Origin: an uncultured Ruminococcus sp. | GTDB taxonomy: Bacteria > Bacillota > Clostridia > Oscillospirales > Acutalibacteraceae | Direction of reading: 5' to 3' | NCBI GenBank assembly: GCA_964646975.1 | Contig: CAZYGJ010000013.1 | Span: forward strand, 2,466-66,465 | Length of the DNA: 64,000 nt | Shown here: piece after piece, positions 1 through 64,000 of the stretch | Layout: each line of letters starts with the position of its first letter | Position numbering within the stretch: position 1 is the stretch's first letter | Translations under genes and position numbers: made by a program | Notes under the pieces: model-generated | Databases searched by the model: none | The model's input: only the letters and a program-made list of their open reading frames with translations | What the model was told of the DNA's origin: nothing

Positions 1-138
1 CTAAAAAATATTGCTCTACTGAACAAGAACATTATACCATTATTTGTTTTTTGTGTCAACTAATTGTTGTGGGCTATGGATATTTTGTGAACAATGATTA
101 ATTTTGCTTTGTGTGATTGTAAGTTTTTAACAACAATC

Positions 139-1419
139 TTATTTTCCGATAATCTCCTTGCCGCCCATATAAGGTCTGAGAGCTTCGGGGATTCTCACAG
201 TTCCGTCGGCGTTGAGGTTGTTTTCGAGGAACGCAATCAACATTCTCGGCGGAGCAACAACGGTGTTGTTAAGGGTGTGTGCAAAATACTTGCCGTCCTT
301 GCCCGAAACTCTGATTTTGAGTCTGCGAGCCTGAGCGTCACCCAGATTTGAGCAAGAGCCAACCTCAAAATACTTTTTCTGACGAGGTGACCACGCCTCA
401 ACATCAAGCGAACGGGTTTTGAGGTCTGCCAAGTCGCCCGAACAGCACTCAAGCGTTCTGACGGGAATGTCGAGTGAGCGGAACAGGTCAACTGTGTTTT
501 TCCAGAGCTTTTCAAACCACATTTTGCTTTCTTCGGGCTTGCAAACAACAATCATTTCCTGCTTTTCAAACTGGTGGATTCTGTAAACGCCACGCTCCTC
601 AATGCCGTGGGCACCCTTTTCCTTGCGGAAGCACGGCGAATAGCTTGTGAGGGTGTAGGGCAGGCTTTCTTCCTTGTTGATTGTGTCGATAAACTTGCCA
701 ATCATCGAATGTTCGCTTGTGCCGATAAGGTAAAGGTCCTCGCCCTCGATTTTGTACATCATCGAATCCATTTCGGCAAAGCTCATAACGCCTGTTACAA
801 CGTTGCTTCTTATCATAAACGGCGGAACGCAGTAGGTAAAGCCTCGGTCAATCATAAAATCACGGGCATATGAAATCACAGCACTGTGCAGTCTTGCGAT
901 GTCGCCCATAAGATAGTAAAATCCGTTGCCTGCCACCTTGCGAGCGGAATCAAGGTCGATTCCGTTGAGCTTTTCCATAATCTCCGTGTGATACGGAATC
1001 TCAAAATCAGGCACAATCGGCTCGCCAAAGCGTTCAAGCTCAACGTTTTTGCTGTCGTTTTCGCCCAAAGGAACGCACGGGTCGATAATCTGGGGAATCT
1101 GCATCATTACCTGAGTCAATTCTTCGCTCATCTCGGCTTCTTTTGCTTCAAGGTCTGCAAGCTCGTTTGCCTGCTTTACAACCTCTGCTTTCAGCTCCAT
1201 TGCCTCGTCCTTTTTACCCTGAGCCATCAACGCACCGATTTGCTTTGAGAGCTTGTTGCGGTTTGAACGCAGCTCGTCAGCCTGCTGTTTTACGGCACGA
1301 CCCTTTATGTCAAGCTCCATAGCTCTGTCAACAAGCGGCAGCTTGCTGTCTTGGTACTTTTTCTTGATGTTTTCCTTTACTGCAACGGGATGCTCCCTCA
1401 AAAATTTTATGTCAATCAT
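139..1419 (-). CDS. serS: Seryl-tRNA synthetase
   Basis: 426 aa ORF; N-terminal coiled coil, class II motifs (FRKEKGAHG..RGVYRIHQFEKQE, EVGSCSN, HTLNNT). Confidence 0.97.
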   Translation of the reverse strand: MIDIKFLREHPVAVKENIKKKYQDSKLPLVDRAMELDIKGRAVKQQADELRSNRNKLSKQIGALMAQGKKDEAMELKAEVVKQANELADLEAKEAEMSEELTQVMMQIPQIIDPCVPLGENDSKNVELERFGEPIVPDFEIPYHTEIMEKLNGIDLDSARKVAGNGFYYLMGDIARLHSAVISYARDFMIDRGFTYCVPPFMIRSNVVTGVMSFAEMDSMMYKIEGEDLYLIGTSEHSMIGKFIDTINKEESLPYTLTSYSPCFRKEKGAHGIEERGVYRIHQFEKQEMIVVCKPEESKMWFEKLWKNTVDLFRSLDIPVRTLECCSGDLADLKTRSLDVEAWSPRQKKYFEVGSCSNLGDAQARRLKIRVSGKDGKYFAHTLNNTVVAPPRMLIAFLENNLNADGTVRIPEALRPYMGGKEIIGK

Positions 1420-1438
1420 TGTTTTCTCCTCTTTTCTT

Positions 1439-2290
1439 TTATTTGAGCTTGTTTGAAAGCTCGGTCAATTCCTCGTCGGAATAAAATTCAATCTGTAAAA
1501 CGCCGCCCTTTTTGCCCTTGCTTTTGGTTATGCTAATCTTTCTGCCAAGGCTTTCGTTGAGGGCAAGCTCAACCATACTGTAAAACGACGGCTTTTTCTC
1601 AGGCTTTTCTTCAACAGGCTGTTTCGGCTTTGCCTTGCACAGCTTTTCTGTTTGGCGAACGGACAAATCCTTTTGAACAATCAGCTCTGCAAGCTCCAGC
1701 ATAGCTTTTTCGCTTTCAAGCGAAAGCAACGCTCTTGCGTGACCTGCCGAGATTTTGCCGTCCTTCAGATATTCGGCTACGCTGTCGGGCAGATTTAAAA
1801 GTCTGAGTGCGTTTGCAACGGCAGGACGTGATTTGCCCACAGATTGTGCAACCTCGTCTTGAGTAAAGCCGTGTTCGTTCATCAGCACGTTATAGCCCAA
1901 CGCTTCTTCAAGCGGAGTTAAATCCTCACGCTGGAGGTTTTCGATGAGAGCAAGCTCCATTGTTTCGGTGTCGCCCAGCTCCTTGATGATTACGGGGACT
2001 TCCTTAAGCCCTGCCATTCTGCAAGCTCTGTATCGTCTTTCGCCTGCCACGATTTGGTAGCCGCCGAGTGTGAGCGGACGCACCAAAAGCGGCTGCAAAA
2101 GTCCGTGCTTTGAAATGCTTTCGGCAAGCTCCGAAAGTGCCTTTTCGTCAAATTCTTTTCTCGGCTGACCTCGGTTTGGCTCAATTTCGGCAATGTCAAG
2201 TGTGACCGTGCCGTTGCTTTCTTCGTTTTCGTTTTCGATAAAAATAGCACCCAAGCCTTTGCCCAGACCGCCTAATTTTTTCGCCATCAA
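1439..2290 (-). CDS. parB: ParB/Spo0J chromosome partitioning protein
   Basis: GLGKGLGA N-terminus, QPRK, GLLQPLLVR, AGERRYRA, ENLQREDL motifs; directly downstream of parA. Confidence 0.95.
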   Translation of the reverse strand: MMAKKLGGLGKGLGAIFIENENEESNGTVTLDIAEIEPNRGQPRKEFDEKALSELAESISKHGLLQPLLVRPLTLGGYQIVAGERRYRACRMAGLKEVPVIIKELGDTETMELALIENLQREDLTPLEEALGYNVLMNEHGFTQDEVAQSVGKSRPAVANALRLLNLPDSVAEYLKDGKISAGHARALLSLESEKAMLELAELIVQKDLSVRQTEKLCKAKPKQPVEEKPEKKPSFYSMVELALNESLGRKISITKSKGKKGGVLQIEFYSDEELTELSNKLK

Positions 2291-3054
2291 TGTCGCTCCT
2301 TTGCAATGATTTCGCCCGCAAGCCGTGAATATGCCTCGCTGCCCTTGCAGGATTTGTCGTAATAGATAACCGGCATTCCAAAGCTCGGTGCTTCGGAAAG
2401 TCTGACGCCTCGTGTAATCACCGTGCCGAACACCTTGCCCGGAAAGAACTTTTTGACCTCCTCAACCACCTGCTGAGTAAGGTTGAGCCTGCCGTCGTAC
2501 ATCGTCAGCAACACGCCCTCCAGCTCGATTGAGCGGTTGTATCTGCGTTTGATTATTCTGACAGTACTCATAAGCTGGCTGAGTCCCTCAAGTGCGTAAT
2601 ATTCGCATTGAATCGGCACAATAAACGTGTCGGCAAGCGTGAGTGCGTTGGTTGTGATAAGCCCAAGCGACGGCGGACAGTCGATGATTATGTAGTCGTA
2701 ATACTGCTTTATCGGCAGGATTGCATCCTTTAAAAGAGCCTCTCTGTGAGGTCTTTCGGCTATCTCAAGCTCTGCCGCAGCAAGCTCTATGCCCGACGGC
2801 AAAACGTGCAGATTTTGATAAGGTGTGGTCAGCACGCATTGCTCGGCTTTTATCCCCTCAACAATGATGTTGTAGGTTGAATTTTGGATTTTGCTTTTGT
2901 CAATCGCAACTCCGCTTGTGGCATTGCCCTGCGGGTCGGCGTCGATAAGCAGAGTTTTTTTGCCTGCCGCACCAAGACAAGCGGCAAGATTTACAGCGGT
3001 AGTGGTTTTGCCTACTCCGCCCTTTTGGTTTGAAATAGCTATTACCTTTGCCAA
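2287..3054 (-). CDS. parA: ParA/Soj ATPase
   Basis: Deviant Walker A NQKGGVGKTTT, DADPQGNAT, IDCPPSLG, SEAPSFG. Confidence 0.96.
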   Translation of the reverse strand: MAKVIAISNQKGGVGKTTTAVNLAACLGAAGKKTLLIDADPQGNATSGVAIDKSKIQNSTYNIIVEGIKAEQCVLTTPYQNLHVLPSGIELAAAELEIAERPHREALLKDAILPIKQYYDYIIIDCPPSLGLITTNALTLADTFIVPIQCEYYALEGLSQLMSTVRIIKRRYNRSIELEGVLLTMYDGRLNLTQQVVEEVKKFFPGKVFGTVITRGVRLSEAPSFGMPVIYYDKSCKGSEAYSRLAGEIIAKERH

Positions 3055-3172
3055 AAAATCACCCTTCTACGTGTTTTCAACCCTATTTTTTAATAATTTC
3101 GTTACTTTTAAAAGTATAACACATTTGCAGAGGTTTTTAAAGGGTATAACGCAATTTTTATTATTTGTAATA

Positions 3173-3188
3173 TGTTTCACGTGAAACA
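3173..3188. promoter_or_regulatory. parS centromere site
   Basis: Perfect 16 bp palindrome TGTTTCACGTGAAACA matching the Firmicute parS consensus, just upstream of parA. Confidence 0.92.
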
Positions 3189-3263
3189 TTTTGCGTGAAA
3201 CTGTGTGGCGGTCAGTTTTGTTAGGTTCATAGATGTGGAAGGGTTGCAGATAAATTATGAAGC

Positions 3264-3880
3264 TGCTGCGACGGCAATCCCTCAGTCAGCTTCGCTGACA
3301 GCTCCCTTTGCACAAGAGAGCCTTGAAAGGTAGCACATTTTAATAACAATGATAGCTGTGAAAAAGTTTTCAGTTATTCTATTGTAGGAAATGTTATATT
3401 TAAATAATACGCTACTGCGACAGACAATCCCTCAGTCATTTTGCAGGCAAAATGACAGCTCCCTTTGCACAAGGGAGCCGTGAAAAGTTGCATATTTCGG
3501 ATAAATTGATAGATATGGAAAAGTTTTCTGATAGCTGAAAGTATAGTTTTTTTGCTCAACATTTCCGCAAAATCAAAGCCTCCCTTGTGTAAAGGGAGGT
3601 GGCAAAAATCGAAGATTTTTGACGGAGGGATTGAAAGCGTTTATGTTAGATGAACGTTAAAATTTAAAACCAAAGCTTCCACACGCACCAAGCCCTCACT
3701 TGAGGGAGGTGGCACGACGAAAGTCGTGACGGAAGGGTGAGCAAAGGAAATGGAGTTAATCAGTTACCCAAAATCATCATTGAGGGAATAAAGCTTCATA
3801 ATCACGGAAGCAATGCAGTGTGCGGACGGGTGTAATTTTTTAAAAATATATCAAACTCAACTGCGGTGAAATGCACTAAA
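3264..3880. repeat. Mosaic REP-like array 1
   Basis: Double-hairpin repeats at 3275-3322 and 3425-3479 (+), 3578-3633 and 3692-3741 (-), ~80 bp module near 3812-3877, linkers shared with the other arrays. Confidence 0.9.
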
Positions 3881-3995
3881 AGCAAAGAACCGTACAGGGG
3901 TCTGTACGGTTCTTCGCAAGGGGTTAGATAAGGAAATGGGTATGAGTGGAACGGATGCTTTCGCATCCAAGTGGAAAGTTAGTTAAACCGCCGAT

Positions 3996-4829
3996 TCAGG
4001 CGGATTTGTCGCTGTTTGACACACGCTTTTTCGGAATCCTGATTGTGTATTCAATAAAATTTTCGTTGTCTGTTTTGTTTGATTGAGCGTTAATTCCCGA
4101 AAGCCTCATCGTGTCAATAGCTTTGTTGATTGTGTTTAAAAAAATTCTTACGTCTTTTATCACCGCTTTACTGCTGCCCTGTTTTTTGTCGATTTTGGGG
4201 CTTTGTGTTGTTGTTGCACAGATTAGGCTCTCGGCTTGCCCAACGTTGAGGTTGTCGGAGATTATCCTTGACAATACTTCTCGCCGCAAATGCTCGTCCT
4301 CGATTTTCAGCAACGCTCGTGCGTGCCGTTCGGTGAGGTTGGAGCTTTCGATAAGCTCCTGTTCCTCGTATGTAAGCCTCAAAAGTCGCAGTTTGTTGGC
4401 TATGGTGGATTGCGATTTTCCGAGCTTGCGTGCTGTTTGCTCCTGAGTCAGACCATAACGGCGAATCAGCTTTGAAATTCCTCTTGCTTCCTCAAAAAAT
4501 CCGAGGTCGCAACGCTGGAGATTTTCAAGCAGAGCATAAACCGCCGATTCCTTGTCTGTGCATTTGATTATGATACAGGGAACTTTTTTCAGCCCTGCCG
4601 CAACCGCCGCCCTGAGCCGACGCTCGCCTGCAATCAGCTCGAACTCGGTTGCAGTTGCTTTTCGCACGGTTAGCGGCTGCAAAATTCCGTTTTCGGCTAT
4701 TGACTGTGAGAGCCTTGCAAGCTGTTCGGCATCAAATTGCTTGCGTGGTTGGGCTTTGTTCGGTCGAATTTTAATTATCGGTATTTCAGAGATTATGTTT
4801 TCGTTTTTAACTAAAAAATTCAACCGCAT
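3996..4829 (-). CDS. noc: ParB-family protein, Noc-like
   Basis: QPRKQF, GILQPLTVR, AGERRLRA, ENLQRCDL; canonical position between rsmG and parA. Confidence 0.75.
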   Translation of the reverse strand: MRLNFLVKNENIISEIPIIKIRPNKAQPRKQFDAEQLARLSQSIAENGILQPLTVRKATATEFELIAGERRLRAAVAAGLKKVPCIIIKCTDKESAVYALLENLQRCDLGFFEEARGISKLIRRYGLTQEQTARKLGKSQSTIANKLRLLRLTYEEQELIESSNLTERHARALLKIEDEHLRREVLSRIISDNLNVGQAESLICATTTQSPKIDKKQGSSKAVIKDVRIFLNTINKAIDTMRLSGINAQSNKTDNENFIEYTIRIPKKRVSNSDKSA

Positions 4830-4986
4830 TCACCCCGTATCGTTTAGCTCAGGGGTTGTCCCTGTGCTATTATAATACCACGGAGCGAGTGCGGTCTTTG
4901 TCAAATCGTGTGCAATTTTTATATATAGTTTTGGTATTAATTGGTAATTTCCCGATTTTTTTGTCGAAGCCTGTCTGTGAGCCTGA

Positions 4987-5700
4987 TTATAATGGGGCAG
5001 ATTTAATTTTTGCGGAGTTGCGTGGATATTTTTCGGGAGTGGGCTGAACCTTTTCTATTTGAATAACAGCACGTTCGCCGCCGTCAAGCGGAAGCAAAAA
5101 CTTCTGCACGTTCAAAAGCTTTCCGCCCAATGCCTGCACAGCACGCTTTGCACCGTCAAGCTCCAAATCCGCATCCTTGCCCTTGTAGGCTATGAAGCTA
5201 CCGCCCAAGCGAACATACGGCAAGCAGTATTCGCAAAGCACGTTTAGCCTTGCCACCGCACGAGAAACAGCAAAATCATAGGTTTCTCGCAAATCAATGC
5301 TTTGACCGCCGTCTTCGGCACGGCTGTGGATAAGCTCGGCGTCAAGCCCAAGCTCGTCAAGCACCGTCTGCAAAAACACAAGCCGTTTGTTTAGGCTGTC
5401 AAGCAGGGTAAGCCTTAGGTCGGGACGGGCGATTTTCAGCACTATACCGGGGAATCCCGCACCTGTGCCAACGTCAATAATTCGGCTGTTTTGGGGAATA
5501 TCAACGCAATCAAGCCCCGAAAGGCTGTCTGCAAAATGCTTGACGGCAACTTCTTTCGGCTCGGTAATGGCGGTGAGGTTGATTTTTTCGTTCCAGCTTA
5601 CAAGGAGCTTGTAATACGCCTCAAGCTGAGCAAGCTGAGTGTCATTAAAGCTTGTGTTAAAGTCGGCACAAGCCTCCAAAATATAGCTTTTAATCTCCAT
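4987..5700 (-). CDS. rsmG: 16S rRNA m7G527 methyltransferase
   Basis: NLTAIT, HFADSL, DVGTGAGFPG, SRAVA motifs; follows mnmG. Confidence 0.96.
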   Translation of the reverse strand: MEIKSYILEACADFNTSFNDTQLAQLEAYYKLLVSWNEKINLTAITEPKEVAVKHFADSLSGLDCVDIPQNSRIIDVGTGAGFPGIVLKIARPDLRLTLLDSLNKRLVFLQTVLDELGLDAELIHSRAEDGGQSIDLRETYDFAVSRAVARLNVLCEYCLPYVRLGGSFIAYKGKDADLELDGAKRAVQALGGKLLNVQKFLLPLDGGERAVIQIEKVQPTPEKYPRNSAKIKSAPL

Positions 5701-7573
5701 TTTGACCTCTGTTTTGTCCGCTCAGCCAGATGAGCAACACCGAAATATCGGCAGGCGAAACGCCTGAAATTCGTGACGCTTGCCCGATGTTGAGCGGTTT
5801 GATTTTGTTGAGCTTTTCCTGAGCTTCAAGCCGCAAGCCCTTGATGCCTTTGTAGTCAAAATCCTTGGGCAACAGCTTTTTTTCGAGCTTTTTCATCTGC
5901 TCAACCTGCTTTAACTGCTTTTGAATGTAGCCCTCATACTTGATTTCGATTTCGACCTGCTCAAAAATGTTGAGGTCGAGCGAGGGTCGTGTTACGTCAA
6001 CCTCTGCAAGTGAGGCATAGTCAAGCTGGGGTCGCTTCATCAGGTCAATCAACCGCACACCCGTGGTGATTTCGGATGTTTCACGTGAAACAAGTATCCG
6101 GTTCACCTGCTCGGTGGGCGAAATCACCGTTGTTTTCAGGCGGTTAATCTCCTGCTTTTTAAGCTCTTGCTTTTGCAAAAATCTCTTATAGCGTTCGTCG
6201 CTTATAAGTCCGATTTCATAACCGAGAGGCGTCAGCCTTTCGTCGGCGTTGTCTTGCCTCAGCACAAGCCTGTATTCGCTTCGTGACGTCATCATTCTGT
6301 ACGGCTCGTTTGCACCCTTTGTTACAAGGTCGTCAATCAGCGTGCCGATGTATGAGTTTGCACGGGTGAACACAACCTGCTCCTTGCCCAAGATTTTCAG
6401 TGCGGCGTTAATTCCAGCAACAAGCCCTTGGGCGGCGGCTTCTTCGTAGCCGGAGCTTCCGTTGAACTGACCTGCACCGTATAAGCCCTCAAAATCCTTA
6501 AATTCAAGGGTCGGGTTCATTGCAAGCGGGTCAACGCAGTCATATTCAATCGCATAGGCAGGTCGCATAATCACGCAGTTTTCCAAGCCCTTGATAGTGC
6601 GGTAAAATTTTAGCTGCACTTCCTCAGGCAAAGAGGAGCTCATTCCCTGCATATACATTTCCTCTGTGTTAAGTCCGCACGGCTCGATAAAGAGCTGGTG
6701 ACGTGGCTTGTCCTTAAACCGCATAACCTTGTCCTCAAAGCTGGGGCAATAACGAGGGCCAACTCCCTCGATTTTGCCTGCGTACAGCGGTGAGCGGTGA
6801 ATGTTGTCAAGGATAATCTGCTTGGTTTCGTCATTTGTCCAGCTTATGTGGCAAACCGCCTTGTTTTCACCGAGGGACTCGGTTTCATAAGAAAACGGCT
6901 GAGGCGGCTCGTCGCCACGCTGTTCTTCAAGGTCGGTAAAGTCAATTGAGCTTCTCAAAACCCTTGCAGGCGTTCCTGTTTTAAAGCGTCTGAGCGGAAG
7001 TCCGAGGTCTTTGAGGCTTTTGCCGAGTGCCGTTGCAGGGAAAATTCCGTCAGGACCGCTTTCGTAGGACACTTCGCCCACAAAAATCCTGCCTCCGAGG
7101 TATGTACCCGTGGCAATAATGACGGCTGAGCAATGGTATTGAGCAAGCATACGGGTTGCAAGCTCATAGCCGCCGTCAATTTTGCGAATGTCGGTGATTT
7201 CAGCCTGATGAAGCTCAAGATTTTCCTGCAATTCGAGCTTGTGCTTCATCGTGTCGGAGTATTTTCGCCTGTCAATTTGGGCCCGCAACGAATGAACGGC
7301 AGGGCCTTTGCCGCGGTTGAGCATACGGGATTGCAAAAAACACTCGTCGGCGGTTTTTCCCATTTCACCGCCGAGAGCGTCAATTTCTCGCACAAGATGC
7401 CCCTTGGCTGTTCCTCCGATTGACGGATTGCAGGGGCAGTTACCCACGGCGTCCATATTGATTGTAAAAATAACTGTTTTGCAGCCGAGCCTTGCACTTG
7501 CCAACGCTGCTTCAATTCCTGCGTGGCCTGCACCGATTACGGCAACATCAAATTTTCCGGCAAAATATTCCAT
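5690..7573 (-). CDS. mnmG: tRNA uridine-5-carboxymethylaminomethyl modification enzyme
   Basis: GAGHAG FAD motif, CNPSIGGTAKG, GPRYCPS, GQFNGSSGYEEAAAQG. Confidence 0.97.
   Translation of the reverse strand: MEYFAGKFDVAVIGAGHAGIEAALASARLGCKTVIFTINMDAVGNCPCNPSIGGTAKGHLVREIDALGGEMGKTADECFLQSRMLNRGKGPAVHSLRAQIDRRKYSDTMKHKLELQENLELHQAEITDIRKIDGGYELATRMLAQYHCSAVIIATGTYLGGRIFVGEVSYESGPDGIFPATALGKSLKDLGLPLRRFKTGTPARVLRSSIDFTDLEEQRGDEPPQPFSYETESLGENKAVCHISWTNDETKQIILDNIHRSPLYAGKIEGVGPRYCPSFEDKVMRFKDKPRHQLFIEPCGLNTEEMYMQGMSSSLPEEVQLKFYRTIKGLENCVIMRPAYAIEYDCVDPLAMNPTLEFKDFEGLYGAGQFNGSSGYEEAAAQGLVAGINAALKILGKEQVVFTRANSYIGTLIDDLVTKGANEPYRMMTSRSEYRLVLRQDNADERLTPLGYEIGLISDERYKRFLQKQELKKQEINRLKTTVISPTEQVNRILVSRETSEITTGVRLIDLMKRPQLDYASLAEVDVTRPSLDLNIFEQVEIEIKYEGYIQKQLKQVEQMKKLEKKLLPKDFDYKGIKGLRLEAQEKLNKIKPLNIGQASRISGVSPADISVLLIWLSGQNRGQNGD
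6077..6092. promoter_or_regulatory. parS site inside mnmG
   Basis: Second perfect TGTTTCACGTGAAACA; overlaps the VSRET codons of mnmG. Confidence 0.85.
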
Positions 7574-7648
7574 TTGTTATCTCCGATTGTTTGTATTTTT
7601 ATTGTTGGTGATTTGTAATTAGGTGTGGCTTTATGATGATAATTGGTT

Positions 7649-7790
7649 GTAGGGAACTGTCTTGACCGTTACGTACACCGCGTTTTATTCAAGCATTTTT
7701 GCCGCCTCTCTCATCATATGGAGGCTTGGTGCGTGCGGAAGCTTTGGTTTTAAATTTTAACGCTCATATAACATAAACGCTTTCTCTCCG
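7649..7790. repeat. Degenerate repeat remnant between mnmE and mnmG
   Basis: ttcaagcatttttgccgcctc, ggcttggtgcgtgcggaagctttggttttaaattttaacg and ataacataaacgctttc match array modules with many mismatches; GTAG-led imperfect palindrome at 7649-7672. Confidence 0.65.
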
Positions 7791-7800
7791 TCCTGCAAAG

Positions 7801-9183
7801 CTATTTGCCGACGCAGAAGTTATGGAAAACACGGTCAATGATTTCGTCGCTCGTTTTCTCGCCCGTCAGCTCCAGCAGCTCTGAAACTGCGTCCTCAAGC
7901 GACACGGTAACAGCATCATAAGTCAGCCCTGCGGCAAGCCCGCTTTCAGCCTCGTTTACAGATTTCAAAGCGTTAAAAACAGCCGTTCTCTGCCTTTCGT
8001 TTGAGAGAATTCCCTCGCTCGGATTCAGGCTTTGAGTTCCTGCAATTTTCTCAACAGCGGCGGCAATATCTTCTCTGCCGTCACCGTTTGCGGCAGAAAC
8101 AAACACAATATGCTCCACCTTTTCTTTAATCGCTTCAATGTCGAGCTGTTGCGGCAAATCGGTTTTGTTGATAATCGCAACGGTCGGGATTTCGGCGGCA
8201 GAGCTGAGCAGGTCAAGGTCGTTTTCGTCAAGCTCACGGCTGTTGTCAAACACCGCAAGCAAAAGCCCGCATTGTTCAAGTCGCTTTTTGGCACGGTCAA
8301 CACCGATTTTTTCAACGGTGTCGTCGGTTGCGTGAAGCCCTGCGGTGTCGCTGAGCCTGAGCAAAACATCGCCAACAAGCACCGTGTCCTCAACAATATC
8401 ACGAGTTGTACCCGGTATGTCGGTGACAATGCTCTTGTCGCAGCCTGCAAGCAAATTCATCAGCGTGCTTTTTCCAACGTTCGGTCTGCCCGCAATCACG
8501 GTGTCAATTCCCTGCTTAACAGCCTGTCCGCTGTCGTAGGTGTCAAGAAGCTTTTGCAAGGTGGATTTTGCCGCCTTGCAGGTGTCAAAAATCATATCGT
8601 CCGTAACCTCGGCAATATCCTCCTCAGGATAATCAGCCCAAGCCGAAAGGTGAGAGGCAAGGGTGAGCAGGTCATTTTTTACGCCATCGATTTTCTGCCT
8701 CAGCACTCCGTCCTTAACAAAAAGTGCGGCTCGTGCGGCACTTTTGCTTTTGGCTGTGATAATGTCAATAACCGCCTCTGCCTCGGTCAAATCAATTTTT
8801 CCGTTGAGAAACGCACGCTTTGTAAACTCGCCTGCCTGAGCAGGAGAAGCTCCTGCATCAAGCACGGCACGAAGCACCTGCTTTGTAATGTAAACACCGC
8901 CGTGGCACGAAAGCTCAACAACGTCCTCGCCCGTGTAGCTGTGCGGAGCTTTAAACACAAGGGCAACAGCTTCGTCAACCTCCTCGTTGCTTTGGTTGAC
9001 AATCTTGCCGAAAGCCGCTGTGTAGCCCTTCATTGAGCAAAGCCTTTTGCCGTTCACACCCTTGAAAACACGGTCGGCAACAGCCACGGCGTCATCGCCC
9101 GAAATGCGAATAACGCCGATTCCGCCCTCGCCCTGGGCTGTGCTGACGGCGGCAACGGTTTGGTTTTGATTTAAAGGATTCAT
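7801..9183 (-). CDS. mnmE: tRNA modification GTPase
   Basis: GGIGVIRISG, GRPNVGKS, GTTRD, DTAG, NKTD, FCVGK C-terminus. Confidence 0.97.
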   Translation of the reverse strand: MNPLNQNQTVAAVSTAQGEGGIGVIRISGDDAVAVADRVFKGVNGKRLCSMKGYTAAFGKIVNQSNEEVDEAVALVFKAPHSYTGEDVVELSCHGGVYITKQVLRAVLDAGASPAQAGEFTKRAFLNGKIDLTEAEAVIDIITAKSKSAARAALFVKDGVLRQKIDGVKNDLLTLASHLSAWADYPEEDIAEVTDDMIFDTCKAAKSTLQKLLDTYDSGQAVKQGIDTVIAGRPNVGKSTLMNLLAGCDKSIVTDIPGTTRDIVEDTVLVGDVLLRLSDTAGLHATDDTVEKIGVDRAKKRLEQCGLLLAVFDNSRELDENDLDLLSSAAEIPTVAIINKTDLPQQLDIEAIKEKVEHIVFVSAANGDGREDIAAAVEKIAGTQSLNPSEGILSNERQRTAVFNALKSVNEAESGLAAGLTYDAVTVSLEDAVSELLELTGEKTSDEIIDRVFHNFCVGK

Positions 9184-9224
9184 ACAATCACCAAAAAATA
9201 AAAGGGCGGAAAACCGCCCTGTTT

Positions 9225-10010
9225 TTATTTGTCTATTCTACCGTAAAGTCCGTTTGCTCCGCCTTCGTTAAGCGGCTTTCTGTCAGGATTAACGGGAGCA
9301 GGACTTGAATTGCGGTTTCCGCCGTAGGGACGTCTGCCGCCTCTGCCTCTGTTGTAATTATCTCTGCGATAATTCTTAGCCTTGGGGTCAACACCGATAA
9401 CAACGTGGCGGTTTGCGTTTTCGCCCTCGCTCCACGAGGTTGCACCGTTCACCTTTTGAACAGCGGTGTGAATAATTCTTCTCTCATAAGGATTCATAGG
9501 CTCAAGGCTTGACTTTTTGCCTGTTTTAACAGCCTTAAACGCAAGCTTTCTGCCCAAAATCTCAAGAGTTTTTTCACGCTTTTCTCTGTAATTGCCCGTA
9601 TCAATGGTAACCTTTAAATATTCATCCTTGCCACGGTTGGCAACAAGGCTTGTAAGGTACTGCAACGAGTCAAGAGTTTCGCCTCGTCTGCCGATAACGC
9701 TTCCGACTTCTTCGCCCGAAAGGTCAAACTTAATGCCGTTGTCGTCCTCGGTTTTTTCGATAGCAATTCCCGAAAGTCCCATTTTGTCAAGAACATTTCT
9801 CAAAAATTCGCCCGCCTTGTCCTCGGGAGTATCGGGCAAGGTCACCTTTACCTTTGCGGGAGCACCGCCGAAAAGCCCGAATTTCTTTTTCTCTGCACGT
9901 TGGATAAGTTCAAATTCAACTTCTGCCGTTTCGTCAAGACCAAGCTGTTTTTTGGCATCGTTAAGTGCCTCAAGCTCGGTATCACCAACGCCGATTGCTT
10001 CACGTATCAC
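9225..10010 (-). CDS. jag: Jag/KhpB (EloR) RNA-binding protein
   Basis: KH (IGRRGETLDSLQ) and R3H (ERRIIH) domains; probable GTG start at 10010 with AAGGAG SD. Confidence 0.92.
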   Translation of the reverse strand: MIREAIGVGDTELEALNDAKKQLGLDETAEVEFELIQRAEKKKFGLFGGAPAKVKVTLPDTPEDKAGEFLRNVLDKMGLSGIAIEKTEDDNGIKFDLSGEEVGSVIGRRGETLDSLQYLTSLVANRGKDEYLKVTIDTGNYREKREKTLEILGRKLAFKAVKTGKKSSLEPMNPYERRIIHTAVQKVNGATSWSEGENANRHVVIGVDPKAKNYRRDNYNRGRGGRRPYGGNRNSSPAPVNPDRKPLNEGGANGLYGRIDK

Positions 10011-10075
10011 GTTAATTCTCCTTCTTAATATATATATTCCTTGCAAGAGCCGAAGCTCACTGAAAGTCCGATTGA

Positions 10076-11092
10076 TTACTTTTTGTTTTTCTTTTTCTTC
10101 TTATCGGAAGATTTTTTTGACTGATTTTTGTTGTCTGTTGTGCTTACCTCGTGAGGAGCGTAAACATAGGGAACACTCGCCTCGTTTTGATAAAGCAGGG
10201 CAACGTGTCTTGCCTCCGAATTAGCTGTAAGCTGAGCGGGGCTGAAAATTTTGCCGAGCAAAATTGACTGAATCAAGCTGAGCAATGCCGAAATTATCCA
10301 ATAGAACGCAACTGCCGCAGGAACGGAGTATGCGATATATGCGGAAAACAGCGGAAGAATGTAAAACATAACCTTCATACAACCCTGTTGTTGATTCATC
10401 TGGTTGCCGTTTATCTTCTGCGTAATCACCTGAGAGCCTACGTTTGAAAGGAAGCACAGCACGGGGAACAAAATGTACCACGATGCAAAACCGAATTGGC
10501 TCGGAATTGCAAGCAAATCAACGCCCAATGTGTTAAAGCCCTGTTCAAACATCTGAATCTGAGCGATTTCAGCCGAGCTGAAAAGCCCCTGAATAGCCTC
10601 TGTGTTCTGAATGTTCGGGAAAATTGTCAACAAATTAATCTGCTGATATGTCTGGTTTGCGTTCATCACATAGCCGGGGATTGTGTCAATGTAGTTTACC
10701 GCCGCCTGAACGCTTTCGGAATTGAGGTGAAGTGTGTTTGTAAGCGGATATGCAACCGCATAAAATACGCCCAAAATTACAAGCAACGGAATAAGCATCG
10801 TAAGACAGCCGCCGCCAAACGGGCTGACGCCCTCTTTTTCGTACAGCTTGCTCATTTCCTCCTGAGCCTTTTGCTTGTTGTTGGCATATTTTTCTTTAAT
10901 TTCCTGTTGCTTTTTGCTCAGCCTTGCCGTGCTTGCCATAGACTTTTGCTGTTTGATTGAAAACGGGAACAGCACCAGCTTGACAACGAGCGTAAACAGG
11001 ATAATCGAAAGACCGAAGTTCTTAATAACATAGAAGATTCCCCACAATATGTAGCCGAGAAAGCCTCCGAGAAATCCGAAAATATATTGCAT
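10076..11092 (-). CDS. yidC: Membrane protein insertase YidC
   Basis: NFGLSIILFT, KLVLFP, GGGCL, YWIIS; canonical operon position. Confidence 0.93.
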   Translation of the reverse strand: MQYIFGFLGGFLGYILWGIFYVIKNFGLSIILFTLVVKLVLFPFSIKQQKSMASTARLSKKQQEIKEKYANNKQKAQEEMSKLYEKEGVSPFGGGCLTMLIPLLVILGVFYAVAYPLTNTLHLNSESVQAAVNYIDTIPGYVMNANQTYQQINLLTIFPNIQNTEAIQGLFSSAEIAQIQMFEQGFNTLGVDLLAIPSQFGFASWYILFPVLCFLSNVGSQVITQKINGNQMNQQQGCMKVMFYILPLFSAYIAYSVPAAVAFYWIISALLSLIQSILLGKIFSPAQLTANSEARHVALLYQNEASVPYVYAPHEVSTTDNKNQSKKSSDKKKKKNKK

Positions 11093-11134
11093 ATAGCTAC
11101 CTCTCTTTTGGCAGCATAGAATTAGGCTGCCGTT

Positions 11135-11362
11135 CTATTGCCTATTCTTTTTTGGTGGGACGGGGTCATAGCCGCCCTTAGAAAACGGGTTGCAGCGTAA
11201 AATCCGCCAAATCGTGAGAGCCGAACCCTTTAATGCACCAAACCTCTCGATAGCCTCAAGCCCATAATCCGAACAGCTCGGAATATACTTGCAGCTCGGC
11301 TTGGTGTGCGGAGAAATTGCGGCTTTGTAAAACCTAATCAATGCAAGAAGTACCCTTTTCAT
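11135..11362 (-). CDS. yidD: Membrane protein insertion efficiency factor
   Basis: [10 protein letters not shown] and [17 protein letters not shown] motifs. Confidence 0.95.
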
Positions 11363-11385
11363 ATTTCTATGACCTCAAAAGCCGA

Positions 11386-11721
11386 TTATTTCAAAACGCC
11401 GGCAGACTTCAAATGCTGCCTCATCGCCTTGCAAACAACCTGCGACTTCACAAACGGAGTTTTGCCTCTGGCTACAAACACAATATCATATCCACGATTC
11501 ATTTCGGGATAAAGCTGATAATAAGCCGCTCTGATAACTCTCCTTGCACGAGAACGCTTGACCGCCTTGCCGATTTTTTTGCCTGTGGTGATTCCAAAAC
11601 GCAGGTTATCGGATTTATTTTTTGTTACATAGGTCACCAAAACAGGACTGACAAAGGATTTTCCGCGTCTGTACAGTCTTGAAAAATCCCGATTGTCCTT
11701 TAGTGTGATATACTTTTTCAT
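11386..11721 (-). CDS. rnpA: RNase P protein component
   Basis: RFGITTGKKIGKAVKRSRARR (RNR-like motif); likely ATG at 11721 (ORF track begins at 11763). Confidence 0.93.
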   Translation of the reverse strand: MKKYITLKDNRDFSRLYRRGKSFVSPVLVTYVTKNKSDNLRFGITTGKKIGKAVKRSRARRVIRAAYYQLYPEMNRGYDIVFVARGKTPFVKSQVVCKAMRQHLKSAGVLK

Positions 11722-11784
11722 AACTTGTTGCGATTCAAGCCGTTGCCAAAAAAGATAGACCACTGATTAAAAGTGGCCTATACC

Positions 11785-11919
11785 TTAATAAGACAACCTT
11801 TTTCTACCTTTAGCTCTTCTTCTTGATAAAACCTTTTGTCCGTTAGAAGTGGACATTCTCTTTCTGAAACCATGCTCCTTTTTTCTGTGGAGCTTCTTAG
11901 GCTGATATGTTCTCAACAT
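11785..11919 (-). CDS. rpmH: 50S ribosomal protein L34 (absent from ORF track)
   Basis: Manual translation [44 protein letters not shown]. Confidence 0.96.
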
Positions 11920-11993
11920 ACTGAAAACCTCCCTTCAAAATATAACCTTGCAATATAGCATTATACCTTAGTTTTGCGTTTTCGTCAACACTT

Positions 11994-13372
11994 TTTTGCA
12001 TTTTTGTACATTTCACCGCAGGAATGTTTGATGTGCTTTCAAAGGCGTAAACACGTCCGAACACTGCATCTAATTCAAACATTTTTGTGCATTTCACCGC
12101 AGGAAGCTTTGATGTGCTTTCAAAGCTATGAACTCGTCCTAATACTGCATTTAAGTTATAATTTAGATGTCACTTTTCAAGGCTCTCTTGTGCAAAGGGA
12201 GTTTTTGTGCATTTCATCGCAGTAATGTTTGATGTGATTTCAAAGGCGTAAACACGTCCAAACACTGCATTTAATTCAAGCCTTTTGCCTACAAAATGAC
12301 TGAGGGATTGCCTGTCGCAGTAGCGTATTATTTAAATTTAACATTTTCTACAATAGAATAACTGAAAACTTTTTCACAGCTATCATTGTTATTGAAATAT
12401 GAACACTTCCAAGGCTCCCGCTTGAGGGGAGCTGTCAGCGAAGCTGACTGATGGGTGGACACTGCATTACTTCCGTGATTATGAAGCTTTATTCCCTCAA
12501 TAATGTTTTTGAAAAAATTTTAACTCCATTCTCTCAGCTCACCCTTCCGTCACGACTTTCGTCGTGCCACCCTCCCTCAAGTGAGGGCTTGGTGCGTATG
12601 GAATTTTTTGCTTGAAAATCTGACGCTAATCTAACAGAAATGTTTACAATCCCTCCGACAAAAATTTTTGTCTATTCAGCGTAGGCAGGTTATATTTAAA
12701 TCCAACATAACATTCTCGTCCTAATACCACATTTAGTTCAAGCATTTTTGCCACCTCCCTTTACACAAGGGAGGCTTTGATTTTGCGGAAATGTTGAGCA
12801 AAAAAACTATACTTTCAGCTATCAGAAAACTTTTCCATATCTATCAATTTATCCGAAATATGCAACTTTTCACGGCTCCCTTGTGCAAAGGGAGCTGTCA
12901 TTTTGTCTACAAAATGACTGAGGGATTGCCTGTCGCAGTAGCGTATTATTTAAATTTAACATTTCCTTAGCTCACCCTTCCGTCACGACTTCGTCGTGCC
13001 ACCCTCCCTCAAGTGAGGGCTTGGTGCGTATGGAATTTTTTGCTTGAAAATCTGACGCTAATCTAACAGAAACGCTTTCAATCCCTCCGACAAAAATTTT
13101 TGTCTATTCAGCGTAGGCAGGTTATATTTAAATCCAACATAACATTCTCGTCCTAATACTGCATTTAATTCAAGCATTTTTGCCACCTCCCTTTACACAA
13201 GGGAGTTTTTGTGCATTTCATCGCAGTTGTGTTTGATAATAATTCAAAGTTTACACCCGTCCGCACACTGCATTTTGGTTATAATTTAAATGTCACTTTC
13301 CAAGGCTATCTTTATTATTGAAATGTGCTACCTTCCAAGGCTCTCTTGTGCAAAGGGAGTTTTGCCCATTTC
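11994..13372. repeat. Mosaic REP-like array 2 (largest)
   Basis: Tandem 81 bp modules at 12000 and 12081; about 8 whole or partial double-hairpin repeats in both orientations; internal ~235 bp near-duplication (12537-12770 vs 12970-13203). Confidence 0.92.
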
Positions 13373-13428
13373 AGTGAATTAAAACAATGCTTTCAAAATT
13401 TTTCATTGCAAAAAGATAAAATTAAGTA

Positions 13429-13457
13429 TTGCTAACCGTGCAAAGGTTTGATATAAT
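13429..13457 (+). promoter_or_regulatory. Sigma-A promoter of guaB
   Basis: TTGCTA-17 bp-TATAAT with extended -10 TG. Confidence 0.7.
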
Positions 13458-13459
13458 AA

Positions 13460-14992
<1,533 letters not shown>

Positions 14993-15004
14993 AGGATTGA
15001 TATT

Positions 15005-15961
15005 ATGTATAGACTTGGCATAGACCTCGGCGGCACAAACATCGTAGCAGGTGTTGTTGACGACGTAAAGCACAAAATCATTGCAAAGGCTTCGTGCAAA
15101 ACCGCAGTTCCTCGCCCCGAAAGCGAAATCTGCGACAGTATGGCAGAGGTTGCCCTCAAAGCCATTGAAAAAGCAAAGCTGACAATCAACGATATTAAAT
15201 CAGTCGGAATCGGCGTTCCCGGTGCGGTTAACCCAAAAACGGGCGTTATTGAATATTCGGCAAACCTTTTCTTCCATAACTGGGAAGTTGTTAAGATGAT
15301 GGAAGAAAGGCTCAACAAAAAGGTTTTCATCGAAAACGACGCAAACGCCGCAGCCTTGGGCGAGTTTCTTGCAGGAAGTGCAAAGGGCTCAAAAAATGCG
15401 GTTGCAATCACTCTCGGAACAGGCGTCGGCGGCGGCATTATCATTGACGGCAAAATTTACAGCGGCTCAAACTATGCAGGTGCAGAGCTTGGCCATATGG
15501 TAATTGTTAAGGACGGCAAAAAATGTGCCTGCGGCAGACTCGGTTGCTGGGAAGCCTACGCTTCGGCAACGGGACTCATCAGCCTTACCAAAGAAAAAAT
15601 CCTTTCCGAAAAGCTTGAATTCAGCTATATGCTCAAAATGTGCGACGGCGACATCAACAAGGTTGACGGCAGAACAGCGTTTGACGCTATGCGTGACGGC
15701 GACCCCACAGCAAAAGCCGTTGTTGAGGAGTACCTCAGCTACCTTGCCTGCGGACTTGTCAATATCATCAACATCTTCCAGCCCGATGTGCTTTGTCTGG
15801 GCGGAGGAATTGCAAACGAGGGCGAAAATCTCCTTGCACCGCTTCGTGCAATAATCGAGAGAGAACGCTACACCAAGCACAACGACAAGCAAACCGTTAT
15901 CTGCAAATGCACCCTCGGCAACGACGCCGGAATCATCGGTGCGGCTAACTGCTACAACTGA
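15005..15961 (+). CDS. ROK family sugar kinase (glucokinase-like)
   Basis: GIDLGGT, ENDANAAALGE, TLGTGVGGG, ELGH, CACGRLGCWE. Confidence 0.92.
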   Translation: MYRLGIDLGGTNIVAGVVDDVKHKIIAKASCKTAVPRPESEICDSMAEVALKAIEKAKLTINDIKSVGIGVPGAVNPKTGVIEYSANLFFHNWEVVKMMEERLNKKVFIENDANAAALGEFLAGSAKGSKNAVAITLGTGVGGGIIIDGKIYSGSNYAGAELGHMVIVKDGKKCACGRLGCWEAYASATGLISLTKEKILSEKLEFSYMLKMCDGDINKVDGRTAFDAMRDGDPTAKAVVEEYLSYLACGLVNIINIFQPDVLCLGGGIANEGENLLAPLRAIIERERYTKHNDKQTVICKCTLGNDAGIIGAANCYN

Positions 15962-15996
15962 TTATACCTTTTATAATCAAATAAAAATATTAAAAA

Positions 15997-16030
15997 CTGA
16001 CTTGCTCGAAGTAAAGCAGGTCAGTTTTTT
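15997..16030 (+). terminator. Rho-independent terminator after guaB-ROK
   Basis: CTGACTTGCT-loop-AGCAGGTCAG followed by a T tract. Confidence 0.7.
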
Positions 16031-16035
16031 GCGTC

Positions 16036-17090
16036 TTTTGCCTATTCAACGCAGGTGGATTGTCAGCGTTTCTGTTAGATTAGCGTCAGATTTTCAAGCA
16101 AAAAATTCCATACGCACCAAGCCCTCACTTGAGGGAGGGTGGCACGACGAAGTCGTGACGGAAGGGTGAGTTGAGAGAATGGAGTTAAAATTTTTTCAAA
16201 AACATTATTGAGGGAATAAAGCTTCATAATCACGGAAGTAATGCAGTGTCCACCCATCAGTCAGCTTCGCTGACAGCTCCCCTCAAGCGGGAGCCTTGGA
16301 AGTGTTCATATTTCAATAACAATGATAGCTGTGAAAAAGTTTTCAGTTATTCTATTGTAGAAAATGTTAAATTTAAATAATACGCTACTGCGACAGGCAA
16401 TCCCTCAGTCATTTTGTAGACAAAATGACAGCTCCCTTTGCACAAGGGAGCCGTGAAAAGTTGCATATTTCGGATAAATTGATAGCTGTGGAAAAGTTTT
16501 CTGATAAATTAAACCTTAGATTTTAGTTGAACATTTCCGTAAAATCAAAGCCTCCCTTGTGTAAAGGGAGGTGGCAAAATGCTTGAATTAAATGCAGTGT
16601 TAGAACGTGAATGTTATGTTGGATTTAAATATAACCTGCCTACGCTGAATAGACAAAAATTTTTGTCGGAGGGATTGAAAGCGTTTCTGTTAGATTAGCG
16701 TCAGATTTTCAAGCAAAAAATTCCATACGCACCAAGCCCTCACTTGAGGGAGGGTGGCACGACGAAGTCGTGACGGAAGGGTGAGCTAAGGAAATGTTAA
16801 ATTTAAATAATACGCTACTGCGACAGGCAATCCCTCAGTCATTTTGTAGACAAAATGACAGCTCCCTTTGCACAAGGGAGCCTTGGAAAGTGACATCTAA
16901 ATTATAACCAAAATGCAGTGTTCGGACGTGTTTACGCCTTTGAAATCACATTAAACCTACCTACGCTGAAATACACAAAAACGTTTGAATTAAATGCAGT
17001 GTGCGGACGTGTTCACAGTTTTGAAAACACATTAAACTTAACTGCGGTGAAATGCACAAAAATGCTTGAATTTCGCCGCAGTAATGTTTA
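16036..17090. repeat. Mosaic REP-like array 3
   Basis: Same modules as array 2 in opposite overall orientation; 16070-16425 is nearly the reverse complement of 12283-12639. Confidence 0.92.
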
Positions 17091-17099
17091 ATATTCTTT

Positions 17100-17597
17100 T
17101 CAAATCCGTGTCGACACTTGCAAATCCTTAATATACCTGACGTCGCAGGCAAAATGCTCTGTTTTTGTCAAAGGCACAGCTATGCGTTCAAAGCCGTATT
17201 TCTCATAAAATCTTTGAGCTGCTTTCATATTATCAAGCGTTTCCAAATAGCATTTATCGTAAAATTCGGCGGCAAAGCTCAACGCCTTGCTCATCAGCTT
17301 GCCAGCCACGCCCGTGCCTCTTGCTTGGGGCAGGCAATACATTTTTTGCAGCTCGCACACATTTTGGGTATCACCGAGCTTTCCGATTCCCACGCCGCCA
17401 ACGATATTTCCCTGCTCATCTACTGCCACCCAATATTTGGAGCCGACGGCGTTATAAACCTCTGAAAATCGGCACAAATCGGGGTCTGCCCAAGCCGTTC
17501 CGTCGTGGTCTGCTCCAAACTCAACCAAGCAAGCCCTGATGACCGCCTCAACCTCGCTGTTGTCCTTTTCTTCAATTTCTCTGATTATATATTGCAA
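17100..17597 (-). CDS. GNAT family N-acetyltransferase
   Basis: CELQKMY..QARGTGVA acetyl-CoA motif, LETL..AQRFYEKYGF; probable TTG start at 17597. Confidence 0.88.
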   Translation of the reverse strand: MQYIIREIEEKDNSEVEAVIRACLVEFGADHDGTAWADPDLCRFSEVYNAVGSKYWVAVDEQGNIVGGVGIGKLGDTQNVCELQKMYCLPQARGTGVAGKLMSKALSFAAEFYDKCYLETLDNMKAAQRFYEKYGFERIAVPLTKTEHFACDVRYIKDLQVSTRI

Positions 17598-17675
17598 AAA
17601 ATCACACCTTTTATTAAGTATACAAAAATGGAGTGTCAAAAATCACCTGTTAAAGATGGTTTTTGACACTCCATT

Positions 17676-17763
17676 TGGTGCCGGTGACCGGACTTGAACC
17701 GGTACGGAGTATTAGTCCGAGGGATTTTAAGTCCCTTGTGTCTGCCTATTCCACCACACCGGC
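17676..17763 (-). tRNA. tRNA-Leu(TAA)
   Basis: Cloverleaf with long variable arm, anticodon loop CT-TAA-AA, encoded CCA. Confidence 0.95.
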
Positions 17764-17774
17764 ATAAAAAAGTT

Positions 17775-17849
17775 TGGTGACCCGGACGAGAATCGAACTC
17801 GTGTTACCGCCGTGAAAGGGCGGTGTCTTAACCGCTTGACCACCGGGCC
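17775..17849 (-). tRNA. tRNA-Glu(TTC)
   Basis: GGCCCGGTGGTCAAGCGGTTAAGACACCGCCCTTTCACGGCGG...CACCA. Confidence 0.96.
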
Positions 17850-17854
17850 GGATT

Positions 17855-17931
17855 TGGTAGCGGAAATAGGACTTGAACCTACGACACTTCGGGTATGAAC
17901 CGAATGCTCTAGCCAGCTGAGCTATTCCGCC
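17855..17931 (-). tRNA. tRNA-Met(CAT), elongator type
   Basis: GGCGGAATAGCTCAGCTGGCTAGAGC..TTCATAC..GCTACCA; paired first base, not initiator-like. Confidence 0.9.
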
Positions 17932-18013
17932 ATAACTGCTGACACTTAAAATCAGCAAGATTTATTATATTGCATAATATGAATTTTGTCAATACCTTTT
18001 TGAAAAGTTTTTG

Positions 18014-18754
18014 CTAATTTTGAAAATTTTCGTATTCAACAAGCTCCCATTCTTCTTTCAGCTCGTCAGACACAGGAAAAACCCTGTAAAGCATAACGCT
18101 GGATTTGCTGTCTGTTTTATTTTCTTGAGTGCTGAGCGAGAACACAAAGCCCTGATACCACACAGAATCGCCGCTGTCGGTTGTTACACGGTAAAAAACG
18201 TTTTCCAAAAAGCTCTCGCTTCCCGTCGGAAACTGACACACAGCCTCAGCCATAATCGCCGCATTTTCAAGGGTTTTGTTTGAAGCCTCGGCGTTACCCT
18301 CGTCCGACATAAAATTGCTGATAGTCGTGCCTAAGCCGACATTCACCAGCTTTTTGCTTTCAAGCTCAACCGTAGCGGTCAGATTGTAGGTGTCGCCGTT
18401 ATAGTAATAATAGCAAAGTGAAACGTGGTTTTCGTCCGCTTTCACGTCGCTTTTTTGCTTCCAACCGTCTTTTGGAATAAGGTCCTCCTCTCCCAAAGCA
18501 CGCTTGATTTTGTTGAATTTTTCCGTATATTCCTCAAGCGTCAGCGTAAACCTCACACCGTTCACGTTGTCGCTTTTTTCAATCGAGTTCAGGTTTTGTG
18601 CAGGATAAATCTCATCAACCGTAGATAAATTCGCTTGCACCTGTTGCTGATTGATTGCAGGGCTGTTTGAGCAAGCCGCCATACCTGCCGTGCCGACAAG
18701 CAAGGCAAGTATGACAAGCGTTGAATTTAAAATTTTAAAAACTGTGTGCTTCAT
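18014..18754 (-). CDS. Hypothetical lipoprotein
   Basis: Hydrophobic signal peptide ending GMAAC (lipobox); 246 aa. Confidence 0.7.
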   Translation of the reverse strand: MKHTVFKILNSTLVILALLVGTAGMAACSNSPAINQQQVQANLSTVDEIYPAQNLNSIEKSDNVNGVRFTLTLEEYTEKFNKIKRALGEEDLIPKDGWKQKSDVKADENHVSLCYYYYNGDTYNLTATVELESKKLVNVGLGTTISNFMSDEGNAEASNKTLENAAIMAEAVCQFPTGSESFLENVFYRVTTDSGDSVWYQGFVFSLSTQENKTDSKSSVMLYRVFPVSDELKEEWELVEYENFQN

Positions 18755-18767
18755 ATTTCAAAATTCG

Positions 18768-21308
18768 TTATTCGTTCACTTCGGAATTATCGGAATTTTC
18801 AGCATCGTCGGCAACCTCTGCCGTCTTCTCACCGCTTTCCTCGGTCGGCTCTGTGCTTTCCTCCTCGGCTTCGTGCGGAGCACGAGCCACAGTCACAACC
18901 TTGTCGCCGTCGCCTGTTTTCATCAGCGTAACGCCCTTTGCGGGACGTGAACAAATTCTGATGGTTTCGGCGGCAATTCTGATGATAATTCCGTCCTGAG
19001 AAATGATTATAACGTCGTCGTCAAGGTCTACCACCTTGATTGCGGCAACATCGCCGTATTTTTCAACGTGATAGTTGGTAAGACCCTTGCCGCCTCTGCT
19101 TTGAACACGATAGTCGTCGGGACTTGAAAGTCTGCCGTAGCCTGTTTCGGACACGGTGAGAACATAACCGCCCTCACGCACAACGCTCATTCCCACAACG
19201 CAGTCGCCCTCCTTGAGCTTCAACGCCTTAACACCACGAGCCTGTCTGCCCATAGGACGAACGTCGGTTTCATTAAAGCGAATTGCAACGCCCTTTTTGG
19301 TTGCGACAATAACCTGACTGTTGCCGTCGGTCATTCTTACCCACGCAAGCTCGTCGCCGTCGTTTAATTCAAGTGCAATCAAGCCGCCCTTGCGTGCCGT
19401 GTTGTATGCACTGAGTGCAATCCTCTTGATAATGCCATGACGGGTTACCATAATCAGGTATTTTTCCTCGTCAAACTCAGGCACTCTTATCATTGAAGTC
19501 ACCTTTTCGTCGGTAGAAAGAGGCAAAAGATTAGCAATGTTAATGCCCTTTGACTGTCTGCTTCCTTCGGGAACTTCATAGCATTTAAGCCTGTAAACCC
19601 TGCCCTTGTCGGTAAAGAACAGAACATAGTCGTGCGAATTGATGATAAACATTTCGGAGGCAACGTCCTCCTCACGCCTTGACATACCCGAAACACCACG
19701 TCCGCCTCGGCGTTGCAGCTTGTAGGTGTCAACCGCAAGTCGCTTAACATAACCGAACTGAGTGAGCGTAAGCACACATTCCTCCTGCGGAATAAGGTCT
19801 TCAATGTCAACCTCACCGCTGACTGAGCAAATCTCGGTTCTTCTGGGGTCTGCATACTTGTTGCGAAGAGCGATAAGCTCCTCTTTAACGATTTCAAGCT
19901 TTCGTGTTTCGCTTGCAAGAATTTCAAGATATTCCTTAATCTTTGCCTGCAAAGTGGCAATTTCCTCGTCAATCTTGGCACGCTCCATATTTGTGAGCTG
20001 TCCCAATCGCATCTGAACAATCGCCTGAGCCTGAATCTCGTCAAGACCGAAGCGTTCCATAAGTGCGGCTCTTGCACTCGGCAAATCGGGGCTTTTGCGA
20101 ATCAATGCGATAACCTCGTCGATAAAGTCAATCGCAATCTTCAAGCCCTCCAAAATATGCTCTCTGTCCTGAGCCTTTTTAAGGTCAAACTCGGTGCGGC
20201 GGCGGATAACCTCCTCCTGAAACTCAATGTAGCACTTGAGCATTTCCTTGAGTGTAAGGATTTTCGGCTCGCCGTCAACAATGGCAAGCATAATCGCACC
20301 AAAGGTAGTTTGAAGCTGAGTATAAGAAAACAACTGGTTAAGCACGATTTGAGGCGAAGCGTCACGCTTTACGTCAATTTCAATGTGCATACCGATTCTG
20401 TCGGAGTGGTCTTCAATATTTGAAATGCCCTCAATCTTTTTGTCTTTAACAAGGTTTGCAATGGTTTCAATCAGCCTTGCCTTGTTCACCTTGTAGGGCA
20501 GCTCGGTTACAATAATCTTAAATCTGCCGTTTTTAGCCTCAACGATTTCGGTTTTGGCACGAACGGTAATCTTACCCCTACCTGTTGCATAAGCGGCTCT
20601 TATTCCGCTTCTGCCCATAATTATGCCGCCTGTCGGAAAGTCCGGACCCGGCAACGCCTCCATAAGCTCGGCAACCTCGGCGTCGGGGTTGTCAATCAGC
20701 GTGCAAACAGCGTCAATGGTTTCGCCCAGATTGTGGGGCGGAATTTCGGTTGCCATACCAACGGCAATACCGCTTGAACCGTTTACAAGCAGGTTTGGAA
20801 AACGGCTCGGCAAAACAACAGGCTCTTTAAGTCTGTCATCGTAGTTGGGGATAAAGTCAACTGTGTTTTTGTCGATGTCGGTGAGCATATCCATAGATAT
20901 TTTGCTCATTCTTGCTTCTGTGTAACGATAAGCAGCAGGCGGGTCACCGTCAACCGAACCAAAGTTTCCGTGACCGTCAACCAGCATATATCTCATCGAA
21001 AAGTCCTGAGCAAGTCGAACCATTGCGTCATAAACCGAGGTGTCACCGTGAGGGTGATACGAGCCCAGCACAGAACCAACGGTGTCGGCACATTTGTGGT
21101 AAGGCTTTGACGGCTCAAGACCTCTTTCAAACATTGTGTAGAGAATACGACGGTGAACAGGCTTCAAGCCGTCACGCACGTCGGGCAAGGCTCTTGAAAC
21201 GATAACACTCATCGAGTAATCAAGAAAGCTCTTACGCATCTCGCTTTGCAGGTCAACGTCAATTATTCTTTTTTCTGTCTGCTGTTCATTCATCTGTTCA
21301 TTATCCAT
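18768..21308 (-). CDS. gyrA: DNA gyrase subunit A
   Basis: [22 protein letters not shown] active-site region, GyrA-box QRRGGRG. Confidence 0.98.
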
Positions 21309-21335
21309 TTTTTACCTCTTTTATATAATCAGCGT

Positions 21336-21925
21336 AATTTTGTGTATTTCAACGTAGTTAAATTTGATGTGTTTACAAAATAGTGAACGCGTCCTAACAC
21401 TGCATTTTGGTTATAATTTAGATGTCACTTTCCAAGGCTATCATTGTTATTGAAATGTGCTACCTTTCAAGGCTCCCGCTTGAGGGGAGCTGTCAGCGAA
21501 GCTGACTGAGGGGTGGACACTGCATTACTTCCGTGATTATGAAGCTTTATTCCCTCAATAATGTTTTTGAAAAAATTTTAACTCCATTCTCTCAACTCAC
21601 CCTTCCGTCACGACTTCGTCGTGCCACCCTCCCTCAAGTGAGGGCTTGGTGCGTGTGGAAGCTTTGGTTTTAAATTTTAACGTTCATATAACATAAACGC
21701 TTTCAATCCCTCCGACAAAAATTTTTGTCTATTCAGCGTAGGCAGGTTATATTTAAATTCAACATAACATTCACGTTCTAACACTGCATTTAATTCAAGC
21801 ATTTTTGCCACCTCCCTTTACACAAGGGAGGCTTGGATTTTGCGGAAATGTTGAGCGAAAAATAATACTTTCAGCTATCAGAAAACTTTTCCACAGCTAT
21901 CAACTAAACCAAAATATGCAACTTC
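21336..21925. repeat. Mosaic REP-like array 4
   Basis: ~80 bp module, hairpin repeats near 21474, 21595 and 21713-21833, shared linkers; fills the thioesterase-gyrA spacer. Confidence 0.9.
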
Positions 21926-21930
21926 TACAC

Positions 21931-22365
21931 TTACGCAAAAAACTTCAAATTGGCGTTGATTTTATCAAACAGGTCGGGCATACGTTTTTTGATGTTGCAG
22001 GGCTTAAAGGTTTTTGCGTCAATAAACCCGTGCTGAGTTGAGCCGTAGCCCAGCTCGGTTTCACTGCCGTCGTCGTTAATACGCTTTACGGAATACGAAA
22101 ACTCTATTCTTGCGGCACTGATAAACGTGCACCATGTGCGAATAATCAGATTATCGTCATATTTTGACGGCAGCTTGTAATGACAGTTAAGGTTCAGCAC
22201 GGGCGTCATAACCCCTGCCTCCTCCATATCTCTGTATGACGTGCCGAACTTTCTGATGTAATCTGCTCTGCCCATTTCATACCAAATAGGATAATTTGAA
22301 TGATGAGTAATTCCCATTTTGTCGGTTTCAACATATCTGACCTGTACTTTTGTTCTTGCGTGCAT
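21931..22365 (-). CDS. Acyl-CoA thioesterase (YbgC/4HBT family)
   Basis: VRYVETDKMGITHHSNY motif. Confidence 0.9.
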   Translation of the reverse strand: MHARTKVQVRYVETDKMGITHHSNYPIWYEMGRADYIRKFGTSYRDMEEAGVMTPVLNLNCHYKLPSKYDDNLIIRTWCTFISAARIEFSYSVKRINDDGSETELGYGSTQHGFIDAKTFKPCNIKKRMPDLFDKINANLKFFA

Positions 22366-22419
22366 AACGAACTTCCTTTTTAAATGCGGTTAATTAACCT
22401 TGTTGATAATCGAATAAAT

Positions 22420-24453
<2,034 letters not shown>

Positions 24454-24477
24454 TTACCTCTTTTATATAATCAGCGT

Positions 24478-25621
24478 AATTTTGTGTATTTCAACGTAGT
24501 TAAATTTGATATGTTTACAAAGTAGAGAATGCGTCCTAACACTGCATTTTGGTTATAATTAAAATGTCACTTTCCAAGGCTCCCTTGTGCAAAGGGAGTT
24601 TTTGTGCATTTCATCGCAGTAATGTTTGATGTGATTTCAAAGGCGTAAACACGTCCAAACACTGCATTTAATTCAAGCCTTTTGCCTGCAAAATGACTGA
24701 GGGATTGCTTTACCTCAATGTCTATATACTCACACACTCCACGAAAATTACTGTTTACTTCGTTATTAGGAATGCGAATTATTTTTAAGCTATACTCTTT
24801 AAGAAATTCAGAACGTTGTGCGTCCTTCTGAACATTACTGTCCTCGTAATGTTGTGAACCGTCCAATTCAATTACAAGCTTTGCTTCTGCACAATAAAAA
24901 TCTGCAATATATTTTCCGAGAATTTTTTGCCTTGAAAAACGTACGGGATATGAACGCAGAAAATCATACCAAAGATGCCTTTCTTCTTTTGTCATTTTTT
25001 TCCGCAGTTGCCTTGCAAACGGAACTAATTGCTTATTATGTTTTGGTTGCACAGCTACAATCCCTCCGTCAAAAATCTTCGATTTTTGCCACCTCCCTTT
25101 ACACAAGGGAGGCTTGAATTTTGCGGAAATGTTGAGCGAAAAATTATACTTTCAGCTATCAGAAAACTTTTCCACAGCTATCAATTTAATCTAAAGATAA
25201 AGCATTTCCAAGGCTCCCGCTTGAGGGGAGTTTTTGTGCATTTCATCGCAGTAATGTTTGATGTGATTTCAAAGGCGTAAACACGTCCAAACACTGCATT
25301 TAATTCAAGCCTTTTGCCTGCAAAATGACTGAGGGATTGCCTGTCGCAGTAACGTATTATTTAAATATGACATTTTCTACAATAGAATAACTGAAAACTT
25401 TTTCACAGCTATCATTGTTATTGAAATATGAACACTTCCAAGGCTCCCGCTTGAGGGGAGCTGTCAGCGAAGCTGACTGATGGGTGGACACTGCATTACT
25501 TCCGTGATTATGAAGCTTTATTCCCTCAATAATGTTTTTGAAAAAATTTTAACTCCATTCTCTCAACTCACCCTTCCGTCACGACTTCGTCGTGCCACCC
25601 TCCCTCAAGTGAGGGCTTGGT
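24478..25621. repeat. Mosaic REP-like array 5, containing the DUF559 gene
   Basis: Perfect 115 bp direct repeat 24594-24708 / 25226-25340; hairpin repeats on both sides of the nuclease ORF. Confidence 0.92.
24567..25052 (-). CDS. DUF559 (Vsr-like, PD-(D/E)XK) endonuclease embedded in a repeat array
   Basis: ARQLRKKMTKEERHLW..F.RQ..YIADFYC..KLVIELDGSQH..D..R..L..IIRIPN signature; probable GTG start at 25052; ~115 aa core plus a 46 aa repeat-encoded tail. Confidence 0.88.
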   Translation of the reverse strand: MQPKHNKQLVPFARQLRKKMTKEERHLWYDFLRSYPVRFSRQKILGKYIADFYCAEAKLVIELDGSQHYEDSNVQKDAQRSEFLKEYSLKIIRIPNNEVNSNFRGVCEYIDIEVKQSLSHFAGKRLELNAVFGRVYAFEITSNITAMKCTKTPFAQGSLGK

Positions 25622-25623
25622 TG

Positions 25624-25923
25624 CTATTTCTCACCCTTAAACTCGCAAAAATAAGGGAGAAGCAGGGAACCTATAAAAACTGTGGTTATATTTGTGAGCA
25701 TCAACGCCAAAAACGAAATATCCTCTATCACATACAGCTCAAAAGCGTCAACAATTGCAGTAATTAATGCAATTATTAAAAATAAAATCAAAAATTTTTT
25801 TCGTGACACCCTAAATTTCTTGCCGCAATGATAACATTCAACATTCTTTTTATACAAAAGGCTGTTCACATCTTTGTATCTGAAAATTGTTTTGCAATGT
25901 GGGCAAATCGGCAACTTGAGCAT
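25624..25923 (-). CDS. Hypothetical membrane protein with zinc-ribbon motifs
   Basis: CPHC and CYHC motifs, two hydrophobic segments. Confidence 0.6.
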   Translation of the reverse strand: MLKLPICPHCKTIFRYKDVNSLLYKKNVECYHCGKKFRVSRKKFLILFLIIALITAIVDAFELYVIEDISFLALMLTNITTVFIGSLLLPYFCEFKGEK

Positions 25924-25925
25924 AA

Positions 25926-26639
25926 TTAAAACCTTCTGTTTGACGAATATCTGTTGCCGTCCTGTCGTTCGGGCTTTTTGTCGGAAGTATCGTCAGAAGT
26001 TATGTAGTGACGTGTGCGACTTGCCGTAACGGGCTTTTCGGAATGTATTTTTTTCAGCGGAGCATTGTTATACGAATGTTTCTCGCTTACGTTGTCAATA
26101 ACGTGAACATACGGCTTTTCTTCCTCAGGCTCGATTACTTCGGAATTTTGTGTCAGTGCGTCCTTGCTCATCTGCTCTCTTGCGGCGTTGCGTTCTGCTC
26201 TGATAGTGTTAAACACATCGGCGTTAATTTGGAACTGTCCGCTGTCCTGCGAAACGGTAGACGGCTCTCGGCTTAACTCCGACACCATAAGATTGTCCGA
26301 ATATTCAATGCCTGCTTTCTTTGCCTCCATTGATTTTTTGTATTTTTTCAAAGGAACAAAATTAACAAACTTAGGCGATATGAACGTAAAAATGATAAAC
26401 GGAAGTGCAACAAGCAAAATTCCGAGCGGATTGTGTGAAAGTCCGCAGAAAAACCAAACTGCCATAATTATCAATGCCAAAGCCGCAAAGCCCGCAAAGG
26501 TGAGAACAATCATCTTGTTAATTACAACTCTCATTTGCTTGCCGCAGCGAGGGCAAACATATTCGGCTTTTCTTCTGCTTGAAAAAGCGGCTGCATATGA
26601 AATTCTTTTGCCGCAGTACGGACATCTTTTTTTCTTCAT
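25926..26639 (-). CDS. Hypothetical membrane protein with N-terminal zinc ribbon
   Basis: CPYC and CPRC motifs, two TM segments, polar C-terminus. Confidence 0.65.
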   Translation of the reverse strand: MKKKRCPYCGKRISYAAAFSSRRKAEYVCPRCGKQMRVVINKMIVLTFAGFAALALIIMAVWFFCGLSHNPLGILLVALPFIIFTFISPKFVNFVPLKKYKKSMEAKKAGIEYSDNLMVSELSREPSTVSQDSGQFQINADVFNTIRAERNAAREQMSKDALTQNSEVIEPEEEKPYVHVIDNVSEKHSYNNAPLKKIHSEKPVTASRTRHYITSDDTSDKKPERQDGNRYSSNRRF

Positions 26640-26667
26640 AAAGCTCCCTCTTTATATCGTTTTGCCG

Positions 26668-26925
26668 TCAAAACCTGACGGTGCGGATTCTCTCTTTTAA
26701 CGTTTTTGCCGAAAGCTGTGTGATATACACAACCTCCTTGCCGTCCCGAACGCAAATAACAAAGGACTTGGGCAGCTCATACGAAACATTCACCACCTGT
26801 CCCGATTTTTCGGCGGCAGTCAAAAAGTCCCTTGTTTTTTTCGACACGGTGCAGGCATCAATGTCAAACATAGCCACAATGCTCTCGGCTTCAATCACAG
26901 TTTCCTGTCCCAGATGTAGATACAT
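26668..26925 (-). CDS. remB: DUF370 / extracellular matrix regulator RemB (YaaB)
   Basis: MYLHLGQETVI..PKSFVI..SAKTL; canonical position after recF; ATG at 26925. Confidence 0.85.
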   Translation of the reverse strand: MYLHLGQETVIEAESIVAMFDIDACTVSKKTRDFLTAAEKSGQVVNVSYELPKSFVICVRDGKEVVYITQLSAKTLKERIRTVRF

Positions 26926-28021
26926 CAATAATTTCCCCGTTTTCAACTTGAAAAATTTTGCCCTTTTTAAGCTGTTCCTTGTTGGATTTTTCACAGCAGG
27001 TAATAAATACCTGACAATCCTTAATCTCGTTGAGCAGAAAATCCTGACGTTCGCTGTCAATCTCAGACAGCACGTCATCAAGCAAAATCACAGGCTCCTC
27101 GCCCATTTTTTCTTTCAAAACAGCCGCTTCGGCAAGCTTCAGCGACAGCACGGCACTCCGCTGTTGCCCCTGAGAAGCAAAGGCCTTTGCATTTTTGCCG
27201 TTAATCAAAATTTCAATGTCGTCACGATGCGGTCCTGCATTGGTCACACCCGTGCGAATATCATCACGCCTGTTGTCCTCAAACTTTTTTCTCAGCTTTT
27301 GCTCAATTTGCGTCAAGCTGTCGTCAAGCTCAATTTCAGACGATGAAACATAGCGAATTTTTAAATCTTCCTTGTCCTTTGAAATGCCCCGATGATAAAT
27401 TTTTGCCTTTTCGGTCAGCATTTTTACATATTCAAGCCTCTGTTCAATGAGCATTGAGCCGTATTTTATCAGCGGCTCATCCCACACGCACAGGGTTTCT
27501 TCAAGCGACGGACGCTTGTAAATATCCTTTAAAAGAGAATTTCGCTGAACCAAAATGCGGTTAAACTTTGACAAAATTACCGCATTTCTCAGCCTTTCTC
27601 TGCAAATTGCACTGTCAATAAATCTTCGCCTTTCGGACGGCCCTCTTTTTATCAGGTTGAGGTGTTCGGGCGAAAACACAACGGCATTGAATTTTTCAAT
27701 CAACGCCGAGGCAGAGGGCTTTTCAACACCGTTGATAACCACCTGCTTTTTGTTTTGCAAAAACACAATTTCGGCACTTTGCTCACGGTCTTGACCGAAA
27801 AACCTCATCTCAATCTTCGTTTTTTGACAGCCAAACTTTATAACCTCGTTGTCCTTGGCACTTCTAAACGAATGACCTCCGCAAAACAGCCACAAAGCCT
27901 CAATAAGGTTGGTTTTGCCCTGAGCATTTTTGCCGTAGATTATGTTTACTCCGTCGCAGGGAGTGATTATATCGCTTTTAAGATTTCTGAAATTTTCTAC
28001 TTTAAGTGCAATTACTCTCAC
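26891..28021 (-). CDS. recF: DNA replication/repair protein RecF
   Basis: NFRN, GKNAQGKTN Walker A, GPHRDD, SQGQQRS, LLDDVLSE. Confidence 0.97.
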   Translation of the reverse strand: MRVIALKVENFRNLKSDIITPCDGVNIIYGKNAQGKTNLIEALWLFCGGHSFRSAKDNEVIKFGCQKTKIEMRFFGQDREQSAEIVFLQNKKQVVINGVEKPSASALIEKFNAVVFSPEHLNLIKRGPSERRRFIDSAICRERLRNAVILSKFNRILVQRNSLLKDIYKRPSLEETLCVWDEPLIKYGSMLIEQRLEYVKMLTEKAKIYHRGISKDKEDLKIRYVSSSEIELDDSLTQIEQKLRKKFEDNRRDDIRTGVTNAGPHRDDIEILINGKNAKAFASQGQQRSAVLSLKLAEAAVLKEKMGEEPVILLDDVLSEIDSERQDFLLNEIKDCQVFITCCEKSNKEQLKKGKIFQVENGEIIDVSTSGTGNCD

Positions 28022-28037
28022 TTTAAAAAATCAATCC

Positions 28038-28259
28038 CTACTGCTCGACGGTAATTTTTACATCTTCAAATTCAACAACGTCTCCACCACGCAGCTTTTT
28101 GCCACGCATAGTGCAAACCTCGCCGTTTACCTTTACCTCACCGTTTTGAATCACAAGCTTTGCCTCGCCGCCTGTCAGCGTAACTCCGCACAGCTTGAGC
28201 AAATCCTGCAATTTTATGTATTCGGTGTCAATTTTTATATTCTCAGCTCTCATTTGCAA
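28038..28259 (-). CDS. yaaA: S4-domain RNA-binding protein
   Basis: [24 protein letters not shown]; between dnaN and recF. Confidence 0.9.
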
Positions 28260-29349
28260 GCCTCATAGGAACAACAATGTTCAAAAAGCTGTCGCCCTTG
28301 ACAGGTTTAATGATAATCGGTGACTTTGAGCCGTTGAGTATCATTCTTATCTCGTCGGTGTCGGTGTTTTTGAGAGCGTCAATCATATATCTGTTGTTAA
28401 AGCCAATCTCAACGTCCTCTCCGATAATTTGCACGGAGATTTTGTCATTACCACTTCCGTTTGCTGAAGCACACGAAAACTTTATCTCATCATTTGCAAA
28501 TCTGCACCTTACGGGGCTTTGGATTCGCTCGTTATTCAAAAGAGCCATTCTTTCAACAGAGCTGATAAGGCTTCTTGTCGAGATTATAAGCTCGGTTTTT
28601 GTTTCGTTCGGAATAGCCGTGTTATAATCAATAAAGGTTCCCTCAATAAGTCGGGAAATAACACGGTAGTTTTTGATTTGAAACGCAATGTGACGCTTGC
28701 CGATGATAACATCAACATTTTCGTCGTCATCATTCAAAAGCTTCAGAACCTCAAGCTGAGTTTTGCCGGGTACAACAAAGGCTGTGTTTGATTGCGAATC
28801 AACGTTTTCACTGCGGATAGCCATTCTGTAACCGTCAATCGCAACGATTTTGAAAACGCCGTCCTCAATCTCATAAAGCGAGCCTGTGTAAATCGGCTTT
28901 GACATATTGTCGCTCACTGCATAAACCGTCTGCCTTATCATATCACGCAAAACCTTTGATTGCAGGGTGATAACATCTGTTTGCTCAAACGACGGCAAAT
29001 CGGGATATTCAACCGACGACATACCGATAACGCTGAAATCGGAGCTTCCCGATTTTACGTTTACAACCATCTTGTCGTTGATGTCAATGGTAACAATTTC
29101 TTCGGGCATATTACGCACGATGTCAAGAATGAGCTTTGCATTGATAACAAATTCGCCCTTTTCCTGAACTGTGGCTTCAATTTCCGTGGTTATGCCGATT
29201 TCAAGGTCATAGCCCGAAATATTCAGCCTGTCGTCCTCGCCTTTTATCAGCACACCCTCCAATGCGGGAATGGAGGCTTTTGAAGAAACAGCTCTCGAAA
29301 CATTTGAAATAGCACTTGATATATCTGTTCTGAAACACGAAAACTTCAC
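28243..29349 (-). CDS. dnaN: DNA polymerase III beta clamp
   Basis: 368 aa; [26 protein letters not shown]. Confidence 0.96.
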
Positions 29350-29586
29350 GCAGTGAAACCTCTCTTCTTTATATCATAATAATTATAGTAGTAGTAATAG
29401 GCAATGTTAAAATGTAGCAAAACCTCGAAAAACGGCTTGAACATTTCAAAAATCCGTCCACAAAACTTAAAGTCAAAATGTTTGAGTTTGTGAAATAAAA
29501 TTCAACAAAAATCAACATTCAACATTGAGTTAAAAGATGTGGAGATAATGTTAATGAAAATGTTAAAATTTTCAAGAGAATAAAAG
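29350..29586. other. Probable oriC unwinding region (dnaA-dnaN spacer)
   Basis: DnaA-trio run (minus strand CCTATTACTACTACTAT, ~29385-29401) beside an AT-rich tract; no canonical TTATCCACA boxes, but repeated WWTYAACA-like motifs. Confidence 0.7.
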
Positions 29587-30912
29587 CTATCTGTCACGGA
29601 TATTTTTGATGGTATCCTCAATAAGCTCCTTAACCTTTGTGTCCTTTTCCATCATCTTTTGAACCTTTTGCAGGGTATAGATGATTGTTGAATAGTGGCG
29701 GTTGCCGAATTCCTCACCGATGGCAACCATCGACAGGGTGGTCATTTCTCTTGTAATATAGATAGCAATGTGCCTTGCATTGCTGATGTTTGAGCTTCTG
29801 TTTTTTTGCGAGCGAATCTCGTCCGAGGAAATGCCGTAGGTTCTTGCAACCTCGTCAATGATTTTTTCCACGGTAACCTCAGGCGGAACGTCGTTGTTGA
29901 GAATGTCAGAAATAACCTCCTGAGCGGTGGAGAGCGTGGGCTTTTCGTTGTTTAAAAGCGACTTTGCCTTCAGCTTTTTCACCGTACCCTCAAGCTGGCG
30001 AATGTTTGACTTAATTCGTGATGCAATAAAGTTGCACACCTCGTCCGAAATTTCAATTCCGTCAAGCTCTGCCTTGCGTTTGATGATAGCAGTTCTTGTT
30101 TCAACATCGGGAGGCTGAATATCCGCAATAAGTCCTTGCTCAAAGCGTGAACGCAGACGGTCGTCAAGTGTTTTGATTTCAACGGGAGGACGGTCTGACG
30201 TAAGCACAATTTGCTTTTTGGCTTCATACAGGGTGTTAAAGGTGTGGAAAAACTCCTCCTGAGTGCTTTCCTTGCCGCCGATAAACTGAACGTCGTCCAC
30301 CAACAAAACATCGGCTTGTCTGTATTTTTGTCTGAACTCAATCATTTTGCCCAGCTTCAGAGATTCGATAAGCTCGTTTGTAAAGTCATCGCCCTTTATG
30401 TAGCAAATTTCCTTGTTTGGATAGGTTCTTTTGATTTCGTTGCCGATAGCGTAAAGCAGGTGAGTTTTGCCCAAGCCCGAATTGCCGTGCAAAAACAACG
30501 GGTTGTATGAATTTGACGGGTTTGTGGCAACGGAAAGACAGGCGGCGTGAGCAAACCTGTTTGATGAGCCTACAATAAAGGTATCAAAGGTGTATTCGTA
30601 GGTTGTGTCCTCAACCTTTTCTTCAGCCTTTGGTTTTGCGGTGTCGCTGTCGTCAAGCTCATCGGGAGTTTGTAACGCAATTATAAATTTATTCTGAAAA
30701 ATTGCCTCAAACGCTTTATTTAAAAGTGGAATATAGCAACGAGTGATTGTTTGACGGTGGAAATCATTAGGCACAAGAAGATAAGCTGTGTTTGATGAAA
30801 AATCAAGCCTTACGGGTTTAATTCTGCTTATCCAAGTGTTATATGCGACGTCGGTAATTTCATTTTTCAAATATGAGCAAATCAGCTCCCAAGCGTCCTG
30901 AAATGAATCCAT
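29587..30912 (-). CDS. dnaA: Chromosomal replication initiator DnaA
   Basis: YTFDTFIVG, NPLFLHGNSGLGKTHL, LLVDDVQF, RLRSRF, NIRQLEG. Confidence 0.98.
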   Translation of the reverse strand: MDSFQDAWELICSYLKNEITDVAYNTWISRIKPVRLDFSSNTAYLLVPNDFHRQTITRCYIPLLNKAFEAIFQNKFIIALQTPDELDDSDTAKPKAEEKVEDTTYEYTFDTFIVGSSNRFAHAACLSVATNPSNSYNPLFLHGNSGLGKTHLLYAIGNEIKRTYPNKEICYIKGDDFTNELIESLKLGKMIEFRQKYRQADVLLVDDVQFIGGKESTQEEFFHTFNTLYEAKKQIVLTSDRPPVEIKTLDDRLRSRFEQGLIADIQPPDVETRTAIIKRKAELDGIEISDEVCNFIASRIKSNIRQLEGTVKKLKAKSLLNNEKPTLSTAQEVISDILNNDVPPEVTVEKIIDEVARTYGISSDEIRSQKNRSSNISNARHIAIYITREMTTLSMVAIGEEFGNRHYSTIIYTLQKVQKMMEKDTKVKELIEDTIKNIRDR

Positions 30913-31015
30913 TTTTATCCCTTCCTTCAGTTTATTCGGCTGTCAAAGCAAAAAATTCAACAGCTTGATAAATCCCTTAATTCTATAAATTAAGCCTAAA
31001 ATACCATTCTTTTAT

Positions 31016-31044
31016 ATTATACTATATTATTGCAAGAATTGCAA
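31016..31044 (-). promoter_or_regulatory. Sigma-A promoter of dnaA
   Basis: Minus strand TTGCAA-17 bp-TATAAT. Confidence 0.6.
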
Positions 31045-31189
31045 GCGGTTTTAAGCAATGACTAAATTTGCGAAAAACGGCATAAACAGTGGATTTTTCG
31101 GCATATTTAAATTAAAAAATTTCAGATATTTTTCACTTGACATTTTGTAAGTATGAATATAGAATAAATTGTGAATGTGAGGTTTTGAT

Positions 31190-31969
31190 ATGAAACATTT
31201 TAAAAATATTATTTCGGCGGCTGTTGTAATGACGATGTTATTTTCATTTTCCGCCTGCAGCGAGAGTAATTCAAGCTCAAAAACAGAAGAAACCACAGCA
31301 GAACAGCAGACAACTGCGGTGATAACGTATGAAAAAGAAGCCGATTTGACAAAGCTGCACAAATATGACCTAAACGGCGACGATTTTGCGGGAATGTGGA
31401 AAATAACCGAGGGAGTAGGGGACAGCCTTGAAAGCTTTATCTTTGGCTTTGACGGCAACAAAATGGCTTATCTGATGATTGACAATATCGGCTACATCGG
31501 CAAATACAGCTTTGGCGAAAAGGACGGTGAAAAGACCTTTAACACTCAGCTTTTGTTCGGCTTGGACGGCACATATACCTATAAATTCAGCGACGACAAA
31601 GCAACGGTTGAGCTTGTAAATGTTGAAGACCAAACAAAAACCGTTATGCAAAAAATTGACAATTTCAGCAGTATTCCCACAGCAAAGGAAAATCCGAAAA
31701 TCGACGAAGAATTGTTGGGTGCGTGGATGTCAAGCTTTGGAGAATATCTGTATTTTGACAAAAACGGAATAATGTACGATTCGTTCAGCTTCCAATATAC
31801 ATTCAGTAATTATAATGCGGAAAACGGCGTGATTACTTCAACATATAAAATGAAGCAGGACATTGAAGATGAGTATGAATATAAAATTGACGGCGATGTG
31901 CTGACGTTTAATAATGACACCTTTATGCGTATTTCTGCCGAAGAAATTTATGATACCTATTCTCTGTAA
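31190..31969 (+). CDS. Hypothetical lipoprotein
   Basis: Lipobox FSAC; promoter TTGACA-17-TAGAAT at 31137-31165; two similar internal ~110 aa domains. Confidence 0.72.
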   Translation: MKHFKNIISAAVVMTMLFSFSACSESNSSSKTEETTAEQQTTAVITYEKEADLTKLHKYDLNGDDFAGMWKITEGVGDSLESFIFGFDGNKMAYLMIDNIGYIGKYSFGEKDGEKTFNTQLLFGLDGTYTYKFSDDKATVELVNVEDQTKTVMQKIDNFSSIPTAKENPKIDEELLGAWMSSFGEYLYFDKNGIMYDSFSFQYTFSNYNAENGVITSTYKMKQDIEDEYEYKIDGDVLTFNNDTFMRISAEEIYDTYSL

Positions 31970-31981
31970 AAAAACAAATAT

Positions 31982-32580
31982 TTGCATTTTTGTGCATTTT
32001 TGTGCATTTCACCGCAGTAATCTTCGATATGTTTTCAAAGTAGTGAACACGTCTTGATACTGCATTTAATTCAAACGTTTTTGTGCATTTCAACGTAGTT
32101 AAATTTGATATGTTTACAAAGTAGTGAACACGTCCTAATACTGCATTTAAGTTATAATTTAGATGTCACTTTCCAAGGCTCCCTTGTGCAAAGGGAGCTG
32201 TCAGCGTAGCTGACTGAGGGATTGCCTGTCACAGTAGCGTATTATTTAAATATAACATTTCCTACAATAGAATAACTGAAAACTTTTTCACAGCTATCAT
32301 TGTTACTAAAATATGAACACTTCCAAGGCTCCCTTGTGCAAAGGGAGTTTTTGTGCATTTCAACGTAGTTAAATTTGATATGTTTTCAAAGTAGCGAACA
32401 CATCCGCACACTGCATTTTATTCAAGCATTTTTGCTTGCAAATGACTGAGGGATTGCCTGTCGCAGTAGCATATTATTTAAATATAACATTTCCTCAGCT
32501 CACCCTTCCGTCACGACTTCGTCGTGCCACCCTCCCTCAAGTGAGGGCTTGGTGCGTGCGAAAGCTTTTGATTTTGAAAA
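31982..32580. repeat. Mosaic REP-like array 6
   Basis: Tandem ~80 bp modules, hairpin repeats near 32177-32224, 32327 and 32499-32548; lies between convergent genes. Confidence 0.9.
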
Positions 32581-32727
32581 TTAACATTCATTAAAACTTC
32601 ACCTTTATTCCGATAAAAACAGGGAACGGCACAAAACCGTTCCCTTTAACTTTAGGTTTATAAAAATATGGGCTTTTCAGAATTTTATGTTCAGCAACAA
32701 AGCGTCAAATTACAAAATCAGCTTCAC

Positions 32728-33633
32728 TTAACGGGCAAAAATTTTAAACAATTTCAGGCAGGAGGTAGCTAAGTCCACCTTGCCGAGTGCAAGAAAATTG
32801 TCGTTGTTGTCATAAACTCTGAGCAAGGTTGAGTCGGGCAGGGCTTTGTTTCTAAGCTGAGTTCTCGAAAGGTCAATAGCACCGCCGTTTGAAAACCTCC
32901 TTGTCTGAGCTTCGGAAATTTTCACCCTGTCATACGTCATAAACAAGCCGTCAATCGGCTTCAAAACACTTTCAAGCTCGCCGTTTTGAGCAAGCTCTTT
33001 TGCTTTTTCAAGAGTGATACAGCTTTCAATGTCAAAGCCGCAGGCCTTTGTCCTTACAAGGTCGGTCATAATCGCACCCGTCTGCAAAAGCTTGCCCATA
33101 TCGTCAATTATCGTGCGAATATAGGTGCCTTTTGAGCAAGAAATTTTGAATTTGCCCTCTTGCTTTTTCTCATCAAAATCAAGAAGCTCAATATCATACA
33201 CCGTGACCCTGCGACTTTTTCGTTCAACCTCAATGCCTTGTCTGGCAAGGTCATAGAGCCGTTGACCGTTGATTTGCACCGCCGAAAACATCGGAGGAAG
33301 CTGTTCAATCTCGCCCTTAAAGGTAAGCAAAGCATTTTTAACGCTGTCAAGGTCGGCTTTTTTGTCAAATTCAGCGTTGATTTCTCCCCAAGCATCAAGT
33401 GTGTTTGAGGTAAGACCGAGCTTAAAATGTGCAACATAGGTTTTGTCGTGGTTTATGATAAGGTCTTGAGCCTTTGTTGCAGAGCCGAGCAAAATCGGCA
33501 AAACCCCCGTTGCGTTGGGGTCAAGCGTGCCTGTGTGTCCTGCCTTTTTTTGATTTGCAAGCCTCCGCATTACGGCAACCACATCAAATGAGGTAAAATC
33601 CTTTGGCTTGTCAATGAGAATCAATCCGTTCAT
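32728..33633 (-). CDS. truB: tRNA pseudouridine(55) synthase
   Basis: GHTGTLDPNATGVL, PPMFSA, CSKGTYIRT; ATG at 33633. Confidence 0.96.
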   Translation of the reverse strand: MNGLILIDKPKDFTSFDVVAVMRRLANQKKAGHTGTLDPNATGVLPILLGSATKAQDLIINHDKTYVAHFKLGLTSNTLDAWGEINAEFDKKADLDSVKNALLTFKGEIEQLPPMFSAVQINGQRLYDLARQGIEVERKSRRVTVYDIELLDFDEKKQEGKFKISCSKGTYIRTIIDDMGKLLQTGAIMTDLVRTKACGFDIESCITLEKAKELAQNGELESVLKPIDGLFMTYDRVKISEAQTRRFSNGGAIDLSRTQLRNKALPDSTLLRVYDNNDNFLALGKVDLATSCLKLFKIFAR

Positions 33634-34565
33634 AATATAGCTTCCGCCGCCGCCGCAAGCATTGCACGCACTTCGTTCAGCTCGCCCTTGATTGAACAGC
33701 CTGCCGCCGCAGAATGTCCGCCTCCGCCGAATGCTTCGCAAAACTCGGCAGCGTTCACATTATCGTTTGTACGCACCGAAATTTTAAACACGCCGCCCTC
33801 TTTTTCTCGCATAGTAATGCCGATTAGCACGCCCTCAATCTGACGGGGAACAGAAGCAAGCCCCTCCAGCTCGTCATCGCTGATGTTAAGAGCATTTTGC
33901 ATAGCCAGCGTGGTGTAAATAATCGCACATTTGCCGTTTGCACAGTAGAGCATATTTTCATACACCGCACGTTCAAGGCGAACCTTTGCCTTTGATTTGG
34001 TTTCAAACATCACCTTGTTGATGTACTCTGTGTCACAGCCGATGTCCATAAGCTCGGCGGCGATTTTGAGCGTTGACGAAGTGGTGTTTGTGTAGCGAAA
34101 ACAGCCCGTGTCCGTTGAAATTCCCGTGTAAAGGCAGTTTGCAATCTGCTTTGTAATTTTGACGTTGAGAGCCAAAATCAGCTTAAAAATAATCTCACAG
34201 TTTGCCGCCGCCTTTGCGTCAACAAATTTTATATCGGCGTTGACCTTGTTTGTCATATGGTGGTCAATGCACAAGTTGATTTTCCCCTCATATGCTTCTC
34301 TGTTTGAGCCAAGCAGCTTTTCGTCGGCAACATCTGTGCTGATGATTGTTTGAGTCTCAAAATCCTGATTTTCAACGCCGTCTGTCAAAAATTGAAAATT
34401 GCGGGGAATATTTGTGGTAATAACCCTTGCATTTTTGCCTGCCTGTTGAAGTGCAAGGCAAAGAGCAAATCCGCTGCCGAGAGTGTCGCCATCGGGATAT
34501 GCGTGGGTGAGAATTTCATAGTTGTCGTGCAAAAGCAAAAAATCTGCAATCTCAGTTATCGTCAT
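33630..34565 (-). CDS. nrnA: DHH/DHHA1 phosphoesterase (NrnA-like)
   Basis: HAYPDGD, IDHH, TDTG, GGGGH..AAG motifs. Confidence 0.88.
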   Translation of the reverse strand: MTITEIADFLLLHDNYEILTHAYPDGDTLGSGFALCLALQQAGKNARVITTNIPRNFQFLTDGVENQDFETQTIISTDVADEKLLGSNREAYEGKINLCIDHHMTNKVNADIKFVDAKAAANCEIIFKLILALNVKITKQIANCLYTGISTDTGCFRYTNTTSSTLKIAAELMDIGCDTEYINKVMFETKSKAKVRLERAVYENMLYCANGKCAIIYTTLAMQNALNISDDELEGLASVPRQIEGVLIGITMREKEGGVFKISVRTNDNVNAAEFCEAFGGGGHSAAAGCSIKGELNEVRAMLAAAAEAIL

Positions 34566-34929
34566 CTTCACTAACCTCTTGGGTGTCAATATCCAAATCG
34601 TGTAAAATTCTGTTGATGTGGGCACTGTATTCAATGCTGTCGGTTGCCTTAAAAATCAGCTCCGGAACATGGCGAAGCTTCAGCCTGTGGCCAAGCTCAC
34701 GTCGAACAAAGCCCGAAGCCGATTCAAGCCCCTTTACAGCCTGCTTTGCACGGTCAAGACCCTCAATAGCACTAATCGAAACCGTGCAGTAAGAAAGGTC
34801 GTTTGTAACCTCAACACGCACAATCGACAAAAAAGCATTGCCGACACGTGGGTCTTTCAGCTCTCTGAAAATCGCCGTAAGCTCACGCTTAATATCTTCT
34901 GTTGTTCTTTCAATTCTGTGTCCTGCCAT
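34552..34929 (-). CDS. rbfA: Ribosome-binding factor A
   Basis: LKDPR, LKLRHVPELIF..DSIE. Confidence 0.95.
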   Translation of the reverse strand: MAGHRIERTTEDIKRELTAIFRELKDPRVGNAFLSIVRVEVTNDLSYCTVSISAIEGLDRAKQAVKGLESASGFVRRELGHRLKLRHVPELIFKATDSIEYSAHINRILHDLDIDTQEVSEDDDN

Positions 34930-34974
34930 TTTTATCCTCTTTTTTATTATGAGTGTTTATTAACTGAATTATAA

Positions 34975-35030
34975 GTGTTCACAATTTTGAAAACGCATCA
35001 AACATTACTGCGATGAAATGTGCAAGAATA
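34975..35030 (-). repeat. Solo partial ~80 bp module between infB and rbfA
   Basis: gtgttcacaattttgaaaacgcatcaaacattactgcgatgaaatg matches array copies such as 17009-17056. Confidence 0.7.
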
Positions 35031-35046
35031 TGCAAAAAACTCACAC

Positions 35047-37449
35047 TCAGTCACGGTATTCTTCGATGGTATAAACCTCGAACATATCGCCCTCTTTGAG
35101 GTCGTTGAATTTTTCAAGACCGATACCGCACTCGTAGCCCTCGTTAACCTCTTTAACCGCGTCCTTAAAACGCTGAAGCGAAGCAATGCTGTCCTCGGCA
35201 ATAACAATGCCGTCACGAATAACTCTTACGCCGCCGCCACGCTGGATTTTACCGCTCTTAACATATGAACCTGCAACCGTGCCGACAGACTTGATTTTGA
35301 TAACATTGCGGCACTCTGCCATACCCAAAACAACCTCACGCTGTTTGGGAGCAAGCATACCCTTCATAGCGGCTTCAATCTCGTTGATGCAGTCGTAAAT
35401 AATGCTGTAAAGTCGCATATCAACGCCTGCACGCTCGGCACTTTCGGCTGCAACAGCGTCGGGACGAACGTTAAAGCCTACGATAATCGCAGACGAAGCC
35501 TCTGCAAGCATAACGTCGGATTCGTTGATTGCACCGACAGCCCCGTGGATAACGTTTACTCTTACTTCTTCGTTAGAGAGCTTAACAAGTGACTGAGTAA
35601 CAGCCTCAACCGAGCCTTGAACGTCGGCTTTTACGATGATTTGAAGCTCCTTAACCTCGCCCAGCTTCATCTGGTCAAACAGGTTGTCAAGCGTAATCTT
35701 GGTTTGTGCGTTGAAAATTTCTTCTTTCTTTGCAGATTTTCTCTGGTCGGCAAGGGTGCGTGCAAGACGCTCGTCGCTTACTGCGTCAAAAACATCGCCG
35801 CCGGTCGGCACCTCGTCAAGACCTGTGATTTCAACAGGAACAGACGGACCTGCCTCTTTAACTCTTTCGCCCTTGTCGTTTGTCATAACTCTTACTCTGC
35901 CCACGCTTGTGCCGGCAATGATTGTGTCGCCCTTGTGCAGAGTTCCGTTTTGAACAAGAACCGTTGCCACGGGGCCTCTGCCCTTGTCAAGCTTTGCTTC
36001 GATAACAGTACCCTTTGCGGCTCTGTCGGGGTTGGCTTTAAGCTCTTTCATCTCGGCAACAAGAGCAACCATTTCAAGCAGGTCGTCAAGACCCTCCTTG
36101 GTCTTTGCCGAAACAGGAATACACGGTGTGTCGCCGCCCCATTCCTCCGGAATAAGCTCATGCTCGGTGAGCTGTTGCTTAACCTGTTCGGGATTTGCTC
36201 CGTCTTTGTCCATCTTGTTTATGGCTACAATAACCGAAACTCCTGCCGCCTTTGCGTGGTGGATAGCCTCAACCGTCTGCGGCATAATACCGTCGTCTGC
36301 CGCAACAACAAGAATTGCAATGTCGGTAACCTGAGCACCTCTTGCACGCATTGTTGTGAACGCCTCGTGACCCGGTGTGTCAAGGAAGGTGATGGGCTTG
36401 TCGTTTATCATAACTCTGTAAGCACCGATGTGCTGAGTAATTCCGCCTGCCTCACCTGCTGTAACGTTTGCGTGGCGAATAGCGTCAAGAATCGAGGTTT
36501 TGCCGTGGTCAACGTGTCCCATAACAACAACTACGGGAGCTCTGCCCACAAGCTTTGCCTCGTCGTCCTCGCTGTCGTCAATAATCTGTTCTTCAATTGT
36601 AACAACAACCTCTTTTTCAACCTTTGCGTGAAATTCCATTGCAATGAGTGAAGCTGTGTCAAAGTCAATGGTGTCTGTTGCGGTTACCATTGAGCCCATA
36701 AGGAACGCCTTTTTAACAACCTCGGCAACAGTAGCCTTGAGCCTAAGTGCAAGCTCCGACACCAAAATTTCTTCGGGAATCTGCACCGTGATAGGCTTTT
36801 GCTTTCTCTCAAGTGCAATACGCTTCAAACGCTCTGCCTCTGTTTCACGTCTGCCCTGACGTCTGCCCTTTTGACGCTGAGAGCGGTTTGCAAACTTCTG
36901 CTTTTTGATTGTGTTGTCCGTGTTACGCATCTTTGAGCTGTCGCTTGCCATATCGTCATATTTTGAGTTGTACTTGTCAACGTTGATGTTGCTTGTACGG
37001 GTGTCGATAACTCTGCGTTTTCTCTGCACGGATTCTTCGGGCTTTTCGTCGGAAGTGTTCTCGCTCTTTTTGGCGGGAGCTTCCTTTTTGGTTGCTTGAG
37101 CCTTTGATTTGTCGGACTTTGCATTTTTTTCGCTTTTTTCGGCTTTGTCCGACTTCTTTTCATTTTTTGCAGAAGCTTGTTTTTTCTCTGTCTTTTCTTC
37201 AGGCTGAGCCTGTGAGTCTTCTTTAGCTTCGGCGTCATCAAGCCTTGCGTTGCGTGTTGCAAAGTATGAATCAAAGCTGTCAACACTGTTTTCTTTGGTG
37301 ATGACATCAAAAATCATATCAAGCTCGCTTTCTTCAAGAGCTGTCATTGTCTTTTTTGTAATGCCACAGTATTCGCCGAGAATATCAATGATTTTTTTGT
37401 TTGACACGCCCAAATCGGCGGCAACCTCTTTAACCTTGTATTTTACCAT
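35047..37449 (-). CDS. infB: Translation initiation factor IF-2
   Basis: [28 protein letters not shown]; ATG at 37449. Confidence 0.97.
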
Positions 37450-37768
37450 ATAATTCTCCTCCCAATTCTTCGTTTGTAAGACCGACAAGCTTGTCGGCAA
37501 AGCCTTTGTCCTCAACCGAAACCACTCCGCAAATCTTGCCGAGTGCAAGGCTGAGCTGTTCCTTGCTTCTGTTTATTTCAAATGCTTTAACATTATTTTT
37601 GTGAGCCGCTTCCAAAACGGGCTTGATGCTGTTGTGCGAAAAATCGTTTGCATAGAAAACAACGCTTGATTTGTGCTTGTTGATTGATTCAACCACGGGG
37701 TCTGCCCCCAAAATCAGCTTACCCGCACGTCTGCAAAGACCGAGAAGCGATAGTAATCTGTCTGTCAT
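37430..37768 (-). CDS. L7Ae/L30e family protein (YlxQ-like)
   Basis: [21 protein letters not shown]; canonical position before infB. Confidence 0.88.
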
Positions 37769-37784
37769 TTCAGCCTCTTTTCAA

Positions 37785-38087
37785 TTAATCGGTGTCATAG
37801 CTTTCAAGCTGTGAATGAAGCTGAGCATAAACCTCGTCGGGGATTTTGCAAGAAAGCGAACGCTCAAACCTGCGTGCCTTAAACGCCTTTTCAAGACAAG
37901 CCGTGCTTTTGCAAACATACGCACCCCTGCCTGATTTTTTGCCTGTAAGGTCAAGCGAAATTTCACAAGCTTTGATAACCTCGCCGTTTTCGTCCTTGAC
38001 CTCGGGAGCTTTCACAACTCTTATCAGCTCCGCCTTAGGCTTCATTTCCATACAGCCCGTGCATTTTCTCAATGGTACTTTTTTCAT
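37785..38087 (-). CDS. ylxR: YlxR/RnpM (DUF448)
   Basis: PLRKCTGC..LIRVV..GKKSGRGAYVC. Confidence 0.92.
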   Translation of the reverse strand: MKKVPLRKCTGCMEMKPKAELIRVVKAPEVKDENGEVIKACEISLDLTGKKSGRGAYVCKSTACLEKAFKARRFERSLSCKIPDEVYAQLHSQLESYDTD

Positions 38088-38141
38088 TTTATCACCGTTT
38101 GTAAAAGGATTGAATAATGATTTTGCAGCTTAGTAAAGCAA

Positions 38142-39263
38142 TTATTCTTCAACAGCTTCGGTTTGTTCCAAAGCCTCAGCTTCGTTTGAAGCCTCGTCGT
38201 CCTCGTCCTCTCCGAAGAAGCCGCTTTCGGGGCGGATGTCAATTCTCCAGCCTGTCAGTCTTGCGGCAAGGCGGGCGTTTTGACCCTTGTTGCCGATAGC
38301 AAGTGAAAGCTGACTGTCGGGAACGGTAGCCTTGCAGCTTTTCTTTTCCTCGTCAACGATTTCAACCTTGCACACGGTTGCAGGCGAAAGAGCAGCGGAA
38401 ATGTACTTTTCGGGGTCGTCACTGTATTCGATTATGTCGATTTTTTCGCCGCCAAGTTCCTCAACAATGTTGTTTACACGCACACCCTTGGGGCCGATGC
38501 AGGAGCCGATTGCGTCGATGTCGGGATTGTTGCTGACAACAGCCATCTTGGTTCTTGAGCCTGCCTCACGGGAAACAGACTTTATCTCAACAATGCCGTC
38601 AAAAATTTCGGGAACCTCCTGCTCAAACATACGTCTTACAAAGCCGGGGTGAGTTCTTGAGATGATAGCGTGAGGGCCTCTTTCGTTGTCCTTAACGTCT
38701 GCGATATACACCTTGATGTGGTCGCCCTCGCTCAGGTTGTCATAGCCGAGCTGTTCACCCTTGGGAAGCATAGCCTCGCTTTTGCCGATTCTGATTGTAG
38801 CCGCACCGTTTTTGGGGTCGATTCGCTCAACCAAAGCCGTAACGATTTCACCGAGCTTGCTCTGGAACTCAATCAAGGTCTGACCCTTTTCGCCGGCACG
38901 AATACCCTGACGGATAACGTTTCTTGCCGAAGCAACGGCAATTCTGCCCAAATGCTTGGTGTCAAGCGGAGTTTCAACGGTGTCGCCCACAACGAATTTT
39001 TTGCGTTTGTTAATTTGCTGAGCTTCCTCAAGCGTAACCTCAAAGTTGGGGTTTTCAACCTCCTCAACAATGGTTTTAACAAGCTTTGCGTCAAAGGTGT
39101 TCTTTTCGGGGTCAATCTTGAACGCAACGTTTTCGTTGCCGCCGTAGTTGTTTTTGCAGGCAATTTCGATGGCTTTTTTGATTTGCTGAAGCATATAGTC
39201 CATCGGAATATTCTTTTCAATCTCAAACATTCTCAACGCTTCAAATAAGTCCTTGTTTGTCAT
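38142..39263 (-). CDS. nusA: Transcription termination/antitermination factor NusA
   Basis: S1 and KH domains, REAGSRTK, AIGNKGQNARLAARLTGW. Confidence 0.97.
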   Translation of the reverse strand: MTNKDLFEALRMFEIEKNIPMDYMLQQIKKAIEIACKNNYGGNENVAFKIDPEKNTFDAKLVKTIVEEVENPNFEVTLEEAQQINKRKKFVVGDTVETPLDTKHLGRIAVASARNVIRQGIRAGEKGQTLIEFQSKLGEIVTALVERIDPKNGAATIRIGKSEAMLPKGEQLGYDNLSEGDHIKVYIADVKDNERGPHAIISRTHPGFVRRMFEQEVPEIFDGIVEIKSVSREAGSRTKMAVVSNNPDIDAIGSCIGPKGVRVNNIVEELGGEKIDIIEYSDDPEKYISAALSPATVCKVEIVDEEKKSCKATVPDSQLSLAIGNKGQNARLAARLTGWRIDIRPESGFFGEDEDDEASNEAEALEQTEAVEE

Positions 39264-39286
39264 TTTCCAAATCATCCTTTACTTAA

Positions 39287-39766
39287 TTAATCAAAATCGT
39301 CAAGCTTTATCCAAGCCGCGTCTTTTTTGTCGATAGTAACTTCGTTTTCGTCGGAATGGTCACGAATCGTGACCTTGCCGTTGTCATAGGCCTTTAGCAC
39401 GCCGTTAAATTCCTTGCCGATGCCCTCAATGGGACGACGCATATTAACCATAATATCCGCCCCGATAAACCGCTCAAAGTGTTCGTCACGCACAAGCTCA
39501 CGCTCAATTCCGGGCGAGCAAACCTCAAGACAGTAGGCGTTTTCGATAGGGTCAAGCCTGTCAAGCGGCTCGTTTACGGCACGAGAAACAGCCTCGCAGT
39601 CGTTGATGTCAACACCGCCGTCCTTGTCGATAAAGATACGCAGAAACCAGCCTGCACCCTCCTTGACATAGCGAACGTCCCAAAGTGAAAGCCCAAGCTC
39701 AGATATAAGCGGCTCGCAAAGCTCCCAAACCTTTGAAACGGTAACTCCTCCCTTGCTTTTAGACAT
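39287..39766 (-). CDS. rimP: Ribosome maturation factor RimP
   Basis: LRIFIDKDGGVDINDCE..YCLEVCSPGIER. Confidence 0.95.
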   Translation of the reverse strand: MSKSKGGVTVSKVWELCEPLISELGLSLWDVRYVKEGAGWFLRIFIDKDGGVDINDCEAVSRAVNEPLDRLDPIENAYCLEVCSPGIERELVRDEHFERFIGADIMVNMRRPIEGIGKEFNGVLKAYDNGKVTIRDHSDENEVTIDKKDAAWIKLDDFD

Positions 39767-39999
39767 ATGATACCTCCCAAAGCGATAAATACAAAGGAGC
39801 GGGTTTGCTGCCCACTCCTTAGTTTAAAATATTCAACATTAGAATTATAACACCGTTTTGCGGTATTATCAAGAGTTTTTTCGGATTTTTTGGAAGAAAA
39901 TCAAAAAATTTTTAAAAATTTTTCAAAAAACATTTGAAATTATGATATATATATGGTATGATATAAAAACAGATGCTTTGAGAAAGCAAAATTTAATAC

Positions 40000-40075
40000 G
40001 CTGATATAGCTCAGGAGGTAGAGTGCGTCCTTGGTAAGGACGAGGTCACGGGTTCAAATCCCGTTATCAGCTCCA
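40000..40075 (+). tRNA. tRNA-Thr(GGT), integration site (attL)
   Basis: 76 nt cloverleaf, anticodon loop TT-GGT-AA, CCA; promoter TTGAAA-17-TATGAT at 39934-39962. Confidence 0.96.
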
Positions 40076-40242
40076 AGGTGAAAACCGCATTGGAAAGCCG
40101 TTTTTAGGTATTATCCCGTGTGGTTTTTCTTTTTCTTTAAAGGAATTATAGGGTGATTTGCTGTTTATTTGACGTTTATTGTCGCTCTGATTTACTTTTA
40201 TTTACTTCAAATCACAAAAAGATAGAGGTATACAGCCTTGTT

Positions 40243-41430
40243 TTATGCTCTTTTTCGATTGGTGTTTAAAATTGCTTCAAAGGTGTTTGCGGCTTCCTTT
40301 TCGGCTTGTTCTACTGCGTGCACATAACGGTTGGTAGTTTTTAACTGAGTGTGACCAAGTCTTGTGGCAACGTTTTTGATGTTTGTTCCGTTGCTTAGTA
40401 AAAGCGTTGCCGAGGTATGCCGCAAAGCGTGGAATTTTTTGTGTTCCAATCCGTTACGCTTTAGAAATTTGCTAAACCATTGTGTGGGCGTTGTCGGGTA
40501 CATAGGCTTTCCGTCTGCTTGCGTAAATATCCAATTATCGCCGCTCCAACGGTCACCGAGCAACAGTTGATATTGTGCTTGCTCTGCCTTGAATTGTTTG
40601 AGCATGGTGAGCATATACGGCGGCAACATTATAGCCCTGCTTTTGCCTGTTTTTGGGGATTTGCTTTTTATCTCTGTTTCGCCTGTCAGCTTGTAATTAC
40701 TGCGGCATACACTTAAAATGCCTGTTTTATAGTTTACATCTTCCCATTTTAATCCCACAAGCTCACCACGGCGGCAACCTGTGTTTAATGCAAGGTGTAT
40801 CAATAATTTATATTGCAACGGCTCATTTTCTAAGCAGTCAAGAAGCTTTGCAAGCTCATCATCTGTGAATATTTCCGTTGTTTGTTCTTCAAGTTTCGGC
40901 AGGGTTATACGGTCGCTGTCGGCAGGGTTTATGCCTATTAAGCCGAGCTTGTAGGCACTGTGTAATATTGATTGCAACATTGTATAATATCTGCGTACCG
41001 TTGAGCTTGACAGCTTGCCGCTCGTTCCGTCAAGGTGTGTGTCACGTTCTTCAAGTGCATTTACAAATTTTTGTATGTGTATGGGTTTGATGTCTTTGAG
41101 CTTCATATGTCCGAGCATTGGGATAATGCAGATATTAAGCATACGGTTGTATTTTTCAAAAACCACGGGTGAAAGCCTGTGCTTTGCGTTTTCAAGGTAT
41201 ACAGGCACATAATCAGCTAATTTCATTCTGCCGTCAGCGGCGGCAGCTCCGTTGTTGCATTGTTCCTCAAACAACACCGCCTGCCGCTGTACTTCCTTTT
41301 CAATCTGTCTTGCGGTCATATTAGGCTCTGGCGTATAGGTCATTGTGCGGCGTATCTGTTTACCGTTTAGGTCATAGCCGCAGGAAACCGTTATTTGATA
41401 ACTGCTTTTGCGTTTACGAATTGTTGCCAT
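40243..41430 (-). CDS. int: Tyrosine recombinase/integrase
   Basis: TGCRRGE, FHALRH, LGH..TTNRYVH; N-terminal arm-binding domain. Confidence 0.95.
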   Translation of the reverse strand: MATIRKRKSSYQITVSCGYDLNGKQIRRTMTYTPEPNMTARQIEKEVQRQAVLFEEQCNNGAAAADGRMKLADYVPVYLENAKHRLSPVVFEKYNRMLNICIIPMLGHMKLKDIKPIHIQKFVNALEERDTHLDGTSGKLSSSTVRRYYTMLQSILHSAYKLGLIGINPADSDRITLPKLEEQTTEIFTDDELAKLLDCLENEPLQYKLLIHLALNTGCRRGELVGLKWEDVNYKTGILSVCRSNYKLTGETEIKSKSPKTGKSRAIMLPPYMLTMLKQFKAEQAQYQLLLGDRWSGDNWIFTQADGKPMYPTTPTQWFSKFLKRNGLEHKKFHALRHTSATLLLSNGTNIKNVATRLGHTQLKTTNRYVHAVEQAEKEAANTFEAILNTNRKRA

Positions 41431-42187
41431 TGCTTTCACCTGCACTTTTTATAATTATATCATCCATCAATATTAGTTTTTCTTTTACTGTTTTTTCTTT
41501 TTCTTCAATTTCGTTTAGCTTATCACTTGCAAATGATTTAAACGCTTCTTTAAAATCATCAGTAATGAGGTGTCGGTTAATTCTGATATTTTTTCTTATC
41601 TCACTTGTTTTTGTATAAAAAGTTAAATACTGTTGTGTTAAGTGAGGAACATCTACTTCATTTATGTCAAAGTCAATAATCTGATTATACAATGCAATAC
41701 AACATTCTATATTCCTATAATAATCATACAAGACAGAGCCTTGCTCATTAAAAACAGGGTTATATTTAGAGGATAAAAAACCGTTTATAAACGTCAAATC
41801 AAGTTCGGCATTTTGAGAATTTTTGCCGCTTATTATTAATGATATTTTTTCTGCTTTTGCGTTGTTTTTATTCGCTTTTATTTTTTGAATATAGTGTAAT
41901 CTTTTGACCGATTTTTCATCAAGTCCTGTGTATGAACAAATTAATTGCAGATTTTCATTTGTTGTGGCAACATCAGATAAACCAAGTAAATAGTCTGTTG
42001 TTGTGTTATAATGAGTGGCAATAATAACTAAATGTTCTAAATTCGGCACTCTTGCCCCGTTCTCATAGTAAGAAATTATTTGCCTTTTAACTTTAAGTAA
42101 CGCTGCTAATTCTTCTTGTGTTTCCGTTTTTGCTTCCCTTAATTTTCGTATCCTGTCACCTGTTTTGATTTTGCTGATTTTCGACAT
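41414..42187 (-). CDS. XRE-family HTH repressor
   Basis: RIRKLRE..TQEELAALL..ISYYENG..P; AAGGAG SD before ATG 42187. Confidence 0.88.
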   Translation of the reverse strand: MSKISKIKTGDRIRKLREAKTETQEELAALLKVKRQIISYYENGARVPNLEHLVIIATHYNTTTDYLLGLSDVATTNENLQLICSYTGLDEKSVKRLHYIQKIKANKNNAKAEKISLIISGKNSQNAELDLTFINGFLSSKYNPVFNEQGSVLYDYYRNIECCIALYNQIIDFDINEVDVPHLTQQYLTFYTKTSEIRKNIRINRHLITDDFKEAFKSFASDKLNEIEEKEKTVKEKLILMDDIIIKSAGESNGNNS

Positions 42188-42330
42188 TTTCAAACTCCTT
42201 TGCAACATATGTGTTGCAATTAATTAATTATGCAACAAAACTGTTGACTTGTTGATGTTGTTACCTTATAATATTAGTGTAACAGTTGAATAATTCATTG
42301 TCAACAATTTTATGAAAGGAAGAATAAACT

Positions 42331-42519
42331 ATGGTAACAAACAAAGAAATCAGAAAAGCGGCAACAGAAAGGGGCGTGTTCCTGTGGGAAATTGCTGATA
42401 CTCTCGGAATATATGACAGCTCATTCAGTCGCAAACTGCGGAAAGAGCTTCCGAGAGCGGAAAAACAGAGAATATTGCAAATCATTGATGAAATTGCAGA
42501 CAGAAAAAATAAGAGTTGA
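42331..42519 (+). CDS. Small Cro-like HTH protein
   Basis: LWEIADTLGI..SFSRKLRKEL; promoter TTGACT-17-TATAAT at 42244-42272, divergent from the repressor. Confidence 0.75.
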   Translation: MVTNKEIRKAATERGVFLWEIADTLGIYDSSFSRKLRKELPRAEKQRILQIIDEIADRKNKS

Positions 42520-42641
42520 TAAAAGAAAACTGCCGCTCTGACATCAACCTATCAGAGCGGCAAAGAAAAAAAGATATACAGCCTAATATTATTATAACAT
42601 ATTATTATGGGCTGTAAAGATATATACGAAAGGAAATTTAT

Positions 42642-42920
42642 ATGAAAAACATTCAATTAATATCAGAACAGCCGACACTTCCCCGTATGAGAACAGTTGC
42701 GGAAGCGACAGCAGAAATAAAAGCGGCAGACCCCAACACGGGTGTCACGGAGTATCATATACGACAGCTTGCAATATCGGGAGTTTTGCCGAGGGTAAAA
42801 GCAGGAAGAAAAATGCTGATAAACCTTGATGTGCTTATTGAATACTTACAAGACCCGACAGCAGAAAAATTCAAGGTTCGCAACGCCGCTGCGAATAACG
42901 GTATCAAAAGAATTGTGTGA
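42642..42920 (+). CDS. Excisionase-like DNA-binding protein
   Basis: MRTVAEA..IRQL..LPRVKAGRKMLINLD, MerR/HTH_17-like pattern. Confidence 0.75.
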   Translation: MKNIQLISEQPTLPRMRTVAEATAEIKAADPNTGVTEYHIRQLAISGVLPRVKAGRKMLINLDVLIEYLQDPTAEKFKVRNAAANNGIKRIV

Positions 42921-42933
42921 GGCGGCGGAACAA

Positions 42934-43305
42934 ATGGCAAAGTCAAAACCAACACCTTTTAAACCGTGGGAAACAACAAAAACAAACGGCATTGAACTGC
43001 GATATATAAGAATGGGTGTTACTCAAATGTCGCACCCTGCAACAAAATCTCTTTCACATTCAGCGTTTAGAGTTTATGAATATATGAAAATCGAAAGTGG
43101 CGGACACAAAGAGTTTGAATACCCGTACTCAAAATTTAAAACAATCATTTCAAAAAAAGGTTTTCAAAGTGCAGTTGCTGAACTTGTAGAAAAAGGATTT
43201 ATTGTAATTGTTGAAAAAAACAAAAATTTGCGGCTTCCCAATAAATACGCTTTTTCCGATGGTTGGAAAGAGTTTAGCCTTAGAAGTGAAAACCCTTTTA
43301 TTTAA
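42934..43305 (+). CDS. Winged-helix protein, possible replication initiator
   Basis: LSHSAFRVY..FQSAVAELVEKGFI pattern; followed by palindromic direct repeats. Confidence 0.5.
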   Translation: MAKSKPTPFKPWETTKTNGIELRYIRMGVTQMSHPATKSLSHSAFRVYEYMKIESGGHKEFEYPYSKFKTIISKKGFQSAVAELVEKGFIVIVEKNKNLRLPNKYAFSDGWKEFSLRSENPFI

Positions 43306-43333
43306 AAGAATATATGGCTATATATAGAATATC

Positions 43334-43472
43334 TGACTACTACGAAGTCAAGCAAGATTTGAATTTATGTGCAATGCTTGACTACTACAAAGTCAAGGTA
43401 ATAAGAAAATAATAAATATCTTGACTACTACGAAGTCAAGGCATCGGGTTTGCTTGACTACTACAAAGTCAG
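43334..43472 (+). repeat. Four iteron-like palindromic repeats
   Basis: TGACTACTAC(G/A)AAGTCA at 43334, 43379, 43422, 43455. Confidence 0.85.
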
Positions 43473-43648
43473 CAAAACAAACTATTGCCTAATTCTATAC
43501 AACTCTATACAAGCAACATTAAACGCCCCGTACCAACCGATTTCGGTTGATATGAGGCGTTTATTTCTTATGCACCATTTGCACCCCTGCGTGATGGTTT
43601 CCGCTCTGCCTTGTTGCAGCAAGATAGAGCGGCTTTATAAGATTGTAA

Positions 43649-43888
43649 TTATCGGCAGCTCCTCTTTTTTGCTCGTTCTTCTCTTATACCTTGTATTCTG
43701 CCTGTGTCATACATAAAAGAAAGCACCTTAAAAAAGTCCCATAGTATATCCTTGTCTACTGCTTTGGTTGCTCTGTATGCAACGTACAATAATTTTACCC
43801 TGTGTATTTCCTCTATTTTCATGTAATTGCTGAGAGCTAAAGCCTCCTGCGGTTCTATTAATGCAGATGGCAAGTGTTTTCCGTTCAT
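43649..43888 (-). CDS. Hypothetical protein
   Basis: 79 aa ORF with AAGGAG SD, ends YDTGRIQGIREERAKKR. Confidence 0.5.
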   Translation of the reverse strand: MNGKHLPSALIEPQEALALSNYMKIEEIHRVKLLYVAYRATKAVDKDILWDFFKVLSFMYDTGRIQGIREERAKKRSCR

Positions 43889-44039
43889 AAATTCTACTCC
43901 TTTAAATTGATTTTTCAGAGCGGCAAGGTTATGCTCTGATATAAGCGAGGTTTATTAACATCGGAATAATGTTGGAAAATGTTGGAGATTAGGCATTAAG
44001 TGTGTACATTGTTTTCACTCCCTTTCAGTTAGTGTGGAT

Positions 44040-44471
44040 TTACACCTTCAATTCAATTTCTAATCCGTAATTCATAAAGGATTGAAACATTCCTTTAACT
44101 TCACGGAAACGGCTTGTAATTGTCTTTCCGCTGTCAATCAACGGAGCTACAAAAGCCGCCAAAGTCTTTGGAAGATAGCCCATAGTATAAGCCCCTTTGT
44201 TTCTGACTGTTGCAATTACCGCTACTGCGTTGCTGTCATAACAGTTTGAGTGGTCACGATACAGGCTTATTTTTATATCCTCGGAGCGGTAGTGCGTTAA
44301 GTTTTCAATGGCCTTTTGGCGTTTGCCGTAGGTCACGCCCGAAACCTTTGTTGATACACTTTGCATTTTGACGAGTACCCACGCTTTAACCATTGCATTA
44401 GCTCTGTTGTAACCCTGCTTTACAAGTTGGTTTGCTATTGTCATTACTTTGCTATGTGCTGTGCGTTTCAT
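44040..44471 (-). CDS. HIRAN-domain protein
   Basis: KVSGVTY..RQ..L.R..N.YDSNAVAV..GYLP. Confidence 0.82.
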   Translation of the reverse strand: MKRTAHSKVMTIANQLVKQGYNRANAMVKAWVLVKMQSVSTKVSGVTYGKRQKAIENLTHYRSEDIKISLYRDHSNCYDSNAVAVIATVRNKGAYTMGYLPKTLAAFVAPLIDSGKTITSRFREVKGMFQSFMNYGLEIELKV

Positions 44472-44664
44472 CTGTAACGCCCCTTTCCTTAACTCTGTAA
44501 CTATATTGTATCATAGTTAGTACATTAATGCAATAGTCGAAGTGTACAAACTTTGATACAAAACTTTGTTTATATTTGTACTTGCGTTAATACATAACTT
44601 GTGCTATAATTTGTATAGTGGAAAAGATGACTTATATAAAAACAGTCCCGAAAGGAGTGTAAAA

Positions 44665-44889
44665 ATGGCAATTTCAATGCTGAAAGTAAAAGATATTATG
44701 GATAAAAAGGGGCTTAAAAAGTTTGATTTACGAAAAGCGGGATTTAATCCAAATATAGTAGATAAAATATTATCAGGTCATTTAAGCAAGCAAAAAAGAG
44801 TTGATACTGAAACCATTAACCGCCTTTGTGAATATCTCGAATGCCAACCCGGGGACATAATGGAATATGTGGAAGATACGGCGAAATAA
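44665..44889 (+). CDS. Cro/C1-type HTH (YozG/DUF739-like)
   Basis: KVKDIMDKKGL..ETINRLCEYLECQPGDIMEY. Confidence 0.82.
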   Translation: MAISMLKVKDIMDKKGLKKFDLRKAGFNPNIVDKILSGHLSKQKRVDTETINRLCEYLECQPGDIMEYVEDTAK

Positions 44890-44909
44890 GATTGAAAGGC
44901 TATTAAATA

Positions 44910-45284
44910 ATGCGTACAGATGTTGAAAAGCTCGGAATTATCGGAAAGGATATTGTAAAAAAATTTAATTTGACAATTTCGCCCGATACACCTATTTTTA
45001 TAGGCTTAAACAACAGAATACATATGGAAAATAACCACGGTGAAATTTACCGACAATATTCCGATTGCTTGGGAGAAATAATAAAATCACCCGATTATGT
45101 GGGAGTAAATCCGCACGATAATTCATTGGAGTATTATAAAATATACGGAAATGTAACGTTGCATATAAAACTTGCCGTACGTCCAACAAAGGGTGGTGTT
45201 TACTTTGCTAAAACTATGTATGACATAAACGAACACAGCTTAAAAAGCTATTTAGAAAAGGGCAGAGTTAAGGCGGTAAACTAA
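44910..45284 (+). CDS. Stand-alone PBECR2/PBECR3-like nuclease (Barnase/EndoU/ColE5-D/RelE fold)
   Basis: RIHM..H..EIIKSPDYVGVNP..SLEYYK..KLAVR..YFAKTMY pattern, recognised by eye without an HMM. Confidence 0.65.
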   Translation: MRTDVEKLGIIGKDIVKKFNLTISPDTPIFIGLNNRIHMENNHGEIYRQYSDCLGEIIKSPDYVGVNPHDNSLEYYKIYGNVTLHIKLAVRPTKGGVYFAKTMYDINEHSLKSYLEKGRVKAVN

Positions 45285-45292
45285 AATTGTTG

Positions 45293-45321
45293 TTGACAAA
45301 ACGTGCTTTATACTGTATAAT
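45293..45321 (+). promoter_or_regulatory. Consensus sigma-A promoter with no downstream ORF
   Basis: TTGACA (45293-45298)-17 bp-TATAAT (45316-45321). Confidence 0.85.
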
Positions 45322-45327
45322 TTAAAT

Positions 45328-45477
45328 ACAGAAAACATAAATTATAGTGTATGCTTTTGAGGACGGAACGGGCAGCCGTAGCCCCTCGCAAGAGGTTAGG
45401 AGATGTGGGAGTGTCGCCCCACCAAAAACATACACACAACAGGCAAGCTCTGAAATATGAGCTTGCCTTTTCTTTTT
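45328..45477 (+). ncRNA. Candidate ~145 nt four-way-junction small RNA
   Basis: Closing stem 45347-45359 / 45423-45435, three inner hairpins including a GCAA tetraloop; terminator AGGCAAGCTC/GAGCTTGCCT plus T tract at 45441-45477. Confidence 0.65.
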
Positions 45478-45909
45478 GCTTGCGACAGCTAAATCACCGC
45501 ATTGAGTGAAGCTGTGAAGATAATATTTTTATGTTGTGCCGCTCTAAATGCCAAAACAATAAATAAAATGCCGCTCTTTTCCTTATATACGCCCTGTGTG
45601 GGGTTTTTACGGCTTTGAAAGGTAAACACCTGTGGCTTTTAAAATAAAAGCAACAAAAACGAAATACAGCGATATTTTAAAACGCAGTACAGAGTAAAAT
45701 AATCTGTCAGAGCGGCAACACAAAATAAGATGTTTTCAAGTCTTAAAAATCCGCACAATTCACGACAAAAATTTGATGTTTATTTGACGTTTGTTTCTGC
45801 AATAAACAGCAAATAATTATTACGGTTCGCAAAGGGTAAACCCTTAAAAATCGCATAAACAAGCCGTTTATCGACATCTATAAAAATCCACAAAACCACA
45901 AAAAACACG

Positions 45910-45955
45910 TTGGTAAGGACGAGGTCACGGGTTCAAATCCCGTTATCAGCTCCAA
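45910..45955 (+). other. attR (3' half of tRNA-Thr)
   Basis: Identical to 40031-40076. Confidence 0.93.
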
Positions 45956-46206
45956 AACAAAAGCCACCCAAAGGGTGGTTTTTTTGGCAAAGCGATAGGG
46001 ATTTGAAAGGGCGACAAGAAAACAGTTCGGTGAACTGTTTTCCGCCCGTCGCGATGATGAACGGAAATTGATTGCACACACCGCAACAGACGAGATGAAG
46101 TTTTGCAAAGCAGAACAAAGTTATCAGCTCCAAAACAAAAGCCACCCAAAGGGTGGTTTTTTTGGCAAAGCGATAGGGATTTGAAAGGGCGACAAGAAAA
46201 CAGTTC
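45942..46206 (+). repeat. 87 bp direct repeat (period 178 bp) starting with the tRNA 3' end
   Basis: 45942-46028 = 46120-46206; contains a GCCACCC/GGGTGGT hairpin and an inverted T-arm copy GGGATTTGAA. Confidence 0.88.
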
Positions 46207-46307
46207 TGAAAGCTTCGGCGGGAGTTTCCCGACCAAGACATTATTAAAGCAATGTATGATGAGCTTTCTGTGTCTAAAAGGAAATCGTAAGATTGGGAGG
46301 AGATTAT

Positions 46308-46688
46308 ATGTTAAAAAAATTTAAGTTAAGTTTTGATGCTTGGGGATTAATTTTATTTCTGATTATAATGATACCGAATTTTATTTGGTTTGCTGTTCCT
46401 GCACCAAACGATATATTAAGGTCGGATTCAATCACAGGAACGCTTGATACGGTAGCTTCTCTGTTTCAAGTCTTGATGATTGTTGCTTTGTGTATTTTAA
46501 AAAACAGAGAATGTAACAAAATATGTGTAAACCCGTTTGTTATCCTCATATCAAGCTGTTGTTTATTATACTTTTTCAGTTGGATAGCCTACTATAACAG
46601 CATAGTAAATGCGATTGTAATATTAGGCTTGACAATATTCCCTTGCTTGGCGTTTTTGTTTTTTCAATTGACAGAAAGAATTGGATAG
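46308..46688 (+). CDS. Hypothetical integral membrane protein
   Basis: Four hydrophobic segments, GGAGG SD; may be 3'-truncated by a frameshift (hydrophobic coding-like sequence continues to ~46755). Confidence 0.6.
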   Translation: MLKKFKLSFDAWGLILFLIIMIPNFIWFAVPAPNDILRSDSITGTLDTVASLFQVLMIVALCILKNRECNKICVNPFVILISSCCLLYFFSWIAYYNSIVNAIVILGLTIFPCLAFLFFQLTERIG

Positions 46689-46824
46689 CCCTGATTCCAG
46701 CTTCACTTTTTACAATTTGTCATTTAATATATGCAATAGCAAATTTTATAATTTGATAAAATTCAAGTCTCAGAACGGGAGATTTCCACGACTATCACCC
46801 TAAATAAAATATGTGACTTTTCCT

Positions 46825-47500
46825 GCCTCCATTTGATGAGGAAGGTAGCAAAAAAGCTTGAAGTAAATGCAGTGTGCGGACGTGTTTGCTGCTTTGAAAG
46901 TACATCAAATATTACTGTGATGAAATGCACAAAAACACCCCTCAAGAGGGAGCCTTGGAAATGCTTTATCTTTAGATTAAATTGATAGCTGTGGATAAGT
47001 TTTCTGTTCAATAAAACCTTAGATTATAGTTGAGCGTTTCTGTAAAATCCAAGCCTCCCTTGTGTAAAGGGAGGTGGCAAAAATCGAAGATTTTTGACGG
47101 AGGGATTGAAAGCGTTTTTGTTAGATTAACGTCAGATTTTCAAGCAAAAAATTCCGTCCGCACCATGCCCTCACTTGAGGGAGGGTGGCACGACGAAGTC
47201 GTGACGGAAGGGTGAGCTGAGGAAATGTCATATTTAAATAATATGCTAATGCGACGGCAATCCCTCAGTCATTTTGCAAGCAAAATGACAGCTCCCTTTG
47301 CACAAGGGAGCCTTGAAAAGTGACATCTAAATTATAACTTAAATGCAGTGTGCGGACGTGTTCACATCTTTGAAATCACATCAAACATTACTGCGATGAA
47401 ATGCACAAAAAAGCTTGAAGTAAATGCAGTGTGCGGACGTGTTTACGCCTTTAAAATCACATCAAATATTACTGCGGTGAAATGCACAAAAAAGCTTGAA
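46825..47500. repeat. Mosaic REP-like array 7
   Basis: Hairpin repeats near 47052-47108, 47167-47217 and 47257-47312; tandem ~80 bp modules 47340-47500. Confidence 0.9.
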
Positions 47501-47646
47501 TAGCTAATTCTTCACCGTGGCAATAAAATGCTTGCAATAACGTTGATAAAATATTATAATAAAATAATGAATATCTATATATTAGGAAAGCTGTGGGCAA
47601 AAGCATTGTCGCTCGCAGTTAAATTTGACGGAACGGGAGTAGTTTT

Positions 47647-48684
47647 ATGAGAATAGTTGTTCTTGCAGGCGGACTTAGCACCGAGCGTGACGTGTCCGTA
47701 TCTTCGGGAATTTTGGTTGCGGAGGCACTCAGAAGCAAGGGACATGAGGTTGTTTTGCTTGACGTGTTTACGGGGTATGAAGAAAACATCTGCGATATTG
47801 ACGCACTTTTTAAGAATAATTACAGCTTTGCGGACAAATTCAGCGTTGGCAAAACAATTTCCAACATTAACGAGGTCAAAGAAAATCGCCTTGACAAGTC
47901 AGACAGATTTATCGGCAGCAACGTGATTGAAATTTGCAGCTATGCCGACATCACCTTTCTTGCACTTCACGGAGGTGAGGGCGAAAACGGACAGATTCAG
48001 GCAACCTTTGATTTGCTCGGCATAAAATATACAGGCTCAGGCTATTTAGGCTCGGCACTTGCTATGCACAAGGGCCTTACCAAAAGCGTGCTTGTGCAAA
48101 ACAAAATTCTCACACCAAAGGGCGAGGTGTTCAAATCTGCCAAGCAAGCCGAGAGCTGGAGCGTTTTTCCCTGCGTTGTCAAGCCCTGCTCAGGCGGTTC
48201 AAGCGTGGGAATAACCGTTGCCGAAACCAAAGCGGACTTTGCTTCTTCGGTCAAGGAGGCGTTTGCCTACGGTGAAACCGAAATTGTGGTTGAGCAGTTT
48301 GTAAAGGGCAGAGAGCTTTCCGTGGGCTTGCTCGGCGGCAAGGCTTTGCCACCCATCGAGATTATCCCAAAATCGGGCTTTTATGACTACGCTTCAAAAT
48401 ATCAGGCAGGTGCCACAACCGAAATCTGCCCTGCCGACATTTCCGCAGACGCTGACAAAAAGCTCAGAGAGGCGGCAGAGGCGGCTTATAAGGCACTTTA
48501 TTTGGAAAGCTACGCAAGAATTGACTTTATCCTTGACGAAAGCAACGACGTCTACTGCCTTGAGGCAAACACCCTGCCGGGAATGACCCCCACAAGTCTT
48601 TTGCCGCAGGAGGCAGGCGTTGAGGGTATGAATTATGCCGATTTGTGCGAAAAAATAATAGAAATTTCGCTGGAGAAAAATTAA
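47647..48684 (+). CDS. ddl: D-alanine-D-alanine ligase
   Basis: GGLSTERDVS, LHGGEGENG, KPCSGGSSVG, YDYASKY, EANTLPGMT; promoter TTGCAA-17-TATAAT at 47532-47560. Confidence 0.95.
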   Translation: MRIVVLAGGLSTERDVSVSSGILVAEALRSKGHEVVLLDVFTGYEENICDIDALFKNNYSFADKFSVGKTISNINEVKENRLDKSDRFIGSNVIEICSYADITFLALHGGEGENGQIQATFDLLGIKYTGSGYLGSALAMHKGLTKSVLVQNKILTPKGEVFKSAKQAESWSVFPCVVKPCSGGSSVGITVAETKADFASSVKEAFAYGETEIVVEQFVKGRELSVGLLGGKALPPIEIIPKSGFYDYASKYQAGATTEICPADISADADKKLREAAEAAYKALYLESYARIDFILDESNDVYCLEANTLPGMTPTSLLPQEAGVEGMNYADLCEKIIEISLEKN

Positions 48685-48685
48685 T

Positions 48686-50035
48686 ATGAAGCCTTTTACA
48701 CTTGAAGAAATCGCCGCTTCGTGCGGTGGTGAATACATAGGAGAAGAAAGCCTGAAATCCACGCAAATCACCTCGGTTGAGCGTGACAGCCGCCAAATAA
48801 AGGACGGCTCGCTGTTTCTTGCAATCAAGGGTGAGCGAGTTGACGGTCACGATTACGTTGAAAAATGCTTTGAAAGCGGTGCTGTGTGTGCTGTTTGCGA
48901 GCGTAAAATTCCAAATGCGTCAAAGCCGTATATTTTGGTGGAGTCAACGCTTGAAGCGGTCAAAAAAATCGCAGAAGCCTATCGCCTGAAGTTTGATATT
49001 CCCGTTGTGGGAGTGTCGGGCAGCGTGGGCAAAACCTCAACCAAAGAAATGCTGTATGCGGTGCTTTCTCAAAGGTTTTTAACTCACAAAACTCAGGGCA
49101 ACCTCAACAATGAGCTTGGTGTTCCGCTGACAATTTTGGCTATGCCCGAAAACACTCAGGCGGCTGTTATCGAGATGGGCATTTCCGACTTCGGCGAAAT
49201 GTCACGCCTTGCAAAAATCGTAAAGCCTACTGTGTGTGTGCTGACGATAATCGGTTGCTGCCACCTTGAAAATCTCGGTGACCGTGACGGCGTTTGCAAG
49301 GCAAAAACCGAGATGTTTGACTATGCCTCAAAAGACGCCGAGTTTGTGCTTAACGGCGACGATGACAAGCTGTCGCAAATTAATGATGTCAACGGCAAAA
49401 AGCCGATTTTCTTCGGACTTGATTCAAAAAACAGGTATTATGCCGAAAATATACAAAACAACGGTGAGGGCGGAGTGCTTTGCACGCTTTGCTTTGACGG
49501 TGCAAAAATCAACGCAACAATCCCCGCAATCGGCAGCTATATGGTGTCAAACGCACTTGCAGCCGCCGCTGTGGGCAAGCATCTGGGGCTGAGCAACGAG
49601 CAAATCAAAAACGGCGTTGAAGCCTACAAAACCGTGGGTAGTCGTGCCAACGTTATCAACACGGGCAAAATCAGGATTATTGACGATTGCTACAACGCAA
49701 ACCCCACCTCGGTCAAGGCGTCCCTTGCAACGCTTGCGAATTTTGAGGGCAGAAGGGTTGCGATTTTGGGCGATATGAAGGAGCTTGGCAAGGATGAGCT
49801 GAAGCTTCATTTTGAAACAGGACTTGAAGCCAAGAAAAATGCAGACGAGGTTGTTGCAATCGGTGAGCTTTCAAAAGAGCTTGCAAAAGCCGCCGAGGGC
49901 AGTTGGTTTGAAAGCATTGATGAGGCAAAGCCCGAAATTGCGGCAAAAATCAAGTCGGGTGACACAGTGCTTGTAAAAGCATCGCACTCGATGCAGTTTG
50001 AAAAAATCGTGGAATTTTTGAGAGAAAAATTTTAA
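48686..50035 (+). CDS. murF: UDP-MurNAc-tripeptide:D-Ala-D-Ala ligase
   Basis: SGSVGKTSTKE, NNELGVP, DDCYNANP, KASHS. Confidence 0.96.
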   Translation: MKPFTLEEIAASCGGEYIGEESLKSTQITSVERDSRQIKDGSLFLAIKGERVDGHDYVEKCFESGAVCAVCERKIPNASKPYILVESTLEAVKKIAEAYRLKFDIPVVGVSGSVGKTSTKEMLYAVLSQRFLTHKTQGNLNNELGVPLTILAMPENTQAAVIEMGISDFGEMSRLAKIVKPTVCVLTIIGCCHLENLGDRDGVCKAKTEMFDYASKDAEFVLNGDDDKLSQINDVNGKKPIFFGLDSKNRYYAENIQNNGEGGVLCTLCFDGAKINATIPAIGSYMVSNALAAAAVGKHLGLSNEQIKNGVEAYKTVGSRANVINTGKIRIIDDCYNANPTSVKASLATLANFEGRRVAILGDMKELGKDELKLHFETGLEAKKNADEVVAIGELSKELAKAAEGSWFESIDEAKPEIAAKIKSGDTVLVKASHSMQFEKIVEFLREKF

Positions 50036-50091
50036 GCTCTGCAATCAATACGGATTAAATAAATTAAAGATAAAGAAAGGCGGTATAAACT

Positions 50092-50718
50092 ATGTCAGTA
50101 TCCTATATGACACATCCTCTTATCAAACACAAAATCACAATTCTACGCAAGCAGGAAACCCCTACGGGCGAATTTCGCAGCCTGATTGAAGAAATCGCAA
50201 CCCTTATGGGCTATGAGGCACTCTCGGATTTGCCCACAACGGAAATCAAGGTGCAAACTCCGATTGAAGAAACCGAACAGCCCGTAATTCAGGGCAAAAA
50301 GCTCGCCGTTGTGCCTGTTTTGAGAGCAGGTCTTGGTATGGTGAACGGAATTTTGGCACTTGTACCCTCGGCAAGAGTGGGACACATCGGACTTTATCGT
50401 GACCCCGAAACCCACGAGCCTCACGAATATTACTGCAAGCTGCCCGAAAAAATCGACCAACGCCAAATCGTTGTGGTTGACCCGATGCTTGCAACAGGCG
50501 GCTCGGCTATTGCGGCGGTTGATTTCATCAAAAAGCACGGCGGCAAAAAAATCAAGTTTATGTCAATAATCGCCGCACCTGAGGGAGTCAGTGCCCTTAT
50601 GCAGGCTCACCCCGACATTCAGCTTTATGTGGGCTGTCTTGACAGATGCCTTAACGAAAAAGCCTACATCTGCCCCGGCTTGGGCGATGCAGGCGACAGA
50701 ATTTTCGGCACATTATAA
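50092..50718 (+). CDS. upp: Uracil phosphoribosyltransferase
   Basis: [31 protein letters not shown]. Confidence 0.97.
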
Positions 50719-50780
50719 TCGGTGCATCAAATAACCCCGATTTAAGGCTTGGGTTAATGAAAATCAAATACTTAATGCGA

Positions 50781-50818
50781 CAAGCGACGGAAATTTAACC
50801 CGTCGCTTGTTTTTTTTT
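50781..50818 (+). terminator. Rho-independent terminator after upp
   Basis: CAAGCGACGG-loop-CCGTCGCTTG plus 9 T. Confidence 0.85.
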
Positions 50819-51002
50819 GTTAGATTGTTTTGCTTTGAGCAGGCAAAGCGATTGATGGTCAAAAATGTCACTTTTGTTTTATATGTTTTACACAAAATCT
50901 CGCACATTTACAAAAATATTATTGATTTTTAATAAACTGAGTGTTACAATAAAATAGAAGCAATATCTGTTTATATTAAAATACATAGGCAACAATTAAG
51001 TT

Positions 51003-51405
51003 GATTTTGCACAAAAACTCCCCTCAAGCTGGAGCCTTGGAAATGTTCATATTTCAATAACAATGATAGCCTTGGAAAGTGACATTTAAATTATAACCAA
51101 AATGCAGTGTTAAGACGCGTTCGCTACTTTGTAAACATATCAAATTTAACTACGTTGAAATGCACAAAAACTCCCTTGTGTAAAGGGAGGTGGCAAAAAT
51201 GCTTGAATTAAATGCAGTGTTTGGATGTGTTTGTGCCTTTGAAATCACATTAAACCTTACTGCGGTGAAATGCACAAAAATTTTTGTCGGAGGGATTGAA
51301 AGCGTTTATATTATATGAACGTTAAAATTTAAAACCAAAGCTTCCGCACGCACCATGCCCTCACTTGAGGGAGGGTGGCACGACGAAGTCGTGACGGAAG
51401 GGTGA
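51003..51405. repeat. Mosaic REP-like array 8
   Basis: Two ~80 bp modules and three hairpin repeats in minus orientation. Confidence 0.9.
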
Positions 51406-51496
51406 ACCTTGAAACAATAACTTTGAACCAAAGGCAAATCTTAAATTTTAGACAAGCCTAAAAATTTTAAAAACCTAAGCGAAAGGAGACATATCT

Positions 51497-53767
51497 ATGT
51501 CAAACAAAAAGAAAAAAGTCACGGCAGTTGCGGCAATAGCCACAGCGGCGGCACTCTTGCTCGGCGGAACGTTTGCTTGGCAGAGTATCAGCCAAACGGC
51601 TCTCAACGAAACCGATGACATCATCAACCCCGGCGGACGTTTGCACGACGATTTTGACGGCTCTAACAAGGACGTTTACGTTGAAAACTTTGCAGATAAC
51701 CCGATTTTCGCCCGTATTCGTCTTGATGAATATTTTGAAATCACGATGAACAAAAACACCCCTGCCGAGGCCACTGAGGTTATCACAACAGGAGCGACAA
51801 AGGGCGACACAGACACCTATTTGACCCACTATTTTGACCAAGAAAACTTGACCGACACATATTGGGAGTGGGCAACAGGCGGCTCAACAACCTATATGCC
51901 GACTTTCAACAAGAACAAGGACAGCTTAAAGGCAGACATTAACGGCACATACGATATGGATTTCGACGATTATGTTGCATATACTGACGGCGAAACAAAA
52001 ATCGACAATGCAGTTTATGATGCAGATTCAAACAGCGTTGAGGACGAAAATGTCACCACCGTTGAAGAAACCCATTATGCAACAACAACTATCAACGGCG
52101 ACTTGATGAGTATGCAGGAGTGGATTGATGCAGGCTCGACCGCAGGCGATTATTGGGTATATGACACCGACGGCTGGGTATATTGGGCAAATGCAATTCA
52201 GCCAAATACAGCAACAGGATTGTTGCTTGACGGCATATCGCTGAAAGACAAAATGGACGACAGCTATTACTATGCAATTAACGTTACTGCTCAGTTTGTC
52301 ACAGCAGATGACGTCGGCAAGGACGACAACACAGGCTTCTATGACACCACAGCAGGCACCGTTCCGAGTGCAGATGCAGAAAACTTACTCCGTGCAATCG
52401 GCGTTGATATGGGAGAAGAACCCACAACCGAGCCGATAACCGAGCCGCTGCCCACAGGCGACACGGTTTACAGCGTTTACACAACTAACGCAGACGGAGA
52501 TTATGATATGATTCTGTTCTCGTCTGCCGACAACATCACAAAGGCTCAGGCTGCTGCCATTGCAGGAATAAGTGAGGATGCGGTTGCTTTTTATTCGGAT
52601 ATGAATATGACCTTTTCAAACGGCGAAGAACTAACCATAGACGAAGATAAAGCTATGTCAATAATAGAAAACAATATGAAGGTTTCGTCAGTATCGTTTG
52701 CAAACGAAGTTAAGCCTACAAATATGAACTACTACTTTGGTTTTGTAGGCGAAAACGTTTCAAAAGCTCCGACGTTTGATTTTACAAATCTTGACACCTC
52801 AAGTGTTACAAGTATGGAATCTACATTTGGAAACTGCACGGCAACAGAGCTTGACGTTTCTTCTTTTGACACATCAAATGTTACCAATATGTCAAGTATG
52901 TTCTCAAAAATGAAAGAAATGACAAGCTTGACATTAGGTGATAATTGGGACACTTCAAAGGTTACCGATATGAACAATATGTTTAGATATTGTCAGAAAT
53001 TGACGGAGTTTGATTTATCTGATTTTGACACATCTAAGGTAACCGATATGTCGGGCATGTTCCATTATTGCGACGGTTTGACTGACTTGAACGTGTCATC
53101 GTTTAATACATCAAACGTTACGGATATGAACCGTATGTTTGCGGATTGCAAAAACTTAACCTCGTTGAATCTGACTTCGTTTGACACATCTAAGGTAACT
53201 GATATGTCGTATTTATTTGGCGGAGCGGGAAAAATCTCCGACTTAGACTTATCATCATTTGATACATCTAATGTAACCAATATGTCCAATATGTTCAATT
53301 GCTGCGAAGGCTTGACCGACTTAGATGTAGCTTCATTCAATACATCAAAAGCTACTGATATGTCCGATATGTTTGCTAATTGCAAAAACTTAATCTCGCT
53401 GAATCTGACGTCCCTTGATACAAGCGGTGTGACAAATATGTCAATGATGTTTGCTAATTGCAAAAACTTAACCTCGTTGGATCTGACGTCCTTCGATACA
53501 AGCCGTGTAACAGATATGTACTATATGTTTTCCGAGATGTCTAATCTTACAAGCATTACACTCGGTAACCAATGGGAGACCGCGTCCGTGACAACAATGC
53601 GTGGAATGTTTTATTCTACTAAAAACCTATCATTGGATTGCTCGGAATGGGATATAAGTATTGTTGGCGATTATGAATACTTTGATGAATACGAAGATTA
53701 TTCCAGCGGCTCTTTGGAATACAAAGATATTGAAGGCATAATCGAACCTGCTTGGTTAAACGAGTAA
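51497..53767 (+). CDS. Exported protein with SipW-type signal peptide and BspA-like (DUF285) leucine-rich repeats
   Basis: LLLGGTFAW signal motif; about ten ~25 aa repeats of type L.L.SFDTS.VTDM..MF in the C-terminal half. Confidence 0.8.
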   Translation: MSNKKKKVTAVAAIATAAALLLGGTFAWQSISQTALNETDDIINPGGRLHDDFDGSNKDVYVENFADNPIFARIRLDEYFEITMNKNTPAEATEVITTGATKGDTDTYLTHYFDQENLTDTYWEWATGGSTTYMPTFNKNKDSLKADINGTYDMDFDDYVAYTDGETKIDNAVYDADSNSVEDENVTTVEETHYATTTINGDLMSMQEWIDAGSTAGDYWVYDTDGWVYWANAIQPNTATGLLLDGISLKDKMDDSYYYAINVTAQFVTADDVGKDDNTGFYDTTAGTVPSADAENLLRAIGVDMGEEPTTEPITEPLPTGDTVYSVYTTNADGDYDMILFSSADNITKAQAAAIAGISEDAVAFYSDMNMTFSNGEELTIDEDKAMSIIENNMKVSSVSFANEVKPTNMNYYFGFVGENVSKAPTFDFTNLDTSSVTSMESTFGNCTATELDVSSFDTSNVTNMSSMFSKMKEMTSLTLGDNWDTSKVTDMNNMFRYCQKLTEFDLSDFDTSKVTDMSGMFHYCDGLTDLNVSSFNTSNVTDMNRMFADCKNLTSLNLTSFDTSKVTDMSYLFGGAGKISDLDLSSFDTSNVTNMSNMFNCCEGLTDLDVASFNTSKATDMSDMFANCKNLISLNLTSLDTSGVTNMSMMFANCKNLTSLDLTSFDTSRVTDMYYMFSEMSNLTSITLGNQWETASVTTMRGMFYSTKNLSLDCSEWDISIVGDYEYFDEYEDYSSGSLEYKDIEGIIEPAWLNE

Positions 53768-53983
53768 TTTAAAGCACATTAAATCACGCCCCTCAGACGA
53801 GGGGCGTTGTTAGTTCAATGTTTCTTCGTTTTCTTCAAATAATCTTTTGCACATTTTCACCCTATTACATTATACCATATGACCTTTGTCTGTCATATTA
53901 TAAAAAAGAAGATACTAATTTCTTAATATCTCCTTACAACTTGCTATTTTATCCTACTTATATATTGTAATTTCTTGTTATAA

Positions 53984-54775
53984 TTATTTTAAAACAATGT
54001 TATGTGCTAAATTAGATATCCAGTGTGGAATAATAGCTCCATATAATGAATTTGTTTTTAAATAAATAAAATTAAAAATTATATGTGTAATAAATAAATC
54101 TACAATCCATCTCAAATTATTTATTGTTAAATCACTTAATGTCATTCCATAAGCTATCATTCTATAAGGGAAGTGCATTATAATAAACAAAATTCCGGTT
54201 AAACATATAGCAATATACTTGTTCTTAAAAAATCCATATATCCTTGTTCCAATATATCCTCTAAAAACAAGTTCTTCACAAACTGATACTAATAAATAAT
54301 AAATTATTAACATTGGAAGTTGTTCTAAAGGAACAAGCTTACTTCCGTTTACTAAATAAGATATACAGTTATTATAAGAGTAAAATATTGCAATTATTAC
54401 TCCTATAATAATACTCATTTTCCATTTACCTTTAAAAACACCTATTGTGTCGATCTTTTGCTTATTCAATTTAACAAATAGAATTGTAATAATTATCATT
54501 AATAAATTAGATACACAACCAAATATCATTATATTTTTATTTACAAAATCAAAATTATTTTGTAATATTCCAAGGATTGAATATTCAATTATTACAATTG
54601 CAAATAGTGCCAATGCTAATATTCCATCTTTTTTTGTATACTGTTTTAAATTATTATTATATTCTTCATTTGATTGTAATATTTTTAACATATTTCTCTC
54701 CGATTTAAAAAACACAAATTTTAATTTTTTGTTCAAAATAATATGCTTCATTTTTGCTATTTTGAATTGTTGCAT
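53984..54775 (-). CDS. CPBP/Abi family intramembrane (CAAX-like) protease
   Basis: EELVFRGY, F..H, H..SN motifs; multiple TM segments; very AT-rich. Confidence 0.85.
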   Translation of the reverse strand: MQQFKIAKMKHIILNKKLKFVFFKSERNMLKILQSNEEYNNNLKQYTKKDGILALALFAIVIIEYSILGILQNNFDFVNKNIMIFGCVSNLLMIIITILFVKLNKQKIDTIGVFKGKWKMSIIIGVIIAIFYSYNNCISYLVNGSKLVPLEQLPMLIIYYLLVSVCEELVFRGYIGTRIYGFFKNKYIAICLTGILFIIMHFPYRMIAYGMTLSDLTINNLRWIVDLFITHIIFNFIYLKTNSLYGAIIPHWISNLAHNIVLK

Positions 54776-55112
54776 TACTATAAATTAATATTTGTTTAAT
54801 AGGATTATATCATATTTTTTTAATGTTAGCAATTTCTAATTCTTCTAGTAGCACTTCAAATAATACCAAAGTATTATTTAATTCTTCCATTGATGTTCTA
54901 AGATAAGTAGATAATCTAAGCCGTTCAATAAAAATCTTCTATAAATTCATCGTATTTTTTATATCTTATCTCATCAAATCACCGACACGCCAAAAAAACA
55001 AGCGACAGCTTAATGCCCTCGCTTGTAATTTATCTATTCATTTTCGGGTTTACCTCAACTATTGAAATTGAGCCAAAAAACAAGCACCAACCGTTTGGCT
55101 GGTGCTTTAACT

Positions 55113-55189
<77 letters not shown>

Positions 55190-55374
55190 ATATTTATATG
55201 CTGTCCTGTACAGCTTTTTTATTATAGCACAAGCTCACACTGTTGTCAAGGGCTAATTTGTACTTACTTAATTATATGCTGTTTTCGGTGATATATTCCC
55301 ATAAAACCAGAAAATTTAATTAAATTTATGAGAATCAGCACTTCGGAATTTGAGCCGAAGTGCTGATTTGTTGT

Positions 55375-55830
55375 TTATTTGATTTTTTCCAAAGCTGGCA
55401 AAACTTCTTTAATCAGGCTGATTTTCGACCCCAACGCCATATGAGAAACAAAGCCGTGCGGAACGGGCGGATTTTTAAGATAGTCTTTCAAATCATTAAC
55501 GTCCATAGGCTTTTTGAACTCCAAGCAAAATTCTTCGTTGAGCGAAAAGAGATAACCGTCTTTCACGCCCCAGCCCTCGGAAACACCGAAATAACACCGC
55601 TTATCCTCCGTGCGGAAAATTCTTTCGTTATCACCAAGCTTACCGATGCAGATTACGGGCGTGCTTGACAGATGCTTGTCCCCTTGCACCTCCGAAAAGA
55701 ACAACGCTCCCTTAAAGCGGTCGTTCACGCTTACATCGTTGCTGTGATGACAAATTTCATAAAATTCTCTTTTCTTCAAATTTTTTACCGATAACATAAT
55801 CGTATCCTCCTTTAGATTTTTAAAACCCAA
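55375..55830 (-). CDS. Hypothetical protein
   Basis: 151 aa ORF (possible start 55797, with AAGGAGG SD); no recognisable motif. Confidence 0.55.
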   Translation of the reverse strand: MGFKNLKEDTIMLSVKNLKKREFYEICHHSNDVSVNDRFKGALFFSEVQGDKHLSSTPVICIGKLGDNERIFRTEDKRCYFGVSEGWGVKDGYLFSLNEEFCLEFKKPMDVNDLKDYLKNPPVPHGFVSHMALGSKISLIKEVLPALEKIK

Positions 55831-55841
55831 AAGAGCGACAA

Positions 55842-56002
55842 AAAACGCCCATCGTCAGACGGGCGTTATTGCTGATATTATGCCCATCATTCAAGCATTA
55901 CCACCTTTCCGTTCGGCAGGTTGGTGTGCGGTCAACGAGCTTGTCTCTCACGCACTCTTTATAGGTTAATTATATTTTACCGCCGAATTGTGAAAATGTC
56001 AA
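55842..56002 (-). promoter_or_regulatory. Promoter plus structured leader/attenuator (or remnant small-RNA locus)
   Basis: TTGACA-17-TAAAAT at 55974-56002; hairpins; terminator AACGCCC/GGGCGTT plus T tract. Confidence 0.5.
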
Positions 56003-56241
56003 CAGCATTTTTGTTCTTTCAACGCAAGCTCACCAAATGGACAAAAGTGTATAAATATTCATCGACTGTTAAGGCATATTGCTGAAAAACATTCCGATAT
56101 TTTGGTGAAAGTGATAAATATCTTGACACAATCACCCAATTATGCTATCTTTTTATAGTAATTTTATAGGAGGAAAATATGAAAAAACTTACAAAAATTG
56201 CGGCTGTTATTTCAATACATAGATTTTAAAAAATATAAAAT

Positions 56242-57033
56242 TTAATAATCTACGCCCTCTTGTTTTAGCATATTATCTTCAATTTTATAGTGTTTGGTAA
56301 TTTCCATATTATCAGCAACCCACAGTGCTAAATCGCCCGAAGAAAGTTCTGCATTATCGTCAAAAGCTCCGCATACGGAAAAATCGTCATCACGGTAGCA
56401 ATTAATAGCTTTATATGTTTTATCTATAATTATGTAGGAATATTCGACCGCAATAATATTTCCGTTCTTACCGTTATATTCACTGAAAGTAAAATCAAAT
56501 GCCCATTTTTTGTCATTCCATGACTCTGGCGTTGTAACATCTGGTGTACTTATATCGTTAACAAGCATATTAAAGTAATCCATAATGCTTTCAGGAGTTT
56601 CAAAAGTAACATCTGGGAAACTGTCCATTACCTTGCCTATGTTTATATATTCAATATTATCGCAAATTAAATCTTTAATACCATCATATTTGCCATTAAA
56701 TATATCTTTATAAGCTTGTTTATATTTGTCATCAATTGGCATTAGAGATGGAATGATATAGTTTTCTATACTTAACTTGTAGGGAGAAATTTTATCGCTG
56801 GCATTTGTTTCATTTGCTTTAGAACTAAAACAGGCAATAGAAACATAATCTTGAGTTAATACTTTCCAATCTGATGGCACGTCAAGTGAAAAAGTTACAT
56901 AATCTTCTTGGCTGTTTTTCGTTACCGTTTTTGTTTCTACATCAGGCTTAATAATGGTATTATTCTGCTGACATCCTACGAGTGAAATCATAAGCACGAT
57001 GGATATTATTGCTGATAAGAATTTGTTTTTCAT
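56242..57033 (-). CDS. Hypothetical lipoprotein
   Basis: Lipobox LVGC; AT-rich. Confidence 0.7.
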   Translation of the reverse strand: MKNKFLSAIISIVLMISLVGCQQNNTIIKPDVETKTVTKNSQEDYVTFSLDVPSDWKVLTQDYVSIACFSSKANETNASDKISPYKLSIENYIIPSLMPIDDKYKQAYKDIFNGKYDGIKDLICDNIEYINIGKVMDSFPDVTFETPESIMDYFNMLVNDISTPDVTTPESWNDKKWAFDFTFSEYNGKNGNIIAVEYSYIIIDKTYKAINCYRDDDFSVCGAFDDNAELSSGDLALWVADNMEITKHYKIEDNMLKQEGVDY

Positions 57034-57264
57034 TTGTATGCTCCTATTCCTATTATATATTTTAACTGAAAATTATTTGAGATTTTTTGATTTTATGCAT
57101 TTAATATAACTAAATTGTGATATTTATTATACTTCTTGTATTGCTTTTTGTAAAGTAATAATAAAAATAAAATTCAAACTTAATTAAAGTAATAAAGGTA
57201 AGTATATCAGGACTTATGCAAAGTTATGTGGGATATGTTTGTTCTACGAAAGGTGGCATAAGAT

Positions 57265-57609
57265 ATGGATATACTTGAAGATTTATATTATGGCAATTTA
57301 TTTCCTCATGAACAGTGTGAAAAGCTTGATGATGAGGTTAAGGAGCTATTGAAACTGCTCAACAGAAATGAAGAAAACCCCTCTGCCGAATCAGTCTTTG
57401 ATTCAGGCAGAGGGGTTCTGTATCCTCATTATTCAATTAAAACCAACCGCAACAGCGTTGCAGTTTCTTCTCTTTATCTCCTGCGTTACCTTTGCAACAT
57501 AATCCAAAATCAACTCTGCTTTGAAGAAAAGCAGAAAGAACAACGGACGGATAAAAAGTTGCAACAGAAGATTAATGATAAGAAACGAGATCGAGGATTG
57601 AAGATGTAA
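57265..57609 (+). pseudogene. Truncated/chimeric DUF6809-like ORF
   Basis: MDILEDLYYGNL..E start typical of that family, then interrupted by a strong inverted repeat (CCCCTCTGCC...GGCAGAGGGG, ~57377-57415). Confidence 0.4.
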
Positions 57610-57654
57610 TCACAGATTTAATGAATAAAGTTGGCAAAAGGGATTTTCTTTAAA

Positions 57655-58368
57655 TCAATCTAATATCGGTAAATTGTTTAAACATGGAGGTAGATGCATC
57701 ATATGATGGTCAGTCATTGGAGTTAAAATCATACCTCCCATTGTTAACCTTCCCCAAAATACTAATAACCATACCGAGCGAAAATCTGTTGTTACTCCAC
57801 CTTCTTCTAATATTCTCATTACCCATTCTTCCGGTACCATTGAATTTATCTGTACTAATGTTAGATTTCCTAATATATTACGTGTGTTTTTACCAACTGC
57901 GAGCATATATTCATGAAGAGCTTCAACGTTTATCTCTTTTCCAAACGCTATTGCTTCATCAAGTTCCAAAGCATTGCCTGTATCTGTAATAGGTGAACCA
58001 ATTTTTCTTTGCCATTCTTCATTGAATATTTGATTTTGATTTGCCATTAAAATATTGCTTACTAAATCTTCAATTCGATATGTATGCCAAAATTGCCAAC
58101 ACAAAGGAACGGTTCTAGTGCCTGCGTAATGTAAATCCACATCATAATCCTCTCTGGGCACTAATTCATTTTGATTGCCTTTTAACATATAATCCAAAAC
58201 ATAATCTGCAATAGTTTTTTCAGTTCTTCCAGAAATTTCAGCAGGATGCACCATAGCGTGAACTTCTAAAGTAAGTTCTCTTATTTTATCTATATCTGTT
58301 CCTTGTAATGCAAGTTTTAGTTCATTATATTTCTTCGTTATTGGATCAAATAATTCTTCCTTTGTCAT
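57655..58368 (-). CDS. DinB-superfamily-like protein
   Basis: FWHTYRIED and HHMMHL histidine motifs; helical. Confidence 0.6.
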   Translation of the reverse strand: MTKEELFDPITKKYNELKLALQGTDIDKIRELTLEVHAMVHPAEISGRTEKTIADYVLDYMLKGNQNELVPREDYDVDLHYAGTRTVPLCWQFWHTYRIEDLVSNILMANQNQIFNEEWQRKIGSPITDTGNALELDEAIAFGKEINVEALHEYMLAVGKNTRNILGNLTLVQINSMVPEEWVMRILEEGGVTTDFRSVWLLVFWGRLTMGGMILTPMTDHHMMHLPPCLNNLPILD

Positions 58369-58621
58369 AGGATTAACCTCCTGAAATTTATATTTTTTGA
58401 TCGATTATTTATAATTATCTTACCATATATATAGGAAATTGTCTATCAAAAAATCAGCTTACCACCAAGGGATAATTGCACCCAAACCGTGACGGGTGCC
58501 TCCTGTCATCATGCTAAGACAAGAACTACCCACTATAAGATATTACAGCAGAAAGAAAAAATATATTATACTCAAGGAAGTACATAACGCAAGCGGACGA
58601 GTGGTTACATTCGCCCGCTTT

Positions 58622-58686
58622 TTTGCAGTAATCTTCGATGTGATTTCAATGATGTGAACCCATCCGAACACTGCATTTAACTCAGG
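58622..58686 (+). repeat. Solo degenerate ~80 bp module
   Basis: gcagtaatcttcgatgtgatttcaa...ccgaacactgcatttaa. Confidence 0.6.
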
Positions 58687-58833
58687 TGTATTTAGTGTTG
58701 CGAAATGCTTTGAATCATAACATCAAGCTCACCTTGTCGAAAACTAAAATATTACAAAATAAAAAAAGACCTTTTATATTTTGCAGTTTTATATTATAAT
58801 TTATTATGTATAATTGTATAAAGAGGTGTCTTT

Positions 58834-59406
58834 ATGGATAAAAAGAGGGTCAGCGTTCAGATTGAGGGGCGAAGCTATGCGATAATCACGTCCGAGGACA
58901 AGGCTTACGTTCAAAAGGTTGCCGCCGAGGTTACCGAGAGTATACGCAACGCCGCAAGTCACAGCACACAGCTTGACACGAGAGATTGTGCGATTTTGGC
59001 GGCACTTGATTTTTGTGACGACCGCAACAGAGCCGCAAAGAAGAACGGCGATGTTGTCAAAAAAGCAGACCAAATAATCGCCCACGCAAATGAGCTGAAC
59101 AAAACCTGCACCGAATACAAAGAAAGGCTTGCCGAGGCAATAAACGAAAACACAAGGCTTTCAAAACGTATCAAGGCTTTGGAAAATCAGCTCAGAATAC
59201 TCAGCGAAGAAAACGAGAGGCTGAAAAAGTCCCGTGATTCAAGGCACGCAGACAACCTGAAAAAGAGCTTTGAAAAAACCGTAAATGACAAAAAATCAGA
59301 AAAAATGATGGGCTATGTTCCGATGCGTCAGTATTCTTTGTTTGAGGACGGCAAAAAGAACGGCTTGCAAAACACAAATGACACCGAGAATAATGAACAA
59401 TCATAA
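58834..59406 (+). CDS. zapA: Cell division protein ZapA
   Basis: VQIEGRSY..YVQKVA..V..AILAAL, followed by a long coiled coil. Confidence 0.8.
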   Translation: MDKKRVSVQIEGRSYAIITSEDKAYVQKVAAEVTESIRNAASHSTQLDTRDCAILAALDFCDDRNRAAKKNGDVVKKADQIIAHANELNKTCTEYKERLAEAINENTRLSKRIKALENQLRILSEENERLKKSRDSRHADNLKKSFEKTVNDKKSEKMMGYVPMRQYSLFEDGKKNGLQNTNDTENNEQS

Positions 59407-61465
59407 TCGCAGAATAGAAATCCTTGCACCCGCAGGCGGCTTTGACAGTATCGTCGCCGCAGTAAGGAGCGGTGCAGACGCCGTTTATGTCGGTGAAAAG
59501 CAGTTTTCGGCTCGCTCCTCCGCCAAAAATTTTGACGAAGCCGAGCTTAAAAAAGCTGTGGCATACTGCCATATTCACGGCGTAAAGCTGTATGTTACGA
59601 TAAACACGCTTGTTTTTGATGAGGAATTTGAACAGCTAAAGCACGCAATAATCGCTGCCGCACAAGCCGACGCCGACGCTCTTATCGTGCAAAATATGGG
59701 TGTGGCGGCTTTGGCACGGCAAATTGCCCCAAGCCTTGCCCTGCACGCATCAACGCAAATGAGCGTTCACACCTCGTCGGGTGTGAGAGCGTTGTACGAA
59801 ATGGGCTTTAAGCGTGTTGTGCTTTCTCGTGAGATGTCAAAGCAAGAGATAATCAAAGCGGCTCAAATCCCCGTGGAGCTTGAGGTTTTTGTTCACGGTG
59901 CGTTGTGTATGAGCGTGTCGGGGCAATGCTACTTCAGTGCGATGCTCGGCTCACGAAGCGGCAACCGAGGTGCTTGTGCCCAAACCTGCCGACTGCCGTT
60001 TTCGCTCGGCACGTCAAGGGATGGTCACGCACTCAGCCTAAAGGATAACAGCCTTGTCGAATACATTTCCGAGCTTGAAGAAATCGGGGTCGCTTCCGCC
60101 AAGATTGAGGGCAGAATGAAACGCCCCGAATATGTTGCGGCGGCTGTGAGAGCGTGCAGAGAGCAGCGTGACAACAGCTTTGTGAACAGCGACACCGCCG
60201 AAATGCTCAGAGGGGTGTTTTCTCGCACAGGCTTTACCGACGGCTATTACACAGGCAGGCTCGGCAAAGAGATGTTTGGCACTCGCACAAAGGGCGATGT
60301 GGTTTCCGCCGACGAAAAGCTCTTGTCAAAAATCAGACAAGCTTATAAGGACGAGGTTCAAAACGTTTGCGTCACGGCAAGCTTTTCCGCCAAAATCGGA
60401 GAAAATCCCGTGCTTGCGGTGAGCGACGGCAAGCACACCGTGACCGAAACGGCTGACATAACCTGCGAAAAGGCACTAAATGTTCCGCTGACGGCTGAAA
60501 AATGCAAAGCTCAGCTCTGCAAAACGGGAGGCACGGCGTATTGCATCGACGACATTAAAATCGACATTGAAAGCAATTTGTCACTGCCGACTTCCTCGTT
60601 GAACAATTTGCGGCGAAACGCATTTGCAAGACTTGACAGCCTGCGTGCAACTGTTCACAATTATGTGATAAACGATGTTGAAATCCCAAAAATAAAGCCG
60701 TATTGCGGCAAAAGCCAAGGTCTGCGTGCCGTGGTTAGCGGTACAAGGCTCGGTGAGGGCTTTAAGAAATGCGAAATCGTGTTTGTTCCGCTTTTTTCCG
60801 AAGCAGATGAAATTTTAAGGCTAATCGGTGAAAGCTATAATGTCGGCGTTGAAATTCCAAGAGGAATGTTCGGGCGAGAGGCTCAAATTCAAAATCGGCT
60901 CGAAAAGCTCAAAAATTTGGGCGTCAAGCACGCAATGTGCCATAACATCGGTGCGTTGTACCTTGCAAAACAGCTCGGCTTTACCCTGCACGGCGGCTTC
61001 GGGCTGAATATAGTCAACACAGCAGACCTGCTCTGGGCTGAAAGCTACGGCTTAAAGGATGTTGAGCTGAGCTTTGAGCTGAAATTTGAGCAGATTAACA
61101 GGCTCGGCGGAAGCATTGACAGAGGAATTATCCGATACGGTCACCTGCCGCTGATGCTTTGCAGAAATTGCCCTGCAAAAAGCGAAGGGCTAAGCTGTAA
61201 ATCTTGCAAAAATCAATCAAAATTGACGGACAGAAAAGGCAAGAAATTCTATCTGAAATGCGACGGCTGCTGCACGGAAATTTTGAATTGCGTTCCGGTT
61301 TTTGTTTCCGATAAGGAAATTTCAGATTTGAACGTAAATTTTGAGATTTTTCGCTTCAATGTTGAAAACTATGTGGAAAATGTTAAAGAAATCACCGATT
61401 TTAATGACTTTTCAATGTTAAAACAGAAAATCACCCACGGTTTATATAAACGTGGTGTTGAATGA
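59393..61465 (+). CDS. U32 peptidase family protein (long RlhA-like form with DUF3656)
   Basis: EILAPAG, HASTQM, EVFVHGALC..SGQC, RSGNRGACAQTCR, KIEGRMK. Confidence 0.9.
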   Translation: MNNHNRRIEILAPAGGFDSIVAAVRSGADAVYVGEKQFSARSSAKNFDEAELKKAVAYCHIHGVKLYVTINTLVFDEEFEQLKHAIIAAAQADADALIVQNMGVAALARQIAPSLALHASTQMSVHTSSGVRALYEMGFKRVVLSREMSKQEIIKAAQIPVELEVFVHGALCMSVSGQCYFSAMLGSRSGNRGACAQTCRLPFSLGTSRDGHALSLKDNSLVEYISELEEIGVASAKIEGRMKRPEYVAAAVRACREQRDNSFVNSDTAEMLRGVFSRTGFTDGYYTGRLGKEMFGTRTKGDVVSADEKLLSKIRQAYKDEVQNVCVTASFSAKIGENPVLAVSDGKHTVTETADITCEKALNVPLTAEKCKAQLCKTGGTAYCIDDIKIDIESNLSLPTSSLNNLRRNAFARLDSLRATVHNYVINDVEIPKIKPYCGKSQGLRAVVSGTRLGEGFKKCEIVFVPLFSEADEILRLIGESYNVGVEIPRGMFGREAQIQNRLEKLKNLGVKHAMCHNIGALYLAKQLGFTLHGGFGLNIVNTADLLWAESYGLKDVELSFELKFEQINRLGGSIDRGIIRYGHLPLMLCRNCPAKSEGLSCKSCKNQSKLTDRKGKKFYLKCDGCCTEILNCVPVFVSDKEISDLNVNFEIFRFNVENYVENVKEITDFNDFSMLKQKITHGLYKRGVE

Positions 61466-61624
61466 GATGCCGAAAATGTTAAAAAATTGAAATATTTTTC
61501 AAAAGAAAAATAAAAAATTCCCTTTTGGAAAATAAAGCTTTTTAAAATTCCCAAGGATAATTTCAAACGAGAAATATAAATCAAAAAATGAATTAATTAT
61601 GCAAAAAATTGCAAGAAATGAAGG

Positions 61625-62074
61625 ATGGATAATATGGAACTCAAAATCAAAAAACTCAAAGACAACGCCAAAATCCCCAAGCGTGCAACAAACGGCTCAG
61701 CCGGAATGGACCTTTATGCCTGCATTGACAGCAGTGTAACACTTGCTCCCGGTCAGCTTACAATCATACCCACGGGTATAGCAATTGAGCTGCCCGATAA
61801 CACCTGTGCCGCATTTTTGTATGCACGCAGCGGACTCGGAGTTAAGCACGGAATCTGCCTTTCAAACGGCGTGGGCGTGATTGACAGCGATTACAGAGGC
61901 GAGGTTTGCGTGGGACTTTGCAACGTGTCAGACAAGCCCTATGTTATTGAGCCTGACGAGCGTGTGGCACAAATGGTAATTTCACCCGTGCTTACTCCTG
62001 AAATCACCGAGGTTGCGGAGCTTTCCGACACCGTGCGTGGCGGAGGCGGCTTTGGCTCAACGGGCAGAAGCTGA
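61625..62074 (+). CDS. dut: dUTPase
   Basis: AGMDL, ARSGLG, GVIDSDYRGE, RVAQM, RGGGGFGSTG. Confidence 0.97.
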   Translation: MDNMELKIKKLKDNAKIPKRATNGSAGMDLYACIDSSVTLAPGQLTIIPTGIAIELPDNTCAAFLYARSGLGVKHGICLSNGVGVIDSDYRGEVCVGLCNVSDKPYVIEPDERVAQMVISPVLTPEITEVAELSDTVRGGGGFGSTGRS

Positions 62075-62159
62075 CTTTTGTTCGACAAAATACCGTTGCT
62101 TCGGCAGTATTATTGCTATATAATTAATTTTTGCAATCGGCAAAGAAGGAGCTGTTTAA

Positions 62160-63179
62160 ATGTTTTCATTTTCTAAGGATATAGGAATCGACCTCGGCAC
62201 GGCGAACACACTTGTGTGTTTAAAGGGCAAGGGAATAATTTTGCGAGAGCCGTCTGTGGTGGCGGTTGATATGCGTAGCGACAACGTGCTTGCCGTGGGA
62301 GCACAGGCAAAGGATATGATAGGCAGAACGCCCGGCTCAATCGTTGCGGTCAGACCGCTAAAGGACGGCGTTATTGCAGACTTTGACATAACAGCAAAAA
62401 TGCTTCAGCATTTTATCAAAAAAGCCGTCAAGCCGGGAATTTTCAGCAAGCCGAGGGTGATAATCTGTATGCCTACAGGCGTTACCGAGGTGGAACGCAA
62501 GGCGGTTGAGGACGCAGCGTATCAGGCAGGAGCAAAGCCGCCTGTTGTGCTGATAGAAGAACCTATGGCGGCGGCTATCGGTGCAGGCTTGCCGGTTGAC
62601 GAGCCGACGGGCAGTATGGTGGTTGATATAGGCGGCGGCACAAGCGAGGTGGCTGTGATTTCGCTGGGCGACATTGTTACAGCCTGCTCTGTCAGGGTTG
62701 CAGGCGACAAGTTTGACGAGGCGATAATGACCTATATCAAGAAAAAATACAACCTGCTTATCGGTGAACGCACGGCAGAGGATATAAAAGTAAAAATCGG
62801 CTCTGCCTATCCTCAGGAAAACGAAAAAAGTATGGTTGTAAAGGGCAGAAACCTTGTTGACGGCTTGCCCAAGGACATCACGATTTCGGCACAAGAGGTC
62901 AGAGATGCACTTGCAGACCCGCTTATGACGATAATCGAGGCGGTTAAAACCACGCTTGAAAAAACTCCGCCTGAGCTTTCGGCAGACATCATCGACCACG
63001 GAATTATGCTCACGGGCGGCGGTGCGTTGCTAAAGGGCATTGATATGCTTGTGATGCAGCAAACGGGTATGCCTGTGCATATTGCCGAAAAGCCGCTTGA
63101 CTGTGTGGTGGACGGTGCAGGCAAAAGACTTGTGAAGCCCGCAGGAATTCAGTATAAACACAACCGCCGAGGCTTTTAA
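62160..63179 (+). CDS. mreB: Rod shape-determining actin homolog MreB/Mbl
   Basis: [37 protein letters not shown]. Confidence 0.93.
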
Positions 63180-63196
63180 GGAAAGCTTTTGCTCGC

Positions 63197-64000
63197 ACCA
63201 AAGCTTCCACACGCACCATGCCCTCACTTGAGGGAGGGTGGCACGACGAAGTCGTGACGGAAGGGTGAGCTGAGGAAATGTCATATTTAAATAATACGTT
63301 ACTGCGACAGGCAATCCCTCAGTCATTTTGCAGGCAAAAGGCTTGAATTAAATGCAGTGTTTGGACGTGTTTACGCCTTTGAAATCACATCAAACATTAC
63401 TGCGATGAAATGCACAAAAACTCCCTTTGCACAAGGGAGCCTTGAAAGGTAGCATATTTCAATAACAATGATGGCTGTGGAAAGTGACATTTAAATTATA
63501 ACCAAAATGCAGTGTGTGGACGGGTGTAAACTTTGAATTATTATCAAACACAACTGCGATGAAATGCACAAAAACTCCCCTCAAGCGGGAGCCTTGGAAA
63601 TGCTTTATCTTTAGATTAAATTGATAGCTGTGGAAAAGTTTTCTGATAGCTGAAAGTATAATTTTTCGCTCAACATTTCCGCAAAATTCAAGCCTCCCTT
63701 GTGTAAAGGGAGGTGGCAAAAATGCTTGAATTAAATGCAGTGTTAGGACGATAATGTTATTTTGATTAAAATATAACCTGCCTACGCTGAATAGACAAAA
63801 ATTTTTGTCGGAGGAATTGAAAGCGTTTATGTTATATGAACATTAAAATTTAAAACCAAATCTTCCACACGCACCAAGCCCTCACTTGAGGGAGGGTGGC
63901 ACGACGAAGTCGTGACGGAAGGGTGAGCTGAGGAAATGTCATATTTAAATAATACGCTACTGCGACAGGCAATCCCTCAGTCATTTTGCAAGCAAAATGA
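63197..64000. repeat. Mosaic REP-like array 9 (runs off the window end)
   Basis: Starts ~18 bp after the mreB stop; ~63312-63426 is the reverse complement of the 115 bp unit flanking the DUF559 gene. Confidence 0.92.

Follow-up and report, generated by a model that had tools for sequence, protein, structure and literature searches.

A 64-kb stretch of DNA from an uncultured Ruminococcus sp., referred to here in its whole length as the window, carries nine arrays of short repeated modules, which raises the question of how these modules are organised and from which element they could have arisen. A sequence-only reading had estimated that the arrays occupy about 11% of the window, all of it intergenic, and had described them as assembled from one small kit, used each time in a different order and orientation. 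The first part of this description was borne out by self-BLAST, since the nine arrays amount to 7,293 bp (11.4% of the window) and each of them is intergenic; together with three small solo elements, the repeat blocks cover 12.8% of the window.

Organisation of the arrays

The shared kit was recovered essentially as first described, and consists of four to five variants of a double hairpin (H1, H1', H2, H3 and H4), the module A of 81 bp, of which a variant A2 exists, and the linkers L1-L5. Its repetition far exceeds expectation, with 12 occurrences of an H4 20-mer (0.00 expected) and 20 of an A motif (0.36 expected). Two adjacent hairpins, designated G and S, are predicted for H2 (z = -4.5), H3 (z = -6.3) and H4 (z = -3.1), and the linkers and A fold no better than shuffled sequences. 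Among variants of the S hairpin both sides changed in 6 of 10 pairs, leaving 89.5% of the cells paired, a covariation matched by none of 500 shuffles. The double hairpins fall into two polar kinds, left ends (LE: H3 and H4) and right ends (RE: H1, H1' and H2). The arrays are listed below with coordinates, strand, self-BLAST blocks in brackets, module content and neighbours.

3251..3885, plus (3251-3881): array 1, H1-L1-H2-L2-H3-L3-H4-L4-A; terminator of a noc/parB-like gene on one side, parS/soj on the other
11992..13373, minus (11992-13373): array 2, the biggest, running through the cyclic unit about 2.3 times, with H3::A2 twice, H2::A once and L5-A-A at its end; guaB on one side, the rnpA/rpmH side on the other
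16036..17095, plus (16057-17072): array 3, holding the 615-bp reference unit and ending in L5-A-A; starts at the terminator of a ROK gene
21336..21924, minus (21283-21924): array 4, L2-H3::A2-L3-H4-L4-H1'-L1(part)-L5-A; the A end adjoins the gyrA 5' region
24478..25627, minus (24425-24708 and 25058-25627): array 5, H4-L4-H1'-L1-H2::A-G3-L2-H3-(DUF559 gene)-H2::A-L5-A; upstream of gyrB
31983..32594, minus (31987-32594): array 6, H4-L1'-H2::A-L1-H1-L5-A-A; convergent genes on either side
46839..47501, plus (46839-47501): array 7, A-G3-L2(part)-H3-L3'-H4-L1'-H2-L5-A-A; upstream of ddl
51008..51405, plus (51008-51405): array 8, H1'(part)-L1(part)-L5-A-H3::A-L3-H4; upstream of a PARCEL surface protein gene
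63197..64000, plus (63197-64000): array 9, L3(part)-H4-L1'-H2::A-L1(part)-L5-A-G3-L2-H3::A2-L3-H4-L1'-H2; incomplete, being cut by the window end
7690..7799, minus: small degenerate remnant, A 3' end, decayed G hairpin and L3; mnmG/mnmE interval
34975..35039, minus: truncated solo A, upstream of infB
58608..58684, plus: solo A lacking its first ~18 nt, immediately adjoining the T-tract of an intrinsic terminator

When the arrays were mapped on a single reference unit of 615 bp (16121-16735, H4-L4-H1'-L1-H2-L2-H3::A2-L3'), the modules of each array were found in one orientation and in one cyclic order, H4-L4-H1'-L1-H2-L2-H3-L3 (about 540 bp), which by end type reads LE-L4-RE-L1-RE-L2-LE-L3 in all nine. 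What distinguishes the arrays is where they start and end, a recurrent deletion of 186 bp (L4:6 to L1:52) and the insertion of A. Their grammar is that of a conserved higher-order repeat, and the freely shuffled, combinatorial grammar proposed before is not supported; the change of orientation holds between whole arrays (five plus, four minus) but not among the modules inside an array. The reported near-identity of a 115-bp unit across tens of kb was confirmed, with exact copies at 24594 and 25226, an exact inverted copy at 63311-63425 and one with a single mismatch at 12197. Similarly, the H3 copies at 3578, 25058 and 47053 are 100% identical, and blocks of 300-400 bp show 98-98.5% identity from array to array.

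Differences between strains

In contigs from other strains the flanks are 98-99.5% identical to the window, yet the orthologous arrays differ in module content, with the proviso that these contigs are short-read metagenome assemblies whose interiors could be partly mis-joined. In array 1 of two contigs (L024 and L025) the interior L3-H3-L2-H2-L1 is swapped for L3'-H3::A2-A-L5, an arrangement found in array 2 of the window, and array-1-specific sequence anchors this variant on both sides within 141 nt. Array 3 is longer by ~300 bp in contig L002; an array 4 ortholog bears an A-type element in H3 instead of the A2-type; array 5 has an H2 devoid of A (L002) and two tandem copies of A against one in the window; and array 7 of contig L016 is about half as long as in the window. 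Moreover, one variant of the L4 linker is found in arrays 2-5 of the window and another in both orthologous arrays of L002, and such strain-specific variants across paralogous arrays indicate concerted evolution. The strain differences and the strain-specific linker support recombination or gene conversion, in agreement with the ongoing copying and reshuffling, or gene conversion, suggested earlier.

A DUF559 cassette in array 5 and in other Clostridia

Array 5 is the one array that encloses a gene, whose parts are as follows.

24567..25052, minus: DUF559 ORF (PF04480, Vsr-like endonuclease), GTG start, 161 aa
25058..25113, minus: H3, the LE of the cassette; G hairpin, S hairpin, then GGAGGGATTG
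24578..24708, minus: H2, the RE of the cassette; CAATCCCTCAGTC, S hairpin, G hairpin, interrupted by A

The ORF fits exactly between H3 and H2. Its single-copy body corresponds to 24709-25052, its last ~47 codons running through H2 and the A (24599-24679) that splits it, and the GGAGGGATTG of the LE contains the Shine-Dalgarno motif GGAGG.

An intact cassette of ~460 bp, made of CCAAA, LE, a DUF559 ORF of 122 aa, RE and TTGG, occurs in at least five other Clostridia lineages. The LE comprises the G hairpin GCCTCCCTTGTGTAAAGGGAGG, the S hairpin and GGAGGGATTG with the ribosome-binding site, and the RE comprises CAATCCCTCAGTC, the S hairpin and the G hairpin, and includes the last codons of the ORF and its stop codon. 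Both ends flank DUF559 in L032, L039, L053 and L057 (only RE in L043), and the six lineages present the cassette in six different gene neighbourhoods. The QSLS C-terminus encoded by CAATCCCTCAGTC is found in 119 of the 120 best homologue clusters, and the homologue tails QLR, QPxG, QKSxDF and H... match four S-hairpin types.

The cassette protein matches PF04480 with E values from 1e-28 to 3e-30, and D51, E62, D64 and H68 are invariant in 32 of 32 sequences, those of Neisseria included. Its structure model predicts a Vsr-like fold, with the homing endonuclease I-Bth0305I (PDB 3R3P) as second-best structural match (Foldseek E 7e-5, TM 0.65/0.79; profile E 0.004). The autonomous partner of a MITE would encode a transposase, an activity that is not known for the DUF559 family.

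Origin of the arrays

The arrays probably represent, in our judgement and with modest confidence, a lineage-specific REP/BIME-like expansion made from the two ends of the small DUF559 cassette, from which they would descend. Breaks introduced by the DUF559 nuclease at hairpin or cruciform ends would start copying, in a homing-like or RAYT-like manner. ORF-less copies of LE (H3, H4) and RE (H1, H1', H2), with AT-rich interiors and spacers (L1-L4), make up the ~540-bp unit, which is found at many intergenic sites as partial or multiple turns; one cassette, that of array 5, still keeps its ORF. A, a second element, lands beside hairpin-plus-T-tract sites, namely G hairpins, S hairpins and gene terminators, and caps most arrays at one end. 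Array content would then change as arrays undergo homologous recombination and gene conversion with one another and unequal exchange within themselves, which would hold paralogous blocks at 98-100% identity and let orthologous arrays diverge between strains.

The fixed module order, the hairpins shared with the cassette and the position of the ORF between LE and RE count for this origin, as do the predicted Vsr-like fold, a homing endonuclease as the nearest functionally characterised structure, the differences between orthologous arrays, an ORF-less LE-RE dimer in L032-L038, the varying presence of the ORF among strains, and a density of 27 hairpins per 64 kb here, compared with only the cassette's own pair per 20 kb in other species. 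Counted against it are the small size of the protein (only 122 aa), which is not a known transposase, the absence of target-site duplications, the high-copy repeats retained by strains in which the ORF is absent, and the apparently single-copy, stable state of the cassette in most other species. Convincing homology of the linkers to the ORF is also lacking: L4 gives p = 0.14, and L3' is the only one with a match of note (18/19, p ~0.003 against simple shuffles). It should also be considered that a conventional transposase, for example a RAYT, may reside elsewhere in the genome flanked by these hairpins.

Of the other explanations, the one that fares best, a possible though rather less probable one, takes the inverted double-hairpin dimer as the primary, REPIN-like element, mobilised by another agent or maintained by its host, with DUF559 as a secondary homing parasite of LE-RE centres and arrays that would exist independently of the gene. 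It draws on the ORF-less LE-RE dimer of L032-L038, whose centre is palindromic (GGGGGATTG-TTG-CAACCCCTC), and on the exact coincidence of the ORF limits with the GGGATTG and CAATCCC ends. The ORF also comes and goes among strains while arrays persist: it is at single-copy depth in X1, X2, X5 and X7, absent in X12 and nearly so in X11 and X14 (at 90% likeness or more), and the last three retain the high-copy repeats, meaning that the nuclease is not needed for array maintenance unless a diverged copy lies elsewhere. A free-standing homing endonuclease gene would be expected to interrupt a site that also occurs uninterrupted; the ORF-less dimer is from another species, and in X11, X12 and X14 it is the ORF that is missing. 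In addition, among functionally characterised structures the one nearest to the DUF559 model, within the Vsr/DUF559 clade of PD-(D/E)XK nucleases, is that of I-Bth0305I, a homing endonuclease from a phage group I intron and a mobile selfish nuclease gene (PMC3424549); the predicted homing-type fold and the conserved catalytic residues are what a free-standing homing endonuclease gene would share with the cassette. I-Bth0305I has, however, extra DNA-binding domains, and hairpin ends are not reported for it. Against a secondary parasite, in all lineages examined LE and RE contain, as integral parts, the ORF's ribosome-binding site and stop codon, which argues for long co-evolution over recent insertion, and hairpins without the gene are hardly found outside the lineage in samples of 20 kb.

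Less plausibly, and we regard this as unlikely, the hairpins could serve the DUF559 transcript in cis, as regulatory or structural parts, namely stabilising 5' and 3' stem-loops with pairing of the Shine-Dalgarno sequence to its RE complement, the arrays being a satellite-like higher-order by-product that needs no enzyme of its own and grows only through slippage, RecA-mediated conversion and unequal crossing-over. The presence of GGAGG 7 nt upstream of the ATG and of a perfect 9-nt complement CAATCCCTC at the 3' end fits this explanation, and so do the tandem higher-order structure with its recurrent deletion, the concerted variants and the survival of arrays where the ORF is absent. Nevertheless, the occupation of nine or more distinct intergenic sites within 64 kb, in both orientations, demands a dispersal beyond slippage; the arrays show no enrichment of promoter-like sites (5 vs 3.8; 3 vs 2.6); and Rfam 15 returned no match at gathering score in arrays or cassette loci.

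A reading of the arrays as classical MITEs nested and piled up in one another, served by an unseen conventional transposase elsewhere in the genome, seems improbable. The argument in its favour comes from A, which is inserted inside H2 and in the H3 loop and is missing from the same H2 in another strain, and from the LE/RE pairs, which resemble terminal inverted repeats, H4-L4-H1' and H3...H2 having the end polarity of H3-DUF559-H2. However, neither the array ends nor the surroundings of A showed target-site duplications, filled sites being instead 6-7 nt short of the empty ones (CTGTCA, TCTTCGA), and the conserved cyclic order is unlike the outcome of independent insertions. Furthermore, the only transposase-like gene within the window is the integrase of a tRNA-Thr island.

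Finally, short-read contigs do break at every array, and in one of them (L002) guaB and the DUF559 locus are linked, possibly via repeats, but an assembly artefact of collapsed or mis-joined repeats is highly improbable given that the same sites and modules recur in runs of several studies and in three independent ENA assemblies, with modules at 15-60x single-copy depth as in real multicopy DNA.

Relation to known repeat systems

The likeness to the BIMEs of Escherichia coli and relatives noted at the outset is fair as an analogy. Both are intergenic, with hairpins of defined polarity separated by a few fixed linkers and, as in BIME-2, tandem higher-order units varying in copy number by strain. 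The hairpin described here is, however, double (G plus S), of ~55 bp and without a GTAG head, linkers of 58-98 bp form part of a unit of ~540 bp, the repeats belong to a Firmicute and the partner gene encodes a DUF559 PD-(D/E)XK nuclease rather than a RAYT. BOX elements of Streptococcus pneumoniae (boxA-boxB(n)-boxC) are likewise modular intergenic repeats of a Firmicute, with fixed order and variable internal number, but their sequences differ and they have neither double-hairpin ends nor an associated nuclease gene.

REPs of the GTAG type are imperfect palindromes of 20-40 bp with an unpaired GTAG head, and RAYTs are Y1 HUH transposase genes flanked by REPs. No GTAG lies beside the S stem, where CGTC (H3, H4) or AGTC (H1, H2) is found instead, and the 64-kb window has no RAYT gene. 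In REPIN/RAYT systems the hairpins on either side of a gene, usually single-copy, also occur scattered over the genome as inverted pairs and clusters (Bertels and Rainey 2011, PMC3116915). The present gene is also flanked by hairpins dispersed without the ORF in both forms, but its predicted fold is Vsr-like and not HUH Y1, and the other lineages sampled have few or no dispersed copies.

CGTC REPs, which have no known dedicated enzyme, bear a terminal CGTC (or TGTC/CCTC), a short CCA-like tail at the other end, an 8-9 bp stem whose first two pairs are A-T and a loop of 4-5 (Di Nocera 2013, PMC3733652). The S hairpins of H3 (CGTC-AAAAATC-TTC-GATTTTT-GCCACC) and H4 (CGTC-ACGAC-TTC-GTCGT-GCCACC) likewise begin with CGTC and end with GCCA(CC), but stems of 5-8 bp and loops of 2-4 are shorter than in the published families, and only S3 starts with the A-T pairs; those of H1 and H2 (AGTC...GAC) are fully paired, with no CCA tail. 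The intergenic mosaic elements of Neisseria, in which dRS3 (ATTCCC-N8-GGGAAT) flanks RS units of 50-150 bp (PMC3733652), are comparable only in architecture, as large intergenic clusters; module order is fixed here and not mosaic, and the 64-kb window has no dRS3-like sequence. A Neisseria DUF559 gene lies within a hairpin-repeat array as well, in the carA/carB interval, with flanking repeats that are direct there and inverted here.

No published link between REP-like repeats of this sort and a DUF559 nuclease gene was found in the literature, and the sequence-only reading had overlooked both the gene in array 5 and the correspondence of the hairpins to cassette ends. The arrays are best read as REP/BIME/NIME-like, composed of cassette ends devoid of the ORF and kept uniform through recombination.

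Repeat arrays of the window and their authenticity

Self-BLAST recovered the nine arrays at the positions proposed by the sequence-only reading (refined starts at 3251, 11992, 16036, 21336, 24478, 31983, 46839, 51008 and 63197 for arrays 1 to 9), plus three small solo copies, all together representing 12.8% of the window. With refined boundaries, the nine arrays account for 7,293 bp, or 11.4% of the window, in agreement with the earlier estimate of about 11%, and all nine are intergenic. They are built from the small kit of modules that had been described, namely the double hairpins H1, H1', H2, H3 and H4 (each a G hairpin plus an S hairpin), the linkers L1 to L5, and an 81-bp element (A) with its variant A2. 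The 115-bp unit said to recur over tens of kb has perfect copies at 24594 and 25226, a perfect inverted copy at 63311-63425, and a copy with one mismatch at 12197. Chance is excluded by the counts in the window, where the H4 20-mer occurs 12 times against 0.00 expected and the A motif 20 times against 0.36. Moreover, arrays lying 3-13 kb apart share blocks of 300-400 bp at 98-98.5% identity.

Single-strand folding of H2, H3 and H4 produced two adjacent hairpins (z -4.5, -6.3 and -3.1, respectively), with a weaker result for H1, and revealed no structure in A or the linkers. Among the hairpin variants the S stem changes in sequence and keeps its pairing: 6 of 10 pairs are altered on both sides, pairing holds in 89.5% of cells, and the observed covariation was reached by none of 500 shuffles.

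According to look-ups of sequencing runs, the organism occurs in gut metagenomes of several studies, with a depth that often exceeds 100x. Depth was compared in eight DNA runs drawn from four studies: coverage was even over the unique genes and 15-60 times as high over the modules, with H4 at about 30-60 copies per genome equivalent. In many Logan assemblies and in three independent ENA ones, contigs stop at or enter the same arrays, every array being a break point for short-read contigs. An assembly artefact is, for practical purposes, excluded. That 12 of the approximately 30-60 H4 copies fall in this 64-kb origin-proximal window reflects either an origin-proximal concentration of arrays or an undercount by depth of diverged copies. 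When the H4 20-mer was searched against the GTDB species representatives and the JGI metagenome contigs, single chance matches were all that came up, with no further homology, probably because short-read assemblies break at the arrays. Scans of IMG/VR viral contigs with H4 and A gave no match, and a spurious 60-aa ORF encoded by L4/H4, used as a protein query for other array-bearing contigs, yielded no candidate.

Genomic setting

The window carries serS, soj/spo0J-like genes, rsmG, mnmG, mnmE, guaB, gyrA, gyrB, infB, ddl and murF-like genes, in addition to a gene pair of dnaA/dnaN size, an S-box riboswitch and, at tRNA-Thr, an island that carries an integrase. The contig that contains the window measures 66,989 nt. 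It is an origin-proximal region of the Firmicute type, with Firmicute-like gene order and riboswitch. Several features accompany the arrays:

3173-3188: perfect parS TGTTTCACGTGAAACA, then a half-site copy, between array 1 and soj/parA
21283-21335 (gyrA) and 24425-24477 (gyrB): identical stretch of about 53 bp comprising 5' UTR, ribosome-binding site and first codons (ATGGATAATGA...)
40000-46700: island integrated at tRNA-Thr, with tyrosine integrase, HTH repressor-like, HIRAN-domain and PBECR3 nuclease-like genes; GC about 36%; arranged differently in strain L016
45352-45430: skipping-rope RNA within this island
51497-53767: PARCEL-repeat surface protein gene, directly downstream of array 8, with an internal 78-bp tandem repeat at 53340-53530
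53900-58400: low-GC stretch (22-35%) with a CAAX-protease-like gene, two unannotated ORFs of 237-263 aa and tRNA-Met
55881-55967, minus strand: SAM riboswitch in the low-GC stretch

The stretch common to gyrA and gyrB is contiguous with an A element, and its identity therefore means that repeat homogenisation extends about 25 nt into both coding sequences.

A cyclic order of modules

The sequence-only reading held that modules were shuffled, with order and orientation differing in every array. When all arrays were mapped onto one reference unit (16121-16735, H4-L4-H1'-L1-H2-L2-H3-L3', with A2 inside H3), the modules of each array had one orientation, and all arrays followed the same cyclic order. 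What differs between arrays are the points of entry into and exit from the cycle, a recurrent 186-bp deletion running from L4:6 to L1:52, the presence of A or A2 within H2 or H3, and how many copies of A stand at one end. In most arrays the cycle ends downstream with H2-L5-A(-A). Whole arrays are found in either orientation; seven of the nine are aligned with the neighbouring genes and the GC-skew arm, which is not significant. The anatomy and the cyclic grammar of the arrays are thereby established. The earlier observation was largely right, its idea of turnover gained support, and its "shuffled" interpretation has to be abandoned.

The double hairpins as ends of a DUF559 cassette

Within array 5, single-copy DNA of 350 bp (24709-25057) breaks up the repeats and codes for a protein of the DUF559 family (PF04480), the ORF being placed exactly between one H3 and one H2. 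With this protein as query, homologue clusters at E <= 1e-10 numbered more than 8,000; the top 120 by score are about 80% identical, and the closest named homologues belong to Oscillospiraceae, Clostridia and Candidatus Faecousia MAGs. The surroundings of the gene were fetched from five other lineages, and in four of these the ORF is bracketed by the same left-end (LE) and right-end (RE) structures:

LE, upstream of the ORF: CCAAA-GCCTCCCTTGTGTAAAGGGAGG-TGGCACGGCGAAGCCGTGAC-GGAGGGATTG, followed by ATG after 2-3 nt
RE, downstream of the ORF: CAATCCCTCAGTC, S hairpin, then AGCTCCCTTTRCACAAGGGAGCC-TTGG, containing the last ORF codons (KQSLSQ...) and the TGA stop

The distance from LE to the ATG identifies GGAGG, inside LE, as the Shine-Dalgarno sequence. 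In the fifth lineage (L043) the RE is intact and the LE beside the gene has decayed; an intact left-end-oriented double hairpin, with G hairpin and tail of RE type and an S3-type stem, lies one gene upstream. A kinase-like AAA_18 gene adjoins the cassette in two lineages (L043 5392-5916 and L039 2961-3461), and in L043, where it sits between that double hairpin (5245-5314) and the ORF of DUF559, it looks like cassette cargo.

The double hairpins are thus the ends of a conserved DUF559 cassette, one copy of which resides in an array. The QSLS end of the protein is found in 119 of the 120 best homologue clusters, and in 111 of those 119 the ensuing tails (QLR, QPxG, QKSxDF or H...) are translations of four different S hairpins; the hairpin is retained and its stem sequence varies. 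In the arrays, H3 and H4 are left ends and H1, H1' and H2 right ends, which gives H4-L4-H1' and H3...H2 the polarity of a cassette devoid of its ORF. An ORF-less LE-RE dimer with a three-base join occurs in another species. It is located at L032 3712-3815 (also in L033-L038) and reads GGGGGATTG-TTG-CAACCCCTC, as inverted double hairpins about 900 bp from the DUF559 cassette of that species, with stems unlike the cassette ends yet still paired. The 64-kb window holds 27 hairpins, against only the cassette's own two in 20-kb samples of other species, so that the expansion of the hairpins is specific to this lineage. Neither the hairpins nor the cassette match any Rfam family, and none of the papers in the library searched links DUF559 to repeats.

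The DUF559 protein and the possible mobility of its cassette

Among solved structures, the best matches of the protein's AlphaFold model (pLDDT 88.7) fall into three groups: 3HRL, the DUF559 protein of Neisseria gonorrhoeae; 3R3P, which represents the catalytic domain of I-Bth0305I, a homing endonuclease (Foldseek E 7e-5, profile E 0.004); and Vsr together with Vsr-like restriction enzymes. Residues D51, E62, D64 and H68 are invariant among Clostridial and Neisserial members. In a published classification, a single PD-(D/E)XK clade holds Vsr, DUF559, DUF2726 and I-Bth0305I (PMC3424549).

The cassette occupies six different neighbourhoods in six lineages, lying upstream of gyrB in the window and elsewhere flanked by HAD / HTH-proS, GNAT / AAA_18-proS, AAA_18 / ileS, hypothetical / BcrAD or pth / uvrA. 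It is also polymorphic among strains: the ORF has single-copy depth in runs X1, X2, X5 and X7, drops to zero in X12, a run with a single-copy depth of about 190, and comes close to zero in X11 and X14. Both its varied neighbourhoods and its presence or absence among strains are signs that the cassette may be mobile. In the ORF-less strains (X11, X12 and X14) the repeats persist at 10-26x, which argues against the gene being needed for array maintenance.

The A element

At least 24 copies of A were found, with the conserved ends (TTTTTG)TGCATTTCAYCGCAG ... ACACTGCATTTAATTCAAGC, no significant fold and no target duplication. Its interpretation as a hairpin, or as a MITE with inverted ends of its own, was rejected (z -0.4 and 0.1 against shuffles; predicted stem not conserved among copies). 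In the 19 copies scored for what precedes an intact 5' end, the 5' T-run comes after the GGGAG of a G hairpin (8 copies), the 3' end of another A (6 copies) or half of an S3 hairpin (one or more A copies, plus the A2 variants of split H3). The 5' end of A/A2 is also joined to terminator T-tracts at noc, at a ROK gene and at 58590. Where A sits in H2 or H3, the hairpin lacks 6-7 nt. Array 6 has the 10-bp tandem repeat TGCATTTTTG (x2.7) at 31983-32009, where its first A copy has its 5' end, which suggests slippage at the A terminus.

Read on the strand opposite to array orientation, the G hairpin plus A looks like an intrinsic terminator, and terminator-like sites of G hairpin and T-tract are modestly enriched on that strand (3 vs 1.0 and 4 vs 0.6). 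The arrays were discarded as promoter carriers, given that promoter-like sites show no enrichment. Run X13, a nominal metatranscriptome, was discarded as evidence of transcription, having flat depth across genes and a DNA-like repeat-to-unique ratio. The idea of linkers as decayed ORF remnants is unsupported for L1, L2, L3, L4 and L5, with a weak hint for L3' only.

Turnover of the arrays between strains

The ongoing copying or gene conversion suggested by the sequence-only reading is supported by comparison of close strains, whose orthologous arrays differ in modules and carry concerted variants. In L024 and L025, strains from two samples, array 1 has about 500 nt of flank with few base differences, and its interior L3-H3-L2-H2-L1 is replaced by L3'-H3::A2-A-L5 (:: denoting insertion), the arrangement of array 2 in the window. 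Both junctions lie at most 141 nt from sequence specific to array 1 and are therefore not assembler joins. Strain L002, whose genes are 97.7-99.4% identical to those of the window, lacks the A insertion in the H2 adjoining DUF559, carries A twice in tandem, not once, before gyrB, holds A-type rather than A2-type sequence in the H3 of array 4, and has an array 3 longer by about 300 bp. Array 7 is approximately half as long in L016.

Arrays 2-5 of the window share one variant of linker L4. A second variant, with differences at about 14 of 80 positions, is found in the L002 orthologues of both array 3 and array 4, and array 1 has a third variant in all strains. Paralogues within one strain are more alike than orthologues across strains, the mark of gene conversion or of a spreading variant that replaces the others. 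In the L002 contig (7.1 kb, metagenomic), positions 3190-3480 directly link the region upstream of guaB with the locus of DUF559, two places that the window has 12 kb apart. Either the contig was mis-joined through shared modules, or the junction is real and stems from a repeat-mediated rearrangement or a circle.

Origin of the arrays and relation to known repeats

REPs, BIMEs and NIMEs are common, small intergenic hairpin repeats, and to our knowledge a partner enzyme is known for the GTAG class alone (the RAYTs). REPs of the CGTC type have no dedicated enzyme according to Di Nocera et al. (PMC3733652). The present arrays resemble BIMEs and Neisseria NIMEs as clusters of polar hairpins with fixed linkers; however, they lack the GTAG head of that REP/BIME type, and no dRS3 sequence is present in the window. 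They share the gene-plus-hairpins arrangement of RAYT/REPIN systems and differ in the fold of the associated gene. The S hairpins of H3 and H4 carry a CGTC head and a GCCA tail, but stem and loop sizes fall outside the published range of the CGTC families. Target duplications are absent too, and in sum none of these families takes the arrays in, a defining trait being missing in each case. The arrays are best described as REP/BIME-like repeats with an unexpected partner gene, seemingly undescribed.

A Neisseria DUF559 gene of the 3HRL family is also found within a hairpin-repeat array, between carA and carB (L058 2450-4000 in N. meningitidis, L060 3400-4250 in N. sicca). This array consists of tandem units of about 290 bp with GC-rich CTCCC...GGGAG-type hairpins and uptake sequences, and L058 has six copies of dRS3 upstream of carA. 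By analogy, the CGTC head and the carA-carB location offer a lead towards a tie with CGTC REPs.

We infer that the arrays descended from cassette ends and that the DUF559 nuclease starts copying through cuts at the hairpins. A stronger proposition, which we put forward tentatively and consider rather doubtful, is that this subfamily is a new repeat-associated nuclease, a functional RAYT counterpart with a Vsr/PD-(D/E)XK fold. The gene would then lie between its own double-hairpin substrates; nicking or cutting by its product would seed ORF-less hairpin dimers and drive gene conversion among them, a process that would have run away in this lineage to generate large higher-order arrays. The duplex LE-RE junction (GAGGGATTG-NN-CAATCCCTC), with its GGGATTG boundary, would be a candidate site for such nicking. 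The main alternative reverses cause and effect, with hairpin dimers arising first and DUF559 exploiting them as a homing parasite. Less likely origins are a satellite spread by recombination alone and classical nested MITEs, the arrays being free of target duplications.

One practical effect of the arrays is that they break every short-read assembly of this organism. In biological terms, a very widespread and highly conserved DUF559 gene is built into an inverted double-hairpin pair, and in one lineage these hairpins have multiplied to about one-ninth of the sequence. DUF559 thereby gains a concrete candidate substrate that is testable, and strains with and without the gene provide a natural system in which array turnover can be compared. 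If the nuclease reading were true, the same partnership might explain enzyme-less hairpin-repeat arrays such as the CGTC-type REPs, an extension suggested by the location of the Neisseria DUF559 gene inside a hairpin-repeat array.

Follow-up and report, generated by a model that had tools for sequence, protein, structure and literature searches.

Four repeats in a gut Ruminococcus genome are terminal modules of a DUF559-bearing unit with putative triplex-hairpin ends

Introduction

BoxC, PIT and TM triplex repeats have been known since the 1990s, and Hoyne and Maher are said to have worked on such intrastrand-triplex repeats in 2000. To our knowledge, these repeats have no known function, origin or mobilising enzyme. 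DUF559, whose E. coli member is YcjD, is among the commonest uncharacterised nuclease families. A second type of short structured repeat, the REP/REPIN-RAYT system, was reportedly studied by Nunvar in 2010, by Bertels and Rainey in 2011 and by Ton-Hoang in 2012. BoxC/TM repeats, which have the same topology as the element described here, form triplexes in vitro, as seen by CD and NMR (PMC4666352). The 2015 survey by Holder et al. found no transposase or integrase near these repeats and made no link to DUF559 (PMC4666352). MITEs, a third relevant class, occur in phages as well as in hosts (PMC11602168), as does the element here.

The four repeats considered in this work lie at 3275-3741 of a window, meaning the whole 64,000-nt stretch of DNA analysed, from an uncultured Ruminococcus. 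They share with the BoxC/PIT/TM(ECO) repeats a dispersed, intergenic, multi-copy distribution, an arrangement of pyrimidine, purine and mirrored purine blocks, and loci that are rearranged between strains. Those repeats reside in Enterobacteria, Cyanobacteria, Neisseria and others, whereas the present ones are found in Firmicutes and their phages. A literal search for the repeat sequence in a library of papers gave no match.

Results

Architecture of the four copies

Each copy consists of a head, a variable hairpin 1, a short junction and a conserved hairpin 2 (Table 1), confirming the single structural grammar proposed in an earlier note on this DNA. Folded as single-stranded DNA, either strand of each copy gives exactly these two hairpins, with z from -1.8 to -6.2 (-5.5 for V2, -6.2 for V3). 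Against a covariance model built mostly from unrelated phage copies, V1 to V4 score 64, 70.7, 65.8 and 17.4 bits, with E from 4e-18 to 1e-3 (3.6e-18 for V1 in model R1, 1e-3 for V4).

The same note had spoken of four repeat variants. They represent two end types of one DUF559 unit: V1 and V2 are of the right-end type (A), V3 and V4 of the left-end type (C), and all four are gene-less terminal modules of that unit. V3 and the left end of the DUF559 unit in the window have the same sequence and the same score, 65.8 bits. V2 has the same right-end type and the same hairpin-1 stem as that unit, whose right end is intact in another strain. V4 has 11 further copies of its type in the window, ten scoring 20.8 bits and one 18.2 bits. 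Two details of the earlier description are revised: the hairpin-2 variant GCTCCC-ctcaagc-GGGAGC, placed within 3275-3741, is absent there and belongs to other copies (for example 12413-12458 and 16250-16295), and hairpin 2 of V4, given as CCCTC-cctcaagt-GAGGG, is better read with the shorter loop listed in Table 1.

The tail that follows V1 is homologous to the tail after V2 (3480-3533), with 79% identity, and the two form the direct-repeat family D1. A separate 81-nt module, M81, which is partially present at the cluster edge, behaves like IS200/IS605-type (PATE) elements.

Table 1 Positions and parts of the repeat copies, repeat clusters and DUF559 unit in the window
Feature	Positions	Strand	Parts or evidence
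V1, A-type (right-end type) copy	3275-3322	+	CAATCCCTCAG-TCAGCttcGCTGA-CA-GCTCCCTTtgcacAAGAGAGC; head CAATCCCTCA; hairpin 1 GTCAGC-ttc-GCTGAC; hairpin 2 GCTCCCTT-tgcac-AAGAGAGC, 1 mismatch
Tail and spacer after V1, species-specific, local mosaic	3323-3424	+	self-BLAST repeat map
V2, A-type copy	3425-3479	+	..GTCATTTTGcaggCAAAATGAC-A-GCTCCCTTtgcacAAGGGAGC; hairpin 1 GTCATTTTG-cagg-CAAAATGAC; hairpin 2 GCTCCCTT-tgcac-AAGGGAGC
V3, C-type (left-end type) copy	3578-3633	-	CAATCCCTCCGTCAAAAATCttcGATTTTTGCCA-CCTCCCTTtacacAAGGGAGG; head CAATCCCTCC; hairpin 1 GTCAAAAATC-ttc-GATTTTTGCC, T·C mismatch at base; hairpin 2 CCTCCCTT-tacac-AAGGGAGG
V4, diverged C-type copy	3692-3739	-	CACCCTTCCGTCACGACtttcGTCGTGCCACCT-CCCTCaagtGAGGG; head CACCCTTCC; hairpin 1 CACGAC-tttc-GTCGTG; short hairpin 2 CCCTC-aagt-GAGGG
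Partial copy of M81, cluster edge	3812-3881	+	
Largest mosaic cluster of end modules and M81, between rnpA and the IMPDH gene	11992-13373		
Mosaic cluster with head-to-head gene-less pairs	16057-17072		V4(-) 16736-16783 with V2(+) 16828-16882; V4(-) 16121-16168 with V1-like(+) 16250-16295
Right end (A-type) of the DUF559 unit	24580-24707	-	head and 5' arm of hairpin 1 24680-24707; M81 insertion 24599-24679; hairpin 2 24580-24598; compared with the uninterrupted copy in L209
DUF559 (PF04480, Vsr-like PD-(D/E)xK fold) endonuclease gene, GTG start	24708-25052	-	Pfam E 1.5e-28; PDB 3HRL
Left end (C-type) of the DUF559 unit, inverted relative to the gene	25058-25113	+	65.8 bits

Pairing in hairpin 1 is kept while its sequence varies

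Hairpin 1 occurs in 165 distinct sequences, which together contain 1031 Watson-Crick pairs and 58 others (95% paired); G·T pairs are not enriched among these 1089 stem positions (10 G·T, 7 A·C). All 65 distinct copies of one set, 59 of them from phage contigs, carry a self-complementary hairpin 1. In this set 91.7% of cells are paired, compared with 40-51% in slid controls, and cells with a double change number 147, compared with 53 in shuffles. An independent set of 87 distinct genome copies gives 91.9% paired cells and 235 double-change cells against 81. The covariation, which the earlier note had proposed to check with a covariance model and a significance test, is significant, as none of 500 shuffles reaches the observed value in either set.

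The accompanying claim, that sequences differ with pairing kept and that structure rather than sequence is under selection, holds for hairpin 1 only, where pairing stays constant under free sequence change. The head and hairpin 2 are strongly conserved in sequence and belong to the most conserved 30 nt across genera; they are near-identical in genera whose DUF559 proteins differ by 20-30%, while the sequence of hairpin 1 varies with the nucleotide composition of its genome. The types of hairpin 1 are inherited and recur in different genera, and for this reason the idea that hairpin 1 copies a target site was dropped.

The head covaries with hairpin 2 in mirror register

Changes in the pyrimidine head go together with changes in the paired bases of hairpin 2, taken in mirror register, a pattern that was not seen in the earlier reading and that, as far as comparison of copies can indicate it, is the signature of an intrastrand triple helix. 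Among distinct copies, all 46 with head base A have a G-C closing pair and all 19 with head base C a C-G pair. The head variants CCCCTC, TCCCCC, CCCTCTC, TTCCTC and CTCCCTC are each accompanied by the corresponding mirror-image change of hairpin 2. The mirror diagonal has the highest mutual information, with a sum of 1.99 bits against a shuffled maximum of 0.53 (none of 5000 shuffles as high); every other register stays at or below 0.53 bits. The mirror match is only partial in V4 and some other copies. A purine motif explains 303 of 368 triples and a pyrimidine motif 283 of 368. As far as we know, mirror-register covariation of this kind is unusual natural comparative evidence for selection on a DNA triple helix.

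Read on the reverse strand, the element runs CCTCCCTT, loop, AAGGGAGG, hairpin 1, GGAGGGATT, the three-block order of a class II triplex. Judged from this order, the opposite strand shares its Py-Pu-Pu topology with the BoxC/PIT/TM repeats of E. coli, hairpin 1 standing where they have their second loop, and a custom triplex-repeat finder recovers the window copies together with E. coli BoxC. The second loop is a hairpin of 14-30 nt, free in sequence, plus the junction; in BoxC/PIT/TM repeats, and in the ITxF search, it measures 1-6 nt, so the published ITxF search would miss the element. The third strand here also has a conserved CAAT/ATTG extension that distinguishes it from BoxC/PIT/TM.

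In single-stranded or extruded DNA, each end of about 55 nt would form hairpin 1 with its free sequence and hairpin 2 with one arm wholly of pyrimidines and the other wholly of purines; the head would supply the third strand, seated in the hairpin-2 groove. The triples would be G·G-C, A·A-T and T·A-T on the purine-rich strand, giving a class II intrastrand triplex. We infer from the covariation that the element actually adopts this form.

The same data bear on the notion that the repeats are passive palindromes, decaying remnants whose arms come from templated quasi-palindrome correction and whose mirror match stems from low-complexity C/T sequence. Very few mismatches and a lack of wobble pairs are what templated correction would leave, and the head and hairpin-2 arm are indeed of low complexity, reaching 79% identity in a shifted direct register as well. 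Mutual information, however, is not inflated by low complexity, and it peaks on the mirror diagonal only, with six varying positions. The near-identity of head and hairpin 2 across genera and the precise placement of the start and stop codons of a conserved gene within the ends further make passive decay very improbable. Perfect arms may nevertheless derive in part from templated palindrome correction at replication and not from selection alone.

The repeats are abundant, dispersed and variable between strains

The head motif is observed 25 times in the window against 1.6 expected, and the hairpin-2 motif 21 times against 0.07, which excludes chance. A strict head-plus-hairpin finder missed most copies; the covariance model, used for copy finding, gives about 40 whole or partial copies in the 64 kb. 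Their loci are dispersed, multi-copy, intergenic and strain-variable, and strains that are 99% identical differ within the repeat clusters. In L209, the locus of another strain, a junction of DUF559 with IMPDH may reflect a rearrangement. Hundreds of further copies exist in gut phage contigs and Oscillospirales genomes. The pattern scan finds the ends in at least 120 phage contigs, and a cultured-phage collection yields only four matches, all of them uncultured fecal records. In gut metagenome contigs, the depth of the repeats is about 17-57 times that of the flanking genes. Metagenome and metatranscriptome contigs give such copy-number ratios but do not bear on transcript ends.

About 12% of the window, which is origin-proximal, consists of these repeats. 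Metagenome assemblies break at them, leaving most gene-carrying contigs at 0.5-2 kb, and the repeats give rise to spurious ORFs and strain differences. Being common to gut Oscillospirales and phages, they are relevant to binning, host assignment and strain typing.

The cluster of four copies is located between noc (3996-4829) and soj (2287-3054), a position that would suit local double-stranded binding sites of the neighbouring genes, such as centromere-like sites for ParB/Noc or Soj. That proposal is hardly credible given that the same modules occur in at least ten other intergenic clusters of the window, beside unrelated genes, as well as in phages and many other genera. A parS-like site was dropped because the repeats are dispersed everywhere, and we know of no resemblance between them and the parS sequence.

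Several further candidates were rejected. TTTCAATCC bears only a loose likeness to type I-C CRISPR repeats, and there is no array. The upstream GGGA expected of a tRNA-like T-arm is not conserved, a self-cleaving ribozyme would go with neither the missing Rfam match nor the missing wobble pairs, and sequestration of a ribosome-binding site by hairpin 2 could involve only 5 bp.

A DUF559 gene lies between two inverted ends

In the full-length unit, approximately 450 bp long, a gene for a 122-aa DUF559 protein with the catalytic motif D...ExD...H is enclosed by a left end in inverted orientation and a right end, with the heads pointing inward and hairpin 2 outward. The head complement of the left end, GGAGGG in the window, sits just 5' of the DUF559 start codon and is the ribosome-binding site of the gene. 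In this strain the ORF continues to 24567, since M81 took away the usual stop codon in hairpin 1; exact-protein look-ups of this ORF and of GyrB gave no record.

With the strict pattern, 74 genome loci show a left end in 51 cases, a right end in 62 and both in 48, and the covariance model finds more. A left C-type end is combined with a right A-type end in 41 of the 48 two-ended loci, and many Oscillospirales genera are represented. Butyricicoccus pullicaecorum is a cultured carrier. In at least 63 of 77 loci the gene ends at a TGA stop codon within hairpin 1, in its 3' arm. The DUF559 ORF is intact in the 77 loci examined and has codon-periodic conservation; just outside hairpin 2, conservation collapses. 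Flanking genes define 63 distinct upstream and 64 distinct downstream contexts in about 70 loci, and neighbours almost never match. Some draft genomes hold at least two DUF559 copies, and close homologues form at least 8000 clusters, mostly on short contigs.

Gene-less head-to-head pairs are common, with spacers of 1-60 nt in phages and about 55-90 nt in the window; these spacers contain no gene remnants. The DUF559 gene itself was found on only 2 phage contigs, compared with more than 120 that carry the ends. Two pattern scans of phage contigs yielded no empty sites; a comparison of loci with one another did. Between filled and empty phage sites 11-27 nt are replaced, with no target-site duplication and no fixed target.

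A homing-type parasite could account for part of this arrangement: the repeats would persist independently, serving as homology arms and expression signals, and a free-standing DUF559 homing endonuclease would cut gene-less head-to-head pairs and be copied in by repair. The position of the gene, between two heads, never varies, gene-less pairs abound, and the gene is found in many genomic contexts; moreover, Vsr-like nucleases include a proven homing enzyme, I-Bth0305I, and PADLOC matches the gene weakly to a homing-endonuclease model (E 0.006). Homing is nevertheless fairly unlikely, as it leaves the arrival of the ends at new sites and in phage genomes unexplained, and is at odds with the remnant-free spacers, the two phage contigs with a gene, and the location of the gene in other phyla.

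DUF559 genes adjoin triplex-type repeats in other phyla

Nine other taxa, which belong to four further bacterial phyla, have DUF559 genes next to repeats of the triplex type, in many cases on both sides. Py-Pu(-Pu) repeats are present within about 250 nt of the DUF559 genes of E. coli (ycjD), Azospirillum, Sphingomonas, Picosynechococcus, Synechocystis, Neisseria gonorrhoeae, Deinococcus, Sinorhizobium and Klebsiella. The rough chance of such proximity is ~2e-6, as estimated from 20-40 kb controls for a small sample of nine loci, five of them with a control region. In these phyla the gene is usually beside the repeats and not inside a split pair. The orientation of the triplex motif to the gene varies by lineage: in Deinococcus the pyrimidine arm adjoins the gene, and here the head does. 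The link of an enzyme to triplex-type repeats is new, whereas the repeat kind itself was already known.

DNA is favoured over RNA as the folded strand

The earlier note expected a substrate recognised as folded single-stranded DNA or RNA. A folded single strand is still the most economical reading, with DNA favoured over RNA on four grounds: the lack of enrichment in G·T pairs, the occurrence of both orientations next to each other, the absence of an Rfam match, and the fact that the better-fitting purine-motif triplex is not formed in RNA (PMC4666352). Rfam 15 gives no hit at gathering score in the window and only noise at E up to 10 in 3050-4000.

As an RNA cis-element, the repeat would act in transcripts, for instance by directing processing, stabilising 3' ends or insulating translation between cistrons, with hairpins and a pyrimidine-motif (U·A-U, C+·G-C) triplex that DUF559 binds or cleaves in the manner of the Vsr-like RAP/FASTK proteins. 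On phage contigs with one dominant coding strand, as defined by a coding-signature test, 146 of 164 copies are in the sense orientation, which counts against the DNA reading and would be equally in line with a role in RNA; where a contig has 4-10 copies, all are on one strand. Copies occupy the gap from a stop codon to the ribosome-binding site that follows, and in one case the insertion interrupts an ORF, with a TGA immediately before the element and an ATG immediately after it. The right end belongs to the 3'-terminal part of the DUF559 mRNA. Action of Vsr-like folds on RNA is also on record, as the title of a FASTKD4 paper states. The orientation bias can, in our view, come instead from selection against a purine-rich, triplex-prone non-template strand. 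An RNA role is made quite unlikely by the unenriched G·U pairs, the lack of an Rfam match even at E up to 10, the presence of both orientations in one intergenic region of bacterial genomes, and the antisense left end of the unit. In addition, 4-5 adjacent C+·G-C triples would be weak at neutral pH, and the covariation of head base A3 with T-A is compatible with the purine motif alone, a motif that is not formed by RNA (PMC4666352).

Discussion

The structured ends of a nuclease-associated repeat family, acting at the DNA level, are the best reading of these repeats. We consider it somewhat probable, at a little better than an even chance, that the four copies belong to a repeat family of gut Oscillospirales (Clostridia) and their phages and represent its terminal modules without the gene, and that in this family the full unit bears DUF559, the ends are triplex hairpins and spread is driven by the nuclease. 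The DUF559 nuclease would recognise the folded end and nick or cut at or near it. Break repair and recombination among the many copies would then copy, move and reshuffle the ends and the gene, and this reshuffling would produce intergenic mosaics and strain differences. Both the action of the nuclease on these ends and the route of spread are what we infer from the arrangement of gene and repeats. PD-(D/E)xK nucleases act by hydrolysis of DNA and have no known rejoining activity, so a complete transposition chemistry is missing from this scheme.

A wider generalisation is more tentative and, to our minds, falls short of an even chance: DUF559 proteins, including E. coli YcjD, may be dedicated nucleases of intrastrand-triplex repeats throughout bacteria, may recognise the folded triplex-hairpin end and may drive the spread of the repeats and the genome rearrangements linked to them. 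The Oscillospirales element would then be a compact autonomous form of about 450 bp whose ends also populate gut phages. The puzzles of BoxC/PIT/TM and DUF559 merge into one testable question, whether DUF559 binds or cuts triplex-folded DNA.

Among known systems, integron attC sites are similarly recognised as a folded single strand, with structure conserved and sequence varied. The conserved unpaired or mismatched base of attC has a counterpart in the T·C at the hairpin-1 base of C-type ends, but there is no integrase, R/L box consensus or cassette logic here. Small IS and MITEs share the inverted ends, an ORF running into the right end, a translation signal in the left end, and gene-less derivatives that outnumber full copies. 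They differ in that the filled/empty pairs examined here have no target-site duplication despite the inverted ends; unlike an IS, the unit, of only some 450 bp, has structured ends and lacks a transposase of the DDE, serine, tyrosine or HUH type. IS200/IS605-type (PATE) elements carry their end hairpins on the same strand and insert 3' of a fixed short target, whereas the ends here are inverted and no fixed target is seen.

REP/REPIN-RAYT systems share short structured repeats in tens to hundreds of copies, inverted doublets, BIME-like mosaics, a small nuclease gene between two inverted repeat copies, and folded single-stranded DNA as the likely substrate. Their gene encodes a Y1 (HUH) transposase, in contrast to DUF559 (PF04480). 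A REP is a single imperfect palindrome of 20-40 nt with 5' GTAG, whereas the present end has two hairpins, a putative triplex and the head CAATCCCTC. RAYTs are mostly single-copy and vertically inherited, unlike the DUF559 gene, with its many contexts and multiple copies per genome. In conclusion, the BoxC/PIT/TM repeats, which share a DUF559 gene beside a copy in E. coli and eight other taxa, differ from the present family in lacking its two end types, A and C, arranged as inverted ends around a gene. The family points to the missing partner enzyme of BoxC/intrastrand-triplex repeats, and by analogy DUF559 would stand to triplex repeats as RAYT stands to REP.

Structure and setting of the repeat copies

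The window lies in the origin-proximal chromosome of a gut Clostridia bacterium (~43% GC), with mnmE, mnmG, rsmG, noc, soj, spo0J and serS on its minus strand and rnpA, dnaA, dnaN, recF, gyrB and gyrA farther along. Four repeat copies, V1-V4, form a cluster within the 940-bp noc-soj spacer, and one structural grammar, as an earlier note had observed, governs them all. Each consists of a head, CAATCCCTC(A/C), a first hairpin, G(T/A)C-stem-loop-stem-G(A/C)C, a single A and a second hairpin, (G/C)CTCCCTT-TRCAC-AAGGGAG(C/G), and folding yields both hairpins in each copy as DNA, on either strand. The hairpin-2 variant GCTCCC-ctcaagc-GGGAGC, placed by that note inside 3275-3741, belongs to copies outside this span. 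The head motif occurs 25 times in the window (1.6 expected) and the hairpin-2 motif 21 times (0.07 expected); by self-comparison, the repeat mosaic amounts to 8.2 kb, ~12% of the window, mostly in ten large intergenic clusters.

At 18768-31000, the dnaA-dnaN-recF-gyrB-gyrA block is co-directional with, rather than divergent from, the rnpA-mnmE-mnmG-noc-soj block, and the borders of both blocks carry repeat clusters. The cumulative GC skew of the window reaches its minimum near 40-42 kb. The region 40000-46700, low in GC (~37%), is probably an integrated element. A 756-aa ORF contains a tandem repeat of 78 nt (26 codons), which suggests a repeat-domain surface protein.

Window coordinates of the features discussed
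Feature	Position	Strand	Remark
soj	2287-3054	-	
Repeat copy	3275-3322	+	
Repeat copy	3425-3479	+	
Repeat copy	3578-3633	-	
Repeat copy	3692-3739	-	
noc	3996-4829	-	
M81 copies	12001-12283, 16911-17072, 24599-24679, 31997-32150, 47339-47500, 63341-63585		with others, ~25 copies
Gene-less head-to-head pair	16736-16783 and 16828-16882	- and +	
tRNA genes	17679-17931		three in a row
A-type end of DUF559 unit	24580-24707		head faces gene
DUF559 (PF04480) gene	24708-25052	-	exactly between two end copies
C-type end of DUF559 unit	25058-25113		head faces gene
tRNA gene	40000-40072		adjoins integrase and an HTH repressor-like gene
Phage-type integrase	40243-41445		
Skipping-rope RNA	45352-45430		62.7 bits
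756-aa ORF	51497-53767		
78-nt tandem repeat	53340-53530		within the 756-aa ORF
tRNA gene	55116-55189		
SAM riboswitch	55881-55967	-	50.5 bits

Covariation within hairpin 1

A pattern scan of phage contigs recovers at least 120 loci, and the matches listed include 65 distinct copies (59 from phage contigs), in each of which hairpin 1 differs yet is self-complementary; GC-rich contigs have a GC-rich hairpin 1, the window an AT-rich one. In this set 91.7% of cells are paired, against only 40-51% when partners are slid, with 147 double-sided changes versus 53 in shuffles. The covariance model built from the set matches ~40 copies, whole or partial, in the window, 209 copies in 82 genome loci and 229 copies in 100 phage loci. 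The genome copies, an independent set, are 91.9% paired with 235 double-sided changes versus 81, and covariation is significant in both sets (0/500 shuffles as high in each). Across 165 distinct sequences of hairpin 1, 1031 pairs are Watson-Crick; the exceptions are 10 G·T, 7 A·C and 41 other mismatches, and this lack of wobble pairs disfavours a purely RNA structure. After one phage copy, the 3' half of hairpin 2 (TTTGCACAAGGGAGCC) stands in up to four tandem repeats (phage loci L021 2959-3040, L050 and L087).

Mirror covariation between the head and hairpin 2

Head base 10 is A with a G-C closing pair of hairpin 2 (46/46) and C with a C-G closing pair (19/19). A looser search yields 46 classes of head and pyrimidine arm, among them AACCCCTC with CTCCCCT, AATCCCCC with CCCCCTT, CCCTCTC with CTCTCCC, AATTCCTC with CTCCTTT and CTCCCTC with CTCCCTC. 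The sole peak of head-arm mutual information is the mirror diagonal (h10-p41 0.55, h6-p45 0.33, h4-p47 0.33 and h3-p48 0.57 bits), which sums to 1.99 bits against a shuffled mean of 0.18 and maximum of 0.53 (0/5000 as high), all other registers staying at or below 0.53 bits. The earlier reading, that structure rather than sequence is selected in a substrate recognised as folded, is partly supported, in that hairpin 1 keeps its pairing, and is considerably extended; it missed this mirror covariation.

For an intramolecular triple helix, a third block must mirror one of the two strands in a purine-pyrimidine hairpin. On the strand described in the earlier note, the triplex would be of the pyrimidine motif (T·A-T and C+·G-C). 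The opposite strand runs in the order pyrimidine arm, loop, purine arm, hairpin 1, purine head, and its sequence predicts triples of the purine motif (G·G-C, A·A-T and T·A-T). The purine motif explains 303/368 positions versus 283/368 for the pyrimidine motif, and the covariation of head A3 with T-A fits the purine motif alone. We infer that the element forms a triplex.

The DUF559 endonuclease unit

Inverted end copies also enclose a DUF559 endonuclease gene. A genome scan with the window protein returns more than 520 matches, of which 80 loci at 69-83% identity were kept, and in most of these the architecture is repeated to the nucleotide. On the left, a reverse-complemented C-type end finishes in GACGGAGGGATTG, followed by TC and the ATG; on the right, the ORF enters the A-type end (..K-QSLSQLR-stop), its TGA falling within the 3' arm of hairpin 1. 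V3 and V4 are of the left-end type, V1 and V2 of the right-end type. By strict pattern, both ends are present in 48/74 loci (C-left with A-right in 41/48), and the stop codon lies within hairpin 1 in at least 63/77. The coding part shows third-position periodicity, and conservation drops from ~0.85 to 0.42 immediately beyond hairpin 2 and CTTTGG. Neighbouring genes are nearly all different (63 upstream and 64 downstream contexts in ~70 loci), and some draft genomes hold two copies.

The closest relatives among the matches listed come from Oscillospiraceae, Faecousia, Limivicinus, Butyricicoccus and Acutalibacteraceae genomes. Close homologues, typically 122-125 aa and named "endonuclease domain-containing protein", fill at least 8000 clusters, mostly on contigs of 0.5-2 kb; the only solved relative, 3HRL, is uncharacterised. 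Gene-less head-to-head pairs recur, and the gene is found in only two phage contigs; the phage copies are therefore non-autonomous.

The best-supported reading places the element at the DNA level, as an end that its structure defines, in a repeat family associated with a nuclease. Rival readings take the gene for a homing-type parasite of independent repeats, or the copies for passive palindromes or local protein-binding sites. Under the repeat-family reading, we infer both the action of the nuclease on the ends and the route by which new copies form; to finish any move, a PD-(D/E)xK enzyme, being hydrolytic, would depend on host repair or recombination.

Insertion, orientation and the 81-nt module

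In related phages, the same intergenic spot carries different variants of the element or none; insertion replaces 11-27 nt, and comparison of these phages reveals no target duplication left at the sites. In one case (phage loci L034 8988-9033 and L103 848-893), the element splits an ORF that is continuous in the related phages L023, L016 and L117, with a TGA immediately 5' and an ATG immediately 3' of it. The noc-soj cluster itself differs in another strain of the species, and in gut metagenomes the depth of the repeat span is ~17-57x that of flanking genes. On L209, a metagenome contig from another strain of the species, the DUF559 gene is joined on its upstream side to IMPDH-ROK genes that lie ~10 kb from it in the window (13373-13511 versus 25052-25627), reflecting either rearrangement between repeat clusters or chimeric assembly via repeats.

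Where one coding strand dominates a phage contig, the pyrimidine-rich strand is the sense strand in 146/164 copies. This bias could reflect an RNA role, and an RNA element is a further rival reading, against which the scarcity of G·T pairs stands; the bias could equally arise because a purine-rich non-template strand, prone to triplex formation, is selected against, or through a DNA process specific to one strand.

M81, a separate module of 81 nt (GCTTGAATTAAATGCAGTGTGCGGACG...ACTGCGATGAAATGCACAAAAA), either forms tandem arrays or is inserted within hairpin 1 of the main element. It is always preceded by GGCAAAA(AT) or by the terminal CACAAAAA of another copy, and it terminates in CACAAAAA itself. 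Strain comparison gives one clean presence/absence case, in which TGACAG is replaced. Another contig of the species carries an uninterrupted DUF559 right end at the site that M81 occupies in the window. This behaviour resembles that of IS200/IS605-derived miniature elements. A conserved stretch (..CTGACAAGCACTGCATTTG..) that includes the M81 motif AATGCAGTG, reversed, follows the right end at ten loci of different genera (L177, L182, L184, L186, L189, L192, L197 and L199-L201); the M81 family therefore reaches beyond the species of the window.

DUF559 genes and triplex-type repeats in other phyla

In E. coli, the DUF559 gene is ycjD, which terminates, stop codon included, within a degenerate pyrimidine/purine hairpin, with an intact BoxC (CCCCTCGCCCCTCTGGGGAGAGGGTTAGGGTGAGGGG) 170 nt downstream; the median number of places that BoxC occupies per E. 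coli genome is 16. In E. coli K-12 (L210, 11040-11830), the GTG start falls in a 16-bp hairpin, within its 3' arm, and the stop is followed by a duplicated piece of the ycjD 3' end and then BoxC. Triplex-type motifs occur within ~250 nt of DUF559 genes, often on both sides, in all eight further taxa sampled (Azospirillum, Sphingomonas, Picosynechococcus, Synechocystis, N. gonorrhoeae, Deinococcus, Sinorhizobium and Klebsiella).

A simple motif finder, run on 20-40 kb around five DUF559 genes, gives 1 match in E. coli, beside the gene; 5 in Deinococcus, 2 of them flanking it, inverted; 12 in Sphingomonas, 7 within 250 nt; 6 in Azospirillum, 2 within 250 nt; and 31 in N. gonorrhoeae. There, triplex-type repeats (TCCTCTCTCCCTgtGGGAGAGAGctAGAGAGAGGG) form two long arrays (L219, 10799-13037 and 19884-21173) with a unit spacing of ~280 nt, the gene standing at the edge, the start, of the second. 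A rough, cluster-based estimate puts the chance of proximity in all five taxa at ~2e-6. The literature search returned no paper tying DUF559 or ycjD to triplex repeats. The enzyme association is new and open to test; the element itself is a variation on a kind of repeat already known.

Comparison with known repeats

BoxC, PIT and TM are one class II intrastrand triplex motif, composed of a 5' pyrimidine block, a purine block and a 3' reverse-Hoogsteen block (Holder et al. 2015, PMC4666352). The BoxC triplex is stable in vitro by CD and NMR, and BoxC is associated with rearranged loci, with no transposase or integrase ever found near it; RNA is unable to form purine-motif triplexes (PMC4666352). 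The window element shares the BoxC/PIT/TM topology but differs in that its second loop is a hairpin; the motif search of that study, limited to loops of 1-6 nt, would therefore miss it. The element is like REP-RAYT in its logic and like BoxC in its fold.

Follow-up and report, generated by a model that had tools for sequence, protein, structure and literature searches.

M81, an 81-bp module from an uncultured gut Ruminococcus, is a real, abundant and non-coding AT-rich spacer unit of hairpin-rich intergenic repeat arrays. These arrays are lineage-specific mosaics, within which M81 is probably shuffled by recombination at shared motifs, with no transposition of its own. The analysis covered a stretch of 64 kb (64,000 nucleotides, hereafter the window) together with short strain contigs. 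A BLAST search of the window with the copy at 12205-12285 returned 34 matches with E-values down to 1e-38, so the module is present, far above chance, at the places where a preliminary description of this DNA had put it. The refined count was 28 copies, namely 22 of type M81 and six of a divergent sister type, N, which is 61-65% identical to M81 (Table 1). Nine intergenic mosaic arrays hold 26 of the 28, the exceptions being two solo copies. These solo copies, proposed earlier at 34975 and 58622, do exist (34975-35028 and 58625-58678), but as partial modules of 54/71 nt at 83% identity rather than complete ones. The 81-bp tandems described earlier were also recovered: TRF detected pairs of period 81 at four loci (11999-12154, 16911-17072, 31997-32150 and 47340-47500), whose head-to-tail units are 83-92% alike. 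Direct reading of the sequence places two TGCATTT motifs at unit positions 7 and 65, in agreement with the 58-nt spacing first noticed.

The copies are not uniform. Subfamilies follow context: slot b holds M and slot c holds N, M2 is found at array edges and M3 follows H4 or H2. Along the unit, variable blocks alternate with conserved blocks, and the ends are the most conserved part, with 15 nt at the left and 9-11 nt at the right nearly invariant.

Table 1. Copies of M81 and N and neighbouring parts in the window
Feature	Position	Strand	Context
M81 core (M3-like)	3812..3881	-	Starts at the parB terminator hairpin's T-tract; joined at ACTGCATT to module E2
M81 unit (core + tail)	12001..12081	+	First of tandem pair, 5' edge of array B; ~10 nt upstream of the -35 of an rpmH promoter-like site
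M81 core, 71 nt	12082..12152	+	Ends at ACTGCATTT, runs on into module B and hairpin H1
H1 hairpin GGCTCTCTTGTGCAAAGGGAG	12181..12201	+	H part of left-type DUF559-cassette end; with the TTTTT after it, looks like an intrinsic terminator
M81 unit	12202..12282	+	Slot b (H hairpin to S1' hairpin)
S1' remnant hairpin TTTTG-CCTA-CAAAA and TGACTGAGGGATTGCC box	12283..12312	+	Left-type cassette end without CTGTCA
CAATCCCTCC box and GACAAAAA arm	12647..12664	+	Right-type cassette end; together with the start of N forms palindrome GACAAAAATTTTTGTC
N unit, 80 nt	12665..12744	+	Divergent M81 sister, slot c
TTTT-TGCCACCTCCCTTTACACAAGGGAG, the H4 hairpin	12745..12773	+	Right-type cassette end
N unit	13097..13176	+	Slot c
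M81 core (M3)	13206..13275	+	After H4; followed by B-U-U-H1
N unit	16580..16659	-	Slot c
M81 tandem pair	16911..17062	-	5' edge of array C; full unit 16982-17062, core 16911-16981
M81 core (M2)	21338..21407	+	Edge of array D, immediately upstream of gyrA
N unit	21722..21801	+	Slot c; orthologous site of another strain has an M2 unit
M81 core (M2)	24480..24549	+	Edge of array E, immediately upstream of gyrB
DUF559 (Vsr-like) endonuclease gene	24567..25052	-	161 codons here; box-S-H ends on both flanks
M81 unit	24599..24679	+	Slot b; orthologous site of strain L001 lacks it (CTGTCA instead)
M81 unit	25231..25311	+	Slot b, after H2
10-nt mini-repeats TGCATTTTTG	31983-32009		Ahead of the array F tandem pair
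M81 tandem pair (M2)	31997..32148	+	5' edge of array F
M81 unit (M2)	32348..32428	+	Slot b
Solo partial M81	34975..35028	-	infB-rbfA interval, without a nearby hairpin
M81 unit	46855..46935	-	After H2, 3' end of array G
M81 tandem pair	47341..47492	-	5' edge of array G, upstream of ddl
M81 core (M2)	51100..51170	-	After H4; followed by B-U-H2
M81 unit	51200..51280	-	Slot c, the position usually held by N
Solo partial M81	58625..58678	+	Unit positions 18-71, 83%
M81 unit	63340..63420	-	Slot b; within a ~400-nt stretch absent in strain L154
M81 core (M3)	63505..63574	-	After H2; within the stretch absent in strain L154
N unit	63723..63801	-	Slot c

The arrays make up about 13% of this region. 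Polarity and module order are the same in all nine window arrays and in three others, which lie on a distant contig (L158) from a related strain; the order is (M t)n M B U* H [S1/S2/M t S1'] K (E1 U H S2 E2) F G [L/N t/M t] H4 [I U H / M B U* H], with alternatives divided by slashes. The array hairpins are CTCCCTTGTGCAAAGGGAG, CTCCCGCTTGAGGGGAG and CCTCCCTTTACACAAGGGAGG, and GC content alternates between hairpin modules (56-71%) and linker modules (26-39%). Most window arrays begin with M81 at the 5' edge, and both complete array starts on the L158 contig begin with M81 units as well. There, array 2 starts after a degenerate hairpin and array 3 at the rpsI terminator T-tract. Together with the array that begins at parB in the window, at least two arrays thus start exactly at a T-tract that belongs to a native terminator hairpin, which hints at a site preference. 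A DnaA-box-like TTTTYCACA in modules I and E1 was judged a chance-level match. Origin-proximal enrichment, considered from contig depth (about 36 copies per genome against at least nine in the window), was dropped, as the distant 11-kb contig carries three arrays.

The GC-rich array hairpins derive by amplification from a ~480-bp cassette that carries a DUF559 endonuclease gene; they are copies of its inverted double-hairpin ends. The protein, of 122-161 aa, matches Pfam PF04480 (E = 1.5e-28), NCBIfam also returns a DUF559 model, and its nearest structure by PDB match is 3HRL. Each cassette end spans about 50 nt and consists of two different hairpins, H and S, plus a GAGGGATTG box. The same H-S-box ends flank the gene in 5/5 loci examined (the window, L143, L147, L151 and L153), and a miniature cassette without the ORF occurs in a related species. 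More than 8000 DUF559 homologues above the search threshold were found in gut Clostridia collections, the best 120 of them being 73-84% identical, and the cassette with these hairpin ends is conserved across gut Clostridia. Its hairpins have undergone a huge expansion in some genomes but are rare in related ones. At 24599..24679, M81 adds 25 in-frame codons to the DUF559 ORF, in its 3' extension.

A census of the junctions of all 28 window copies, in line with the genome-wide alignment that the preliminary description had advised, gave discrete rather than scattered breakpoints. The left edge is always a T-run (TTTTTG). What comes before it varies: a GC-rich hairpin, the A5 arm of a hairpin, the preceding module or unique sequence. 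In numbers, nine copies follow GGGAG/GGGTG, six a previous tail, six CCGACAAAAA and seven unique DNA. The right end falls either after ACTGCATTT or after the tail AATTCAAGCN, which is then followed by TTTT(T)G. Here, 16 copies show the tail with TTTT(T)G, nine run on into module B, one is fused to E2 and two are solo.

Edges of this kind might be expected if M81 were a non-autonomous mobile element, moved in trans by an enzyme with its gene elsewhere in the genome. It would insert at TTTTTG, by preference immediately 3' of a GC-rich hairpin, with duplication of the T-run, tandems arising as each unit brings a new target. TTTTTG is indeed found at the left edge of 23/28 copies, as the first six bases of the unit, and TTTT(T)G after 16/16 full-length units; the conserved termini, the two solo copies away from hairpins and one site with strain presence/absence agree with such an element too. 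In addition, 9/23 non-tandem copies lie directly after a hairpin, compared with 5.4% of control T4+G sites outside arrays (mostly coding), and the array starts at the parB and rpsI terminators point the same way. These figures are suggestive of a preference of the module for a hairpin plus T-run. The hairpin-adjacent counts are, however, not independent events, because identical copies lie within long identical blocks, M81 and N are precisely swapped at one site, and subfamily tracks context, all of which also speak against mobility.

The comparison of filled and empty sites argues further against insertion. At one locus in two strains, GGGAG[CTGTCA]TTTTGCC corresponds to GGGAG[81 nt]TTTTGCC; the copy at 24599-24679 thus stands in place of CTGTCA, as had been proposed, and the CTGTCA form GGGAG[CTGTCA]TTTTG is seen at 12890 and four other places in the window. 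Slot c takes the two forms CAAAAA[TCTTCGA]TTTTTGCC and CAAAAA[80 nt]TTTTTGCC. There, the copy at 12665-12744 lies between CCGACAAAAA and TTTTTGCCACC, where AAAAATC-TTC-GATTTTTG is found elsewhere. The hairpin at 12648-12779 is split by a copy, as described earlier, but that copy is the divergent N rather than a member of the same module family. A filled site equals the empty site minus 6-7 nt plus 80-81 nt, and the clean empty sites GGGAG-TTTTG-CCTGC and ACAAAAATTTTTGCC were not seen. Target-site duplication of the MITE kind (filled = empty + element + duplicate) was thus rejected, the filled sites having no CTGTCA or TCTTCGA. Nor do the TTTTTG motifs on both sides of the copy amount to a target duplication, which the preliminary description had thought they resembled: the left one makes up the first six bases of essentially every unit and is thus not a duplicated target, while the right TTTT(T)G is part of the neighbouring module, whether M81 is present or not.

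M81 has no terminal inverted repeats, no internal hairpin and no subterminal hairpins, its ends being direct repeats (TGCATTT at 7 and 65), and nine copies stop 10 nt early, running into module B. The window contains neither a transposase nor an element that combines an ORF with M81 ends, no RAYT-type transposase was seen there, and TnpA/TnpB was absent among the window ORFs scanned; the sole tyrosine recombinase in the window is the integrase of a tRNA-Thr island. We therefore consider a mobile element unlikely. What stands of the earlier idea of a second element nested in the first is a separable unit with discrete hairpin-side junctions and strain presence/absence, while insertion with target duplication does not.

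Duplicated blocks point instead to recombination. Four M81 units, at 12202..12282, 24599, 25231 and 63340-63420, are 100% identical, and all of them sit within identical duplicated blocks of 104-349 nt. The shared homology extends 104-349 nt rightward and 0-62 nt leftward, breaking exactly between GGGAG and TTTTTG. Strain comparison gave a similar picture. Orthologous arrays differ in tandem number (1 vs 2); over all loci, counts of 1, 2 and 3 units were seen, with the gyrB and ddl upstream regions varying by strain and the distant L158 locus holding three. At the array G edge upstream of ddl, a single unit or another boundary is present in other strains. At 21722..21801, M2 is exchanged for N with identical flanks. 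Deletions with microhomology or homology at their bounds also distinguish the arrays: the ~400-nt indel with two M81 units, absent in L154, is bounded by CATTTCC. A 1158-nt skip between strains has 28 nt shared at its joint, and cassette presence also differs between strains at orthologous arrays.

M81, N and a dozen other modules occupy the gaps between and within cassette ends, and M81 probably changes place and number in two ways. Within tandems, unequal crossing-over or slippage of the 81-bp units would change copy number; between arrays, ectopic homologous or microhomology-mediated recombination and gene conversion would move the modules. The exchange points probably lie in short motifs common to the modules, namely TTTT(T)G, GGGAG, ACTGCATTT and CATTTCC, and M81 would thus appear nested at TTTT(T)G junctions. 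We infer further that the DUF559 nuclease may drive this shuffling, its nicks at hairpins stimulating recombination. Several points count against the recombination model: the initial union of M81 with hairpin or unique DNA still requires an illegitimate event, which the model does no more than name; end recognition by an enzyme would give the same nearly invariant M81 ends; the array polarity with M81 at the 5' edge is unpredicted by plain homologous recombination; and the arrays that begin at terminator T-tracts hint at a site preference.

The nuclease may also be given a more direct part, as in the second idea of the preliminary description, with M81 as filler copied into DUF559 breaks at the nuclease's own hairpin ends, so that the internal junctions would mark cleavage. 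Within the cassette end, both internal slots (b and c) do fall at the S hairpin, between H and the GAGGGATTG/CAATCCCTC box; only S variants with T/A runs (S1 and S3) contain M81 or N, and S2 and the S hairpin of module F contain neither; and the Vsr/DUF559 group includes a homing endonuclease (PMC3424549). Most copies, in contrast, lie outside the S hairpin, at array edges, in tandems or after H4. Since the same 81 nt recur, another copy must be the template, which makes filler a special case of the recombination model rather than a rival. As a separate explanation it is rather improbable.

We looked for features of M81's own as well. One of its six frames is open across all four tandem pairs (57-60 codons), and, together with the 25 in-frame codons in the DUF559 ORF, this might suggest a 27-residue repeat peptide; a small RNA was the other product considered. 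Codon-phase variability was flat (0.171/0.149/0.156), the synonymous fraction showed no excess in the open frame (0.22) over the other two (0.26 and 0.37), and the frame is closed in subfamily M3. A protein search with its translation matched one predicted protein in 5.8 billion, from the same species. On the RNA side, Rfam gave no match to M81 at the gathering threshold or at E<=1, RNAalifold on the M81 alignment found four pairs with no compensatory change and no covarying structure, and single-sequence folds were no better than shuffles (z-scores -0.28 to +0.9). A small RNA or peptide is thus largely refuted, and by far the least probable of the explanations weighed here.

A role in cis is improbable too. 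M81 might be retained as a regulatory or architectural module whose T-run completes a terminator, whose 5' end on the other strand serves as a -35 and whose blocks bind protein. The hairpin with TTTTTGTG at 13187-13205 has a terminator-like score, a TTGAAA-16-GATTAT site with the M2 end as its -35 lies ahead of both gyrA and gyrB, one array edge is 10 nt from the rpmH promoter-like site, and conserved and variable blocks alternate. However, array orientation relative to the flanking genes is mixed, about half being co-directional and half opposite, and promoter-like matches were no higher than shuffle expectation. In the one metatranscriptome with the species, of which contigs were available, M81 depth relative to DNA was about 0.25 against 0.4-0.6 for flanking genes, a weak measure. 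Moreover, the closest species have compact, module-free spacers at the same genes.

The module appears confined to this lineage in the material covered. The gyrB loci of 80 species, six of them at 86-91% GyrB identity, contained no M81, and a strict two-end pattern gave 0 matches in JGI metagenome contigs. A 3'-end pattern gave 32 metagenome matches and one viral match, all single; none extends to M81 by BLAST, and they were set aside as chance. The preliminary description had set its reading against junctions scattered with no preferred position and against a module never occurring independently of the hairpins in related genomes; the junctions are discrete, and in the sampled loci of related genomes and the public collections scanned the module was not found at all.

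Several known repeat systems resemble parts of these arrays. BIMEs/REP of enterobacteria and BOX of pneumococci are modular intergenic repeats of palindromic units and a few linker motifs, in which the tandem number of the middle module (boxB; the BIME-2 unit) varies between strains. To our knowledge M81 has no sequence relation to them, and its unit is longer and without a palindrome. Like a minisatellite or VNTR, M81 forms 81-bp head-to-tail units whose copy number varies between strains at one locus, but it goes beyond one locus, with dispersed single copies that occupy fixed slots in a larger mosaic. Unlike a MITE, it has neither terminal inverted repeats nor target-site duplication. Palindrome-associated elements derived from IS200/IS605 combine subterminal hairpins at both ends with insertion 3' of a short fixed target and no duplication; M81 has no such hairpins, and its fixed left TTTTTG is repeated inside tandems as part of the unit.

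The closest analogues of the arrays are the Neisseria NIMEs and the Ssn nuclease/hairpin pairs. In NIMEs, the 20-bp dRS3 inverted repeat ATTCCCNNNNNNNNGGGAAT (ATTCCCN8GGGAAT) flanks arrayed RS families of about 50-150 bp, which are defined by their flanks alone and possibly inert; as of 2007, NIMEs were reported solely from Neisseria (PMC1797815). The Ruminococcus arrays likewise have short GC-rich inverted repeats whose arms are conserved and whose centre varies (here CTCCC-N7-9-GGGAG), flanking AT-rich spacers of ~30-150 bp from a limited set of families, and M81 corresponds to an RS element. Clustering in arrays, with comparable module grammar and lengths, the GC wave, and syntenic positions with number and length variable between strains are further likenesses. 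The differences are that the Ruminococcus hairpins do not carry the dRS3 ATTCCCNNNNNNNNGGGAAT sequence, that the phylum is Bacillota, that the ends are ~50 nt with two hairpins and a box, and that the arrays have a strict polarity and order, with 81-bp tandems of M81 and slots inside a hairpin end.

Ssn nucleases are flanked by hairpin repeats (NTS/SRM; PMC11893778). As in that account, a very small single-domain nuclease gene here has hairpin repeats on both sides (5/5 loci), amplified in the genome and rare in relatives. The enzyme is DUF559/Vsr-like PF04480 rather than GIY-YIG cd10448, the Ruminococcus hairpins, judged by inspection alone, fall outside the published SRM consensus, and spacer cassettes like M81 are not described for Ssn in the passages of PMC11893778 consulted. 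By analogy, the DUF559 endonuclease and its double-hairpin ends could be an Ssn-NTS-like pair on a different fold, grown into NIME-like arrays in this Ruminococcus, a reading that is possible but doubtful. The enzyme would nick at the hairpin base (between GGGAG and T, or between A5 and T5), and repair from an ectopic copy would co-convert the neighbouring M81 spacer, so that M81 junctions would report cleavage positions. Arrays may then have been seeded where a native terminator hairpin with its T-tract resembles the site.

On its own M81 is an ordinary kind of spacer repeat, and its value is that of a marker. It reveals that a gut Firmicute carries arrays built like Neisseria NIMEs, which disrupt short-read assemblies and are hot spots of strain-level rearrangement extending into gene starts; gyrA and gyrB have an identical 5' end in common. 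Should the DUF559 link prove functional, it would provide a testable substrate for a protein family that is very large and uncharacterised.

Querying the window with the M81 copy at 12205-12285 returned 34 BLAST matches with E-values down to 1e-38, and a search with four subfamily cores gave 28 non-overlapping copies, namely 22 of M81 (subfamilies M, M2 and M3) and six of the sister type N, which is 61-65% identical to M81. The 71-nt core of the unit, TTTTTG-TGCATTTCA...ACTGCATTT, is followed by a 10-nt tail (t), AATTCAAGCN, and the TGCATTT motif occurs twice per unit with starts 58 nt apart. Period-81 pairs were detected by Tandem Repeats Finder at 11999-12154, 16911-17072, 31997-32150 and 47340-47500. 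The tandem at 12000/12081 that had been reported in the preliminary description is therefore present, as are its solo copies near 34975 and 58625, but the latter are partial (54/71 nt, 83%).

A census of both sides of the 28 copies established that M81/N junctions are discrete, which bears out the preferred junctions proposed earlier. On the left, copies follow GGGAG/GGGTG (nine), a preceding tail (six), CCGACAAAAA (six) or unique DNA (seven), and TTTTTG stands at the unit start in 23/28. On the right, 16/28 run through the tail into the TTTT(T)G of the following module (M81, hairpin module S1' or H4, or an H variant), and 9/28 end at ACTGCATTT with module B directly after it; of the remaining three, one has a fusion to E2 at ACTGCATT and two stand alone. 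Array borders (31983-32009, 11994-12006, 51069-51078 on the - strand, and 10950-10975 of the distant contig L158) carry mini-repeats of the unit start, TGCATTTTTG / TTTTTGT(GCA), which suggest slippage or repeated exchange inside the first 10 nt of the unit.

Spacer annotation against a library of 22 modules drawn from the window established a module grammar. All nine window arrays have a single polarity and a single order, (M t)n M B U* H [S1 | S2 | M t S1'] K (E1 U H S2 E2) F G [L | N t | M t] H4 [I U H | M B U* H], and the same order rules hold in three more arrays on an 11-kb contig, elsewhere in the genome of a related strain. M81 or N takes four places: the array 5' edge, often in tandem; "slot b", with the H hairpin (…GGGAG) on one side and TTTTGCCTGCAAAATGAC on the other; "slot c", bounded by CCGACAAAAA and TTTTTGCCACC; and after H4 or H2, followed by B-U-H. 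GC content is 56-71% in hairpin modules and 26-39% in linkers. By self-comparison, repeated blocks make up 8.4 kb, or 13% of the window, almost all within intergenic spacers. In one metatranscriptome, contig depth, a weak measure, was ~2.3x the DNA-run depth over E2-F (12454-12603), while M81 gave a ratio of 0.25 and flanking genes ~0.4-0.6; a portion of the array may be highly transcribed, or its RNA may be stable.

The hairpin modules of these arrays match the ends of the DUF559 gene. The DUF559 family is very large and highly conserved, with at least 8000 candidates above threshold; the best 120 of these are typically 122-125 aa, mostly 73-84% identical, and come from gut Clostridia. The nearest solved structure is 3HRL, and the literature puts DUF559 in one group with Vsr and a homing endonuclease of a group I intron (PMC3424549). 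At four further loci or species of gut Clostridia, the gene lies in unrelated single-copy contexts with the same inverted ends, AAGCCTCCCTTGTGYAAAGGGAGG-TGGCACGGCAAAGCCGTGAC-GGAGGGATTGTnATG on the left and CAATCCCTCAGTCAGC...GCTGACAG-CTCCCTTTACACAAGGGAGCC on the right. Each end consists of an H hairpin, an S hairpin and a box, which is the ribosome-binding site at the left end and codes QSLS at the right end. Paired substitutions in the S stem among copies (GTCACGGC/GCCGTGAC, GTCATGGC/GCCATGAC, GTCAGC/GCTGAC, GTCATTTTG/CAAAATGAC and GTCAAAAATC/GATTTTTGNC) argue that the S hairpin itself matters. An ORF-less miniature of ~115 nt, H-S-box...box-S-H, was found in a related species (L014, 12077-12190). 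Taken with its ends, the gene resembles either a nuclease/hairpin pair or a small mobile cassette. The ORF always extends into the right-hand end; in the window (24567-24700) an M81 copy adds 25 in-frame codons (…GKRLELNAVFGRVYAFEITSNITAMKCTKTPFAQGSLGK), and the protein has 161 aa; that of strain L001 has 136 aa, and those of other species have 122-125 aa.

Within the window, H1-S1/S2-box corresponds to a left-type cassette end, module F and G-L-H4 to right-type ends, and H-S-box-K-F to a miniature cassette. The arrays are thus amplified DUF559-cassette ends with a limited set of AT-rich linkers that includes M81. A literature search found no link of DUF559 to interspersed repeats.

The preliminary description had considered M81 as a second element inserted with a TTTTTG target duplication. 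It was correct that the AAAAATC-TTC-GATTTTT hairpin is split at 12648-12779 (the inserted copy, at 12665, is of N type) and that CTGTCA is replaced by the module at 24599. The duplication itself is unsupported, because both T-runs belong to modules: the left TTTTTG is part of each unit, including second tandem units and copies beside unique DNA, and the right TTTT(T)G is a property of S1' or H4, with or without M81. Filled sites also lack CTGTCA or TCTTCGA. Upstream of gyrB, the window reads GGGAG[81 nt]TTTTGCC and another strain GGGAG[CTGTCA]TTTTGCC, and in the filled form of slot c 80 nt replace TCTTCGA; the clean empty sites required by the duplication model occurred in none of the sequences examined. 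Four 100%-identical copies (12202, 24599, 25231 and 63420) share ungapped homology of 104-349 nt rightward and 0-62 nt leftward, and given this long flanking homology they represent one copied block rather than four insertions. M81 subfamily tracks context. M81 ends are direct rather than inverted repeats, and the window contains no transposase, the tRNA-Thr island integrase excepted.

Polymorphism of five kinds was established among strains, one being the gyrB-upstream site above. At the thioesterase-gyrA spacer, G2-N-t-H4 of the window corresponds to G2-M2-t-H4 in another strain, between the same flanks; this swap is precise, and the two cassettes have only the first 7 nt and last ~24 nt in common. 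Between two CATTTCC motifs of its mreB-mreC spacer, strain L154 lacks ~400 nt, two M81 copies among them. From the array upstream of IMPDH, 1158 nt are skipped in contigs of two runs, with 28 nt of shared sequence at the joint. One or two tandem units are present at gyrB and at ddl, and three at the distant L158 locus. Separately, in another strain, L001 (= L123 contig k141_160804), thioesterase-gyrB-DUF559 is joined via an array straight to IMPDH-ROK; this order differs from that of the window, so arrays mark synteny breakpoints. A simple chimera in L001 is possible but unlikely, since the shared stretch of 78 nt is shorter than the assembler k of 141. Hence the unit-borne TTTTTG, absent clean empty sites, block copies, cassette swap and homology-bounded differences argue against M81 as a transposon-like insertion with a target duplication. 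Another multicopy element, ending in CCACTGTGGAACTTACTTTGGGAATTAACT, sits in some strains at array borders (L005, L006 and L009, upstream of IMPDH) and once inside M81 (L139, upstream of ddl); as contigs end there, it is probably an insertion sequence.

M81 was also rejected as coding. Codon-phase variability is flat (0.171, 0.149, 0.156), the synonymous fraction is 0.22 in the open frame versus 0.26 and 0.37 in the others, and the opposite-strand frame, open across all tandem pairs, is closed in M3. Its folding energy was no better than that of shuffles (z from -0.28 to +0.9), the alignment fold contained four invariant or one-sided pairs and zero compensatory changes, and Rfam gave no match. 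M81 was absent from the 14-kb gyrB regions of the six closest species, where the gyrB-front spacer is short and repeat-free. A strict two-end pattern had no match in JGI metagenome contigs; with a looser pattern for the 3' end, metagenome and viral contigs yielded 33 single matches, none extending past the pattern; and a protein search with the open-frame translation retrieved one ORF, from the same species. The distribution outside the species rests on these sampled loci and collections and is not proof of absence.

Pfam scans of large ORFs identified the window as a replication-origin neighbourhood of the chromosome. Its genes are serS, parB, parA, parB, rsmG, mnmG, mnmE, jag, yidC, rnpA, rpmH and guaB (IMPDH); ROK kinase, GNAT, tRNAs, gyrA, thioesterase, gyrB, DUF559, recF, dnaN and dnaA; truB through nusA and rimP, then tRNA-Thr with an integrase island; and ddl, murF, upp, a DUF285 repeat protein, zapA, dut and mreB. 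The low-GC island (40000-47000, 37-39%) also carries an HTH repressor-like gene, a HIRAN-domain protein and a PBECR3 nuclease-like gene. The best GyrB relatives are Ruminococcus MAGs and Ruminococcus sp. JL13D9 (86-91% identity), and the exact sequence was found only in gut metagenome runs and short assembly contigs. The 5' regions of gyrA and gyrB, both on the - strand, are 100% identical (21283-21420 and 24425-24562) over the first 27 coding bases (MDNEQMNEQ), the ribosome-binding site and the upstream spacer, then 93% into M2-B; gene conversion carried by the repeat array appears to have reached the start of an essential gene.

Coordinates of features in the window and at comparison loci
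Feature	Position	Strand	Detail
DUF559 gene	24567-25052	-	PF04480, E = 1.5e-28
DUF559 loci with inverted H-hairpin/S-hairpin/GAGGGATTG ends	L143 2400-3220; L147 2445-3005; L151 2870-3500; L153 830-1470		
rpmH (L34, MLRTYQPKK...)	11796-11930	-	below size of ORF list
Promoter-like site TTGACG-17-TATAAT	11960-11988	-	11/12 match; 10 nt from first M81 unit
Stretches compared with L001	13201-16075 and 22506-25303		
Tyrosine integrase	40243-41445		island adjoining tRNA-Thr
Skipping-rope RNA	45352-45430		62.7 bits; in tRNA-Thr island
DUF285/leucine-rich-repeat protein	51497-53767		internal tandem repeats of 78 nt (26 aa)
SAM-I riboswitch	55881-55967	-	beside tRNA-Met

We infer the recombination pathway, and equally any part that the DUF559 nuclease may play in its initiation: M81 would have been carried along and reshuffled by unequal crossing-over among tandem units, and arrays would also have exchanged it by ectopic recombination or gene conversion, the exchange points lying in motifs common to modules. 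Plain recombination does not account for several features, namely that most arrays start with M81, that its termini are its most conserved parts, and that the beginning of at least two arrays coincides exactly with the T-tract of a native terminator hairpin (that of parB at window position 3881 and that of rpsI on L158). As a further such feature, a GC-rich hairpin directly precedes 9/23 non-tandem copies versus 5.4% of control T4+G sites, the counts being non-independent and the controls mostly genic. Together these observations are compatible with a site preference for a hairpin followed by a T-run, which could be that of a mobile M81 or that of nuclease-induced breaks whose repair draws on another array.

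In NIMEs, 20-bp dRS3 inverted repeats flank >100 families of ~50-150-bp RS elements, and the arrays are syntenic yet variable among strains, with a GC wave (PMC1797815). Three of the four defining features of NIMEs are found in the window arrays, but the dRS3 sequence is not, so these are not NIMEs. They do behave like NIMEs, and we read M81 as the counterpart of the RS spacer. The genes of Ssn, a family of small GIY-YIG nucleases, have on either side the hairpin repeat that these enzymes cleave in single-stranded form, and some species hold this repeat in hugely expanded numbers (PMC11893778). The DUF559 cassette shares the flanking hairpins and the expansion, whereas its putative nuclease has another fold.

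BIME/REP and BOX elements are looser analogues. M81 is a new spacer family within a known kind of mosaic repeat, and the surrounding system, NIME-like arrays from DUF559-cassette ends in a Firmicute, is worth following.

Follow-up and report, generated by a model that had tools for sequence, protein, structure and literature searches.

Evidence for a conserved module of a DUF559 nuclease gene and two inverted repeat units in Clostridia

A DUF559 nuclease gene with two inverted, structured repeat units, one at each of its ends, was found in an intergenic repeat array of the window (the whole 64-kb stretch of DNA that was analyzed), and comparison of homologous loci supported the conclusion that, in dozens of species, the gene and its two units have been conserved and have evolved together as a module. 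To our knowledge, DUF559 is a very large family to which no function has been assigned, and it may supply the partner that one class of orphan bacterial repeats has lacked. The co-evolving link between DUF559 and repeats, found in two phyla, provides a testable hypothesis for both the orphan nuclease and the orphan repeats.

The DUF559 gene and the repeat arrays of the window

The 9-nt tag CAATCCCTC had 21 exact matches in the window compared to 0.28 expected, a number reached by 0 of 100 shuffled windows, and every match lay within an intergenic repeat array. Nine arrays were present in the 64 kb. They have long, near-identical blocks in common (I1-I3; 276-321 nt, 98-99% identity), and positions 25226-25525 were 99% identical to 12197-12496 (D18). 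No transposase was found among the ten neighboring ORFs checked. The gene, its flanking units, and the arrays were as follows.

24567..25052 (-): DUF559 (PF04480) nuclease gene; GTG start 25052, core 24708-25052, tail 24570-24707, TGA 24567-24569
25058..25113 (+): L-type unit upstream of the gene; tag CAATCCCTC 25058-25066, hairpin 1 25070-25088, hairpin 2 CCTCCCTTTACACAAGGGAGG 25092-25112
24578..24707 (-): R-type unit, interrupted; tag 24699-24707 (codons Q-S-L), hairpin-1 remnant 24680-24697, hairpin 2 24580-24598
25115..25621 (.): remaining array on the upstream side of the gene; interrupted R unit with tag 25331-25339(-), B-variant units
3275..3633 (.): array of compact gene-less units; R 3275-3320(+), R 3425-3477(+), L 3580-3633(-)
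11980..13360 (.): mosaic array; R unit 12876-12928(-), M modules and B-variant units; tags 12302(-), 12647(+), 12920(-), 13079(+)
16020..17100 (.): mosaic array; R units 16398-16450(+) and 16828-16880(+), L tag 16669(-), tandem M modules 16879-17063
21340..21920 (.): array; L tag 21704(+), broken by an M-like module
31980..32570 (.): array; R unit 32179-32224(-), tag 32448(-), M modules
47055..47310 (.): gene-less head-to-head pair; L unit 47055-47108(-), 149-nt core, R unit 47258-47310(+)
51010..51480 (.): array; L tag 51290-51298(-), broken by an M module
63100..64000 (.): array at the window edge; R tags 63312(+) and 63970(+), diverged L tag near 63811-63819(-)

The ORF 24567-25106(-) matched the Pfam DUF559 model (PF04480) over profile positions 4-106 of 109 with an E value of 1.5e-28 and 99.3 bits, the cut-off being 20.6 bits. 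Pfam matches of the product were limited to DUF559, MTES_1575, and DUF2726, and the Vsr Pfam model gave no match. The true start is GTG 25052, with TTG 25106 falling within the upstream L unit. More than 8000 homologues of 122-125 amino acids were found at approximately 80% identity, the family as a whole had 20,657 cluster representatives at E<=0.001, and residues equivalent to D69, E80, D82, and H86 were invariant across two alignments, A1 and A2 (D...E-x-D-G-x-x-H). The predicted fold was restriction endonuclease-like, of the PD-(D/E)XK type (AF2 model, pLDDT 87). Foldseek ranked the structure 3HRL best, followed by I-Bth0305I (TM 0.66/0.82) and then Vsr, so that by this model the nearest characterized fold is that of the homing endonuclease I-Bth0305I. 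The protein belongs to the fold family of Vsr and of I-Bth0305I, an EDxHD homing endonuclease (query-based Foldseek TM 0.65-0.66), and like them has conserved acidic and histidine residues in equivalent strands. Unlike those systems, the module has no Dcm partner, group I intron, intein, or extra DNA-binding domain, and unlike EDxHD homing endonucleases, the gene is free-standing and intergenic and encodes E-x-D-x3-H (E-L-D-G-S-Q-H).

The sequence-only reading had described a repeat at each end of the gene, both pointing outward, and the tags at 25058-25066(+) and 24699-24707(-) do point away from it. It was also correct that the upstream repeat supplies the Shine-Dalgarno sequence: because the minus strand reads GGAGGGATTGTAGCTGTG ahead of GTG 25052, the ribosome-binding site of the gene is provided by the upstream unit, with GGAGG coming from the reverse complement of 25058-25113. 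As it had likewise stated, this was the only real protein gene inside the nine arrays, stop-free stretches elsewhere in them reaching no more than 127 codons. Its picture of one repeat in two orientations had to be replaced, since the units instead form two distinct classes, L and R. The downstream tag adjoins the gene as described, but it is not merely flanking, since homologues use it as their conserved last residues, K-Q-S-L-S-Q.

When folded as DNA, the L unit at 25058-25113 gave -13.1 kcal/mol (z=-6.3), and identical copies of it were found at 3580-3633 and 47055-47108. Hairpin 1 of the R unit of the gene is split by an 81-nt M-module insertion (24599-24679), as a result of which the usual in-frame stop is lost and the protein acquires a 46-residue read-through tail; the interrupted unit folded no better than shuffled sequences (z=-1.2). 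The R unit was intact in a sister strain (L092). The gene-less pair at 47055-47310 has the same geometry as the units around the DUF559 gene, its core holding a diverged L-like unit, and this head-to-head arrangement recurs at 16576-16880 and 12876-13205. The L092 contig also connects the IMPDH array with the DUF559 array, either by rearrangement or as an assembly chimera via 300-nt repeats, and this junction was left out of the evidence.

Conservation and architecture of the flanking units

Flanking repeats around other Clostridial DUF559 genes, as the sequence-only reading implied, were found by comparison of homologous loci from different Clostridia MAGs. Both L and R units occupied fixed positions at 49 of the 80 loci, with the L unit 2 nt ahead of the start codon; the L unit stood at this fixed offset in 54 loci. 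Of 82 homologous genes, 55 had an exact, in-frame copy of the 13-nt R tag, which forms the last codons of the gene (K-QSLSQ). About a quarter of the loci were without one unit, and 10 of the 80 had neither. Across the 81 sources, 197 units were counted in 1.15 Mb, and in 54 of these sources there were exactly two units per approximately 20 kb, both flanking the gene. Third-codon conservation inside the tag was 0.80-0.89 (0.98-1.0 in tag-bearing genes) compared to 0.57 in the gene body. Three divergent paralogues (L031@7492, L068@13588, and L073@8700) carried variant tags and hairpins that corresponded between the two ends, and many tails and N-terminal extensions among 150 cluster representatives encoded hairpin peptides. 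The 76 loci for which context was compared fell into at least 37 different context groups, and the gene order recF-DUF559-gyrB was shared by the window and four other loci (L039, L046, L057, and L058), indicating partial synteny. A search of a plasmid collection gave no match, and metagenomic phage records gave just five short matches, all in unannotated records; carriage of the module by plasmids or phages was therefore dropped.

With nine arrays in 64 kb, any small gene in such a repeat-rich intergenic region would be likely to lie near repeats. As an explanation of the arrangement, such chance adjacency was already refuted by the cross-genome data, and its probability is negligible: the same two units were at fixed offsets in those 49 loci of other genomes, mostly without other nearby units, and the tag lies inside conserved coding sequence.

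Each unit is approximately 55 nt long and is laid out as a 9-nt pyrimidine tag, a variable hairpin 1, and a near-invariant hairpin 2. We distinguished 79 L and 104 R units, the linkers being class specific. The tag CAATCCCTC is followed by (C/A)GTC. In hairpin 1 the GTC base is fixed and the stem above it is free to vary, the form being CGTC-stem-loop (3-4 nt)-stem-(G)CCA in L units and AGTC...GACAG in R units, and hairpin 2 is CTCCCTT-N5-AAGGGAG. Watson-Crick pairing in hairpin 1 was 88-94% over 54 and 48 distinct sequences compared to 64-74% in the null. Approximately 450 stem positions were almost free of G:T (G-U) pairs and had no strand asymmetry and no asymmetry of G:T versus A:C. The tag is the mirror image of the hairpin-2 arm (tag TCCCTC, arm CTCCCT, arm AGGGAG), which would enable a melted strand to fold as an intrastrand triplex with a side hairpin. 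At two positions compared over 211 distinct units, three-way mirror co-variation gave 174 T.T-A and 24 C.C-G combinations, with few discordant. Such co-variation characterizes intrastrand triplexes like those of the E. coli BoxC/TM_ECO repeats, and the Clostridial unit, as judged from its sequence, looks triplex-like. The units matched nothing in Rfam at the gathering threshold or at E<=1; given this and the stems' lack of G:T versus A:C asymmetry, a function at the RNA level was rejected.

Copy number, gene-less doublets, and mobility

Read depth over the gene was 46x and equal to that of its flanks, demonstrating a single copy, and the units reached 10-40 times the flanking depth (500-1900x summed). 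This excess bears on whether the units are simply RNA or expression elements, with L as a 5' leader that carries the Shine-Dalgarno sequence, R as a 3' stabilizer or terminator, and the gene-less copies as relics or terminators. L does provide the Shine-Dalgarno sequence and R a stop codon and hairpins, in one orientation hairpin 2 and the T run after it score like a terminator, and the DUF559 gene was found in one metatranscriptome run. Nevertheless, we consider this explanation improbable. The unit depth exceeds what relics of a single-copy gene would give, gene-less copies retain the tags and hairpins whichever way they face relative to neighboring genes, the mirror-repeat three-way co-variation goes beyond a simple leader or terminator role, and the scarcity of G-U pairs, the strand symmetry of the stems, and the Rfam result also stand against it.

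Gene-less L-R doublets were found on at least 120 metagenome contigs, with both hairpins present in 103 of 122. The doublet is a non-coding element of approximately 135 bp with inverted ends of approximately 55 bp and a spacer of 13-29 nt, and its fold was -43 kcal/mol (z=-8). No DUF559 ORF was found near the doublets at 120 doublet loci. Identical doublets were mostly one locus sampled repeatedly. Because hairpin 1 and the spacer vary from copy to copy, evidence of recent proliferation is confined to the window and to L066, L076, and L027; most gene-less doublets appear from their sequences to be unique, old-looking copies rather than products of recent bursts. A CTGCG just ahead of the tag is common to the doublet spacers and the 5' and 3' ends of the gene. 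The similarity is suggestive but weak, and a derivation of the spacers from the gene ends is not claimed.

The doublets raise the possibility that the DUF559 gene behaves as a homing-type invader, which would cut the empty center of existing L-R doublets and enter it by repair copying, the doublets themselves being MITEs moved by another enzyme. The resemblance of the fold to I-Bth0305I would fit this, as would the commonness of gene-less doublets and the position of the gene exactly between the tags, where gene-less doublets have their 13-29 nt spacer. However, the gene is single copy even where its genome offers several head-to-head pairs, and no intermediate was found with a recognizable empty target beside an occupied one. 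In addition, the gene draws its ribosome-binding site, last codons, and stop from the units, and this reliance suggests long joint evolution. We therefore regard a homing-type origin as rather unlikely.

Signs of movement were sought at several loci. No target-site duplication of doublets was seen, the empty site of one gene-less doublet (L131) was not found in four runs, and read joints that could have marked an empty allele of the element in the window were other genomic copies of the units. A DUF559-bearing segment of 995-998 bp in Butyricicoccus was missing from contigs of three runs in which the terminator hairpin at that place was intact, demonstrating that this segment is an insertion polymorphism. 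The Butyricicoccus cassette, which was the sole insertion with mapped ends, has outer 22-bp inverted repeats that differ from L and R, a variable cargo gene, and no transposase. Because the mapped insertion is bounded by these other repeats, the L and R units need not form the ends of mobility. The non-coding doublets of approximately 135 bp and the 995-bp cassette with inverted repeats, cargo, and no transposase resemble MITEs and mobile insertion cassettes; unlike MITEs, the doublet copies are individually diverged with compensatory changes, and no cognate DDE transposase is known.

That repeat count would follow nuclease presence, as the earlier reading anticipated, had anecdotal support: one isolate (X50) had one gene and 5-8 extra units, but a Butyricicoccus isolate (X23) had the gene and zero extra units.

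Relation to known repeats and proposed mechanism

RAYTs are HUH/Y1 tyrosine transposases, and REPs are palindromes of 20-40 bp with a 5' GTAG tag. Like the REP/RAYT systems (REPtrons, REPINs, and BIMEs), the arrangement described here has a single-copy nuclease gene with a short, tagged hairpin repeat in inverted orientation on either side, tens of dispersed gene-less copies, often in inverted doublets and mosaic arrays, and its own repeat variants for each gene lineage. The much larger gene-less population that is typical of a REPtron was found in the genome of the window, with X23 an exception. The differences are that the enzyme is a DUF559 Vsr-like PD-(D/E)XK nuclease rather than an HUH tyrosine transposase and that the units have a 9-nt pyrimidine tag instead of GTAG, two hairpins, and mirror-repeat (triplex) symmetry. 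The module gave no sign of single-strand transposition chemistry, and we know of no lone PD-(D/E)XK nuclease that transposes DNA. Of the original proposal of a REP-like system with a nuclease in the RAYT role, the association, copy asymmetry, doublets, and module all stood, as an association and an analogy, but the term REP-like needs revision, since the unit looks like a BoxC/TM-type repeat with an extra hairpin.

In our estimate, it is roughly an even call that the gene and its two inverted units, as their sequences suggest, would together be one selfish, co-evolving module, the gene-bearing form of a gene-less repeat family. The gene-less forms (single units, L-R doublets, and mosaics) would then populate the intergenic arrays. 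The small Vsr-like PD-(D/E)XK nuclease would recognize the folded structure or an L-specific T.C mismatch and nick there, and the break would be repaired by copying another unit or array. Through such copy repair, single units as well as multi-unit blocks could spread and become homogenized, and the gene could stay linked to its own sites. By analogy, we infer that the arrangement may be functionally comparable to RAYTs with REPs or REPINs, although neither the enzyme nor the DNA structure is related to theirs. If true, it would explain assembly breaks at these loci in Oscillospiraceae, and an enzyme that proved to be structure specific would represent a new type of nuclease directed by DNA structure.

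The BoxC/PIT/TM repeats, described in the 1990s, have been shown to form triplexes. As in BoxC/PIT/TM_ECO (Holder et al. 2015, PMC4666352), the Clostridial unit combines a block of pyrimidines, the mirror of that block, and a block of purines, and occurs intergenically in tens of copies, in A/B-type inverted pairs, with no transposase nearby. It differs in having a 15-27-nt hairpin where the second loop of BoxC/PIT/TM_ECO is 3 nt and stems of 6-7 triplets rather than 9; with this other stem sequence and the long second loop it does not fit the BoxC/TM_ECO consensus, whose loops are 1-6 nt, and the triplex is inferred from co-variation. The TM_ECO motif forms a stable triplex in vitro, DNA polymerase can be blocked by it in vitro according to earlier work cited there, and rearrangements among E. 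coli strains are more frequent at TM loci (PMC4666352). These properties are consistent with a protective role in which DUF559 resolves replication-stalling triplex or hairpin structures, the repeats spread by recombination, slippage, or an unlinked transposase, and the gene simply persists in genomes that carry the repeats, under the control of the units at its ends. The fold akin to that of the repair enzyme Vsr, the single-copy and partly syntenic gene, and the long near-identical blocks between arrays, expected from recombination, also point in this direction. Such a role leaves unexplained both the exact L/R framing in genomes without other nearby units (the 54 of 81 sources and X23) and the variant tags and hairpins that track gene subfamilies at both ends, and we judge it rather unlikely.

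REPs tagged with CGTC are reported to have no dedicated transposase (Di Nocera et al. 2013, PMC3733652). The literature check that had been proposed on tagged REPs revealed a partial likeness of the Clostridial units to CGTC REPs and Neisseria dRS3/NIME in the CGTC tag and (G)CCA tail, with L hairpin 1 reading CGTC-stem-loop-stem-(G)CCA, in head-to-head dimers, and in clustered mosaics, but stem rules and extra parts differ. CGTC REPs, which are mostly head-to-head dimers, have an 8-9 bp stem with an A/T start, a 4-5 nt loop, and a CCA tail, whereas the Clostridial stems have another length and no A/T at stem positions 1-2; the taxa also differ, and the Clostridial units have an extra tag, a second hairpin, and R units of the AGTC...GACAG form. 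In our literature search, no paper with these repeat sequences and no link of DUF559 or ycjD to repeats was found.

Returning to the reading of a nuclease that propagates its own sites by break-and-copy repair, we would extend it beyond Clostridia only tentatively and at less than even probability. DUF559 would then be the long-missing partner of triplex-type repeats across phyla, and these would comprise BoxC/PIT/TM_ECO in Enterobacteria, the TM-like NIME of Neisseria, and the units of gut Clostridia. On this reading there would be a nuclease-repeat symbiosis on non-B DNA, parallel to that of RAYT and REPIN but with an enzyme of another kind. At three different loci in Enterobacteriaceae, ycjD-family genes end inside a TM_ECO/BoxC motif that is followed by an inverted one, such an ending being seen in E. 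coli, Enterobacter, and Klebsiella, and the ycjD-linked motifs fit the consensus CCCTCNCCC N3-6 GGGNGAGGG N3 GGGNGAGGG. Of 108 tails, 67 ended in PSPxPSP. E. coli genomes with ycjD had a median of 22 repeat matches compared to 9 for those without, a correlation that follows phylogroups and is uncorrected for kinship; O157 and some other E. coli lack ycjD yet have 12-21 repeat copies. A clean ycjD-less E. coli allele was sought and rejected, as the locus in LF82 and O157 holds a TetR-family gene adjoining fabI. The paper on the sapF-fabI locus describes an eefRABCD efflux operon in place of ycjD in strains without it, and because the locus is filled by this operon in such strains, element boundaries are unreadable there. 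In Neisseria, the DUF559 gene (3HRL family, carA-carB region) is flanked by TM-like units that are direct rather than inverted. The idea that DUF559 is the enzyme of CGTC REPs or dRS3 was consequently unsupported in this general form, the flanking units of the Neisseria gene not being inverted dRS3. E. coli K-12 carries ycjD together with 23 TM_ECO sites.

The DUF559 gene and its two folded flanking units

The window spanned the replication-origin region of a gut Clostridia genome, with Oscillospiraceae MAGs as its nearest relatives.

Genes of the replication-origin region
2287-4829, parA and parB
18768-21308, minus strand, gyrA
22420-24450, minus strand, gyrB
24567-25106, minus strand, DUF559 ORF (Pfam DUF559, E=1.5e-28), between gyrB and two small ORFs
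26891-30912, minus strand, recF, dnaN and dnaA ORFs

The tag CAATCCCTC occurred 21 times in the window versus 0.28 expected, and all 21 copies fell within nine intergenic arrays. The sequence-only reading had placed an outward-facing tag at each end of the DUF559 gene, had derived its Shine-Dalgarno sequence from the upstream repeat, and had called it the only real protein gene in the nine arrays, all of which was borne out. The copy at 25058(+) started 5 nt away from the gene's GTG (25052) and the copy at 24707(-) within the end of the ORF, the minus strand before the start codon read GGAGGGATTGTAGCTGTG, so the upstream unit supplies the ribosome-binding site, and no stop-free stretch in any other array of the window exceeded 127 codons. 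The gene appeared in a metatranscriptome run at neighbor-like depth, although contig depth says little about expression. That the units serve as expression elements of the DUF559 transcript is an improbable explanation.

A compact unit was approximately 55 nt long and consisted of the tag, a hairpin 1 whose base is fixed as GTC and whose stem is free to vary, and a near-invariant hairpin 2 (CTCCCTT-TACAC/TGCAC-AAGGGAG). Folded as single-stranded DNA, the upstream unit of the window gave -13.1 kcal/mol (z=-6.3) and an intact downstream-type unit -15.5 kcal/mol (z=-6.7). Analysis of 197 units from 81 sources separated an upstream class, L (tag-C-GTC...GCC-AC-hairpin 2-GC; 90 units with 54 distinct hairpin-1 sequences), from a downstream class, R (tag-A-GTC...GAC-AG-hairpin 2-CC; 105 units with 48). 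Watson-Crick pairing at inner hairpin-1 positions was 88-94%, compared to 64-74% for a null in which 3' arms were exchanged among units, demonstrating that the stem is kept by compensatory change. Stem position 2 was a T.C mismatch in 35 of the 54 L variants and T-A in 35 of the 48 R variants. G:T pairs were nearly missing from these stems, which fits selection on DNA and not on RNA.

The tag core TCCCTC mirrors the hairpin-2 arm CTCCCT and so can serve as a third strand that runs parallel to the purine arm AGGGAG; a purine-type equivalent triplex would be possible on the complementary strand. The tag and both arms co-varied three ways across 211 distinct units, the first triplet being T.T-A in 174 and C.C-G in 24, with few discordant, and the fifth T.T-A in 178, C.C-G in 8, and a T.C-G half-change in 8. 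A direct-repeat model of tag and arm was rejected, because both variant pairings, CAACCCCTC with CTCCCCTT and CAATCCCCC with CCCCCTTT, fit the mirror model instead. Judged by its sequence, the unit has the architecture of BoxC/PIT/TM_ECO, the intrastrand triplex repeats of E. coli, and is a candidate intrastrand triplex itself. TM_ECO has the consensus CCCTCNCCC N3-6 GGGNGAGGG N3 GGGNGAGGG, and MG1655 has 23 copies of it, which include five inverted pairs of a type A and a type B motif. In vitro it folds into a stable triplex, and the study that showed this saw no mobility genes in the vicinity (PMC4666352). In the Clostridial unit, in contrast, a hairpin replaces the 3-nt second loop, so short-loop searches would miss it. 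A nuclease that guards the genome by processing such structures where they block replication is a possible but rather doubtful reading.

The arrays also contained a second family, the 81-nt M module (TTTTTGTGCATTTCACCGCAGTAATG...CACTGCATTTAATTCAAGC), which was tandem with an 81-nt period, interrupted many units between hairpin 1 and hairpin 2, included a long imperfect hairpin, and had no match in Rfam. Its number differed between the window and a sister strain (contig L092). Diverged B-variant units (tags CACCCTTCC and CCACCCATCA, hairpins CCCTCAAGTGAGGG and CTCCCCTCAAGCGGGAG) were paired head to head with one another across an 80-nt core and are possibly relics of another DUF559 subfamily.

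Other repeats in the arrays
12007-12167, 16879-17063, 24485-24679, 32003-32163, 47309-47493 and others, M modules
12440-12600, 16110-16290, 21585-21650, 25440-25620, B-variant units

Elsewhere in the window, a 756-aa ORF at 51497-53767(+) held at least eight tandem coding repeats of 78 nt (26 aa) at 52769-53520 (families D6 and D17). Rfam matches at the gathering threshold, unrelated to the DUF559 finding, were to skipping-rope RNA, a SAM riboswitch, and five tRNAs, and included the following.

Rfam matches
45352-45430(+)
55881-55967(-)
17679-17931(-)
40000-40072(+)
55116-55189(-)

A nuclease gene and its two units as one conserved, relocating module

Relatives were sought in one genome per species, and the best 80 of the 548 loci found were retained; these came from Oscillospiraceae, Butyricicoccus, Faecousia, Limivicinus, Lawsonibacter, and Acutalibacteraceae. 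The sequence-only reading had proposed that Clostridia DUF559 homologues be examined for flanking repeats, and L and R were both present at 49 of these best 80 loci. The L tag lay at a constant distance from the ATG in 54 loci, with R in frame at the gene's 3' end. In 54 of 81 sources the two units flanking DUF559 were the only ones within approximately 20 kb, which rules out chance adjacency of gene and repeats, an explanation to which we assign a negligible probability. The exact 13-nt tag was in frame in 55 of 82 genes, and third-codon conservation within it was 0.80-0.89 (0.98-1.0 in tag-bearing genes) versus 0.57 across the gene body, demonstrating that the constraint acts on nucleotides and not on the peptide. 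Divergent DUF559 paralogues in the flanks carried variant tags and hairpins that matched at both ends, as at L031@7492 (CTCTCCCTC with CTCCCTCGTCAGAGGGAG), L068@13588, and L073@8700. Among 150 representatives of 50%-identity clusters, many C-terminal tails and mis-called N-terminal extensions encoded hairpin peptides (PLxKG., APFxKGS, and IPTALRAEPLSKGA three times).

A few bins labeled Anaerolineaceae (Chloroflexota; L060, L062, L063, L067, and L069) carried DUF559 at 73-76% identity with identical L and R unit types, through either horizontal transfer or binning contamination. One 246-aa protein (P0001), on a 3.4-kb contig, was a tandem fusion of two DUF559 domains with no unit in between.

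Homologues were 122-125 aa long and ended in ...VKQSLSQ(LR|PAG|PDG)*, so the tag and the beginning of hairpin 1 encode the final residues, and the stop usually lies within hairpin 1. The window gene's hairpin-1 variant lacked an in-frame stop and was interrupted by an 81-nt second-family module (24599-24679), and its ORF therefore continues for 46 more codons. The sister strain had an identical core protein, an intact R unit, and a different module number. The window copy is thus slightly damaged, and it keeps every family-invariant residue. Its AlphaFold model (pLDDT 87, pTM 0.80) best matched 3HRL, an uncharacterized DUF559 protein, followed by the catalytic domain of the homing endonuclease I-Bth0305I (TM 0.66/0.82) and, more weakly, PvuRts1I, AbaSI, Vsr, R2 endonuclease, and TnsA. 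The protein is a minimal Vsr-like PD-(D/E)XK nuclease with conserved acidic and histidine residues.

The 76 analyzable loci fell into 37 context groups, and the order recF-DUF559-gyrB was common to the window and four other MAGs, indicating that the gene has been inherited but has also moved. In Butyricicoccus pullicaecorum ET57 (locus L010), a 998-bp segment was missing from contigs of three independent runs, and the contigs that skipped it had flank-level depth. The empty form restored a terminator hairpin (GCTCCGC-GTAAAA-GCGGAGC-T6), in the loop of which the insert had been placed with AAA at each side. The insert comprised a promoter-like stretch, a 76-aa ORF, and the L-DUF559-R module, and it terminated in outer inverted repeats of its own, 22 bp long (GG.GGGTGT.CGTAAAACAGTT), with a variable subterminal hairpin after each one. 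Such ends occurred at at least 11 other loci, each with a different cargo gene.

Cassettes with outer 22-bp repeats
L010:5859-6856
L015, L021, L022, L025, L030, L038, L041, L046, L047, L050, L085

These cassettes were 1.0-1.4 kb in size and contained a promoter-like stretch, one variable cargo ORF (acetyltransferase-like and phosphatase-like ORFs and a membrane protein among them), and the L-DUF559-R module; they encoded no transposase. DNA bearing DUF559 is therefore mobile. The ends of this Butyricicoccus vehicle differ from L and R and were absent from the window. Taken together, these results demonstrate that one nuclease gene and two folded units form a conserved, co-evolving, relocating module.

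In the 7,096-bp metagenome contig L092, a repeat array connected the IMPDH/ROK genes (13511-15961 of the window) directly with the DUF559-gyrB side (from about 25110 of the window downwards). This is either a real array-array rearrangement or an assembly chimera via 300-nt repeats.

The gene-less units and how they may spread

When contigs of four metagenome and metatranscriptome runs were mapped to the locus, the depth of the DUF559 core equaled that of single-copy flanks (46 versus 46-49 in run X1), and summed unit depth was 500-1900, or 10-40 times that of the flanks. The window held nine intact and about ten interrupted gene-less units, some in head-to-head L/R pairs with the geometry seen around the gene (e.g., 47055-47310); in other genomes the gap between facing L and R was just 3-57 nt. 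An exact-pattern scan of metagenomes found such doublets on at least 120 contigs. The 122 doublets among the matches listed had spacers of 13-29 nt and, in 103 cases, both hairpins, with no DUF559 ORF in their 770 kb of flanks. A doublet folded at -43 kcal/mol (z=-8.1). Identical spacers were mostly one locus from several samples, and many doublets look old, since their hairpins 1 differ. Tandem bursts of units occurred in few genomes (L066, L076, L027, and the window). Isolate X50 had a single-copy DUF559 with L and R plus 5-8 more units including one doublet, the Butyricicoccus isolate X23 had the gene and no units beyond its own two, and two further isolates had neither gene nor units. These results demonstrate that a gene-less population of the same L/R units accompanies the module.

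The likeness to RAYT transposases and REPs drawn in the sequence-only reading holds for this genome organization, but neither the enzyme nor the DNA structure is related to RAYT or REP. There is about an even chance, in our estimate, that the nuclease acts on the units and that nicking and copy repair spread and homogenize them. The nuclease would nick a unit after recognizing its folded triplex-plus-hairpin or, alternatively, the mismatch specific to L, and repair templated by another copy would then spread and homogenize units and multi-unit blocks. The arrays had blocks of 276-321 nt in common at 98-99% identity. That a homing-type gene instead invaded pre-existing doublets seems unlikely.

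DUF559 genes beside TM-like repeats in Proteobacteria

We found no published link of DUF559 or of ycjD, the E. coli DUF559 gene, to repeats in the searchable literature. The C-terminus of E. coli ycjD (...SPSP*) falls within a degenerate TM, and TM_ECO no. 9 lies 167 nt downstream of the gene; in K-12 (L093, 1351000-1351800), a duplicated ycjD 3' end was present between the TM at the gene end and the inverted one that follows it. In Enterobacter asburiae (L216) and Klebsiella (L220), the ycjD-family gene occupied loci other than that of E. coli and ended in CCCTCACCC-CGG-CCCTCTCCC-TGA-..GGGAGAGGG. This is a complete type B motif, its loop containing the stop codon, and an inverted type A motif comes after it. 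Three tandem 65-nt repeats lay beside the Klebsiella gene end. A PSPxPSP tail was present in 67 of 108 ycjD-family proteins.

The ycjD gene was carried by 3378 of 5426 complete E. coli genomes (absent from 38%). Among 59 evenly sampled genomes, carriers of ycjD had a median of 22 TM-matching places (13-34), compared to 9 (4-21) for non-carriers, a contrast with p=6e-9, or 1.7e-4 with obvious clones collapsed, in statistics that ignore kinship. The contrast tracks phylogroups, with 4-6 places in ST131 and LF82 and 16 in O157.

In Neisseria, two direct TM-like units bracketed the 3HRL-family gene, which is located in the carA-carB repeat region.

TM-like units of Neisseria meningitidis
L090:1430-1490 and 2020-2080, CCTCTCTCCCCGTGGGAGAGAGTTAGAGAGAGGGC, direct copies around the DUF559 gene

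A second hairpin repeat, CCCTCCCCCACGGGGGAGGG, was found on both sides of the N. meningitidis gene.
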